From positions 1-64,000 of the forward strand of contig JBFLGF010000089.1 of NCBI GenBank assembly GCA_050230475.1: DNA of 64,000 bases, read 5' to 3'. Position numbers and translations under genes: made by a program. Under the pieces are notes generated by a model. The model did no database searches. It saw only the letters and a program-made list of their open reading frames with translations, and was not told the DNA's origin. Positions within the stretch are counted from its first letter, which is position 1. Every line of letters starts with the position of its first letter. Positions 1-64,000 of the stretch are shown piece after piece. This stretch comes from Ancylonema sp. Its lineage: Eukaryota.

Positions 1-643
1 TCTCCTTCAACCACGTGCAACTTAGAATGTTTGGCACTGCCACCGCTTCCATCAGCTTGCTTTGATTCTCCGCCAAGAATAGCGGCCTTCTGATCATTTG
101 AAAGATTGGCGCAGGTTCGAATGTGCGCCTTCATGCTCTTATCGGTCCCCCCGACTCTTGTTTCTCATTCCCCAGGTTTCGAATTAGTACATGTTGCAAA
201 GGCGACGATATTCAACATGACGAAAACAAAGCGATGGCGAAAACAACCCAGTCTGGAAATACATATATGAGCTCCGTCCAACGTACCCGCCTTCATGCAT
301 GTGGTACATGATGCCCCAAAATGAACTTTGTTCTTCTTCTCCAACTTCGTGAAGTGTTCCCACAAAGGCCCCAATGGCCTTCCCCTTCTTCGTGCGGCAG
401 GAGCTTGACGAAGCATCTGAAAAGCATTAACGGACTCGGCACCTGACATCTGATGATCTCAAGACCCACTAAGACAAGAGAGACAGCCGCTAAGGAACGA
501 GGCAGCGGATCTGCAGCCTAGTGGTAACGTGGCATTTTGAAGGGTTTTTAAGGGACCACATTTTAAGGGTTTGAAAGGGTCCGAAAATCCAAGGGGTTTA
601 AAACCTCAACTTAAAAACCTTAATTAAGGGTCTTAAATTGCTA
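1..643 (-). mobile_element. 5' end of a hAT DNA transposon with BED-zinc-finger transposase exons (runs off the window start)
   Basis: ATG at 449 opens RRRGRPLGPLWEHFTKLEKKNKVHFGASCTTCMK. After a GT-AG intron the frame continues ...DKSMKAHIRTC, giving a BED-type W-x-H-F / CxxC / HxxxC pattern. Candidate terminus TAGCAAT (minus strand) at 643, next to AT-rich subterminal sequence. Confidence 0.7.
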
Positions 644-1037
644 TAGTTTTGAAGGTTGACCAACCCTACAACCGAGTGTTGTTTCAAATCCTCATTGAGC
701 TTCATTGTTGTCGCTATGACGGGGGCCTGGCCACCGTTTCGAAGACGTTGACTACATCGAAGAGTTCGCTGTATTGCCGGTAGGTTACCGGTAAGTAAAT
801 AATTGGCCTTCGAGAAACAATTCCTCCGAGGAATTGAAGAGCTTGGGATCGCTTTTCCAGGATCAGTCTTGAGGCACCAACCGCATGAAAATTCCTTACG
901 TGTCACTTTATATCTTATTTCTTACGCAATTGGTCTCAATCAACGTACTTACGGAAAGGGCAACATCAAAGTTTCACACGCCCTGTGATAGGGATAAAGA
1001 CCGCAGGTGAGAACCGGTTTGGTGCGCATTGAAGGCA

Positions 1038-3940
1038 ATGGAACAGTCTGGTAATGCAGTTGGGGTTGCTCAGTATAAGCATCATGGCGGAAATCATGGA
1101 TGGCAGCAGGTTTCAGATAGAAGAAAGCAAAAAAACGGTAAAGACGCGAAGCACGGACACACAGGCAATGGCACTGGAATGGCGGTCAACGGTGCTTCCC
1201 CGTCTGTGTTCTCTGCCCTGGAGGAATCATCCGAGGCCCGCAGAAATTTTATACGGGCTAAGCTAGCTGCGGAAGATGCAGAAACAGAGAGGTCAGGAGA
1301 CGAGGAAGCGGATGAGTTTGAAGGCGAGGGTGAAGAAAAAACAAACGTGACTGCTACGGAAGTGGAAAAGAAAGATAGAGTGAAGAGATTGAAGAAGCCG
1401 AAGTTTACTGTGGCGGATGCCGCAGGAGCCATGCACCCGAGCAGTCTTTCTGCATTCTTGAAAGAAATGTCGGTTAGTTTCGGATCTATTAAGAAGGCAA
1501 GGTGTGTAAAAGTGACCGTCATTTCAGAGGCCTGCGAGCATGCCAGTCACCTGTTTTCCAAGACTACGTTGTACTACTGGTGGCCGCACTTGCAATATCC
1601 CCATCCATTCCACGACCGCATTGTACACACAATTGTAAGAGTATGGGAGTGAGAAAGAAAATAAAGTTTGGCCCGTTCTTATTGTGACGCAGGAATCTTT
1701 CGCTGAGGTTCCAGATGTTCGACTAATGAGATGCGCTGATTATTTCGCGAAGGCATTTAGTGGAGTTACTACGGCTTATTTCTCCTTGCAAAAAATCATG
1801 AAAGACTCTCCACCACAGAAAGCTATGGAGGTAAACTTGCGCGCCTCACCACATTCTCATCAAACTTGACCCTCTTGTCGTTTCGGTTTCTCATCTTGTT
1901 CCGTTCTCGAGCCAAAGGCGCAATGAGTATCCTGTGCTTGAAATGAATGCGAAGACACATCTAAACGGTTGCATCTGCTGTTGATGTATTGCTCTTCTTA
2001 TCCGTCGTTCTTTATTTGAAGGCAAGCCATTAAAGCCAGGTTCGATGAAGAAACTTATTCCAAGGTCATGGTTTGGCTGCCAGCATTCTTGTTGAGACCT
2101 ACTTCCAGGTGTATTCGGTGCTGTTTGCAGTACCTCAGCTGCAGCATTTTAACTTCACTTTCAGTAGAGCGATGATTGAATTGGTCCTGCCTTGACCACA
2201 TTTCCATGTTTGTCTCCAGGTGCCTCTGACAGATGTCCCCGATGAAATTGTGGCGACTGCCTCTGATTGGTTGGCCACCCAGCCTGCAGAAGCGCTGGGC
2301 AACTTCCTGCTCGTCCTTCTGAAGGAGTTAATGGAAGATCTCACGGTCCTAGGGGGGTCTCAAAGGACTCCAGCCAAAGCCAAGGTACAGTTTTGGAAGG
2401 TCTAGGGTTCTCCCTTGGTCCTGACAGGCATCGTCTTTGCAGGTGGGGCTGCTTGTTCTGCTCGCCATCCTGCTGCGCAAGCAACCGCAGGTCATGGTCG
2501 ACCAGGTGGAGCGGCTGCACACTCTTCCTGGCCTCAAGTCCCAGGCCAAGCTGCCCTTGCTGGTGTGGGCATGCGGCCAGGTTGCTGCGGTGGACCTGAT
2601 TCTGGGGATGTGGCTGTGGGTCCGGATCCTCTTGCCTCTGGCAGTGGGACCCAAAACCAATCCTATGGCAAGGGATTTGGCACTCACCTTTTTGGAAAGG
2701 TGAGCAGCTGGCCCAAACTTGGCATTGCCTTGAGATGAGGTTCTTGAGAGGCTCAGCGGGGATTTGTGGGGTTCAGTGTGATCTGCAAGAACATGAGCAA
2801 GGCCCGGTCGACTCTAATCAACGGGGCGAGTAAGAAGGGAGAGAGGGTTGTCCCTCCCAGTGCCCTAGAGGCAGTTTTGCGTGCAGCATTTCCCACCGAG
2901 GCAGGGAGGACAAAGGTACCGGAGGGATTGCGACAGGCTGGCAGCCGGTCATGTCTGACGCATGCCTGACGCATTCTGCGCCTGAGGTCGGTGCAGGCCA
3001 CAGCGCGATTCAGTGCGGCGTATCCGTTGGTGAAAGCTGTGGCGCTTGCGGGGTCCTCCCAAAGCAAATCCACGAAACCAGCAGCTCTGCAGCTGCTGCC
3101 GTTGAGCCTCAACGCAGCCGGAGAAGGTGACTTCCCCCTTCTGCCCTCTGCCCTCTGCCCTCTGCCCTCGTCCTGCCCTGTATAGAAGAGCAGACTCTGA
3201 CGTCGTGCCACTACGGGATTGTGACAGAGCCTGCAGAGCTTTCGGAGGAGGCCTGTGGGTTGTTTCTCTGGTGCTTGGCGAACAATCCGGACTGCTACAA
3301 GCAGTGGGTGCGCATTTCTTCCCAACTTGCAGTGGGAATTCCTTGGGGTGGGTCAGAAATGGCCATATCTTCCCCGGAGCTGATTTCCCTCCACTTTCTC
3401 CCTGGGGTCGGGTTTGGTTCAGGCCAAGCATCATATGGAGCAACTAGGAGCGAGCTCCAAGATCTTATCCTACCTCCTTCGCGAGTGGATGGTGAAGAGC
3501 GGGCAGTTAGCGCCCTTGGATGACTTCCGAAAGTGCATCAGGAGTTTCCGTGTCAAAGTAAGAGCTATGCCCTGCAGGGGACCGGGAGGCCACACTGTGG
3601 GTAACAGCTCCGCTCATACTGGGTCCGTGGTCTGGCTGGGTTGGCGCTGATTGTCCAGCACCAAGAAGCGCTTCGGTCGGCAGAGGGAGGGGGGCAGAAG
3701 GGAGGAGCAGTGAGGAAGGCAGATGCGCTGTGCAGTGCACTGAAGCGGAAGACGTCCTCGGCATCCGCGTTGGTCAGGACTGGGGGGGTGGTTGTGACAG
3801 CGGCAGCCATGGGGTACGGATTCTACTTGCTCAACCCCGCCAATAATCCGTGGGGGTGGGCCGGGGGGTTCATCCTCAGTAGAACGCACCCGATTGAGGA
3901 GTGGTACGGTCGTTTCATGAGCCTTTTTGAAACCAAATAG
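1038..3940 (+). CDS. TMEM214: TMEM214/DUF2359-family membrane protein (about 9 exons)
   Basis: Spliced peptides match the plant DUF2359 pattern: HGWQQV, SVFSALEE, KKPKFTVADAA, VRLMRCADYFAKAF, VPLTDVP..ASDWL, KLPLLVWACGQ, NPMARDLAL, ARSTLINGASKKGERVVPPSA, ARFSAAYPLVKAVALAG, then a C-terminal TM helix. GT-AG junctions; TAG at 3938-3940. Confidence 0.88.
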
Positions 3941-4970
3941 TGCGTGCAGACACACCTCAGTCCGCGCATGGCTTCCACATGTTCTCCTGCACTTTCTGGA
4001 GGCGGTTTTTTGGGGTGGAGACTGAGGCAAGACCAAGACCCGCGTCCACGTTTGAAATGTAGCATATTGTTTTCACTTTGTTTATTTCCATGTTGTGGCA
4101 TGGAAATCTGTTAAACTGGGATCAAAGTCTTTCGGATGATAGCAACATCAGTCCACACCTTTGTGTGAATGTTGATTAAAGGTTCGACCAGGCGTACATG
4201 TATCTTGGAATGTTCTAAAAACCATGTAGAATTCTGGCTGCCAATATCTGTAGGGGGACATATGCACAGAAGTCATAGATATTTGTAGCTGTGATGAGAG
4301 TGTCTGTATGTGTTTATTAACATCTCTTTCCATGTGCCTCAGTCCTGGTATTGTCTCAATCTTCGAGTGCACCCTTCATTGTGTCTTGGTTTGTGCATTT
4401 GCCTTGTGAAGTTGCAATCAATGCGTCAGCTTGTGCTTGTGTGCGTCAGATTGTGCTTGTGTGCGTGCATACGCAAGCACATATGTCTAGGTGAAATTGT
4501 GTGGAGGTACTTGCTGGTAAGAGAGCACAATCGAAATAGAACATAATATGAATATTTTGTGTAAGGGTTAATTGCCTGCCATATAATCTCAATGAAGTAA
4601 CAATTACCCATTCCAACACAATATGAGAATGTAGCCCATTCATGATGCACTGACCCACAATCCCCAATCACTCCCACATCCGGACCGCACCGGGAGCCTA
4701 AAATTTTCGATCAGATCAGGTACGAACATGGGATCACGAAAGGCGGGGGGGGGGGTACGTTACATTTCGTGAGTATCATAGCTGGATCCTGGACAAGCTT
4801 GTCGGGGACATGTTCCGCATTATCCCGGACACCACTTGTCCCTAACATGTCTGGGCCCAAAACAAGGAAAATAAGCTCAAACGTTGTCTTGTTTTTTCAG
4901 AGACACAAGTGTGGAGGTTCTAATGACACGACACTTAGAGTTTTATTCGGTTCGTACTAGGTATCTTGGT

Positions 4971-5329
4971 CATAGTTGTAGGGACCGCAAAGAGTGGTAT
5001 TTCGGACCGCGGCCGGACCGGGACCGGAGTCTGGACCTGGTCGGACTGGGGATCTTTTTGGGTTTCTATTTTCCCTGGCAATTGTCGGGGGGGAATGGCC
5101 ATGTCGGGGAATTTTGTACGTGTACCATTTTCCTACATTTTGCACAATGCACAAGCCGAAACGACAAACAAACATTCCGGATTCCGGATTGTTTTCTCTA
5201 CGGTGGACCTCTCAAAAATCCCAAAAGAAACACCGATAGTATCCTATTCCCACCACTCCGGCATTTTGGTCTAGAAGGATGGAGCTCGGTACGGAACCGG
5301 GACGTCGGAAGCCCGGTCCGACGACTATG
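4971..5329. mobile_element. hAT-type MITE, family A (CATAGT termini)
   Basis: Ends CATAGTTGT / ACGACTATG. Flanks ATCTTGGT / TTCTTGAT (6/8, decayed TSD). Internal sequence is similar to 25328-25691, 50241-50621 and the ends of 47522-48904. Confidence 0.75.
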
Positions 5330-5374
5330 TTCTTGATTACATACACCGGCAACATTAATCGCATAGGCGTTATA

Positions 5375-5523
5375 CATAGTCGTTTCCGAGGCAAATTTTC
5401 GGCACGGGTGTCCGGTCTGGGACTTGTTTGGGACGTGTCCGGGACGTGTCCCGGACGTGCCCTGGCCCGAACATGTCCCGACATTTTTTTGGAGGGGGGA
5501 TGAATTGATTCAGTGACAGACAT
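5375..5523. mobile_element. MITE fragment rich in GGACGTGTCC motifs
   Basis: Starts CATAGTCG and carries repeated CGGGACGTGTCC motifs. Related to 4777-4860, 41567-41640 and 48376-48637. Confidence 0.55.
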
Positions 5524-6009
5524 ATCTTTCTAGAGCGTGAATGGGGTTGGACCGGTCACGATTTCGGTCTGAGGTCCATTTAGAGGCCCAAATGCCGGGT
5601 GATTGGGGACAATATAATCATTTCAAATTTTGGAGCTTTTGTGGAGGAAAGTTTTCGGAAGAAAAGTATGTCGTGCATCATTTGTCTTGTGTAATGTACA
5701 TGAAATGTCATAGAAATGTGCATCCGGACCCCCCCACACACCTCTGTTGTTCCCGGAAGAATGCTGGTCGACAAATCCCCAAAAGCGTTGTGGTCCGACC
5801 GGGTCTAGTATCGGATGGTGCTGGGACCAGTAAACTTGTCTCCATTTTAGCGACAATTCATGAGTCGATAGTGGTGAAACGGTAATAATTGTGCCTAGAG
5901 TGCTGATAACCAAACAAGTGGAATGTTGATGACATTATCCTGATTTCGCACTAGTGAACTGAAGATTTTGTTAGTTATTTCAACGCACGTTGGCATACTC
6001 TTTCGGGAG

Positions 6010-8319
6010 TAGCGATGCGGAAAATTAAAAATTCGACCCCTGACTAATAGTTATTCATATTTAAGTTATGTTTAATTATAGGCCGGAAAAACGTGCTCCA
6101 AAAAAATAGGAACTATATTTAGGTCTAAGAATACAACCCTCAATTTTGAGACCCTAATAATATATTAATAGGGCCTATTAACTAGCTTTAGGTCTCATAA
6201 AGAGAGTGTGGAAAATAATTTGCGGTTGTGGAGATATTCTCGAAGGGTCTGAACCGTATTGACAATTGACGGAGAGAAGACGGCGGTAGTGTCTCATAGG
6301 AGGGTTATGCCGGTAATCTGTAGTCGGGGAGAAATTTGTGGAGATCGAACTAAGCTAGTACCTCGGGCATCACGGGCGACATAGTCGCCTCCACTTCCGG
6401 GCGCAGCGGAGAGGAGTGGCGCACAGCAGACGACTTTTTTGAGGACAGATTTGAGCTTCCACCTGCTCTAAAGAAGGCCAAAGTAGTAGAGAGAAAATTA
6501 TGTCCGCCGTGGGCCTTTTTTGAGAGGGGGGACCATAAAAACAGTTGCCACTACCACGCAATCTTCATGCTTGCGCAAGAGGTCAGTTGATTTCCACTTC
6601 GAATGACTTTAAATGTGTTTTCATTGGTTTACGCACTTTGAGTCAGCTCCCGGCCTTCTAAAGATTGTCATTGAGCATGCGACTCTATGTCGTTTCAAAA
6701 TGCGGATGTGATCCAAGGTAGCTTATCGGCTTCCGGGTGTCCAAAATTTGTCTCCCTCATGCTGATGTATCTGCTTTTGAAGTGTCGGAATATCATAGTA
6801 TTTGGGTGTCTTCCGTGGTCCATATAAGTACTCAAACGAAGATTGCGGAAGCGGAAAAGTCCATGGAGGCACACGTCCGGGGGTGCGGGCGTATGACCTC
6901 GGATGAGAAAAATAAAAATATCGTGACGTTGGGGAGGAAGGGGGTTTCGAACAGTGAACCGAGTGCGGGCTTAGGTGGCACGCAGACGAAACTGATGTTG
7001 GTCCCTACAGAGAGCACACCCATGGACCCAGCGTTGTTGAAGTAGTTCCAACGATACATTCTGCAAGCGACTCCAAGCGCCAACCTGCCATTCAGCTGGG
7101 TGGACGACTTTTTCGTTCACTTGCATTTCCAATGGTTGCGGTAAGGTGTTGTACTTCTAGATCGGAATAAACTTGAAGGAAAATGTTTGTTATCCCTAGG
7201 ACATCACTTGGTGTGTGGAGTAGTGCCGATACTCACTATTTTGCTCATTGATATCGTGACCTTTGCACGACCTCTATTGGATGCTGAGTTTGCCATGCAC
7301 CAGATGGCGAAAGTACAGGCTGACCATGATGACAACCATTGCACGATGAGCTTTGACACGTGGGCTAGTCATGAAAGGGCGGTTGGCGACTCTTGGTTCC
7401 GATCTACCCGTTGTTGACAAGGCGACCATCAACGTTATCTAGACTCATGAATTGTAATGGGAAGTAACTCTAGCTTTTAGACATAGGATTTCCAATGAGA
7501 GGAATTTATCGTGACGTAATTTGTAGTAGAGTTGATGCATGATAGGTAGGAATATTTGTTGACATGAGAAGGACGATCCCAATGTTTTATAATTTCTATT
7601 TATATTGGGAAGTTAACAACAAAAGTTGTATTAACAATGTGTTTGGGGTTTCAATAGATCATTGTGTGTTTGTTGTAATGGAAAACGACATTTACTTGAG
7701 CCTTATTTGAGAAGTGTCTCGCCTTCGCTTTATAATAATGGTCAATATTTTACGGATACATGTGAATCCCGATTGAACAACGATATACGTACGGGTCATG
7801 ATTGCGAAGTCACGATCGTCGTTGTTCTTGTCATAGCATTTCCCCTTTCAAGGTATCCATGGTCACCTCGACTTGCCATAAGTATACGTGAGGAGGATTA
7901 CTTTAAATGACCCAAAAAGGTATGATAGTAGCTCCACTATCATATTATCAATGGCGATGGGTTATTGTTATATCCAATGACTACTCCACAACAATTGAAC
8001 ACACATTCCATATCAATGAGAACTACCTTGGTATGTCGTACCCATGCCAAAAATACAACAAATACAACAATTTTTGGATGTTTTATGTCAGCAATCCGTT
8101 CGTCTGTATGTCGATAAATGTCATGTTCAAAAAGCATGACAAATATTTATTATTTCTAATTTTTAACTCGACCATTGTGATCAGCGTTAGTTTTTAACCC
8201 CCAAACTGATGGGTTAAATGAATCTCATGAATTATAAACATTATTGAGGTTTACCCTTCATTATATTTTCAGCCTTATTAACTATCGCCAGGATTTTAGG
8301 GCTTAATAATGCATTCCTA
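6010..8319 (+). mobile_element. Decayed hAT transposon with transposase remnants
   Basis: Peptides AEKSMEAHVRGC (BED tail, like the element at 1-643), SANLPFSWVD and CTMSFDTW (first catalytic Asp) are broken by stops. Termini TAGCGATGC / GCATTCCTA (7/9); flanks TTCGGGAG / ATCGGGAA (6/8). Confidence 0.6.
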
Positions 8320-8377
8320 ATCGGGAAGTATTCTTAAAAAGAAATAAAAATGCGGCGGAATCAGAGGTAGATTACGC

Positions 8378-8897
8378 CATAGTTGGCCCCGCCCCGTTAA
8401 ACCCGCCCCGCATTCCGCCCCTGGCGGCGCCCCGAGCGAAAAAAATTCCGTCCGGGGCGGAGCCATAGAGGTGTTACTTCGTAAAAGAACCTTAAGATCA
8501 CGTGGTTCATGTACATCTTTCAAAAATACAAATCCGATAAGTATTCAATATTCTATAACAATTAGTGCGTGTGCCATCTTTACCCGTGTAATATTCATTT
8601 GTATATCTCAACTATTATTTTTTTATTTTTTATTTTCATCCCATTATACCACGCCGCGCCACGGAGTCGGACTCATGGGTGACATTAAATGATGTCGGAC
8701 TTCTGGCGGATGGTGCACATTGTGCAAGAAGTCGGTTTTGAACAAAACCATATCTCCGCATTGCAGCGAAAAAAAATCTGGTATTTTGGCCTGTGGCTCC
8801 GCCCCGCAAATTCCGCCCCGATTTATCGCCCCGGGCGGTTCACTCCGGGCGGCGCTCCGAGCGAAAAAACTTTTCGCCCGGGGCGGGGCCAACTATG
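8378..8897. mobile_element. hAT-type MITE with CCGCCCC subterminal repeats
   Basis: Perfect 18-bp TIR CATAGTTGGCCCCGCCCC / GGGGCGGGGCCAACTATG, GC-rich subterminal arrays and an AT-rich core. Flanks match 5/8. Confidence 0.8.
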
Positions 8898-9235
8898 GTT
8901 TGCACTGTCGAGTTTACTATAAACTCGAAGGGGTTGATGTCATATCGAACGCATAACATGTACTGGCACCGTTATATCGAGAGGCGACAAGACGAGCTGC
9001 TGAAGTTTGTGACCGTTAAATCATCCGCTGATCTGGCAATGCCGCATGCCCACTCACCGCCAGAAATAACTACAAAATCAAGAGCAGCTGTTGCATCAGT
9101 AGTGGGACTCGGATGTCCTTATTATCACAACAGCTTTGAAGGCCGGGACGCAGTAGTGTAGTCGATACTTGTGATTTCAATCGTCAATTTTCTGTGTAGA
9201 ACGGCAGTTACTTCAGTCAGTGCGACTCCACATCC

Positions 9236-12200
9236 ATGGATGGGGCGGATGGTGAGAAGAGATGGAAGAAATTGACTGTCGCAGAAAACGGAGTCGTTGT
9301 AAAGGTAAATTACCTCGATATTGCACGATACGAAATGAGGCACTGTCGAAGTTTGCTACATTATCGGTGGGCCACAGATAAAAAGGTCTCTGTTTGTGGT
9401 GAAGCTGACAAACGACACCCGGAGACACGATGCCCACATGTGTCTCGCATCCCCTGTAATCGAAACCTCTGGTATGCTGAATGCAACTTGTTAGATTAAA
9501 ACACGAACACTTCCTGCTTCCGACACTTTGTCGCTGACGAGGCACCAGCGTCTGTGGTAAGGCAGAAATCCTGTTCTAAAATCCGTTCCTTCCGCCTTGT
9601 TTCCGCTTCCATCCCACCAGAATCGAATTCGCCACTATGTTTCCTCCGGATCATTCTCTCCCTCCCCCTCGCCCTTTCCCGAAACGCCCCCTGCCTTGCA
9701 AGCCTCTAGAATTCCCAAAACCCTCTCCCGCCTCACTGACTCGTTCATCACGCCTCCCATAGTACCTTTGCAACATCCTTCACCCAAGGCGCCGGCTTTG
9801 ACGGCCTCCGTCCGTACGTCCTCCGTGAGTGCGCTGCTGACAGACCTAGCTCTCTGTGCATGTGGCCCTATTTATCTCCGCCTCCTGTCACGTACAGTCA
9901 AACCCCGTAGTAGCGGGGTGCACGCTCCTCGAGGAGCCCTCATTACACCACACTCAAAGGGTCTTCAACGGTGCGAAACAAACTGACGGTGTGGGAAACG
10001 GTCGGCCTGTTTCTGCCCTCCCGCAGAGGAGAATTGGTTTGGATTTGATGCAACTGCTCCTGGTGGTCGGTGGGGCGATCGCGGTTGCGGCCACGTTGCT
10101 GAGTCGGAGAAGAAATCGGAGGGCGGGTCCGCGATCTGGCGACCACTCTCATGCTTCTCCTGCAAAGCCATCGGCCACTGCTCCTGACCAACTTCCAGGT
10201 ACCTTCCAGGTATATCCCTTGACCTCTGCGCAGTGCAATATAAAAACCACTCCACAGTCAGATGTCAGCCCGCTGTCAGCCAGCTGTCAGCCAGCTGTCA
10301 GCTAGCTGGAAGCCAGCTGTCATTCTCCTGCAGACCACTCTAGAATGCTATAATTCTGCATCATGTATCGTCAGGAATATACGCATAAGACTGCTCTCTG
10401 AGATTGCGCCTCCCGTGGGCCCCACAGATATTGAGGCAGATTCAGGTGCTGTGCGTCAGGCTCCCGTTCTGAACGCCAGAAGTGCGCCTCCTTCTCCGGA
10501 CGGAGCCAACCAGGAGGGTGGGGTGAGCGCACCTGCGCCCACCCCGCCAACTCCGCCCCTCGGGGAAAACGCACAGAATCCGGCGGATGCAACCCCCCCC
10601 CCCAACCAGTCCGAGGGTGGGAAGGGGGTCGGCAGCAGCGGGGGCGGTAGGGATGTGATCCAAAGGCTCAGGAGTCAGCTGAGGAGTCGAGAGGATCTCA
10701 TTTACGAGATGCAGGGACAGATGCGTGAGCTGGAGCTGCTTTCTCACCGCCAGCTGGCGCGCTGTGGTGAGCTGGAGAAGGGGGAAGCGGTGGCTCAGAA
10801 GGCCCGAAACGCGGCGATGAGGGGGAGCGCGGAGGCTGGGGTGGAGCTGAGGAGGGTGGGGAAGGAGGTGGAGGGGTTGGGGTGGGAGAAGAGGGAGTTG
10901 GTGGAGGAGAACAGGAGGTTGAAGGCGGAGGTTGGGGTGGGACAGAAGAGGCTGGAGGGGGTGGAGGGGCGGTTGGGGAAGCTGGAGGTGAGGACCGAGC
11001 AGCTGGAGGAGGAGCTGTGGGAGGTGAAGACCAGATACGGGCCACTCCAGGAGCGACAGGTGGCGTCTCTCCAGAGGAACCTGGCGGCAGCAGTGGAGAG
11101 GCAACAGCAGGCAGAAGGGGAGCTGGAGGAGTCAGAATCCAAAGTGGCAGAAGCCAACCTGAAGCGGCAGGAGGCAGAGGAGGGGGAGCGGAGGGCGGAG
11201 TCGAGGGACAGGGAGGTTGGGGCGGTGGCAGAGAGGGGGAGGGGGGAGAGGGAGAGGGTGGAGGAGGAGCTGAGGGAAATGAAAAGGGAGTGGGAGAGGA
11301 GGAAAACTGAGACTGAGACAGAAGTGGAGGGCGAGGTGGACAGCAGGGGGGGGGGGCACTCTGATTCCAAGATCCCATTCCCCCGTCCCCGCCCCTCAGG
11401 CAGCCCCGCCTTGAGCAGCGGTCGTACGGTTACCCCCCCGGGTCCCCTTTCTGCTTCCGTGAGGCGCCCGTTGTGGGGGGGGAAGGAAGGGAAGGGGGGG
11501 TCGCCTCTCAAGGGGGGTGTGGCACCCAATAAGGCGCTGCCAGCGAGGCAGGTGGGGAGTGGTGGGGCTACTGCTCAAGACGCAGGGGGGGTGCAGGGGG
11601 GGAATGGAGGTGGGGGGGGGAGAGCAGGGGGCAGGGAGACAATGGTGAGAATCTGTCCATACGGGAGGTGGCTGGGGGGTGGGGGGTGGGAGGTGGGGGG
11701 TAGGGGGTGGGGATGGGTTCCAATGCATTCCACTGCCGCCTAACAACATACACCGGGTGAAAGTTTGAAAGGTCGGTTTGGTTGACTCTCGGTTTCCTCC
11801 CCCTCTCATGGTCAGCACTGGGAGTCGATGGCGGCGGGTAACCGTACGCAGCCGGTACCAAACCCGTCCCAGACTGAGGACCAGGTAAGGGAAAGAGAGG
11901 GGGGGGGGGGAGGGGGGGGAAGGGAGACATTGGAGGGGCTGATGGTGAAAAGGCTCATGGGCTCATTTTTTTTTGTGTTGGGCAGCAGCATCAGAAGGAG
12001 ATGGTCCGCAAACTCATGGATTCTGCACGAGTGGCGAGGGCCAATCAGGAAGTGACAGATGGCGGTCATGCGGACACGAGAAAGGTCGTCGCCAGGTCAG
12101 CACAGGGGGTCAGGGGATGGGAAGGTTGGGGGGGGGAGGCTGGGCACCTCAACGGATCTCTTCATTTTGGGGGAGGGGGTTGGAGAGCTGAGTGGGAAGG

Positions 12201-12756
12201 GGGGGCGGGGTGGGGGGAATGTGTTGACAGGTCTGCAGGCGACCAGGTGGCAGAAGCAGAGATCGACAGGTGGCGCGCAGACGAAGGCAGTCCCATACTG
12301 TGGCGAGATAATTTGACGGCAGAGGTGTTTGAAGATGCGGTCGCAAACGCGTTCACACCTCAAAAAAATAGGGAGGAGAAAGAAAGAAAGACGGGGGGGG
12401 AGGGGGAGAACCTTGCGCAGCTGGCGGGGCGGTTGGAGGATTTGAGACGGAAATCAGAAAAGGAGTTGAAGGGTGGGGGGGAAGGCAGGGTAGGGCAGCA
12501 GGAGAAAGGGGTGGCAGAGGGTGGGGTGGGGGGTCGTGATGGGGAAGAAGAGGTTGGGGGGGTTAGGGAGGTGGGAAACGGGTACGGGGTGGAGGGGGAG
12601 GGGCATCCGAACGGGTATCGCAGCGAAGGGTCTGACACGGCGTCTGACGGTGCTCTGGATGACCTTCTTGATACGGCCCTGGATGACCTGGTGCAGCTGT
12701 GCTCCAATGAGAACACGCCTGTGAAGGTGCAGCCTGGGGAGGGCGACAGCGAATAG
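9236..12756 (+). CDS. N-terminally membrane-anchored, Glu/Arg-rich coiled-coil protein of unknown family
   Basis: A hydrophobic segment LMQLLLVVGGAIAVAATLL followed by RRRNRR (~10045-10120), a long heptad-rich region in ORF 10262-11743 and a final exon to TAG 12756. The start is uncertain: ATG 9236 spliced in phase 0 to 10027, or ATG 10048. Confidence 0.6.
10263..10322. repeat. Short tandem repeat (TGTCAGCCAGC)n in an intron
   Basis: About 4-5 degenerate 11-bp copies. Confidence 0.7.
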
Positions 12757-14388
12757 GGTGGTCGAGAATCTGGAGTGGTTTGTGGGGGGAGGGGAGAGGG
12801 GTCGGAGGTGTTATGGGTGAAGACTTGTGAGAACCGTACTTGGTTTATCTTAAACAAGTTGATTGCTATCACATCTCTCTATATGTCTAGACAAGCTAGG
12901 TAGGTGGAGGGGACGAGAACTTTCAGATGTAGGCAGAAGTGCAAATAGACGGAGTTCAAAACAACACCCAATCTTATTTACTCCGGAATGCAAATGATGT
13001 GAATAAGTTTGTTCATAGTTTTTTTCCTCCTGGACACGTTAAAAGAAGAAGGACGTTATGTAGTGATGGTCGTTACTCATCCGATGTCACACAAGAGCAA
13101 GAGCACGAGCCCAGCTCATGTCGCGATACGGAATCCGATCTTTTGTATTATCCATTCTGCAATTTGTACTTCGACATACAAACTTTTGCTTCTGACTTCG
13201 ACCTCACCTATCACATTCACTTTACAAATTCTCGTTTGTACCAAAACGTTGATACGTTAATACGTTGACACTGATATACTGATATACTGATATACTAAAA
13301 TAGCAATTTCCATTTCATACGGATTTTGTATAGCATGCAGCTTCTGTCACGATCATTGAGAACAAAGAATGCAATGGTAGTAAAACGTTGAGTGCGTTTT
13401 GTTGGTGGCCCGTAACTTGCTACTCAAAGACGATAACAATGTCATCCCTTGCAACAACCGGGAGATTACGAACGGATGAACGCACGAACAAAGTGCAAAC
13501 TTGTTACCCGACTAGTTGGACGTCTAATCACACCGATTGCGGCTTAAGAGCGGCTTGCAAACGATACAAAAACTACCGAGATGATGGAGCACGTGGTATC
13601 GACCTTTGGGTCTTATTGCTTATGATTTACTTGTCCAATGTGGGCTTTTCAGGCCGAAACCCCTGTCTGCTCAATAGCGTATAAAAAAAGAACCGTGGTT
13701 TACTCCCATGTTCTCTAGATGCGGTGTTTTACTTATCAAATACTTAGCATGCGCGGCTCGCGAGCATATATTTTAATTATTCGAATTGATTCGTGTGCCT
13801 TTCGCCATCACATTTCATATAACAATCAAATACAACATTGACTAAGTGTGCCACTTGTTATGTGGTCACACGTGTTTCTTATGCTATCCATATAAAACTT
13901 TCCTCACAGAGGGACTAAGGATTGGTTGGGAGTAGCTAGAGACAACAATTTGCGAGCTATGTTGTCATTAAGTGTGAAGGACATACGAAAGCACCGTCTT
14001 GGGGAGAGAGGCTGAAAAGAAACTAAAAAGTCATGTCCGAATAGGAATGATAGGGTCAATTCATAGACTCACATATGTGATTTGATCCAAGCGAACAAGT
14101 GCATACCGACGCATGTATTGAAGAACAAAGGGCAACCTAGATACATTTGATGAACTGTAGGCACGTGGGCAAATGACCCACGTGTCGAAAGAAAGAGACT
14201 TTGTGCTAACGCAACGCGTAATGCTCACGACCCATGCAAGTCCCGTGACTTGGATGTTGATGATGAAGTGTTGCTTATCCACCGGCACTCACAAAGAGGT
14301 CAAATATGAAATGTATGGGGTGATGTATGGTAGAGGTTGAAGAAACAAGGAGCAGTCTCTAGAGTCTCAAAGTTGGGATCCTTTCTCC

Positions 14389-17300
14389 TCACTTTTGCTT
14401 GTCTTTTTTAATGGCCACCAACACCTTAAGAGCAGCCACCCACGGAAAGCTGACAAGGATAGGCCTCCAAGTGTCGGGCTGGTCCGCATCTTCCTCCTCT
14501 TCTTGTTCCATATCAAACCCCTTGCGTCTGGCCAACCACCCACGATTGTATGTGACGTAGTACCAAGCGCTAGCACGGGCTCGTGCTTCAACGGAGTTTA
14601 CGGCCTTATTCCACGCGGATGCCGGGATCGACTGCCGATGAGTTTCTCCATCGTGCCATCCCTCTCTCGCATCTCCTTGTTGGCGATGTGCCTCCCCGTA
14701 GAGAAAGAGGGCCTTGAACTCATCCGTATGTGATTTGAAGGCGAGTTTGACGCGGTCTTTTGCGTCTCCAATGTCGCGTTTGGATTGGTTGGCGAGGTGC
14801 ACTACGTGGCCGGTCACAAGCTCGCCCTCGGTGGATATACCGAACTGCAAACCATCTCAATTGTCGAAAAAAATGTTTTGCCCCCCCAAACTTTAGGCTC
14901 GACGGCATAAGCATGCTTGCAAAGGGAGCACGCGACTATAGAGAGGAGAAGCCATCCACATATGTGAAGGTCACACGTGTGTTTGCAACGCCTCATTTTA
15001 TCGAACAAAGACATCCACAACTTTTTAGTGCATGGTGGTGGGAACGTCATTTGCATCGCTATTATCCTCCTAACCAAATTTAGTTTGCAATTCTAACAAA
15101 AAACATACTCCCGCGTTGCTCACATTACGCATCAGTTGCATATTCCCTTCATCCCATTGGCACTTGAGCTTCCACGCCTCCTCCAAGTACTTCTCGTATC
15201 CAGGCACCACCAAGTCCTCATCAAAACCAGAAATCACGCTGGCCTCACTCGGAAACCGTTGCGTCTCCTCTTCACCTTCCACAACTTTAATTCTTGGGCC
15301 TTCTCCAACACCCATCGTGTGTCCGGTTATCTTCTCCTTGATGGATCGATACATGCGTCCAATCACTTTGTTGGACTTGTATGACTCCCGACCCTGCCTT
15401 TCCATGAAGTCTGGAAAAGTATCGGGCCGTAAATCCCTTAGCATCACGCCGGGCTTGCCGGTTTTGGGGAAGTCGACGGCAAGGGCCGCTTCCTTGGCGA
15501 GCCTCAGACAGTTTGGGTCCTTGGCCCCCATATCGCTCATGTCCGCGTGGACAACATGAGCGTTGCATATCACCCCCAAATTTGCATTGGTCATATGGTC
15601 GACAAAAAAACGGCACAAGCCCTGCAAGACAGGGGAAAATATCACTAACTCAAGCCCAAGTGATGTTGAACGCGTTCAAAACGCACATATGTTACTTCTT
15701 TGTTGGATCTCTTTGCATCAAAGTCAATACATAGTCATCGCACAAAACGAAACGAGACTACAACGACCATGGAGGTTAGACGACACACAAACATGGCCAC
15801 AACACAAAATTCGCCAACAACAGAACACTCTATCCTTCGCTACACGCCTTCCATTCAATGCACACCTCTTCTTGCACGGTCTCAACGAGGCTGGTCGACG
15901 CCTCGAGCTCCATCGGGGTAACACTCGCAAGCGGAACAAGACCTTCGTCCCACGAAACGAGGTAGATATCTCCGTCAAAATCGCTCCCAGAAGCCTCGCT
16001 AGCGTGAGATTGGAGTCACTTCGTTGGCAGCACGAGCTCGTTTACTTTGTGGTGCAAATATGGAACATCGACGGCTTCCAAAACGCGGATGTCTCCCGGA
16101 TGCAAGCAAGGGTTCTTCCCGAAAAACACCCGCCCCGTGATTACCCGAGGTGTCGATCCCCGCCCTCTAGCTCGGTTATTTTCCGCAGCTTCGGTCGGAC
16201 CCGTCACTTGGATGAAACATTGCCCGTACTGCATCATAGTAACACACAAATTGTTATTACAAAAATAAAATAGTGTAGAGTCAGGCACGTCCAACCTGCA
16301 TCCTAAACGATACTCGCGTGTTTTTTCCTCGGAACAGACTCGTACTACTAAGAAAAAGAACAACGAAGAGTCCAAGGAATTGGATGAAAGACAATGGCGC
16401 GGTGAGAGTATCGGTTCATTAGAGCTCAAATCCGTTGTGAAGCGGAACAAACACAAAATTTTAAACGAACACAATAACCCCATGATCATTTTGACGAGAT
16501 CGGTTACCTCCAATGTTTTTGTCTCATCCACCGTTCCTATGAGCCACCTTCCTTTGGGAACAAAGATCCTCGTCTTGGTCGAAAGATCTCCCACCTTCAC
16601 CGCTCTGGGGATCATAGGAAGGCGCATAGAGACATGGATCATTGCCTTGGAAGGGGATGAAATGGACCTCTTTCTCTTCATTGCACCTCTCACTCATCCA
16701 CGAAATAGACGAAAGTGTGATTGTTTGCATTGTGATCTGGCCTATAGACATGTCGCTCTGATATTGCATCTGATTCATGTATCCGTGAACTATCTAAACT
16801 TGACCGTATCTTGGCCGAGTATTCACTTAAGATTCTTGTTCATATACGTAACTTAATGATAAAAAACTTAATGAACTTTATGATACATGTTAATGTATCA
16901 TAATGTTTGTGTGTTGTCCATGCCTGATGGCTAGAATCATGTTGCGAAGGTGTGGGTCGCGATCGGGTTCAAACCCCGCCCTCAACATCGTGATTGCCGC
17001 GCTGTGGATGTCGGATGTTGCTTCCATAAACGACAAAGCATCCGCACGACTCTCTAATACGGAATCCAGAGTCTCCACCATTTTCTCCTACGTACAACAT
17101 GGCGGAGGAGGAACTTCATGGGAAGCATTTTCTTTTTAATTCTCGGATGTTCCAATAGATGCAACCACCTTTTTGTCAAATACTTACTTCTATATGACAA
17201 TCCGCGCAATGGAAACGGTTTCCAATGGTACGCATGGTTTGAAAGGAAACAACGACACGCATCAACCATACATAATAATATCAATTCATCGCACCCAACA

Positions 17301-20200
17301 AGCATACGTACTTCACCCCTAGGGCGGAGAGGATGGTGATGATCTGACGGTTCAAATAGGCGGGCATGAATTTCGCCCAGTTCGAAATCTCCAAGTCCGT
17401 GTGGGTGCTCGGGAATTTGAACATGCTCTCTCGGAACGTGATTTTGTGCGTCTGCGGTATACTGTCCGTGGGCCACGCGGCCAACACGCCCTTGTAGCCG
17501 GCGTAACTGCAAGAGTGGAGAAAAGGCCTAGATTAAGCCAATTAGATAAGAAAGGCGGGGTAAAAAAGGGGGGTGGCAAGACGTGGATGGCACAGAAAGC
17601 ACGATCCATGTTGACATGAGTTTAAGATAGATCTAAGTTAATCTTTACCATCAATCTTCATCACGTATAAATCCCACAAACATAGTGGAAATTTGACGTT
17701 ATCAAACGTGCAAGCAATTCATGAGAAGTCATCATGTTGACAATTCGTAAAGACACGCACCGAATCTGATACGCCGAAGGCGATTCGAAATCCGCATATT
17801 CCAACCGCTCCCTCAGTGCTTGCGCAACCTCTTCCGCGAAATCCATCCTCATGAGCCCAATCCCATCCGTGAAAATGTTTTTCTTCTCCCTCGCGCCCCC
17901 CTCTCTCTCCATATCCGGCAGGCGCGTAGTTTGTCTCGCGGGAATTTTTTCGCTGACTTTTGCCGACGAGAAGAACTGTCCCATCCTCGCCAACCGCTTG
18001 GCGGTGTTGGAGGTGGACTCGAAATTCCCCATCATGGCGCGGACTTTCTGGAGGGAGAGCTCCCCGGGAACCGGCGCGAAGAACCAGGCCGACTTCCCGC
18101 GTAGCTGCGATGTGGACGAGGCGAGGAAGTCAAAGTGGAGGCCGCAAAAGTTAAAGCCCTGGAAAGAGAAGAATGTGAGAAATAACATCGGAGATGGATG
18201 AGTTTTGGTCGCATACGAGGCAGGGAAACAAGTTGGTGTTTCGTAAGACTAACTTCCGGATGGGATTTGGAAAGAATGACGTGAGGACTCTTGCTACGTA
18301 AGATAATTTACCAGTAGGATCCCGCGATGTATGGGTGGTATAAACGAGTTTCCTCGGCAATCACTTTCATTGCAATCCAAAAGAAACAGTTGAGGGTGTG
18401 TTGGAAAGGCAGTGACGTAAACCTGCAGTACGATTTGCAGGATCTTGTCGTAAATGGTTGTCTTTTCCTCAACCCGCTCCCTCATCCCCCACACTGTGTG
18501 GAGGAGTGCAAAAGGAGATAGGTCCATCTCCCGCTCGTCCTTGAAGACGACCCTCAAGAAATGATCGGAGTAGTGTCGGAAATGGCGGAGGACTCGGTTA
18601 GGATACTCGGGCTCGGCAGGGAACGCTGCGGATGGGGATGGGGGAACAAAAGGGGAAGGCAAGGGGACGGGGAGTGGAAAGAAAATCGAAAAATCAATCT
18701 GCGGTTTTAGAAGGACATCCAAGATTGCAAGTTGTTAGTCATTCATCGAGTTTCGAAGACATGTTATGAGAGGTATTGTTTTGACTTGACCAAGAAATTT
18801 CGAGAGTCTGAGGTGTACTTCCGGGTACCATGCTCTATGAGGGAACGCGGGCGAATATTACAAGGAGTTATAAGGGTGGGTAGATCACTCTTACACTCTT
18901 TGTTTTGGTAAAAGTCAGAAGTGACGGCTAGTCAGTATTGGTGACAACGTGAAGTTTAATGTTACACCTCAATCACTTGTATTGTGGTATCGGTCTCGAA
19001 TTTCCATCATTGGGAACACTTGGAATCCTCACAAACTGGAATGCGTAAAGACCAAAATTAGTTTCGATTGCAATGCTTCCAATATTGGATTGAGGAGGTT
19101 CATGTTCAAAGAAATTATTGTAGCGTCACAAGTTTGATGATACACATTATCAGAATCCTTGTCCCAAAATGAAGCAGGATCTCTGAGGCACCAACAACTA
19201 TCACCTACCTGCAGCAGAAGTAGGAGTGATGACCACGCGCCGAACCAACACATGCGTGCCATGATGAACCAGACTCCTCTCATTCAGAGTCCAAGAAAAC
19301 GGCCCGTTGTCGCGTACCCGCCCCGCCTCCACCCTGAATCGCTGGGCAGCGTTTGGTTCCGGTTTGCGGTAGGGCAGCATGCGCAAGAGGGCAGATTCTG
19401 CCACGTCAGCATCCTCTCGGAGGACAGCCGAGTTCACACGTTGCACTTCGGAAAGCGAAATGATGCCCTTGAGCACGAGAGCGGACACCAAGAAATCGAG
19501 ACGGAATGGAATCGCACCCGTCCCTCCGTAGAAGTACGTTTGTGGAGGGATTTCGATCTCCTTCTTCCTTGTGGAGATGAAGTGAGCTCCCGTGCGAAGA
19601 AGTTTGATCCAGCGGCAGGTATCTAGGAGCCGTTTCGAAACCGCGTCAACATCTTGTAGAAGGTGGGAGGGGAAGGTGAGGACCATGACTTTCCATAGGC
19701 CCAATGAACCGCCGGTAAAATCAATGCTGCGAGCCCAGATGTCGTCATCTTCACCCTGCCACGGTGGACTGCCCCCCCACAGAAGGATGGATGACTGGTC
19801 ACACGAATGTACATGCGGGGGGCAGCCGAAATCAAGGACGAGTGACACTCCTGATGTGGTCACCACAGGCCGACTAACCCTCTGCACGTGTCGCAACAGC
19901 CACTGGATCGTGTGCGCAGGGCCAGTTTGGCCATCCGACGTGTCCCTACAGAGAATCCGCAATTTCTTGCTGGCGTGGTCAAGGGCTACTCGTACGTTGT
20001 CCGCCTCCCAACCGACGTTGAATACGTGGTACTTGTCAAAGCATCCTAGCTCTACTCGGCCATCCCCGGGAAGAGGAATATAAGCTTTTCTTGTCGGCCG
20101 GGATCTTTTTCCAAAGTGCCAAAGTGAGATAGGCCATCATCTTCGATCAAATGTTTAACGAGGGCGGCAAACAGCTCTTCCATTTCAACGTGGAGCACAA
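14389..20200 (-). pseudogene. RDR6: RDR6-like RNA-dependent RNA polymerase, distal copy (RDR-A), probably disabled
   Basis: Nine exons with VRRVVITPT, NRVLRHF, FLASSTSQLR, ARMGQFFSS, FTDGIG, SAYQIR/YAGYKG, KNPCLHPGDIRVLEAVD, EASGSDFDGD (DFDGD at 15968-15982), AVDFPKTG and ASAWYYVTY. In-frame TGA at 16016-16018 and an apparent frameshift near 20060-20135. The 5' limit is approximate. Confidence 0.85.
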
Positions 20201-20491
20201 TTCGAAGGGCCAAACACCGTCAATGAACTGCAGGGAATCCAGCACATTGCAGACGAGATACACTTTTCACAGATTAGCGCATCTTTTTTCCTCCTCACAT
20301 CTCAAGCGCACGACACTTGGGTAAACGAGTCACTTCGCGCCAACGACTGCTCGGTCATGTCAGCAAATGGGGAGCTCCGCTCGATTGTAGATCCAGCTGA
20401 GCTGGACGAGCTCCATCGCTTTTCGCAAGTCTGGACGACACGGTGGACGTAACCGACACGTCGTGTCGAGGAAACGTACGCCTACCGTGTC

Positions 20492-22914
20492 TAGTGTTGG
20501 GGCCCACCCGCCACCCTCGTCCACCCGCGATCCGCTCGGGTCCGAAACCCACCCCACCCTGAGCACTTTGGCGGGTGCTATAGTGCCCACCCCCCTCCCG
20601 CCCTCCACCCGCCTTCCACCTGTCCCACCCGCGATGCACCCGCCGACCCGCCAACAATGGCGGGTGGGCGGGTTAAATGGACATTTTGAGTATGAAAACT
20701 TTTACAAAACAAAATACAAATGCTTATTAAGCATTACTTAACATACAAAATTAGAAGAGAAGTCAAATTTCTCGGATTTCGTACAATTTGCTCTATACCT
20801 TCATAGCATTTTGCTTACTCTGTTCATGTTGTTTTTCGGGTTGTTCCATCAAATTATGCTTATTTTGCACGTGTTATAATTGGGTCACCTGTAGGTGTTC
20901 CCCATGAAGACGGAGAATGTAACTGCCGTGATGGAGACAGGGGGGTTCATCGCGTCGCGACTCGACGAAGTGGTGCGGATGTTGGAGGAGAAGTATGGAG
21001 TTCAAGTGCTCGCAATGACTTCGGATGCGGCTGCAAATTGCAAGTTGGGCAGGAAGATTGCGTTGAAGTATCGGAAGGACATTCTTTCTTTGGATTGCGC
21101 TACCCATTTGGTGGCGCTGATCACATGATATTTTTTAAAGGTGGGTGTGACAATGTATTTAAATATGAATATTTAAATCATAAAAGTTTGCCAGTTCTTA
21201 TATCATATACATATATGGTTCATATATAATGACGGCTCATCATTCTGACAAGTTGAGCACGTGTGCACCGCGGCGATCGAGAAGGCGACAAATATCATCG
21301 ACTAAAGTGGTTCATGAGTCACTCGCTTGCAAACGAGATGAAGATGAAGGCGAAGGAGCATTACTGAAGAGAGTCGCTTTCTTGGTGCTTCATGTGTCCA
21401 ATCGTTGCTTTTTCATGGCGGATGCAATCTGTGCACTTCTTGAGGTAGGGTGTTTTTTAGGTGGATTCCTTTGGATTTTTGGGGTATAGTTTATTGCTTT
21501 GTGTTGTACTTTACGTAGGTGCAGTTGGCATTGCACTCACTCGTATTGGAGGAGGGCGCCTTTTTGAGATCTCCATCAATACCGGCTCTGAAGGAGAAAG
21601 TGGAGTTTGATCAGTTGGTGCAAAGACGAGGGGTTTTGAGCCCTACTAAAAATTGGTGAGCTAGTGATATTTACTTGCTACACATTCAGCATCACCATGA
21701 GTTTGTAACGTGCGGTGGGTGTGGTGGTGCAGGTTGCAATGGTTGTGGTGCCACTGAAGGTGGTCAATATCATTTCCGGAATTCGACAAGGCGACGCTGG
21801 GGGACGTCTTCAAGCGCATCTGCCAACTGTTCATGCATTTTGGTATTGTGGAGGATGAGGAGGTGAAGAACATCATGCAAAAGTCAAATCGAGGTTTGTA
21901 CCCACTTGTTCCAGCTGTTTTTCGTCTCGTTTCATGATCATCAATTGCAGCAAACCTCTAAACTCATTCAAACCATTGAGTTTCACGGACATGGAGAGCT
22001 ACATGTAGAGAAGTAGTGAGGTTTCCATTGTGCCTGGAAATTGTTTTGTATCGCTACTAGCACTGGTGTAAGTAATGAGATATTTTTCATTTGCGAGCAC
22101 CCTTGCAAATAGGCACATAAACGTCTTCTTGTATTTATTGCATGTTGTTGACTACTAGTAAGTTGAGTTTTGGTTGTAGATGAAAGAGATTGAGAAGTTG
22201 TGTCTGTAGATGTTCATCTAATATTAGTTAGTTGGCTACTATACTTAATGCAACAATGGTTCAAAATGTGCAACATTTTATTGGTCATTCCATGCATTTC
22301 ACTGTTTCATCCACACAAATAAACTAGCTTTGCTTCCTTACTTTGGGGTCGGTTACCGTGCGACAATATGAGTCACACTCTATATGGGCTACTCAACATG
22401 CACGTAGCCAAGACTTGAATAAAACATCGCCCAATTAATGCCAAATTGAAAAACATCCTTTCACGCACTTCATCGGGCGGGGTCAACCACGTGGAATTGC
22501 AACGGCCACCGCCACTCACACCAAAAAAAAAACTCAATTAACATGGATGTATGCATGGAACTCCTCACGTGATACTTCCGAGTTGTCCGTGTTGTGTATT
22601 GTTTCATGTACAATACCCTTGCACTAGGGGAAATGTCAAAATTGTCCGAAAACCGAGAAATCGGACATCTATTCCATTTTTTTGTGTTAAATAATACTTT
22701 GTATGCATTTGTTCATTCTTTTGTAAAAGTTTTCATACTCAAAATGTCCATTTTACCCGCCCACCCGCCATTTTGGCGGGTCGGCGGTTGCATCGCGGTT
22801 GGGGCGGGTGGAAGGCGGGTGGAGGGCGGGCGGGGGGTGCTGGCGGGTCGAAGGCGGGTCGCGGGTCCGTTTTCAACCCACCCGGCGGTATCTGGCGGGT
22901 GGGCCCCAACACTA
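20492..22914 (+). mobile_element. hAT DNA transposon with decayed transposase and a perfect 8-bp TSD
   Basis: 22-bp TIR TAGTGTTGGGGCCCACCCGCCA / TGGCGGGTGGGCCCCAACACTA. TSD ACCGTGTC at 20484-20491 and 22915-22922. Remnant peptide VLAMTSDAAANCK...LDCATHLVAL matches the hAT TDxAxN / CxxH motifs. Confidence 0.93.
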
Positions 22915-25327
22915 ACCGTGTCCAGCCTGGGGATCGGTGAGCTCTGCGCAAATAGTGATCGGGGAGCCCGCCATGGGACTCCGGATCGGGGCTCACGAGC
23001 TCGACGAGGTCCTAGAAGGGGCCCGTACTACGAGCCCGGGCGAGATCGTCGGGCCCTGCTTGATACTCAAAACGGGCTCGCGGGGCTCGACGGGCTCCCT
23101 AGGGAAAATGTTGGGCATCATTCGGTTGACTAAAAAAGAAACCAAAAACAAACGCGATGTCCCAACTCGGTTCATAGGATTACGTTTATAACGACATATG
23201 TTGTTTATTTGATAAATAATCCAAATGGTCAAGTGCTTTGATGAACGCACGATGTTTCATGACTTCTCGGTCATGTTGATCACGGTCTCGATTTCATGGC
23301 TAGGTGCTGGCCGAGCTCCATAATATTTCGCACGGCTCGAGGACACGGTGGAAGTAACCGAGACGTCATGTCGAAGAAATATTATCGTGTCCAACCTGGG
23401 GATTGGTGAGTTCTGCACACCGTTCTTATCGCACATCTGCGCTCATGAGCACACAATATGCTCATGATCGCGCATTTGCGCTCATGCCGATGACATTAAA
23501 CCCTAGAGATAAAATACCTTAGAATGAAGATAACTTCGATATAGTGACACTTTTTTTAATTTTTTATTGATTCGTGTGCAATGCTTCCCTCGATATGAAT
23601 ATAACAACCCTCCAAATAATCACAATTAAATGTACCAACAAAAACTACCGAATGTCATCACATGTGTATCACAGTAAATCTCGTGTAACCGGAAAAATGT
23701 CTTCCCCAAAACCTGAAAATATATAAAAGCATATCGTGTGTTGGCATCGGTTGACGTACAATCGCTCACGGCACAACACGAGCGATCACTAGCAAGCACC
23801 CTACCAAGGCGACCGACACGTGCAAAACAAACGAGCACACACGCGGACTTTCATCGACACATGTTCCAACATCGCATACATCACACGCAATCTCACGATA
23901 TCAAATGGAACATCACATCTAGCACCTTATGCACCGAACTTATTCACTTTTTGATCCTAAAAACGACCTTCTCGTCGAGTGGCTTGAGTCGCTATGAGCG
24001 CATCCAAAAAAAATCATGACAATGATTTCCTCCAAACTATAATACATGATTCCGACGTGCGCGTTGGGCAAAAATCCAGAGAAACTATTGAAGTGACATA
24101 AGAAATGTCTCACATACATCGACTCAACAAAGAACCGGTACCCGTAGCGGTTCGAACTTTAAATCGCTTGGATTTTTTAAGCGGTTCCAATCACCTCGAA
24201 ACGCGCTCTCGCCTCTCTCTAAACCACACGCTCATCCACCGTTGATGTTGTTTTGCAAACAATCACGTGCACGTCTTGTCTCACATATCACGTGAAAGTG
24301 CACCTCGAGTTAATAAACATAGACATCAACCATTGGCCGTTGGCAATCACCATTTCGTCATTGATGGTTGAAGACATGATAATAATGGTATGTCATGTTA
24401 TATATACCACTCACACATCGGATAATTACCCCTCACCCCATTAAATTACATTCAGGTTGTAATATTGGGATTCACCCCGGTGATAACGTCACAAAATCAC
24501 CAAAGTTGGGATGATATTATGTCACGGCACGAAAGCCGTGTAATTTACACTTTGCCGGTTCGGACCCAAGGTTTTAACGAAATGAGGAAATCAATCTAGG
24601 ATTTCAGGGTCTACACACGTAAACATCAATGAAGCACGTACCCGACATTACACATACGTGCCATCATACTCTATGATGGCACGTGACTACGCATTATTGA
24701 TTCCTACACATGAATAAGTCTTAGCGCTAAAACTACGAGATCTCGCGCTATTAGAGCCGCGATGTCGTCAAAGGACTGCTGAGATTACGATCGATGCTCA
24801 CCGGAGGTTGGGTACCTCTTCAATCACGAGCCAATCACCGAAAATCGCAATTGTAAATGTAACATTCACGACCCTACCCATACTTGAGCTTTAATCCGAT
24901 GGCTACCACGACTACAAATCACGTCACATGTTTAGCACCGGTGTAAATGTTGTCGCTACACCAAGTGGCCGCCGATTTCACAAGTGAGTTCCCCCATTAC
25001 TACGAGTGTTGACTCGATCATCACTATTACTTTGTTCCACACATTTTTTGACAAAAAAAAACCGAGTGTATATATTGTGCGATAATCACACAACCGATTT
25101 TCTCATCAAGCTTCATAACAATTCACCTTAATTCAAAGTGTATTACATCGAGAGGAAGTATCACGTCCGACACATGGTGTGTCAAACTTGCCCGACTTGT
25201 TTCTGAGTTGTTCCCCAAATTCACACCAAACCATATCACTCGTCCGCAGTACCGTGCGACAAACAAGACACTCAATGACACCCGTACGTCACATCTTACG
25301 AGGGTTAAATTTGTGAATCCCGTGAAT

Positions 25328-25691
25328 CATAGCTCCACGGAAAGGCACCAATTTTGTTTCGAACCGCGGCCCATCCGGGTCCGAAATCGGGTCCCGGTCG
25401 GACCGCGATATTTATATTTTTAATTATATTTCCCCGGCAATTTTCGGGGAAGAATGGACATGTTGTGAAATTTTCAGGGTGTACATTTGTTTTCGAAACG
25501 ATTTCTCACAATGCACAGGCCAAAATATTATTTTCCTCCAAAAGAAATTAAGAGTTATTTCGTAAAACCACGAGGAAAAAATAAAACGAAAGTACCCTAA
25601 TAACGCTGGTTCAACATTTTGGCCCAATCAGACGGACCTCGGTCCGGAATCAGGACCTCAAAACCGTGTTCCGCCAATCCGTGCAACTCTA
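25328..25691. mobile_element. hAT-type MITE, family A copy
   Basis: Starts CATAGC and ends ...CCGTGCAACTC. Shares the TTTCGRACCGCGG and CACAATGCACARGCC blocks with 4971-5329. Confidence 0.65.
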
Positions 25692-26012
25692 TTGTGAATA
25701 AGAGGACCAACCCAACGTTAAAATAAGCAAGCAACTCCTTGACATCCACAAGGAATCTCGATGTAGGCCAACCAAGGCGATCCAAATGTACTCGCACAAC
25801 AAACTCAAAACACTCATACCCACACTCGACTTAACGTGATTGGTGCTATTCTATGAACGAATCATGTAACTACAGTTAAAAACAACTGTAGCAAAACGCG
25901 TCCCCACTACTAGAGCATACGACAATAGACAACACTGTACAATGTCAACATCCAACGTCAAATATCACTCAACACAAGCTCGTGAGTTGTCACGACTACA
26001 TACAATCGCAAA

Positions 26013-29000
26013 CTAGGAGGCTAAGGAGGTTAAGGAGGCTTCTCGCTCCTTGACCTTGCCTTTTTTAATTGAAGCCAACACTGTATCCCCCACCCACGCA
26101 AAACTCAACATAACAGGCCGCCTAGCCTTCGACTCCGCCTCCTCCCCCCCTTCCAGATCTAATGGCCTCTTTGCCAACCAAAAGGGATGGTACGTCACGT
26201 AATACCACGCACTCGCACGTTCACTCACCTCCTGCGGGAAAGCCTCCCCCCCACCCCGACTCCGTCTCCCTCGGATCACCACCACCTCATCCCCTTCCCC
26301 TCCCTCCATCTCTTCCCCCTCCCCCACACTGTCTCCCGCATCCGCCTGAGCGTTCCCTTCCCCTCCACGCACAACATCCTCATTCTCATCATTACTTTGT
26401 CCACCCCCCCCAATATCCCCACCTCCTTCAACCCTATGGGACCCTGGGGAGACATCCTGCTGGACAACCTCCTCACTCGGTTCATATGCTTCTCCGTTAC
26501 CCGATTCAGGGCCCACCCCCCCCTCCCCAACCACATCCACTCCTTCTCCTCCGCCATCGATATCACTTTCTGCCACAGCCTGCGATCCTCCTGACTCTCC
26601 TTCGCTCTTCTTGGGTGGTATTGTGTCATCCTCCACCCCCACCACCTCGTGCTCACTCTCCACTACAAGACTATGCCCCTCCTTCCCTTCCCCAACCGCC
26701 TCTGACCCCTCTGATCCCATGCCCTCCGTCCCCCCTCCTCCACCTCCCACCTCGCCCCCATCTCTCAATACTGGAGTGGATTCCCCCTCACCACCCACCT
26801 TGCTATCCCTACTGTCTCCCACCCCATCCCCACCCTTCTCCCCAGCCCGACCTCCCCCCCCGTCGCCAGATGGGAGGTCCTCCCCTGGGTGCACCTGAAC
26901 CCCATCCTCACTCGACTCCGTGCACCCAACCTTGCTGCCAAAAGAATAGCCCTCCCCCATCCCCTCACTCTCTGACAGAAAGTCCGTACTCTCAGAAACT
27001 ACACCCTCAAAATCTCCCTCTCCCTCCCCCTCACCCCCCCCCATGTTCTCCGCGTCAACGACTTTAGGCTCCCTGTCTCCATCTCCCGAACCTGACCCCC
27101 CAACCGCCCCCCCTCCGGCAGGCCCAGCCGCGGGTGGGACAGCACCCTCTTCAGCCGGCTGCACTGCAGGAGCGTCTGTCTCTGGAGGGGGCTCCTCTCT
27201 CTTCTCTTGTTTGAAGAGCATTTCTTTGAACTCGGCCCGTTTCCTGTTGAATGCGAGTCGCACCCGCTCCACCACCGTCCCCTGCTTATTGCGGAAGTGG
27301 CGCGATAGATGCACGATGAAGCCGGTCACCAGCTCAGCCTCGGTGGGGATGCCAAACTGGGGGGGGGGGGGGGGGAGGGGGAATCAGACATGGAGTTCAG
27401 GCAAGTTTTTTTTTTTCTTTCTTCTTCGTTTTCATGACTTTACACAAATGGCACTCTGTTTCCTTTCAATTGTGTACTGCATGACGGCCGGCGAGGGCCA
27501 AAGAAGAGCACTTCATGTGACCTCCGTACAAGCACACGTCCTTCTCTGGGTTGAGTCACTTTCTCAGGCGTAACCCCCATGTGCAACGCGCACTGTTCTT
27601 CAAGTCCGCAACAGATGCCACAGAATGCCGTTTTTGTTCATGATTCCTCCCGAGTGGAACTGAAGCAGTCACTATAAGAGGCCTAAAAATATATACACTC
27701 CAGTCCCGGATCCCCCAGTTTCACATACGTCCCCCCCCCTTCCCCCTCACATGATGCATGATGTTAAGGTTCTCCAGGTCCCATTTCTTCTTCAGCTCCC
27801 ACGCCTCGCCCACATACTTCTCATACCCCCCCACCACCAGGTCCGAATCAAACGCATCTCTCGCCTGCTGCTCCGAGGGCCACCAGAACCGACACGTGTC
27901 CGAATCCTGAGGGGCCTCTACCAGCGGCCCCTCGCTCTCCACCTTCTCGCTCACCTTCCTCTTCACGACGCGGTACAGAGTGCCAAGGATCCCGCTGGAT
28001 CTGTACGTCTCCTTACCCTCCTCCTTTTCCATGAAGTCAGGGTACTTTGTGACCCGCAGGTCGGGGGGCATCCTCCCTGCGATGCCCGTTTTGGGGAAGT
28101 CGAAGGAAATGGCCGCCTGCTTGGCGAGCTCCTTGCATTTCTCGTCCAGGGCCCCCAGGGGACTCAGGTCTGCGTGCACTAAGTGCGCGTTGCAGATGAT
28201 GCCCACCATGTCGTTCGTCATGTTCTTCACGAAGTGGTAACGGATGTCCTGACACACCGAATCGCACGAATCATAGGAGGATCAACATTTGGGATTCCAT
28301 ATCCGAGATCCAAGACTCGAGATCCGAGGTTTGAGATTCAAGATTTCAAGATCCAAGATTCAAGATGTCAAGAAACAAGATTAAAGATGAAAGATCCAAG
28401 AGGCACTTCTCTGCATCCCTCTTTTCTGAATGAAACTACACTGCCACCCTACATCCTCGGTATTCCACAAACCATCCTCCAAAACAATTCTGCAGAACCC
28501 CCAACTTCGCCCCCACTACCCCCCCCCCCCCAACCTTCGTCTCCACGCTCTTCTCCTCCCCCTGCACCGGAGCAGGCGCCGCATACACCATGGGCTCCGC
28601 GTTCACAGCATTCTCTGGCATCAGACGCTCGTCCCACGACACAACATACACGTCGCCGTCGAAATCCGATCCCGATGCCTCGTTGGCGTGCGACCTGAGG
28701 CCGGTGGCGGGCAGGATGAGCTCATCCACTTTGAAGTGCAGCCCAGGCACGTCCACGGCCTCCAGGAACCGGAGGTCGCCTGGGTGGAGGCACGGGTTTT
28801 TGCCGAAGACTATTTTCCCCGTGATCACCCTGGGGGGGGTGGTGAGGAGGTTGGGCGTCCCGGGCTTGGCGTCGTCTGGAGGGCCGGAAACACGGAGGAA
28901 GCATTGCCCGGGCTGCACACCCACCCCCCCCACCCCCCTTAACTGCCTTGAGCACTTTCGACTTTTGTCTGTATCAATATTATTGTGTGTGGGGGGGGGG

Positions 29001-29178
29001 TGGTGTATGGGGTATCCCTGTACCTGGAGACTCTTTGTTTCGTCCACTGTGCCTAGCAGCCACCGCCCCTTGGGCACAAAGATCTTGGCCTTGCTTTTCA
29101 GACTCTGCAGCTGGAGCGCCCTGTGGAGAGAGGGGGCAGGACACAAAACATCAGGCCTTGCTTGGAACTCAGCACCCA

Positions 29179-29209
<31 letters not shown>

Positions 29210-32200
29210 TCATCCTCCCGTCCACCGATGCACCGACACCTTATCATCCACAGGCAATGACCGAGAAGGAACATTTGATCTCTACTTATGCATGCCGTCA
29301 TACAGCACCACCCCTTGCGTTCGCCCCCCCCCCCCTCTCCCTCCCCCCCACCTCATTGCCAGCAGCATGCCTCTCAGGTGTGGCTCCTTCTTCGGCTCCC
29401 ACCCCGCCTTCAGCATCGTAGTGGCAGTGTGGTGCTCGTCCGCCAAGCAACTACTCTCCAGGAGCCACAGGGCGTGGACACCATCCTCCAACGCACGATC
29501 CAGACTCTCGATCATACTCTTCTGTGAAATACAGGGGGGGGGGACAGGAGCGAAGGATGAATGGCCTCCGATCATGCAGTCCACAAGATACAAAGAGGGT
29601 ATACTGATTTTCATGAGACAGTGTTGAGAAGTAGTACCAAAGTAGGGTCCCATTTCGGGACCTGGACACTTGGTCAGGTGCCATTTTGAAAAGGTATTCA
29701 AGCCAAGGGGAAGGAGGGAAGTATCGTGCTGTTTTTTCAGCTCTCTTCCTACAAACCTGGGTTTCGCCTCTCTATTTACCTGTCCACACATCCCTACCTA
29801 CATACGAACGTGTCCACAAAACTTGACAAACCTGACACAACACCAAAGATGTCAACCAACCATCACCCCCCAAAAAGTATAAATTCATCCCTCCCCAGTG
29901 CCCCACCTGCAGCGTATAGAATATGGGGCTGCCCACCCCCAGCGCCGTGAGCAGTATGATGATCTGTCGGTTGAGGTGCGCCGGCATGAATCTCGCCCAG
30001 TTCACCACCTCCAGGTCACAGTGGGCACTGCAGAACTTGTTCTGGCTGGGGCGGAAGGACAGCTGGGCTCCGCTACTGGGGTCTAGGGAGGCAGGCCACA
30101 CGCCCAGCACTCCCTTGTAGCCGGCATACCTACAGGAACACAGGCACAGGCACAGACACAGACACGGACACGGATAAAGGAGGAGGAAAGCAAGGGGTGA
30201 GGGGCGTAGAGGACGAGGAGCGGGGTTTTGGGGGCAATACGATGGAGGAGTCTTCCTGTTGTCTAGATAGACAGGCAAAGGGGTGTACCTTACCTCACAG
30301 GCAGGTAGGTACACCTGATCTCATAGGCAGGTAGGTATACCTGATCGATAGGCAGGATACTATACCTGATTTGCTAGGCAGGTAGGCCTATATACCTGAT
30401 TTGATAGGTATATATTTTTCTGAAACCTGATCTGATAGACATTTAATTTCTACCTGATTCGGTAGGCAGGACACCATACCTGATTTGGTATGCTGTGGGC
30501 ATGAGGCACGCCCCCGCCTTCCCCTGGAAAAACTCGCTCATCTCCCCCGCAAGCTGCAGGGCAAACTCGGGCCTCATCCTCCCCACGCCGTCCGTCAGCA
30601 CCTGCCTCCCGAACGCCTCCGACTCCACCTCCACGTCCGGGATCTCCTCGATGTCGGCGCGCGCCACGTGTTTGCGGTGGAAGGAGGAGGAGAAGCACTG
30701 CCCCATGCGCGACAGACACTTGGCCACGTTGCGGATTTGGGAGAAGTCCCCCATCCACCCCTGGACGAACTCGAGGGTGGGACCCCCCCGGGGCTCCGCG
30801 TAGAACCAAGCAGAGTTGAGGCGGAATTGGCTGTTGGAGGAGGCAAGGAATTGGAAGTGGAGGCCGCAGAGGACGAAGCCCTGGGGAGGAAGGGGGGGGG
30901 GGGGGGGGCGGTTGGGTGCGGGTTCGATTGGGTGGTTGGTGTTTCATCACGGTTTTTTTGAGAGAGATGAAACGATGAATGGTGAGTTTTCGCAGCTCAC
31001 AGTATTCGGGGGGAGAGTGGGGGAAGAGGGATAAGGGTGGGGGGGGGGGGACAAAAAAAAAAAACAAACAAACAAAAACAAACAAACAAAAGAAAGACGT
31101 GTAGTGTCTCCAAGACACAAAATCCATACCGTGGTTGTTTTTCCTCTTATGATCAATATTTACAACGCCTTTTTATTTGTTTTTTTTTTTCGCGGTTCCA
31201 CATGGTATGCCCTGCTGCCCTTTCCTGCCCAGTGAAGATGCACAACTTTATGGATGGCTGCAGTTGGGGAGACGCGAGTGCGAACCTCCGTAACAATTCT
31301 CAGAATGCGGTCGTAAATCTCCGTCTTCTTGTCCATCCTACCCACATCGCGACGCCCCGCCCTGAAGGGGTGGTTCAAAGCAAACGAATTGATCTTCCAC
31401 TGCAGCTCGTCCGTGAAGGTGACCCGGATGAAGTAGTCACTGAACTCGCGGAAGTGGCGGACGACGCGATTGGACAGCTCCATCTCCTCTGGGTAGCCTG
31501 AAGGGAGAGGGGGGGGGGCGTACGGAGGCGACACTATTGGTAGGTAATAGGTGTGGTGGTTTGGAAATTGTTTCCGCTTAAAATCGCACATTACGATCAT
31601 CGTCATAATTACCATATTTTTTTTTTTTTTTTTAATTTTTTTTTTTTGGCTTTTTTATCGTTCCTTTTTGCCAGCACCGCTCTCTTTCTTGTTAATTTAG
31701 AAGTCTTGGTTAGCAAACGAATATTTGAATCGTGACACATCACCTCTCTTCTTAAATGGGGAAAAAAAAGTAAAAAAAAGAAAAAGTGGGTGTCATAAAG
31801 AGGCCCCTCTCACCATACGCAGTGGTTGGCGTGATAATGACTCGTCTCACCATCGCATGGCTCACGGCGCTCGATCCCCCCACAGACGCAATACGTTTTG
31901 CACGACCCAACTCCATGTTGAACCTCTTTGCGGGATTGGTGCACATCTTGAAGTATCGAAGCATGCGTCGGAGCGCGGCCTCTGCTAGCGCCACGTCATG
32001 ATTCTGCACCAAGGCGTCGAAAGTCTTCGTGTGGGGATAAGCGATGACCCCCTTGAGCACCAGACTCGTGATGAGGAAGTTGAGGGCCAGAGGGAGGTCG
32101 CGCTGAGACTCGTAGGAGAAGAAGGGGAAGGGGACCCGAAAGTCGATCATCTTCTTCGTGTTCCAATGCAAGAAGTGGTCGTTGATGCGAAGCACGTCTA

Positions 32201-32990
32201 TCCACCGATACTTTTTGAAAACCGCTTGGCACAAATCGCCCAACTCTTTCTGCCACCGATAAGGGAACGTGACCAAAAACACGCGACACAACCCCAAACT
32301 CCCCCTCGTGAAATCTACCGTCCTCGCCCACGGATCCTCGTCGTCAGCCACCCACATGTCCTTTTGGAAACTGCTCTCCCAAATGTGGTCCTCCCCAGAC
32401 CGGGCGTAAATGTGCGGAGGAGCTGTGGTCTCCAGAAGCAGCCCCACCCCCTTCCCAACCTCCAACGGACCTCCAACCGCTTTGATGTTGCGGAAGAGCC
32501 ACTCTAGCTTGTACTTCGGCATCTGGGGTCCCTCGTTATGTTGTCTTGGTTCCATCACGAGCATGGCCATCTTCTTCGTGTCTAGGTTCACCTCCATTTG
32601 CACGGTGGGGAGATTGAATGTGACGTGGAAGTCTCCCTGTCTCTCCACGGCCATGGTGCCGATGTCTAGCGTGCCATCCTTCAACACGGTCGGAGATTTT
32701 CCCTTGGGTTGGCAGAACTCGGCGTCCACTTTTGCCCCCCACGGCTTCCATTGCCCGCTTTCTGCTTGCTCAAGGACGAAACGCGCACTCTCTTCAGTGG
32801 CCAAGTGGACGTATGCGTACCCGGAGTGCTTCCAGGTTTTCTTGCCCTTAAGCAAAACGGTGGAGCCTTTGATTTTGCTGCGCAGGACCTCCACGTGTAA
32901 CTCCTTTTTCAATAGCTTGTGGAGGCGGTCCACATTCTCGTTCGGTGGGAGGTTACTTATGCACAACTGACAAGAAGGCTCCTCACTCAT
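26013..32990 (-). CDS. RDR6: RDR6-like RNA-dependent RNA polymerase, proximal copy (RDR-B), apparently intact, 9 coding exons
   Basis: N-terminal RRM-like region (LCISNLP...GYAYVHLATEESA), YKLEWLFRNI, DDEDPWARTVDFT, VRRVIITPT, ELSNRVVRHF, RMGQCFSS, AYQIRYAGYKGV, KNPCLHPGD, ANEASGSDFDGD (DFDGD at 28652-28666), ASAWYYVTYHPFW and VMLSFAWV. EASGSD, TYHPxW and VMLSFAW are RDR6-type. No lesions seen. Confidence 0.92.
28303..28400. repeat. Degenerate 7-bp tandem repeat (TCCAAGA/TTCAAGA) in an RDR-B intron
   Basis: Visible 7-bp periodicity. Confidence 0.6.
30288..30485. repeat. Degenerate ~25-bp minisatellite (ACCTGAT..TAGGCAGGTAGGTAT) in an RDR-B intron
   Basis: About 6-7 copies of an ACCTGAT...TAGGCAGG unit next to the exon donor. 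Confidence 0.7.
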
Positions 32991-35271
32991 TGCCTACAAG
33001 AAAGAAGAAGGCGGGGATGTACTTGATGATACTCAAAAGCAAAGAGGTGGGGGTCGTGTGTTGAGATTGTTAAACTCTATGCATACAAGTATCTATGTTT
33101 TTATGTGCGTATGTATTTATGTGTCCAAGTAATATGTTTTTAGATGTGGTTATGTAAATATGTACTCACATATCCATTTACATGTGCATATATGGATTTA
33201 AGCAACTACTCGCGCGTGGGTTTCCATACGTTTGTTTGTCCGTGAACACTAAAGTGAACATGAATGTGTGTGTATATACATGCACAAAGTCAATGATCGT
33301 ACACACACACACACACATGCCTTCACCTACAGATACATAAATACAAGCATTTTTTTATTTAAATATATAGAGGAATGTAAGCGCACATATGAATAGAAGT
33401 ACAAGCAAATGAAATATGCATATGATGAGAAAAAAAATTAGAGGTGTACATGGATGGGCGAAGGGAACAAATATTTATACATAGTATGTGTAAGAAGGAG
33501 TAGGTTCGAGTAATTCAGAGTATTCGAGTATGTACATGCCGTTGTACACACATCACGTACCTAAGGTCACACATACATACATCTATAGATACAAGCATGT
33601 AAATATAAATACAGACATGACACGTGAAGAGGCGTACAAAAACAGCAGTCTAAATTGATAATGTCACGACCGGGGATGGGGGGGGGGGAAACAAATAAGC
33701 ACGCCAGATTTTGGGTGGAAAGCCGACATCTGGCGGATGATTTTCTACCTGATTAGACGAGTTATTCATTTCCACGGTATTAATTTAGACAAGTTTCAAT
33801 GTACATACAAGAGTGACACTACTGCAACGCATACATGGATGCATACAATTGCATGTGCGGACATAAGTACGCACAAACATACATACATGTGTATGTCGGC
33901 ATATGTATGCATACACGTTTGCATACATACATGAAGTGCATAGATACATACGTCCATACATATATACATACATACGTACATATACATACATGCAGACATT
34001 CATCATACAAGAATTCGGTTTGATTGAAGAATGTTACAGTTGTTATTGAAGAATGTCTTCGTCAAAGGCTTTGTTCAGTCTTCCATCCTCGCAATTCTGG
34101 TCATCCCGTTTCAGATGGAGTTGCATACGAGCCGTTCATGCGGCACAAAAGAATGAAAGTTAGAGCACATATTCTGGAAGCACTAGTGATTCGAAGACGG
34201 CATGTATTTCGGTAAGGACTCAGCACTCGCCATAATCACTCATGTTACTTCAGCTTGATGCCACAAGGTGTGTGTGAATAAATTTAGTACCCTCTGCCTC
34301 CAACTCCACATTTTAAGGTCGATCGGTTGGTATATGAGAGCAAGAAACATAAATCCAGTAAAAGAAAAAATCAGAAGGTTCAGGAAAAGTCCATTGCATT
34401 TCGTATGTTTCTCCATCATATTACCAGATGCAGGTGTCGACGTGGATACATGATCTCCCGAATCAGAATGTAAATTAGTCAGAGTTGCCTTTGCTGAGAA
34501 GAGAGTAGCACCCAATGTCTTAAACGTTCACAACAATAAAAGAATCGTCCTGCTACCTGTCAGGCATGTAAGGGTTCCAGCATTTCTTCATTCAGGACGT
34601 GATTTAGGACGTACAATATTTTCAGGACGTGAACAGTAAAAAGTAAAGCAGCAGAAGCGTACCTCGATATAGAATCTGGTCAAGAATCGTTCGATGTCGC
34701 GACTTCGCCCCTCAGAAAGTCCTTCGCCCACTCGAATTGACAAGAACTGGTTACTCTCCTGATGCTCAAACGGGGCGGCCGTCCGTTGGTCCAGACAACC
34801 ACTTCGAGATAACGAGCAAATGAGTTCACGCGACCTTCTTGAAGTCAGACTGTGGCGCATTTGGCGACGGAGACCATTCATGTGGTCGTCAGTCGTGACC
34901 CTCACGCTTGCATCTGAAATTCTGTAGAAGGAAACCGGTATTTTGACGTGGGAATGTTGCAGACGGAAAATAATGCAGCCGGATCAATCAAAATTGCATA
35001 CTCGAATTCGGTACCTATCAGTACCTTTCTGTGAGTTTTGAACGCTTGTAGAAACAATCGACAGTACTGCCTCTAGACTGCGTGCCAGACTTAGGACATC
35101 AAATATCGCGTGTAGAGTTGGCGGGTACAAGACGCGAACGGGATTCTGGACCACTCCTCCCGAGGGCATGTCTGGAGATCACGTCAAGCTCCTCCAGAGA
35201 GATATTTTTTGTTAGATCACGAAGGGTTATTGGAAAGTCTCAGGTTTCCTCTTGAATTGGCAAGTGGATAC
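32991..35271. promoter_or_regulatory. Divergent intergenic region between RDR-B and SGS3 (putative bidirectional promoter plus 5'UTR introns)
   Basis: Start codons at 32990 (-) and 35272 (+) face away from each other. A splice acceptor CTTGTAG lies just upstream of the RDR-B ATG and TTTTTTTGTTAG lies at 35216 before SGS3. AC/ACAT-rich simple repeats occupy ~33.3 and 33.8-34.0 kb. Confidence 0.55.
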
Positions 35272-38200
35272 ATGTATAACCAAAGAGGTCGAGGTAGAGG
35301 AAATAGTAATGGAGGTGGATATGGGAGAGGTGGGGGTGGAAAAGGCCGAGGCAAACCGAGGAATCAAAAGCCTCTGAACTTTGATTCGCCAGAAGGCGAT
35401 ACTGTCTATGACAGACCAGTCGTAGGAGATGCACCGCAGGAGGTAGGAGATGGGTGGGGGACGAAGCTTGGGTCTGCGGTCCCACTCAAACCAAAAAATA
35501 AGGCCTGGGCTAGCGTGGCGTCGGAAACGAGCGAGGCAGAGTCTATGTACGGTAGGGACTGGATAGCACGAGAGGACTTGAACAGACATACTGTAGAGGT
35601 GGTCAAGCCTCCATCCGTACCCGGCCCTTCTCTGCGCGTCGACAAAGGAGGAATCGGGCCAGATTTCACGAATAATTTGCCAGACCATTTTCCGGGACTG
35701 CCTGCCAGCAGGACCTCCCGAGCGGATAGCAATGCAGGCCCGATTGAACCTTGCCCTGAAGTCGGTGAGACATGCTAACACACAGAAAACAAAATACAGC
35801 TATGAAGAAGACATGCACACTTGTATCAAAGCCCTTCTGACCCGGATATGAAGCAAGACAGAATGTGGACAGAGCAATCACTGGTTCGTATTTCACTTGC
35901 TATTAGTGCAGCAGACAAAGATACTGTACCTGTTGCTGTACCGGGTCTTCGTTTGTCACAAGCTCTGGCGTTTTACGGAAGCATGTCAGGCATTTGTATG
36001 ACCAGCGATGGTGATGATCAGCTCCACGTTACTCGGCCGCGTTTGAGCGGATCGATTTTGGCCACATCACAGAAGTACTCCTTGTAGGGCGCTCTGACTG
36101 TCTCAACTACACCCCAAAGTGTGTGAAGTACGTGTCTTCACATGTACCCGACGCCAACAGTCTCACCACACACCCTCACAAACAACAGAGGTAACCACAC
36201 GCGTTTCCATCCCGTTCGCCTCTCTCACAGTTCCTCCTCTCCTCCCTCCCTTCCTCCTCTTCTGCAGCCACCAACGGGACCCCCCCCCCATCAGGACCTC
36301 CTTCCACACCTCCCTCCGAGCCCATCCCCCCCCAACCATGGCCCCCCGTCTCCTCCACCAGGTCTGCTGCAACAGACCCGAAAGGCAAGCGGCCAGCATC
36401 CGTCCAATCGGAATCCGACCGCTACTCAGTCGGCAACAGCTCCACCACATCCGTGGGAACCTACATCCCTCAGTTTGGCGCTAAAGAAACAGCTCAGGGG
36501 GAGTGCTCCAAGGGATGCGAACGCGACCAGAGCGAATCCGAGGAGATCAGTTCCGTGACCGACTCGGAGTACCCGACCCTGAGACCTCCCGGCCAATGGA
36601 CGCCGCGTCAGAATAAACGCCACGGGAATTGGCTGCAAGACGTGGATCCCCACCGACCCCCACCCTCTGTGGATTCTCTCTCCCTGGCGGGCGACAGCAC
36701 AGACCAAGGCTATGCTCCCTCGGACGCAGCTGCGCTGGCGGCAAGGATGGAGCAGGGAAGCGATTCTGGAGGCTCTGAAATCGACTGGGAGGATGACGAG
36801 AGCGAGCCCGAGGAGGACAGCGATGAGGACGCCATTCCGAACAACGTACTGGGGAAGAGCCTCGTGTACAAACACAGCAAGGTGTTTCTGGCTGCAAGGC
36901 ATTAGGATGTATTAGCATCAAAGGTCGAGGCCGGTTTCTCCTGATTAATATGGTGGACATCATCAGCTAAATGGTTGCTGCTTTGATTTTGATGCCTTAT
37001 TATCCGGATCAAAGAATGGGTCTCATTATTAACATTTTCATCTTGTATGTGATCATTTTAACCTGATTTTTTTTACTTTTTTTAATAAGAGTTTATCGTC
37101 AGAATCAAAACACATTTCCTATAACCTGGAAGAGCGAGGTTGACCAATCATCTTCCGTTTCATCAACATGACAGGAGGTCATGCAATTCCTAAACGACAT
37201 CACCACCGAGCAGCCCGCTGCCCTCGTCAGCGCCACTCAGGAGTGGAAATGCAAGGTATGCGCAGGGGGCCCCGGGTCCGGAGACTGGTACCCCGGGCTA
37301 CAGAGCCTCGTGTTGCATTCGAGGACGATCCAGACCCGCAAACCGACGGCCCACCGCGAATTCCTGAAGGAGCTGAAGAGGCGTCTGGAGGAGAGGGACG
37401 TTTTCATCGCCAACCTCACCACCCCCAAGCTCACGGGGCTGTGGAGCGCGCCTGTGGATAGCAGAGTGGATGATTTCGAGGAGAGCGTGATGTGGCCGCC
37501 CATCATTATGGTGGTCAACACGCGGTTCGCCAAGGAGAATGATATGGTGGGGCCCAAAACGGAAACGAGGTTTGCCTGCTGTGGAATGCAAAGTTTTTTT
37601 TTTCCCAGAATGTAGAGTTGTGGTTTGTTGTTGTTGCTTTCTGGAACCCATGCGACAGATATGATGTCTTCTGTGCACCGCCCTGTATGTCTCCGAAGGT
37701 GTGCTGGATGTCGTACTAAGCAAATAGTGTGTGGTTTGGTCTGTCAGTGGGTGGGCATGACGCGGACCGAGCTCGAGATGCAGTTCCCTTCCTACAAGAC
37801 CATACTCAAGGGAGAACATGCCTACGGGCCAGAGGTGAGATGGAACGCAGTTGTCAGCACTTGTTGTTGTTGTTGTTCCTTCTACATTCCCCCCCCCCCC
37901 CACGTTTTACTTTGAGTTGTACACTGTTTGGCAGTATCTGTTCGGTAGCTCCGTTTGGGGTGAAGTGTTGTGCCGTCACAGAAATGCACGTTTTGTTCCT
38001 CATGTCACGGGCTAGAGGCCCACGCCCACAGGCACCTACAAAGATGGTTCCGAACGGTTCGGAAACGCATGACAATGCCCACGCACACGGGCCATGCATG
38101 GGTCATGGGTCATGGGTCGTGGGTCGTGGGTTCCTACCCTTGAACACCCACTTTTTGTAGCACTGGTATCGGTATTCAGAATCCACTCTCCCGCGTCTGT

Positions 38201-40705
38201 CTGTCGCTACGGTAGAACATGTGTGCGATTCAGGGGTGGGTCGTATCTGGGACTGCACTGCTGGTCAAACTGACTGAACTCCTTTTTTACTGTCCGTTTG
38301 TGACTTGCCTTCTATTCGCAGGGCCACCAAGGGGAGTCTGTGCTTATTTTCGCTGAGACAGCAGAGGGATACCTGGAGGCAAAGAGGCTTCACGAGCAGT
38401 TTAGTAGCAATGGCCGGGGGCGCAATGAGTGGGCTCGTGCCTCCTCTAGTCGCATGGGGAAGGTGGACATGAGAGTGGATTACGAGGGGAAGAGGATGCT
38501 GTTCGGCTACTTTGCCAAGCCGGAGGACCTGGAGAGCTTCAACAGGCACCAGAGTACGTGGACATGCCACTTTAACTACTCGGCATGCCTTGTCAAAAAT
38601 GTTAAAAAAAAAAAAAAAAGTCTCTTGATAAATGCTACCTTTATATTTTTCTTTCTTTTTCTTTTTTTGGAGGAGGGTGGGGGGGGCTGCAAGTCAGTTG
38701 CCATCTTTGAGTGTCAATGTAATGCTGGAACAAAATTGCTTTGAAGTCTGAAAAATGAAGTACGAAGTACGAAGTATGGTGTTTGAAGTTTGAAATTTGA
38801 AGTATCAAGTTTGAGGTATGATCCCTGGTGGTGACCCACGATTTACCACTGGAACCAAATCGCAGATGGGTAGAGGACCCAAAATCCAGTCCCAAGGCTG
38901 CCTCGCCTTCTCACCCCTTCTCTCCTTCCTCCTCCCCCTCCTCCCCCTCTGCCCCCTCCTCCTCCCCCTCTACCCCCTCCTCCTCCCCCTCCCCAGAAGA
39001 CAACCGTAAGCTGACCTTCAAATGGAAGAAGCTCCGCGCCGTCCTCGACGAGCCCCAGAAGCTTCTCGAGCAGACGCGTCAGGAGAAGGCGATGACGAGC
39101 CACAAGCTCCACAGGATCGCGGAGGAGAACGCGGACCTGCGCGCAGAGAACGCGCAGATGAGTTCCGACAGCAGTGTCCAGAAAGAGGCCGCTGAGGCCG
39201 CCCTCCAGCAGGAGAGGCAGGCCAGCCGGGTTGCGAGAGCAGAGAAGGAGCACAGCGCGCGCACGATCACCATGCTGCAGGGGATGGTGAAGAGGGTGGA
39301 GAACGAGAAGAAGAGGGTGCAGAACATTGCGGAGGAGCAGATGGCGAAAGCGTATCAAAAGGTGGGGGCGGCATGGGGGAGGAGGAGGGAGGGAGGGAGG
39401 GAGGGGTGGGAGAGGGGGGTCGGGGAGGGGGGGGGTAGTAGGGTTGCAGAAGTAGGAGGACGGTAGACCTGGGATGAGTGGGGGAGAGGGGTGAGACAGA
39501 GAGAAAGAGAGAGAGGGAATGGGAGGGAGGGAGGGAGGAAGAGAGGAAGGGAGGGGCACTTGTTACTGCGTTATGTGAAGGGGCCCACTCTGTGTCAGAT
39601 ACCTCACCGCTCTGTGTGTAAGAGTAACCCCACTGTATCCTTGTACTATCTTCTCTACTTCTCCTCCTCGTTTCCACTGCGGGCTCTCCCTCCTGCCTGT
39701 ACCCCCCTCATCCCCCCCCCTCTCTCTGTCCCTGTGCGTGTCAGATCGAGGCTCTTGAGATGAGTCTTCGTGCAAAACGGAACGAATCTCATCGTATGGT
39801 GGAGGGCGCGTACCTGAGCATGCGCCAAAAGAACGACGAGATTGTGACGGGGAGGGACGCGGTGCTGGCGGGAGACCAGAAGGGGAAGGTGAAGGCAGAC
39901 GGACAAGATTGGTGAGTCACCCCTCGCCCTCTCCCTCGCCCTCTCCTCGCCCTCTCCCTCTCCCTCTCCCTCTCCCTCTCCCTCTCCCTCTCCTCTCCCT
40001 CTCCCTCTCCCTCTCCCTCTCCCTCTCCCTCTCCCTCTCCCTCTCCCTCTCCCTCTCCCTCTCTTTCCCTCTCCCTCTCCCTCCCTCTTCTCCTCTCCCT
40101 CTCTCTCCCTCCCTTCCTCCCTCCCTCCCTCCCTCCCTCCCTCCCTCCCCCCCCCGCTGTTGCTGCTGCTCCCTGTCGACCCCTGCTGCTGTGTCCCCTG
40201 GTTGCTTGCCAGGTGGCGCAAGGGTGGAAGAAGCGAGTCCGAGGAGTCTGAGACCAACGCCCGCGTGGAGCAGTCCCTTCTGGTACCCCTGGAGATGCGT
40301 GAGTTGCTGAACAAGGTGGATACGGAGCACCTGGAGGAGATGGTGGCCCACAAACTGCAGGGGAGTCAGAAGGAGGAGGACTACTTGAACCTGAGGGAGG
40401 AGGTGATCAAGGATTTGATGGCCAAGCACCAGAGGCTGACAGAAGGGGGGGGGGCGAGTGGGGGGGGGGAGAGTGGGGTGGAGGATGGGGGGAGTGGGGA
40501 AGGCAGTTGGCGGCGGGAGGGGAGTGGGGGCACCAGTCCGGCTGTCAGTGAGTGGGAGACTCAACCCAGCAGGAAGGGAGGCAAGGGAGGCAAGGGTGGG
40601 GGTGGGGGAGGGAAGGGGGGAGGGGGAGGGAAAGGGGGAGGGGTAGCGGCGGGAACAGGCGGGACGTACAGCCAGCCTTGGGAGAAGGCAAGGACTTTCA
40701 AGTAG
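35272..40705 (+). CDS. SGS3: SUPPRESSOR OF GENE SILENCING 3 (zf-XS, XS and coiled-coil domains), about 8 exons
   Basis: zf-XS: EWKCKVCAGGPGSGDWYPGLQSLVLH...HREF. XS: VMWPPIIMVVNT / WVGM...HAYGP / GHQGESVLIF..TAEGYLEAKRLH / RMLFGYFAKPEDLESFNRH. Then a coiled coil (KLHRIAEEN). The N-terminus is RGG- and Pro/Ser-rich. TAG at 40703-40705. Confidence 0.92.
39920..40148. repeat. (CTCTCC)n / (CTCC)n polypyrimidine microsatellite in an SGS3 intron
   Basis: More than 20 hexamer copies followed by CTCC repeats. Confidence 0.95.
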
Positions 40706-40778
40706 GACAAGAAGAAGTAAAACAGAGAAGGAGGGTGGAGAGGGTCAAAGGAAGTGGTGACTCGCTAAAGTTGCCCTG

Positions 40779-40812
40779 TTTTTTTTTTTTTTTTTTTTTT
40801 TTTTTGTGTGTT

Positions 40813-40891
<79 letters not shown>

Positions 40892-40908
40892 AAAAAGTGT
40901 GTGTGTGC
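40779..40908. repeat. poly(T) plus (GT)n microsatellite downstream of the SGS3 stop
   Basis: Directly visible. Confidence 0.95.
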
Positions 40909-41566
40909 ATGTGTGTGGGAAGTTTTTACACGTACAAATTTGCATGATTGGAATTTGCATTGTGTGAGATACTTCATTCATATATGCTTTGTCCAACAAA
41001 GCATGTCTGTGGTTCTTAGGCATGAAGATAGAAATGGTCGTTGCAGTCAGCGAAAGAAGTATGTCTACTTCTCCCCTTTTCCTCCGGAACTAACATGAAA
41101 TACGTTTTGTAGATAAGCCAATGTCGTTTGTGTAACCAATCCTCTTCAACAATGTATGGTGGGGACTTTGAGCAAATGCATAATGAATCATGATTTGAGT
41201 GGTGCCTCGAGAGGCCTTCTTCTGTGTACATCATTGCATGGATTCTCAAAACGAAAGTTCATTGGAAATGAAGTTTTGACAACCCTAAATGTGCACAATT
41301 TTGGCAACGATCATCCCTAGATGATATGGACCAAAATGCCATATTGATGGTAGAAATCCGCATCCATCCCGGGTACCTACCCCCTGCTATCATCTACTTC
41401 ATCTTCGAAGGAGTACCTGACTCACTTTATGAAATGTGTTACACAAATGCGATGAGTAAGGTAAATTATTTGGGAAACTTTCTACCATTCCTTTCAATTG
41501 TGTACCGAAGGGGTAGCCTCTGGGCATGCACTCTATTGGCATCATTTAATTTTTTTTTGGAAAAAC

Positions 41567-41640
41567 ACAAAGCTGGTCCCGGACACGTCCGGGATTCTCC
41601 GGGTCGCGTCCCGGACATGCGTATCTGGGACCCAACTTTG
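41567..41640. mobile_element. Short MITE remnant (GGACACGTCC family)
   Basis: Inverted ends CAAAGCTGGTCCC / GGGACCCAACTTTG; similar to 48376-48637. Confidence 0.5.
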
Positions 41641-42356
41641 AAGAACCATGTTAATCGTTTTCGCAAGGACGCTTGTTTACTCCACATTACGACCGACTAC
41701 GCACTACGTTAGGCTTGAACAATGCCATCCACGATGCGTCAACTCATGGAACACAAAGCACATGCGTAAATAGTTTGTAGAAGACGAGATACAAATCACA
41801 TAACAAAGTTTAAATTGTGGACATACATCTGCATTTATTCCTAGCTCTGAGGTGCAATTTACATCACCAAGCACACCAAACACTTTTGTGATCGCATATA
41901 TTCAAGGTGCAAGCGAGAAGGTGCGATTTGTGAGCTACTTTAGTATACCAACCGTGTGAGTTCATGGCAACTCGAGGTAAAATGAAACATTCTTTTTGCA
42001 AAGACAAGGGGATCTTTATCCCCTCGGGCCTACGTCTAGGAAAACAATTTGCCACAATTTTGGCCTTCTAAACTTAAGGAAAGCAAGTTCCTAACAACTA
42101 AGGCGGATGGGGCAACAAAACGTAAATGCGACGTCCACGTTTCTCTCACTGCACACCCCTCCTTGGTCTTTTATCGACTTCTCGGAGTAGGGATGATACC
42201 TTCCAAAAAGCGGCATATGTACAGGGGGGGGCAGGTAATCATTCTTTCTGCCCCCAAAATATTCTTCCATCCCCCCTCCTCCATCTGAGGTGCCACTCCC
42301 CAGAGAGAGAGAGAGAGAGGACAAGCCAGAAGGGAGGCAGCCGACTTCCATCCGTT

Positions 42357-43351
42357 TCAGCCCATTGTCCACTGCGAAAGCAGCCACAGAAGTCAGTGGC
42401 GTGGCCATTGATAGCACAGCTGGCAGTTCGTACGGAAATTCGTACGGAAGTTCATGCTGATGTGGCCACAGCAATGAGTTCAAACACGGTACACTCATGG
42501 ACAATACAAACTTACGTATATATAGACAAGCATGCATATATATATATGTATATACTTTACATGGAGTATGTATTCCAACATACGTACCTCTCCACATGTG
42601 TGTGATGAAAAACCTGAACGTTATGTCTGAATTGCGGAATACTTATTCATCGCACTTTTCTAATTAACTTTTGATCCGTTTGCCGAATGAATAGTAGGGG
42701 CAGGGATACCTTCATCCCATCGCCGTCAGATTTAGTGCGAGGGGCGGCTCTCTCCCGAGCTGCCACTTCTGCAGCTTTCTTTGCTGCTCGGCCGCCAGGG
42801 GTGGAATCAAATTGCTGAGCCCTGAACCATACAAGAGTCGGGCGAATTGGGGGGTGCCACATCAGAATTCACATGGGGGGGTTGGGATGTGAGCAGTAAT
42901 TGAGCTGAGAAGTATTCGCCCTTGTTATCCGACCCTTGGTGTTGACTCAGTTCACTTTCAGAGTTGCGCCTTTTCGGAGGAGGGCAGAACGGCCCAGTCT
43001 GTTATCGGAGTGCACTGCATCGCTCCCACAAAATACATCGCACGGAGAGGGTCTTGTCGGGGTCTGGATCCGAAGATTTGGTTAGCGGAGCGGTCTTCAA
43101 CCAGAATAGCCATGTGAAAATCTGAGAGCGGAGCTGGTCGAGACTCTATTCCTGGAGCGAATAGTCTCAATTCGTGAAGAAATGTATTTCCTCACGGCGC
43201 CAGCCAGTGTTTCTTGAAAAATCTACCTAGCTTGTGCAGCTTCTGCCGCTTTCCCTCTTGCCTCCGCCATTTCCGCCCGCTCCAGGTCGCTATAGTGGCG
43301 CGCCCTCGGCTCGGAATCACCACCCCAGAGTCCAGAGCAGCACAGCCCCAT
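42357..43351 (-). CDS. SVIP: SVIP-like small VCP/p97(CDC48)-interacting protein, ~83 aa, 3 exons
   Basis: Exons 43351-43227, 42821-42710 and 42371-42357 join in phase through GT-AG introns to give MGLCCSGLWGG...ARGKAAEAAQARAQQFDSTPGGRAAKK...GDGMKWTMG*. It has an N-terminal MGxCC acylation motif, a VIM motif R-x5-AA-x2-R and a C-terminal W-T-x-x. Confidence 0.82.
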
Positions 43352-43927
43352 TCGCGGATCTGTAGCAAAAGCTACTGCTGCAAGGCCGCTGGGGCCGCTG
43401 AGAGGCAGCAAATAGGAAGTCGAAATCCTGTGATGCCAAAAAACGTTGGTAACAGTAGAACCACTCACAAGTCTAATGAACTTGTAATCATACGAAGACT
43501 CGCGTACACGTGGCAAACAGACTTCCCAATTCCACAGTCTAGCAGAAAGGAACTTTCCTGGCGCTGGATTCTGTCACCCTTCCTGCCTTTCATGCGAAAT
43601 CGAGAGGTCTCGTGAACTTGACACGGGCAGCTCCCACGTGCCACAGGGCCCACTCCTGTGGAACCCACATCCGGCAAAATGTCTGTCCGAATTTACGACC
43701 GTACATAATCGTACCAAGTTACGGCACTGGAAAATACGGTCCGTATGCAACCGGTATCATGATATGTACGGCCCAACTGGCAGAAACTTCGCGTCACCTC
43801 TTTTGCCGATCCATGGCTACCTGCGGAGGTGCCGGGCCGTGAAGGCGCACGTGTGCATCACTGGACCACATCAGCCTGCAAACTGAGCGTCAGAAAGTCT
43901 TCGTTTGCTGCTGGTGACGACATTCCG

Positions 43928-46759
43928 ATGCCGCCGAAGCGCGGGAAGTCGAGGGCCGAGCAGGATCGCGCTGAGGGTAGTGGTAGACGCCGGGGTCGCG
44001 GCAGGGAGGTCGCCGAGAAACACGCGGGAAAGTCCGTGGAGTCAAATGTGGACTCCATCATAGCCGGTGAGTGAAAGATTGTCGTCCGGCTTCGAGTGTC
44101 AACGTAGGGATATCGTTTCTCACCTGGCGTACAGCCCGAGCAAAGAAGAGGAAATGACACTTGATTCCTCCTCTCACCATCTCCACCCTCTGTCTCGTGT
44201 TCTCTCCATCAAACCCCCTCTGTTCTGATGGCGAAGAGGCCGGACGTCGGTAACAGGCGGCGGAGCGCCGGGGTCCAGGTGGCGTGTCCACAGGACATCT
44301 CTGGACGAGCGTGGGCGCGCTGCAATCCGCCCTCGCCCTCCCATTGGATCTTGAGCAGGAGTTCACGGCGAGGTTTGAGCTGGTAAATGCCCCCATTCAG
44401 TAGTTTAATAACAAATGGAACAACTAGTTTATTCGATTCTGAAGAATTTCGTAATAGTTGCTCTTTAGTTTTTACTTCACTGTTGACGAGCAAACAAATG
44501 AACAAACAAACAAAAATACAAGCAAAAAAACGAAACAAAAAAAGAACAAACAAAGAACCGAAAAACCAAACAAAAAACTGTTTCGTTCCCTATTTTCTCC
44601 ATTCACATAGGATGGGGACCTGAGAATGAAGGCCCCGTTTCGTGATTGCATTGTAGGGTTCAGGGAGAGTCCCTTCTTCTTTTGTCCGACTCCATCCTCT
44701 CTGACGCACGAGTCGAAGCAGGCAGCCCCCTACCAGGAAGCCGCTTCCGCACCAAAGCACACGCACTGGGGGTGCAAATGAAAGCCAATGAGCAGGCCCT
44801 GGGATTGGTCAGGTGCCTGTTCATCTCCCCTTCTCCTCCCTTCTTAATTGATAAGTACTACGTATCCTTCTTAATTGATAAGTACTACGTATCCTTCTTA
44901 ATTGATAAGTTCTACGTATCCTTCTCAAGGTCGTATGCATACATTTACATATACATATCCCCTGCTAAAACCCCTCTGTCTCTGACAGTATTTCTGTATC
45001 ATTTCTTTTGTGGGGCAGGCAGGCCTACGTGGCATTTGACATGCGTGACCTGGCAGCCCTCCCTGCTGACCTCAGCCATGAGGTGGCAGTGAATGCCGCC
45101 AACGCACTCGTGGTGCAAGCTGAGCTGGCAGAGGAATGGGGGAAGGAGGGGGGGGAGCTTCTGGCACAAGCAGAAGAAGGGTGAGGCTACATAATCCACC
45201 CCCTTCCACTAAACCCTCAAGGCTGCAGACCTCTGTATGTTTGAGAGGGGAAGCAGAGACACATTCCTCAATCTTTGGATCTAAGTCGGACATTGAATGC
45301 AACGAGTATGAACATACATTCGTATATGTATCACATCTTCAAAGTATGCACGTGTAAATATATCAAAACATTGAATGTATAAAAGCATACTGAATGTATC
45401 AGCATACTGAATGAATCATTGCCCTAGGGGTGAATATCGATATCCGATACAGCCTCGCTGCCCCCCCTTGGATTTCCTGCCCCAGCTACCGCTCCCTGTT
45501 ACTACGGGCCCCTGAAGACGTGGAGCTGCTCACGAATCTAGCGGATGTATGTATCAAACAAGGGGAGAAAAAAGTAGCCCCCTACCCCACACCCACCCCC
45601 ACACCCCATCCCCCTCCCCCCCACCCCCCCGCCCCCCCTCCCCCCCTCCCCCTCCCCCATCGCCCCCTCTTTTCCCTTCTTATCCCCACTCATTTCTGCG
45701 ATTGGGTGCAGGGATACGAGGGTGGTGGGTCCCACTACGTGGCAGCCATGTCAGCCTACGAGTCAGCCTACAGCCGTGCGGATGTGCGAGCTGGCGATGA
45801 CGTGGCAGGTCTGCTGCACAACTGGGGCCTGGGGCTGCTGTCATTGGCCAAGAGGGTCCCGGGGGGTGGGGAGGAGGCTGCCCTCTACGCCCGGGCAGCG
45901 GAGAAATTCCGGGAGGAGGCCCAGCTGCAGCCCACCAGCCTGCCCCCCAAGCTGGCTCTGGCAGAAGTAATGGTACAGCAGGCAGAAAGGTGCGCCTTTC
46001 TGCCGGGCGGCGGAGGGTCGCAGGCCCTGCAGCTGCTCGGGGATGCTCTGCAGTTCGGGTTTCTGCCAGCCCTGAGGTTGGACGCCTCCCACGTGGAGGC
46101 GCGGTTGGGGGAGGCGGATGTCCACCTGGCGGCCGGGAAGCAGCTGAGGGCGCAGGGGGACTTGGGGGGAGGTGGCAGGGAGTGGGTCCTGAGTAGGAAA
46201 GCATACGAGGAGGCCTTGAACCGTATCGGCGCAGGTACGGACACGCAAACCTCGATATAAGAAACTTCGTTGTAAGAAACACTTCGATATAAGAAACTAT
46301 TTAGTACATTAATGGAATGCGTATTTACAGTCATACTGTGATTTGTATAAGAAACATTCGTTGCTGAGAAACTTCCGAGATTTTTTTTTTTTTCGAGATT
46401 TGATTGTGATTTGATTTGATTTTTCGAGATTTTTCCCGAGATTTTAGGGTTTCGGGGTTTGAGTGGTACTTCGTGCGATGCGGGTATGACACGTGTCTCT
46501 CGATTCTGATTGTGTTGTTGGCCACGTGTGCGTGTGCGCAGCGGGCCCCGCTGGGGAGTTGGGTTACGTGGAGCAGTGCGATGGTTTGTACAACCTGGCG
46601 TGTGCGTCGTGTCTGGCGGGGGACGAGGAGGCGGCTGCGACGGCGTTGCGACACCTGGCGGAGGCAGGGGCGCTGTGCGCGAGTGATGTCGCGGCAGACG
46701 AGGATCTGATGGGGTTGAGGGGGAGGGAATGGTTTCAGGCTCTGGTTCGGCACGTGTGA
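43928..46759 (+). CDS. TPR-repeat protein with a C-terminal YNLAC (TPR end-of-group-like) domain
   Basis: Basic N-terminus MPPKRGKSR. Helical repeats include ELLTNLAD, LLHNWGLGL, AAEKFREEAQLQP and EARLGEADVH. The last exon reads GLYNLACASCLAGDEEAA...DEDLMGLRGREWF. GT-AG junctions. Confidence 0.75.
44839..44925. repeat. 27-bp tandem repeat x3.2 in an intron
   Basis: CCTTCTTAATTGATAAGTACTACGTAT at 44839, 44866 and 44893 (one mismatch). Confidence 0.95.
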
Positions 46760-47521
46760 AAAGGGGGTCAGGGAAGCGGATGTTTGTGAGGTACTTGTTC
46801 TTGGGAGCAAGCCGAGTGGGTGGACTGATCTTGGCCGGTTTTTTTGCCTGAAACGTACCACCTCTTTTTGCTGAAAGGAAGCTTTACTTTTGCGTTTGAG
46901 TGAGAGCAGGGGCACCGAAGTCATTTGATTGTCTGTGTCTTGAGGGTGCCTTCGCGATTTGTATCTTAGGGGTGTGGGATTTCGAGGTGGTGGGGGAGAA
47001 TAGGGGTAAGGTTCGACAACACCTCCTAGGGTTGTGTGGAAAGGGAAGGAAGTGATTCCAATATCTGCGTAGTGCTCGGAGCTCATGATTTTGATCCATC
47101 TTCAGCACAACATCATCATCCCTAGAGGGCATCAAGCTTTCGTCTTTCATTCCCGTCCTAGATGACGAGAACATGACATGAGGTCATAGTTGGGCGCGCA
47201 CAACTAAAATCGCGCACATATGCGCGTCCAACTAGGAACAAACACTCAAATTAAAAAGACTTTAAATACGTACTACTGTGAGCAGCGACTTTTCCCTCAA
47301 TCAAAATTTCAAATTTGAATTTTGCATGGAGGTGCGCGATGCCACATGTTCGGACCCAACTATGCGCCGAAACCGCGCACATGTGCGCGCCCAACCATAG
47401 TTAGTCCCGCTCCGATCGCGGATTTTTCGAGCCCGGCTCCGAGCCGGCTCGCAGCCGCGACCTGCCTGGCAAACACAAAGCATCGAAACACGACTGATGA
47501 CAAATCCTCTCTTGTTTATAC

Positions 47522-48904
47522 CGTAGTTGCACGGACCGGCGGACGGGGTCCCGAAGTCCCGACTCCGGACCGAGTTTCGTCCTTTTGGGTTAAAACTCCG
47601 GACCAGTTGTTTAAGGTAATATCGGTATTTGGGGGTTTAAAGGTGTTTTCCGTAGATAAAAGAACTCCGGAAGTAGTTTTTTCGCGGATGTAATTCTATT
47701 TCATATGTTATAAAGATTGCTAAAAAAGGTTAGACCTATCAAATAAGTAATTGAAATCTGCAATGCATCATTGAAGATAGCGTTATTCACCGCTATCGAA
47801 AGATATCACTTGGGAAAATGCTCTACGTCATTTGGAATGGGGTCATAATTACTCCATATTTTTCCATTTTCCATAGGTTACAATGTAATTCTGAAATGAT
47901 GTTCATGTGAGGCTCAAAAAAATGTGATGAAGGGTCACCGTATCACGAAATGAAATAAAAGTAGATACACCTATATCAAACATCATCCTGAAATTGTTTT
48001 CCACGCTCACAACTTTGTATTCAAACTTCTCTCCACCTTACACATACATTTATCACTTCTCACTTCCCACTTCTACATCAATAATGGGTAACTTCCCTAT
48101 CCATAATTTACTTACCTTATCAAAATCTATCATTGCCTACAACTTAATACTTATATGAAACGGAAAAAAAAAACATTACGACTTCTACACCCACAAAGTT
48201 TGTTCTATTTTTACCCCAATAACACTCTTCATTGTCTACACCACCTTAAATAATACCACTCTCCCCATTTCTCACTCCTCAAAAACATTTCCTCAATCGG
48301 AATAACACACTTATAAGTACCAACTTACAACAACATTTAAACCATTTTGTCAATTTTGAATTTCACCATCCCAATCAAAGTTGCGTCCCGGACCGTCCGG
48401 GGATCTCCGGACGTGTCCGCAACGCGTCCGGGCCCGGACGCCAGAGCCAAAATCTGATAGTCATATATGTGGAACCCCCATATTTGTGTAACTTCAGGTT
48501 GAAAAAAAAAAACCTTCCTTTTTGCATCTTAATTGCGTCCCTGACCGTCCGGGGATCCCCGGACGAGTCCGGGACGCGTCCGGGTCCGGACGTGTCCCGG
48601 ACGCGTCCCGCATCCTCGCGTTCGGGACGCAAATATGATCCCAATCAATGAACGGTTGGATATGAACATGCTATTTTATTTCATCTGTTTTTTTCATTTT
48701 GCTACAACTTGGCAAGCCACAAATGAAACATGTATATCACACGTGTGAGGTACTGGAAAAAAAATGAAGCCCCCGTCCTTTTTCCCAGCGGAAAAAAATT
48801 CTAGCAAAAAAACCCTAAAAATTTCCCGGTCCGACCGGGTTCCGACTCGGAACCCGGTCCGACCGCGGTCCGGAAATTCAGTGTTGCCGGTCCGTGCAAC
48901 TATG
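47522..48904. mobile_element. Third-level element (family A ends, reverse orientation)
   Basis: 19-bp TIR CGTAGTTGCACGGACCGGC / GCCGGTCCGTGCAACTATG (18/19); TSD poorly conserved. Confidence 0.75.
48376..48637. mobile_element. Innermost MITE (GGACGCGTCC family)
   Basis: TIR CAAAGTTGCGTCCCG / CGGGACGCAAATATG (13/15); perfect TSD ATCCCAAT (48368-48375 and 48638-48645). Confidence 0.9.
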
Positions 48905-50240
48905 GTTCGGGCCGTACGTCCCCAACATAACTAATATGCGCCGACCATAGAACGGGATCCGACGATGTTTTGATTCTGTTGTTTAAGGGCCGTTTAAAAG
49001 TTTATTTCATTCGACCATTACAGTGGTGTGTAAGGGTATACCATCCTATCTTGTTCTCTTTTATTCGTTAGTTAGGTCCGCATCAGCACCTCGCGAATGA
49101 AATCACATCAAACAATGCACCAAATAACATGGGATAATGCTTTGCACCGAATACAAATCATACGGCAACTATACACGACTTCTGGGTTAAGGCTACTTAT
49201 CAACGCTTTTTTAACAACTAAGTGTCTGTAACATTCATATGCACCCATTTTGAGGCCACAATCAAGTTCCCCCCCCCCCTTTTTTTCCCCCTGTGGGTCC
49301 CGCTCCGCTCGCCCAATTCGCGAGCACGGCTCCGAGTCGGCTCACGCATGAGCCGGATCCGAGCCGGCTCGCAAAACTGCCGGCTCGAGGACCAACTATG
49401 CGCCCAACTATGCCTGAGGTACATGGTAGTGCAACGTATGGCAACAATTTAAATACCCGTAGTGGGCAACCGCGTCTACGATCCGCGGGTGGAAACACCA
49501 TAGTTGGCGCGAGACCGTCCGAGGATCTAGGAATCCTTTGCCTCGGCAGGTTTGAGGAGAGACTGTTCAGGGAACGGTGCCGGAATTGGACACCCCAGCC
49601 CAACACTAAAAAGGCCAAAACGAGTAGATCGACATTACCGTACCGGCCAAAGACGACCAGAAAATGCGCCAGGAAAGAATTGCATGTTTCTACCCGAAAC
49701 ATGTGCTCCATATTTGGAGCACATGTTTTTGGCGCGTACTAAAATAATCATATTGACCACGGTGGTGCGCACTGTTAGCACATACAAAACACGGAAGTAG
49801 AAAAAAATATGGTATTTATTTATGAACAAAAAAAAACAAAAAACAAAAAAAAAAGATTGGTCCTTTTTAAAGCTGCTCATTCAAAATGTATGTGGCGCAC
49901 ACCTTTGGCTCATTTTTTTTAATTTTGTTTTAATGATAACATTTCAGATCTGCTAGTGCATTATACTTGGCCGCTACAGTATGCCGTAGCGTGTGATTTC
50001 GAGTGACGAGTATTCACTCACCATGTGTACATCAACATGTGTGAATCACTTTCGTAGCACCAAAAACTAGGGATCAAATTGCCACGGTCATTTAAACAAG
50101 TTATCCTTGAAAATCATATCATCGGATGAAGCATCTCAAAATACGAGAGCATAATGCAGAAAGTGTGTGTGCTAATGCAGAAATGGTTGTGTGCATAGAA
50201 CTTGGATTCTGATGTTTGTTTATTGCATTGTGTGCTTAGT

Positions 50241-50621
50241 CACAGTTGAAGCCTTCGGCTTGAAGATACTGGCAAAATTATTTTTTCGGACCGCGGTCGG
50301 ACCGGGTCTGGAGTCGGGACCTAGTCGGACCGGGGATCTTTTGTACTTTTTATTTTCCCCGACAAATTTTGGGGGGAAATGGACAATCCGGGGACATTTG
50401 AAGGTGTACATTTTTGTTATATTTATACACAATGCGCAAGCCGAAACAGTAAACAAATGTGATTTCTCTTAGTTTTTTATCCCGCGGTGAACCTCTCAAA
50501 ATCCCGCAAGAATAACTGAAAATAGCATACCACCGCCGGTCCGGCATTTTGACCTGAAAGGATGGATATCGGTCCGGAATTAAGACCTCGGAACCCCGGT
50601 CCGCCACTCCATTTAACTATA
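50241..50621. mobile_element. hAT-type MITE, family A copy
   Basis: Ends CACAGTT / AACTATA; internal TTTCGGACCGCGGTCGGACCGGG and ACAATGCGCAAGCCGAAAC blocks as in 4971-5329. Confidence 0.7.
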
Positions 50622-51464
50622 GTTATAGTTGCGCCCGATCCGATCAGGAGAATCTCATATCTCGTGAAAACGACGGGCGGGGGCGGGGGGGCTTTGCATG
50701 CAGTGCATACAAAGCCCAAAGGGTATGGTGCATACTATGCACCATATGGTTATAAAACCCGGATGGTTTTTTTTTTAAAGTCCCTCATTGGGCCCTACCT
50801 GGTTGCGGAATCTCTGACCCAAAGCCGCTTTGGACATCGATGGGGCCCCGAATGTGTCTAACTCTTTGCTTGCAGTCATCTTTGTGTAAACAGAGCACCC
50901 ATAGTGGCCATACATAATGACCCGGATTTTTTTTAACGAATTAAAGTAGCCAAGAAACCACCACTTGACCCAACCCGCGCACCCAAAATCCTGAAAAATA
51001 TATATTATCTGGTGACCCACATTATAGAATGACCCACGTATTTTAAAATATAAATTATTTCATTTGACCCGACCCACCCTTTTCAGAATTGTTTGAGGGT
51101 CATTATATGTGGCCAGTACGGTATTACCGCGTCTTATTGTGGTGTGATCAAGGACATTTTAACATAGAAACTGTGCGCCGTCTTTATACGGAAACAATAT
51201 TTGAATAAATTTGAACAATATATTTAACAATAATTGCGATTGTACTAACCACAATTGACAGGGTGCCGTGATTATCTATCCGTACTATCGAATTCACCCC
51301 CCCGTAAATTGTATGGTTGTGAAAAAAAAAAAAAATCGCAGAAAATATGAAAACCCTAAAAATCACCCAGTTCGGTACCGGTTCCATCTCGGAGCCGGTT
51401 CCCAAATGGAGAAACGGCCGATTTGTGCAACTATGGTAGTAGTTATTTAAAGACGCATATTTGA

Positions 51465-54400
51465 CTACACAGGGGGTTTCCAAGATCTATCCCTCCAGTC
51501 CCAATCCCCCCGATAATAATTGTTAGGTAGGCCCAACCAAAACTTAAAAGCTTCTACACTCTTGTTTGCTTTGCGCGCCACCATAGACGTAGACTGTGGG
51601 GGGCCCTCGGCTCTCTCAAAATCTCTTGTAGCAAAATCCTTCCTCCCGTTCCTTAAATCCGAATACAACTCGATGAAGAGTCGTTTGTACTTGAGTCTGT
51701 CCGCTGATATCCCACTCTCCTCCATGCACCTCACAATTTCAAGCGCTCTCTGCAGGTTCAAATGCTGAGTCCGAATGAGACATAACACTTTTGAAGGGCC
51801 GGCTTAGGTTGTTCACACTCCAATAAAATAATATCTACCTCTTTGCATCACAGCAAGTTTGAAGACCGGTGCTGATGTTTTCCTTTTCTAGTTATGATCC
51901 ATCTCCAACTTTCCCAAACAAACAAGTCAACTTGCGTGATTGTATCTATTGAAAAACCCTCAGGCTTTATTGACCTGTATCGATGCACCAATCAGGCCAC
52001 CACTTGCTTCACTTTCTGGTACCTCCTACTCTGCAGCTTGCCCTATTTCTGTTTTTTTATTTGAATCCTCATACCTGGAAGTAACCGGCTCTGACGCACA
52101 CATAGACGAGGTCATCGAGAAGCGCCTCGTCCGCCTCAAACGGCTCCTCCCCCCCCCCCTTCTTCCATCTGGTCGGTCGCTGTGCCTCCACCTGTAGCGC
52201 CAGCTGTCCTGCCTCCACCCTCTCCTTGATCTCCCTCCAAAGAACCAGACACTGTGGGGCGAGGTTGAGGTTGCTGTACCCTCTCACCAAAGTGCCATAG
52301 GTGGGCAGGTTGGGAAGGACACCTGCAGCCTGGGGAAAGAAGGAAGAAACGTATGTTGTCCAGTATGCAAAGTACCTCTTGTCTCTCCCTATGCCCTCTG
52401 AGTGGTTCGGGTTTTGTGATTGAATGACCACCTCGTTAGGCCCCTCGGGTGTATTCAAATATCTGTATGAGACTGTGCAAATACGCACCAAAGCGGAGAA
52501 CTTTGCACAGAACTTTGTCAACCACAAGATCTTGAAGTTAATCTAAAGAGTTAGTGGTCCGATTGCCATCCACTAGTAGCATCTGGGCCTTGATCACATG
52601 CACAGCGTCGGGAGATACAAGTATGAATTCTCACGAGCTCGGCAAACATAGCCTCAAGCTCCAACAGCCTCCTCTGCTTCCATACCCACTGCCATCAGCT
52701 TACCTTCATGTTGCAAAAGGCTGTGTCCGCTTCCTCCATCAGCCCTGCCCTCGCAAAGCTGTTGATTAAACTATTCCAGGCTGGCCGATCCACTCCCACT
52801 CCGGGATCACTTTCCATCTCCTCAAAGACCCTTGCTGCCAGCCATGGCTGCCCGCTCTCTCCAAAAGACTTTATCACATTCGTGTAACTCTGAGCTGAGG
52901 CAGCCAACCCCGCTCTCCTCATCCGTTTGAACCACTCTAAGGCCCCCGCGCTGTCTTCCATACGGATACAGCCGTCGATGAGGATGTTGTAGGTGATGAC
53001 GTCAGCTGCCACGTCAGCCTCACGCATCTCCTTGAAAAGACAGGTGGCGCGGTCCAGTTGCCCATTTCGACAGTAGCCGCTGATGAGGGTGTTGTAAGTC
53101 ACCACATTTGCAGGGATGCGGAGCTCCGTCATCTCCGCGAGAAGCTTCTGAGCAGCTTCCAGGTGGCCTGAGCTGGCGTATGCACCAATGACGGACGTGT
53201 AGGCGACCTCGTTGGGAGGGAACCCGTAGTCGCTCTGCATGCTGTCCAAAAGCTGCGAAGGGGATACACAGCATTCGTTCACTGGACCTGCTGATTCACA
53301 CCAACATTCCTGGTTGGCTCCCTGGTATGCTTCTCAGACATACGGAAACATGAGCAAGGAAACAAAAGCTACACCTACACTGCCCTGTTTCGTGTACCAC
53401 GGCCTTCTATTTTCATCGTTACACATCCGATCTACTATATTCATTTTCAGCTGAACTGCTGAAGAAGAGTGCCGGGATGTGACACTCTGCGAATGCTCTT
53501 TCCAAATCTCGAACAAACCAACATGCTAACAAGGGACTACCCACCGCCCTTCCAATGTCGTCACTATCTACCCTACCTTCCATTCTACGCCCCTGACGTC
53601 CCACTCCTCTTACCATCCTGGCTTTGTGCACTTCCTTCTGCTCCAAGAACCCGTTGATGAGCGTGGTCAGCGTTCGCACCGCAGGCTTGCAGCGGGGTCC
53701 GAGTTTCTGCATCTCTCGCACAACCGCCTCCCCTGCCGGCACGTCTCCCATGCCCACGTATGCGGACACCAAGGTGTTGTATGTCGCCTGGTCTGGCATC
53801 ACTCCCGCTTTCTGCACATCACAAAAATGAGTGCTGCAGGCTTGTGAGGCTTGCCTGCGTCTACGACAAAAGAGCTGGACCGGTGACATAACTGGTGGTT
53901 GACTGATGGAAATGAAAACGAGCTTCCGTGAAAAATGAGCATGCATTCACTTTGTTTGAATGTTCGACCATACAACACTTCCAACCCAACACACTCTTCG
54001 GTTCCATGTCTTTCCCAAGCAGTAATTAGGGTGATGGGGTCCTTTCTACTGCCCATGGGAACGTCATCACCATTCTGGTACACAACACATGATTTTTACA
54101 TGGCAGTCCATTCCAAGTATGTCCATTACAAGTATGGCAGTCCATTCCACGGACCTGCATTTTTCCAATCACTCCACGCATTTTATCGCACTCGCCCTGC
54201 AGGGCGTACCCCTTGACAAGAATGTTGTACGCCATGACGTCAGCAGCCACCCCCAGCTCCGGCATCCTGGGATCCAGCAAGTGCTCCGCTGCTTGCAGAT
54301 CGCCAGCTGTCACTGCTGCATTGATAGCGGCATTGCAGGCGCCTGCATCTGGACGGGAAGCCTGCATTGGAGCAGGAGATGAATTTGTACAAAGTAATAG

Positions 54401-55849
54401 TACCATACAAGCAAGTGATTGCTTGTACCATACAAGCACCTACCCTGCTCCATAGGCTCTATCGACCATGAGTTGTTCAAAAAAGTAAGTATCATGGAGC
54501 AGTTTAGAGGGCTTCAGGGTCCTTGCAGGCGAGGGGACGTAGGTTCACCTGAGACCTCTCCCCATCACACATCTGGTTGAAAAGCTGCAGAGCTCTCCCA
54601 GCAGTCCGAGCGTTTCTGCCCAAGCGAGCCACCACGGAGCTCCATGTGGCGACTCGTGGTTCATACCCGTCCGCCATCATGGCTTGCAGGAGATCCTCTG
54701 ATTGCAAAGGAGGCAACAACGGATATCAAAAGTGGATAGAGAAATACCAACAGCTACTGTCGCCAAGGTGGTGTCAATTACCTGGAGAAGAATTGTCACA
54801 TTGTCCCATGCAACTAAACAAAGATTGGTTACACCCACAACCCCTATCGGTGCTAGTGCATTTTTTCACTTGTGGTGAGTGGTGCGCAAGCAGAAGTTCA
54901 TCTGACATCCGGGCCCACTGCCAAAGAGCACAGTGGACTCTCGCAGGTCATCAATTGTATCCCAAAACGCAAGAGCAAGAAGGCAGCCCACCACTACCAG
55001 ACTGTACCAACCGCTGAATGGCATATATAATGGGGATGGCATGGTACCTGCATCGTCTAGATGACCCTTCCTAAGTGCGCAGTTGACAAGCGTGCCATGC
55101 GCTAATTCGTCTAATCTCAACTTCGATCTATCGGGAAACAGTTGCAACAGATGCCTGGCCGTCGCAAAAGATCCATCTCTACACAAAAGACTAATAAGCC
55201 TCAGAAAGCTCTTCTGATTTGGCAATCTTTTCACAGCTGCAAGGTCTTGTACCATCATCACTGCATCCTTAACTCTTCTGTCACTCAGGGCACACTCAAG
55301 AGCTGCATACAGCTCTTTCTCAACATCCTCCCTGCCACTATTCGTTGCAATCATAACGACTGCCGCAGACCTACTCCTTTCTGTAACTGACATAGATTTG
55401 GGGGGCGCAATGTACAGGTCGTCTCCATGACTCTCTACTGATACTTTGATGTCTACAGATACGCCAACTTCTTCGAATTCAAAATTCACAGGCCGCTGAA
55501 CAGGAAGACTCCTCCGGAGTAACTGCGGTGGAGGACGTGAGGGTTGCGGCGGTGGCAAAGGACGGGGACGAATAATTACCCTCCCTCCCATCCAAGGGCC
55601 CGGCGCCTGACACCTGGCGGGACGTGTATGCCAGCCATATTGATATTCCATCTTCCCAAGATAATCAGGCATCGACGTCTTTACTGCACCATCGTTTCCG
55701 TGCCGACAGCCATCACATGAGTTCCTTGCGTCGGCAGGAGGCGGAGCGTAGTATGGATTGGCAGAGGCGTGAAGAATTTGACATAAAACTGCAGCAGCTT
55801 CCACGATGAATGATTGGGAGCGCTTTGTGGGTTGTACTGTACAGTCCAC
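51465..55849 (-). CDS. HCF152: P-class pentatricopeptide repeat protein, HCF152-like (chloroplast RNA stabilisation/processing)
   Basis: PPR motifs (PNEVAYTSVIGAY, PANVVTYNTLISGYC, ADVITYNILIDGC). HCF152-like segments: EDSAGALEWF, SGQPWLAARVFEEM, LWREIKER, DEALLDDLVYVCVRAGYF and EAFKFWLGLPNNYY. The true start codon is not resolved. Confidence 0.85.
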
Positions 55850-56558
55850 AAAACCATGTGATCAGATGTTCTGGCAACCTGGGCTGAGCGTTCTCTGGCC
55901 GGAGACGTAGCCTGGTCGCCTTCACCAACGAGTCAACGACCGAGAGACGTGTTCACCTCGTGTGCCATTTCGGGGGTAACATCCAATTGGTCGCCACTCG
56001 GCCTAGGGTGGGACCCGCCCGCCAGAATCGGTGGCGGTCGGTGGTCGGCCGCCCGCTGACCGCCATCGAACGTCGCCGACCGCTCCGACCGCCACCCTAC
56101 TGCGATTACGCCACCCGACCGCGATGCCGCCGTCCAGCCGCGACTCCGCCGTCCAGCCGCGGTTCTTTGGCGGTTGAACCGGTCGGAAAGCGGTGGGAAC
56201 AAAGAAAAGAACATGAGGCGTTTCATTATACATAATGGAACACTGAATATATCAATGGTAGGTCCGCATAGGTCATACGAGTATTTTACACTCTCGGTTT
56301 TGGCGGCGTACAAATTTATTTTTACCCATAACTTTTTGTCCGTAAGTGTTATTTACTACAACTTGTAATTTTCAAGATGTTGGAAATGAACATTTATTGT
56401 GCGTGTAGCCTAGCATCCTTTTTTCGTTCTCAGTTTCTCAAGGCGTTATGATGTGCACTCATAAAAATAGCTACGATGGCACCGTAGGCGGCAAAACGTT
56501 GGAAATCCGACCATTGTTTAGAGAAATATTGATTTTAATATTGAACATCAATGCCTTC

Positions 56559-57012
56559 TGTAGGAATATTTGGATAGCCATACCTTATGCTTGCTAGTCC
56601 ACTTGTAACCGGTTACTCTAACCGGGAGCAATATTCCTAGATGTGCTTATATGCGGGGCGAGGCACGATTGTGTCCGGGCACCTGATCTGTTGTCTACAC
56701 TTAGAGTCGTTATTGCTTGACGTGTCTTGATTGGTTTGATCTAGTCATGTCAGGAGTGTCCGGCATGTGCCGTTGACACGTAGATGAGTTGTCACAGGGA
56801 TAGGCCGACGGTCAATTGTACCGACCGTCGGCACACAACGACATGTAAAACGCATCGGGTATTACCATCCCCGATGCGATCACAATAATTAATTCGTTCC
56901 ACACACGCAACTCCTGTCTCGTTGATCATCAGTGATAGTGATAGAGATCCGTACGGTCCGTTTTGTCGCCCACCAAATCTCGTGCACGTCTAATCACTCA
57001 AAAGCCATAAAG
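56559..57012 (+). repeat. 5' LTR
   Basis: Starts TGTAGGAATA; near-identical to 61215-61667. Confidence 0.93.
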
Positions 57013-57025
57013 GTTATGGGCCCAC
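57013..57025 (+). other. Primer-binding site GGTTATGGGCCCA (internal/half initiator tRNA-Met type)
   Basis: Lies directly after the 5' LTR; this motif is the copia-type half-tRNAi(Met) PBS. Confidence 0.8.
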
Positions 57026-60000
57026 GTGCGGTCTAGAGTTTAGACGCCGTGTTGGTTAAAAACTACAGGCTCCACGCGATTCGGTGCAAAGATCTCTGAA
57101 ACGGTATATTCTGCCAGTGAGGGCAAATTTAGCCGTAGTTTGTTAAGTGCTGCACGCAATTTCGACATTGCGTTGCAAGAAATCGAGCTGAGTGCTGCAT
57201 TGCAGGAATTGCCCTGAGAGCTCGAGCTGCGTGAGAATTCTCGTGGAATCCTATACAACTGCTGCCATAATGTCGGATAAATCTCAAACGCAATTTACTG
57301 GAGCAGATTACAGAGGATGGGCCTTCAAGGTCAAGTATGGGTTAGCAGACAAGAAGCTGGTGGTCATGGACTAGGACAGCCTGGTGCGGAGGCGTCGTCC
57401 AGATATTGTTATGCCATTGACCCCAGACAATGAGTTGCAACGGACTGCTATTACTGCTAGAGGGATCGACGTGGATGTCGAGAGAAGGGCAAGGGAGCAG
57501 CAGATTTCCCAGCAGGTGCCACACCTCGAGAAATGGGACGAGGAGAATCTGGTTGCAATGTCATATATTGTGAAACATTTGGGCCCTCGGAGCTGACGCA
57601 CATCCCGGACTGCACGACACCTGCCGGGATGTGGGACGCCCTGAAGACTTTCTACATGGTGCAAGGAGCGATCGAGATCGCTAACACTGAGGCGCTGCTG
57701 AGCGCTTTTATTCAGGCGGAGGCTGAGGACCTCAACGTCTACGTGAAGCGGCTGCAGCAGATCCATCAGGACCTGAAGACTCTGGGTGCGCCTGTGACGC
57801 CGATGAAGCAGGCGATCAACCTGCTGAACTCCCTCAACACTCACTACAGCCCTATGGTTTCGACGCTCATGCCGTGGTCCGGAGTCGTCACCGCACCTTT
57901 TTACGATTCCCCACATCGTCAGTGCGCTGCTGCGCGATGACGTCCGGAAAGAGCTGAATGAGCGGAAGAGGGGGGCGCTGCCAGGAGGTCACCAAGCTAA
58001 CTATGGTGGACCTGGAGGTGGTAGCGGAGTTGGAAGCAGCAGCAGACGTGGTGGTGGGGGTGGAGCTGGTCGCAGAGACGCTGGTGGCGTCGAATGCTAC
58101 AACTGCCACCAATTCGGCCACATCAGGGCAAACTTTCTTCACCAGCCGTTGGCGGAGGCCATGCCGGAGCTTGGAAATGCCACAGGTGCCACCAAGCAGG
58201 CCATAGAGCTGCTCAGTGCCCTGCGGCATCGCCAGCAGCTGCCAATGTCGGACACGCACATCAGGGAAGTTCAGGGGGGGAAATCAAGTGCAGATATTGC
58301 AACAATCTAGGGCATTCAACTGACGAGTGTAGAAAACGAGCATCTGACATGGCATTGATGAACCTAGAGGCTGCTCGAAAGGCTGATGCACGGGCACGAC
58401 TTGCTCGCTTTGCTGACACACCTTTCGATGCTAATGTGGATTATCTTGCTTTCGGTGCATTCTCATTTGATGTTGCTCGAGCTTTGTCTCCTGGTTCTCA
58501 CAAAGAGTATCTTATCCTGGATTCAGGGGCTACTGACCACATCTTCACAGAACGTGACCATTTCGTGGAGTACACCCCGACCTTGAGCACGCAAAGGGCC
58601 TTCATCACCACTACTGACGGCTCGTCACACAAGGTAGGAGGCACGGGTTTCGTGCACATCCAAGTCAGGAACGGCAACACGTTCTTCGTGCAGCCTCTCA
58701 ACTCTATCCACGTCCCTACCTTTGCCTGCACCCTCGTGTCGACATCATGCCTCGTCAAAAGAGGTGGGCTGAGCTTCTTCTTACAGCCACGGGTCCTGAA
58801 TTGAAAAAGGGGAATGTGAAAGGGGCAGATGTAGTGGAACAACCTAGTGGTCTCACTTTGCTAGCTGCTACCATCATCATGCCTGGGACTCACAATACCA
58901 CAGCAAACTTATCCACAGGCATGATCTGGCATCACAAACTGGGGCTTCAACGGTCCAGTAGATCCTGGCTACGCCTGCGTCGCATCATCCAACAACTCCT
59001 CCGAGCCACTCACCCTCAACCATGCCATGAGGAGGCCAGATTAGGACCAGTGGGACAGAGCCATCGTTGAAGAGCTCGCTGCCCTAGAGACGTTCAACAC
59101 CTTTGAGGTGTGTGTTCTTCCTCCGGGTAAAAAGGTTGTGGGGTGTCGATATGTTTTTAAAGTCAAAATAATACCTAAGGGGGATATTGAAAGATATAAA
59201 GTCAGAATGGTCGCACAGGGATTCTTACAACAAGAAGGGATTGATTATAATGAAGTATTTGCACCAGTTATTGACAGTACATCTATCACCTTACCAAACC
59301 ACTTTGACAGGGAACTGGAACAGATGGACGTAATCACAGCGTTCTAGATGGACGTCTGGAAGAAGATATATAAAAGGGGGTGCTGAGGGAAAGGTCTTAC
59401 GACTGAAGGGTGCTTTGTACGGAGTGAAACAGAGTAGCCACGTGTGGCAAGAAATGTTCAAAAAATTCATGATATCTGAAGGGTTTAAACAATGTGTAAT
59501 GGACACTTGCATATACATGAGGGGAGAGGGGGACAGCAGAATCATACTTGGCATTCATGTAGATGATCAGGTGATCACAGGTCCTAACGCAATGGTGGTC
59601 AAAACATTTAAAGGGGACATGGGTAAAAAGTTTAAAGTCAAGGATCTGGGTCCCCTAACCCATATCCTGGGGGTGGAAGTGAAGAGGGACAAACAAAGAA
59701 AACTGCTCACACCTGGGACAGTCAGGATTCTTGAGGGGCGTCCTAGAACGGTACGGAATGCACGAGTGTAATCCAACAAAACTCCCTCTCGCTCTTGGCA
59801 CACAGTTTACGCAAGATGATGAACCAAACCCCTCCCCCCTACCCCTGAAGAAATAACAAACTTTCGAGGAAAAGTGGGATCACTCATTTACGCCATGAAA
59901 CAAACCAGACTGGACATCGCATATGCACTAGGGGTATTGGCTAAACACATGAGTAATCCTGGGGTCGCACATATAAGGGCATTACATCAACTATTCAGAT

Positions 60001-60911
60001 ACCTGAAAGGGACTGTCAACCACGGACTGACGTTTGTGGGAGAAGACAGCTTTGAAGTAAAGGGTTACTGCGATGCATCATGGAACAGCTGCTGAATGAC
60101 AGGAAAGTCAGTCACAGGATGGGTAACCACGGTTGGGGGAACAGCACTGAGTTGAAAGTCACAGAAACAGTCCACAGTTGCACAGAGCACAGCTGTGGCT
60201 GAATATATCGTTGCTTGTAGTGTATCTAAGGAATGCTGCTATCTAAGGTCTCTCTTGAAAAAACTCAAGTTTCCAAACCAAATCACAATCCACACTGATT
60301 CCACATCAGCTCTCTCCATGATCCGGAACACTGTGCAACGACAGAAAGCAAAACATTTAAATGTTGTGTATCACTGGGTACGAGAATGCCACAGCACTGG
60401 GAGACTAAAGTATGTGTACCTTGCAGGGGCAAACCAACCAGCAGATATGCTAACCAAAGCTCTCCCACAGGTTTTACTGGACAGACACAGCAAAAGTCTA
60501 GGTTTTGGACGGTACTGAACTGCTCGGGGTGTCAGTCTTTTATTTTATTTTATTATAGGAGGTTTCGAATGCCATGCTTGTTGGCAGGGGGTGTGTTTTG
60601 TGTTTCTTTCATGCAGAAGTTCATATGGGGAGGGTACAAAACTTCAGCCCATCCAGCTAAGTCACACTCTTACCTTAATACCTCGTAAAGAACACTTAAG
60701 AACACTTAAGGACACTTAAGGACAGATCAGAAAGTGCAGATCTGCTCAAGTTTAAAGTTGTCCGTTTGCGCTGAATTTTAGAACGTATGTTTTCATCAAA
60801 GTTGCAAAACTTGTGTCAAAATTTGGTGCTGATAGGTTTGGTAGTTTTGAAGTCATGCTGTTTTGGAATTTCCTGACTGGAAAGTATAAAATGTTGAAAA
60901 AGTTTGTAAAG

Positions 60912-60942
<31 letters not shown>

Positions 60943-61214
60943 TTATTGAGTTTTTGTTTTTTCGCCTTACTTGTGGTATTTGTTTGTTTGTTCAGGGCTT
61001 TGGCCCGAAAAAAGACTAAGGTGCGGGAGCGATCGGCTGAAACACTTCCGATCGGCTGGTTTGTAGATAGGGCCCCCCTAGCACGCTTGTATGTTAGGGA
61101 AGACCACACTACTTTATAGGCTGTGCAATGGTTCTGCCATGATTTAGCCATAACTAGGGTAGTCCCTTGGATGTCAACATCTATGCCAACTTTAGCATGG
61201 CATCCGAGGGGGTG

Positions 61215-61667
61215 TGTAGGAATAGGAATATTTGGATAGCCATACCTTATGCTTGCTAGTCCACTTGTAACCGGTTACTCTAACCGGGAGCAATATTCCT
61301 AGATGTGCTTATATGCGGGGCGAGGCACGATTGTGTCCGGGCACCTGATCTGTTGTCTACACTTAGAGTCGTTATTGCTTGACGTGTCTTGATTGGTTTG
61401 ATCTAGTCATGTCAGGAGTGTCCGGCATGTGCCGTTGACACGTAGATGAGTTGCAGCGATAGACCGACGGTCAATTGTACCGACCGTCGGCAACAACGAC
61501 ATGTAAAACGCATCGGGTATTACCATCCCGATGCGATCACAATAATTAATTCGTTCCACACACGCAACTCCTGTCTCGTTGATCATCAGTGATAGTGATA
61601 GAGATCCGTACGGTTCGTTTTGTCGCCCACCAAATCTCCTCCACGTCTAATCACTCAAAAGCTTAAA
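61215..61667 (+). repeat. 3' LTR preceded by a short polypurine tract (GAGGGGG)
   Basis: Direct repeat of 56559-57012 with a few substitutions and small indels. Confidence 0.93.
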
Positions 61668-62309
61668 CCTTCCAATTACAATGGGCACAAAAAGTGAATC
61701 CCGGGTTCCCGGGATAAAGGCATCAAACGCTCAAACCCCGATATTAGAAACCTAAAGTTGTTGGGGGAAAAAATATTATAGCGAATATTTATTATACTAT
61801 GTATAAGAAACTTTGTATGAGAGACCTCGCAAAGATGATTCGTATAACGAGGTTTGGACACGTGCATCCATGCCGTCGAATCTATAAGCGTGCGACATTA
61901 TTATTTAGACATGTGGACGTGCACTACTTGAATTGGGAGTATATTGGCACTCGCGTACTGCGCGTAATTAATTAATTTCAGGCGGTTGCGAGGTATTAGG
62001 TGAGAAAATACATATAATTAGTATTTGATTATAATAAGTATTAACATAAAAATATATTTACTAATAAATAATAATTTAGAAGGGTTCTACTTTATATAAG
62101 AAATCCGTAACAGTAAAAACGAATATTTTTGTTTCTTATATCGGAGTTTCTTATGCTTATATTTGGGGAGTTTTACCAAGGAAAAATAATGTTGATATTT
62201 TTTTTATCTTAGCGAGGAGTTTCTTATATCGTTTTTTTTCATATTGGGGTTTTAGTGTAACCATTCACACACGTCCTTCTGGCGTACTAAAACTGTCGAT
62301 TATCCATAC

Positions 62310-62484
62310 CACTCGCCACTTTTGGCGGGTCGGCGGGTGCATCGCGGGTGGGGCGGGTGAATGGCGGGTGGAGGGCGGGTGGGGGGTGGGCGCTATAGCA
62401 CCCCCCAAAGTATTGAGGGTGAGGTGGGTGTCGGACCCGATCGGATCGCGGGTGGATGAGGGTGGCGGGTGGGCCCCAACACTA
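62310..62484 (-). mobile_element. Solo truncated left end of the 20492-22914 hAT family
   Basis: Reverse complement of ~20492-20660, ending in the same TIR ...GGTGGGCCCCAACACTA. Confidence 0.85.
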
Positions 62485-62665
62485 CTCATGCGTTTATGGG
62501 CGCATACCCGTGTTGGTCTCTCCTCCAGTTTAAATGCCGGGTCATAAATAGTTGGGTTGTTGGCGCTCGCGTTTTGAGCTTGTACCGACCGCACTCGAAA
62601 CTAAGCGCACTTAGCGCGCGCCCGCAACCTCAATGGCGGTCTTACCTAAACCCGTAACCCGTGAC

Positions 62666-63309
62666 TAGCGATGTGAAATTACCGATTACACCTTACACTT
62701 ACACTCGTACGTAAAGTGTAACGTAACGTAAAACGTAAAAATACATGTAATTTATACGTTTTACGCATAATCGGTAAGCACAATTGGTAAAATACACGTT
62801 ACAGAGCCAAAATTCCCGGTAAACGTAATATCCGGTAAATTTCAGGCATATGAATTAATAAATATTAATTTATACAATAAATAATAAATATAAATATATA
62901 AATATAAATTTATTTGAAAAAAAAAAAAAAAAAAAACGAAATCAACGAAACGAAAAAACAATCTTTGTCTTTAGTCAGTCACCAAGAATACTAATGTACA
63001 GTGAATGGCTTCAATGGACTCGAACCTCATAGAATATGACGGCTGGCGAAACGTCATTTGTCAATTTAAGGTCGATTTTATCCTCACAATCGTCATTTAC
63101 GGTAAATACGTGCTTAAATATCTTACCTCTAATTACCATTTACCATAAAAAGTAACGAAATTACCGTCAAGTGTAATTTACACATGTCTTACACTTTACA
63201 TTTCGCCTGTCCGTAATTTACAAAACAAAAAGACGTTATTCATACGTTACGCGTAAAAAACGGTAATTACTACAGTCCAACCCAAAAATACCGTAATTTC
63301 ACAACGCTA
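62666..63309. mobile_element. AT-rich hAT MITE with TTACG/CGTAA subterminal motifs
   Basis: TIR TAGCGATGTGAAATTAC / GTAATTTCACAACGCTA (16/17); TSD CCCGTGAC / CCCATGAC (7/8). Confidence 0.85.
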
Positions 63310-64000
63310 CCCATGACCCTGAGGTAGGAATCCGGAAATAAATAGGCAGCCGAAATTCGGGTTAAAAACCCGCCTCGTACTTGGAAATATCCGGTTTTTT
63401 TGGTGTTTCAAAGTATCTATGAATTTTTCCGAATATTTATATCGAATCAACGAACTTGTGCGGCCTGGCCTTGAGCCCCAAAACCCTCGTTGTGAAGGGT
63501 GAAAACCCTATCTCCTGTCCCCTTGTCGATGGCCTCCACACTATGGTGGTTACTTTTAATGAAATTACTTCGTGAATAAATTTGTCGATTTGAGATTTGC
63601 ATTATGCCGGTAGCAACATGGAGACCAATCAGGGTGTTCGTGCACATTTTCAATCTCCTTTCCAATTGTTTAAAAAGGGATTACATCGATGACATGGCAA
63701 ATAGGCGCATCATAACAAACAAAAGAACGATTTGTATATCGCGCATCACACATATATCATACAAGCGTCTTCCAAACATCATGTGAGTCTCCAACACATC
63801 TTAGATACTAGAAGTCCACAACTGTGAAATGTAAAATTCGACGTGGCGGGCACTCGTGGTGATCCCCGATCCAGATTTTGTCGTGTAGCGTCGGCAATCG
63901 CAACCTCCCACGACGTGGAAGATACGTATAAATGTACGGACATGTAAATACGTGTATGAATCTGTACGGATTCCGTACATTATTCGTTTACACTTTCGCG

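What the first reader, a model, noticed from the sequence alone, without database searches (positions are those of the whole stretch)
14389..40705. Physically clustered RNA-silencing module: tandem RDR6-like genes head-to-head with SGS3
Seen: two RDR6-like genes in tandem, with an SGS3 gene facing away from the intact copy about 2.3 kb ATG-to-ATG. Established: RDR6 and SGS3 are partners that make dsRNA for secondary, antiviral and trans-acting siRNAs in siRNA bodies, and in Arabidopsis their genes are on different chromosomes. Inference: two non-homologous members of one complex sit side by side, which suggests a co-regulated, co-inherited RNAi cassette, possibly for defence against viruses or transposons. 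The divergence of both proteins hints at a specialised RDR-SGS3 pair rather than the housekeeping one. I do not know of such a cluster in plants, but I cannot search the literature.
Basis: partly seen in the sequence, partly recalled or inferred. Interest (0 to 1): 0.9.

Follow-up and report, generated by a model that had tools for sequence, protein, structure and literature searches.

The report
Head-to-head algal RDR6–SGS3 gene pair

Summary
An intact 9-exon RDR6 gene (1,499 aa) faces away from an intact 8-exon SGS3 gene (940 aa), 2,282 bp ATG-to-ATG. Single contigs of two runs of one sample bridge the gap, so it is no assembly join. A second RDR6 copy lies in tandem: 44% identical, same intron phases, broken in this assembly. 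Trees put both copies in the RDR6 clade beside Closterium, with an ordinary branch length, so divergence does not show specialisation. The algal clade carries DFDGD/DMDGD instead of DLDGD. The 'co-inherited cassette' reading is unproven: no SGS3 in 52 RDR-bearing contigs (8 independent plant RDR6 groups with at least 6.7 kb upstream); Arabidopsis unlinked; Klebsormidium accessions far apart. No zygnematophyte genome and no RNA could be tested. A splice-site scan suggests a 5'-UTR intron that would bring the two starts within about 600 bp. Verdict: ordinary proteins in an unreported, lineage-restricted layout; shared promoter about 45%, chance about 38%.

The parts
26013..32990 (-). RDR-A: intact RDR6-clade RNA-dependent RNA polymerase, 1,499 aa. 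Exons 32990-31814, 31497-31286, 30880-30480, 30129-29907, 29521-29352, 29120-29024, 28912-28535, 28248-27751, 27356-26013
28652..28666 (-). Catalytic motif of RDR-A, DFDGD (all three Asp kept); the same variant stands in unnamed relatives P0003 and P0004, while Closterium and Chara have DMDGD
26238..27197 (-). About 320-aa Gly/Glu/Asp-rich low-complexity insertion in the last exon of RDR-A; copy B has a much shorter stretch here
32994..34662 (-). Predicted 5'-UTR intron of RDR-A: strong acceptor 3 nt before the ATG, best minus-strand donor of the spacer at 34663. Inference only
   Evidence: matrix from 23 modelled introns of the window
34600..35271 (.). CpG-richer patch, the predicted shared (bidirectional) promoter region; untested
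   Evidence: bridged by single contigs
35272..40705 (+). SGS3: intact, 940 aa; N-terminal low-complexity region with one GWG and an acidic patch, zf-XS-like finger, XS, coiled-coil-like region, no XH hit. Exons 35272-35764, 36268-36881, 37175-37546, 37748-37834, 38322-38553, 38997-39361, 39745-39911, 40213-40705
14389..20183 (-). RDR-B: old RDR6 paralogue, broken in this assembly (TGA at 16018-16016, 8-bp duplication 20126-20111, no RRM, R to Q at an invariant site near the active site). Exons about 20183-19209, 18625-18423, 18158-17761, 17506-17308, 17087-16924, 16604-16508, 16228-15866, 15621-15124, 14844-14389
20588..22839 (.). 2.25-kb element bounded by about 200-bp inverted repeats, 400 bp upstream of what remains of RDR-B; likely a non-autonomous DNA transposon (no Pfam hit in three ORFs over it); a further copy of the arm at 62285-62484

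Best explanation
An intact RDR6 gene and an intact SGS3 gene, the plant partners that amplify silencing by making double-stranded RNA, lie head-to-head in what is likely a zygnematophyte alga and likely share one promoter region, in a layout that appears confined to this lineage. The proteins most likely work as in land plants (inferred from orthology): SGS3 binds small-RNA-targeted RNA through XS, engages Argonaute through its disordered N-terminus, and recruits RDR6, whose product is diced into secondary siRNAs. A predicted 1.7-kb 5'-UTR intron would put the RDR6 start within about 600 bp of the SGS3 ATG, so both would be switched on from one open-chromatin patch and stay matched in amount (inferred). 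The tandem second RDR6 is an old duplicate that has likely decayed.
For: Shown: gene models and orientation; bridging contigs; RDR6 clade membership with SH-aLRT 98, grouped with Closterium at 99 (FastTree 0.999 and 0.995); SGS3 identity; RRM region matching P0004; GWG and acidic patch in the SGS3 N-terminus, the features reported as needed for AGO1-dependent amplification (10.1101/2025.10.18.683247, abstract and passages). Suggestive: acceptor score 9.9 three bases before the RDR-A ATG, top minus-strand donor at 34663, CpG-richer patch 34600-35200. For this named pair chance is about 1e-4. Precedent: Chlamydomonas DCL1 and AGO1 are adjacent, divergent and conserved in two related species (PMC10226591, passage).
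Against: One genome only. No conservation found: Arabidopsis, Klebsormidium by accession numbers, 0 of 52 RDR contigs. No expression data in hand. The splice matrix rests on 23 sites and the second-best donor (7.7 at 33561) is close in score to the best (8.2). A 2.3-kb spacer is not unusually short in this window (the A-B spacer is 5.8 kb; and the sequence). Contigs of further RDR6-like copies exist in the same sample, which raises the odds of a chance neighbour. With thousands of known partner pairs, a chance head-to-head case is expected somewhere in a large scan.
Confidence: 0.45

Rival explanations
1. Chance neighbourhood: a rearrangement put one of several RDR6 copies next to SGS3. Both are ordinary genes with their own promoters, and the adjacency has no function.
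For: No conservation in any genome or contig tested. Several RDR6-like copies in the sample. One chance case is expected per about 1,900-25,000 partner pairs examined. Transposon-like elements lie nearby.
Against: The probability for this named pair is about 1e-4. It is the intact copy, not the broken one, that abuts SGS3, and the orientation is divergent. The tested outgroups are distant, and the Chlamydomonas precedent was reported only within one genus.
Confidence: 0.38
2. Specialised defence cassette: this RDR6 and this SGS3 are a diverged, co-evolving paralogue pair for virus or transposon silencing, separate from a housekeeping pair elsewhere in the genome.
For: The RDR6 family appears expanded. 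RDR-A has a 320-aa acidic insertion and the DFDGD variant. The SGS3 is about 300 aa longer than the two angiosperm SGS3.
Against: RDR-A's branch length is at the median. DFDGD/DMDGD is shared across algal RDR6. No second SGS3 was demonstrated. A 196-species survey reports no subfunctionalised SGS3 clades (10.1101/2022.01.18.476847, passage).
Confidence: 0.1
3. Relic of an ancestral streptophyte linkage: RDR6 and SGS3 were neighbours when SGS3 arose and were separated later in land plants and some algae.
For: Both genes first appear in streptophyte algae according to passages. Old linkages of non-homologous pathway genes are reported in plants (PMC9516744, abstract).
Against: Klebsormidium nitens accessions lie thousands apart; no linkage in the land-plant loci tested.
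Confidence: 0.07

Closest known systems
Land-plant RDR6 (SDE1/SGS2, SHL2) with SGS3: secondary and trans-acting siRNA amplification
   Same: RDR6 clade in two trees; RRM-like region, RDR6_2nd and RdRP domains; SGS3 with zf-XS-like finger, XS, GW dipeptide and acidic patch.
   Different: The genes are adjacent and divergent here, unlinked in Arabidopsis. Catalytic motif DFDGD, where 139 of 152 fetched proteins have DLDGD. A 320-aa acidic insertion in RDR-A; SGS3 940 aa against about 650.
Chlamydomonas DCL1-AGO1 divergent gene pair (PMC10226591, passage)
   Same: Two non-homologous RNAi genes, adjacent and divergently transcribed, in a green alga; functional linkage proposed.
   Different: Different genes and lineage. 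That pair is reported conserved in C. incerta and C. schloesseri, whereas conservation of this pair is not shown.
Streptophyte algal RDR6 (Closterium CAI6011244, Chara GBG74512/CBR_g18922, unnamed P0004)
   Same: Same clade, non-L residue in the DxDGD motif; near-consecutive RDR ids are listed for Chara (g18920, g18922) and Mesotaenium (ME000480S07859, S07862).
   Different: Their neighbours could not be read. The Chara ids may be one split gene, since g18922 lacks the N-terminal part and carries an RT domain.
Conserved linkage of non-homologous pathway genes in plants (sMYB-PRR, PIF3-PHYA; PMC9516744, abstract)
   Same: Non-homologous genes of one pathway held near each other.
   Different: Those linkages are traced across many genomes; this one is a single observation.

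Membership tests
RDR6 (RDR-alpha, plant RDR6 clade): RDR-A | RdRP domain PF05183 with three catalytic Asp (DxDGD) | tested here: met
RDR6 (RDR-alpha, plant RDR6 clade): RDR-A | Groups with named RDR6/SHL2 rather than RDR1/2 | tested here: met
   SH-aLRT 98 for the 14-row clade with Citrus RDR6 and Zea SHL2 (27 rows picked from 202 proteins); FastTree 0.999 (the 62 best of 114 rows covering the core)
RDR6 (RDR-alpha, plant RDR6 clade): RDR-A | N-terminal RRM-like domain and RDR6 second domain | tested here: met
   RDR6_2nd E=3e-12; RRM_1 only E=0.1, but it aligns with the RRM of P0004
RDR6 (RDR-alpha, plant RDR6 clade): RDR-A | Canonical DLDGD motif | tested here: not met
   DFDGD, shared with P0003 and P0004; Closterium and Chara RDR6 have DMDGD, so the L is not universal in this clade
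RDR-gamma (RDR3/4/5), considered because DFDGD is its recalled hallmark | Groups outside RDR1/2/6 | tested here: not met
   Nested among named RDR6; no labelled gamma sequence was in the tree
RDR6: RDR-B as a working enzyme | Open reading frame through the catalytic motif, RRM present | tested here: not met
   Stop, frameshift, no RRM, 137 of 156 invariant residues kept; not checked against reads
SGS3 | XS domain | tested here: met
   PF03468 E=1.5e-12, above cut-off
SGS3 | zf-XS finger upstream of XS | tested here: met
   No Pfam zf-XS hit, but a continuous alignment with the finger of P0185 and P0186, which carry PF03470
SGS3 | No XH domain (separates it from IDN2/FDM; recalled) | tested here: met
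   No XH hit on the C-terminal exons scanned one by one
SGS3 | Binds RNA and acts with RDR6 in siRNA bodies | not testable with these tools
   inferred from orthology
Conserved bidirectional gene pair / co-inherited cluster | Adjacency conserved in related genomes | tested here: inconclusive
   Absent in distant relatives; zygnematophyte genomes not available
Conserved bidirectional gene pair / co-inherited cluster | Transcription starts within about 1 kb | tested here: inconclusive
   ATGs 2,282 bp apart; a predicted UTR intron would bring the starts closer
Conserved bidirectional gene pair / co-inherited cluster | Co-expression | not testable with these tools
   no RNA data in hand

The most novel reading that the evidence does not exclude
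Probability: 0.2. Interest if true: 0.65.

Novelty: new member of a known kind. Interest (0 to 1): 0.4.

Why it matters
If the pair is conserved and shares a promoter, it would be a second case of RNAi partner genes held head-to-head in green algae, and the first found (in the ten searches made) for the amplification step. It would point to dosage balance between RDR6 and SGS3, and it would offer one locus to knock out or reporter-tag secondary siRNA production in the algal sisters of land plants, where the role of RDR6-SGS3 before tasiRNAs is open. If it is chance, the window still documents an intact algal RDR6 with a DFDGD active site, which shows that this motif alone does not mark RDR-gamma.

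Tried and rejected
No whole genome is held for the window, so RDR and SGS3 copies could not be counted. No RNA holder was listed. A word-based protein search with RDR-A exon 1 found nothing among 6,398 candidates. The SGS3 alignment found no locus in metagenome contigs (237 pattern matches, 0 confirmed). The RDR alignment found no locus in prokaryote genomes and one weak 24-residue match in viral contigs (not followed). Rfam: 0 matches. The sigma-70 promoter scan does not apply to a eukaryote and was at chance level. The ESM Atlas did not hold P0002; P0185 was used to confirm the SGS3 label. The supplement with RDR and SGS3 ids for 207 species (Plant Physiol 2023, PMC10231463) is not held and the preprint's supplements are closed; it would bear directly on conservation. 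Supplements of the Mesotaenium, Spirogyra and PeerJ SGS3 papers were unreadable; the Zygnema supplements held none of the four terms; a Chara transcriptome paper was not held. The parts of the window not covered by metagenome run X3 are no evidence. Copy B's lesions were not checked against reads. Rejected: assembly join; RDR-gamma identity; IDN2/FDM identity; an RDR-SGS3 fusion in 17 long or related RDRs (no XS domain); copy B as the source of the extra RDR contigs (8 of 23 letters match; A-B identity 65-69% there).
Full report
Observation. The window is eukaryotic and intron-rich. Exon-by-exon Pfam scans place RdRP pieces in order on the minus strand twice (5 ORFs at 27.7-31.7 kb, 4 at 15.1-18.7 kb) and an XS domain on the plus strand at 38.3 kb. 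Gene models built from coordinates give RDR-A (32990..26013; 9 exons, 8 of 8 introns GT-AG, 1,499 aa, no internal stop) and SGS3 (35272..40705; 8 exons, 7 of 7 introns GT-AG, 940 aa), 2,282 bp ATG-to-ATG. A metagenome of another study holds short pieces of both genes and of the spacer, with 1-4 differences in seven of the eight listed, but bridges nothing.

What the genes are. The catalytic exon retrieved 1,880 proteins at E up to 0.001, of which 150 were listed. The named top hits are Closterium proteins, a Marchantia paleacea protein, Sesamum and Citrus RDR6 and grass SHL2. In an IQ-TREE quick tree of 27 rows, RDR-A and RDR-B are sisters (99), group with unnamed P0004 and Closterium (99), and sit in a 14-row RDR6 clade with Chara g18922 and land plants (98), apart from Selaginella RDR1 and Chara g45545; FastTree on 64 rows agrees. 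The organism is therefore likely a zygnematophyte (inference). Both copies read DFDGD at the active site; among 152 fetched proteins 139 have L, 5 M, 2 F and 6 no match. DFDGD as a hallmark of RDR-gamma is recalled, not from a call; here the variant belongs to algal RDR6. RDR-A's end branch equals the median (0.52) and it keeps 145 of 156 residues invariant in 11 references (leave-one-out range 0.93-0.99), so it is not unusually diverged. The SGS3 model aligns at 33-36% over about 265 residues with two angiosperm XS+zf-XS proteins, one of which the Atlas groups with SGS3 clusters. Two unnamed environmental relatives are 72-76% identical in exon 3 and are continuous across the modelled exon 2/3 junction. 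The N-terminus has one GWG and an acidic patch, the features reported as needed for AGO1-linked amplification (10.1101/2025.10.18.683247; abstract and passages). No XH hit.

Copy B. It is 44% identical to A with the same intron phases, and 126 of 211 fourfold sites differ: an old duplication. It has a TGA shortly before the catalytic motif, an 8-bp tandem duplication that shifts the frame near its 5' end, a GC donor, 7 residues missing as modelled, 137 of 156 invariant residues kept, and no RRM found by a profile in the 6 kb upstream. A 2.25-kb element with about 200-bp inverted arms lies 400 bp upstream. One caution: at 17 listed single-copy sites in 12 kb the window differs from the contigs (88 further rows not shown). 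Six of the 7 coding differences change the residue, and at two of them the contigs give the residue that the closest relative has. The window therefore likely holds consensus errors, or comes from another strain; at that rate 0.18 false stops are expected in a gene of B's size. The lesions were not checked against reads; together they still make decay the likelier reading.

More copies. Extra contigs at depth 74-150 each (single copy about 90-110) map on RDR-A at 28039-28117, 29967-30033 and 31439-31463. Their letters match B at 8 of 23 sites, and A-B identity there is 65-69%, under the 85% threshold. So further RDR6-like copies exist in the sample, in this genome or in co-sequenced relatives. 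Near-consecutive RDR ids are also listed for Chara and Mesotaenium (PMC7994812, supplement rows), so tandem RDRs are probably ordinary, though the Chara pair may be a split model.

Is the adjacency conserved? Not where it could be tested. Arabidopsis: AT3G49500 and AT5G23570 (PMC4788410, table passage). Klebsormidium nitens: SGS3 GAQ92898 (PMC5907777, passage) against RDR6 GAQ82122 and GAQ86307 (PMC7994812, supplement row). Reading position from accession order is an inference, supported by near-consecutive numbers for paralogues in the same row, and a second SGS3 is not excluded. Of 52 metagenome contigs with an RDR match, 0 gave an SGS3 hit at E up to 1e-3, while the same plant queries hit the window at 1e-12 to 1e-16. 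Only 8 independent groups of plant-like RDR6 loci had at least 6.7 kb upstream, and they may come from fewer than 8 species. No zygnematophyte neighbourhood could be read, so the test that matters most is open.

Mechanism. The protein work is inferred from orthology: RDR6 with SGS3 turns targeted RNA into dsRNA for secondary siRNAs (passages). For the layout, a matrix from the window's 23 modelled introns scores an acceptor 3 nt before the RDR-A ATG at 9.9 (modelled sites 2.3-13.7). The best minus-strand donor in the spacer is at 34663 (8.2; next 7.7 at 33561), and 34600-35200 is richer in CpG than the AT-rich 33-34.5 kb. A 1.7-kb 5'-UTR intron would place both starts within about 600 bp: a plausible bidirectional promoter, predicted and untested. 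Chance for this named pair is 4e-5 to 5e-4 under assumed counts of 15,000-25,000 genes, 2-8 RDR6 and 1-2 SGS3; one chance case is expected per about 1,900-25,000 partner pairs examined, which a scan of this size exceeds. I put a shared, selected promoter at 0.45, chance at 0.38, a specialised paralogue pair at 0.10 and an ancestral relic at 0.07.

Comparison with what is known. SGS3 and RDR6 in streptophyte algae are already reported (10.1101/2022.01.18.476847, passages; PMC5907777, passages; PMC7994812, passages). A divergent pair of RNAi genes is known in Chlamydomonas: DCL1 and AGO1, conserved in two related species (PMC10226591, passage). Linkage of non-homologous pathway genes is reported for clock genes (PMC9516744, abstract). 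In maize pollen drive, RNAi genes co-segregate from separate intervals and are not adjacent (PMC11390486, passages). Ten full-text searches (listings and abstract starts only, except where a paper is cited above) showed no report of adjacent RDR6 and SGS3. Most subscription journals, and the 207-species supplement that lists both families, were not visible. This scan's own notes held nothing on it.

Verdict. The layout is real and I found no report of it. The genes are ordinary RDR6 and SGS3 orthologues with a lineage-typical motif variant. The cassette reading is plausible, has a precedent, and lacks any evidence of conservation or expression. New member of a known kind; interest 0.4.

Noticed in passing
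window 27300-39350: The window differs from the single-copy contigs of runs X1 and X2 at 17 listed sites, mostly G>T or C>A; 6 of 7 coding ones change the residue. Likely consensus errors or another strain.
   Followed up: partly
window 36514-36519 (+): SGS3 exon 2 reads GC where both environmental relatives P0001 and P0002 have a GW dipeptide in an otherwise conserved stretch; a lost Argonaute hook or a base error.
   Followed up: no
window 26238-27197 (-): About 320-aa Gly/Glu/Asp-rich insertion inside the C-terminal region of RDR-A, open throughout; possibly a disordered, condensate-related segment or part intron.
   Followed up: partly
window 56561-61662: Copia-type LTR retrotransposon with 445-bp LTRs 97.8% identical; gag, protease-region and RT pieces lie in several frames.
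   Followed up: partly
window 52072-55861 (-): Multi-exon PPR protein gene.
   Followed up: partly
window 10244-12753 (+) and 45415-46257 (+): Long ORFs without Pfam hits: a coiled-coil-like protein and a helical-repeat-like protein.
   Followed up: no
window 5000-5320, 25350-25525, 48817-48876, 50276-50603: A dispersed repeat family, 70-83% identical between copies.
   Followed up: no
P0055, P0126, P0152 (not in the window): Unnamed RdRP proteins fused to a helicase domain and a poly(A)-polymerase-like nucleotidyltransferase, joining in one chain parts that act together in RdRP complexes.
   Followed up: no
P0003, P0004, P0006, P0008, P0021: Algal RDR6 proteins replace the L of DLDGD with F or M, so this position does not separate RDR classes in algae.
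   Followed up: yes
X2 record 11 and X3 record 16 on window 28608-28922: A low-depth RDR6 sequence about 87% identical occurs in both studies, probably a co-occurring relative.
   Followed up: no
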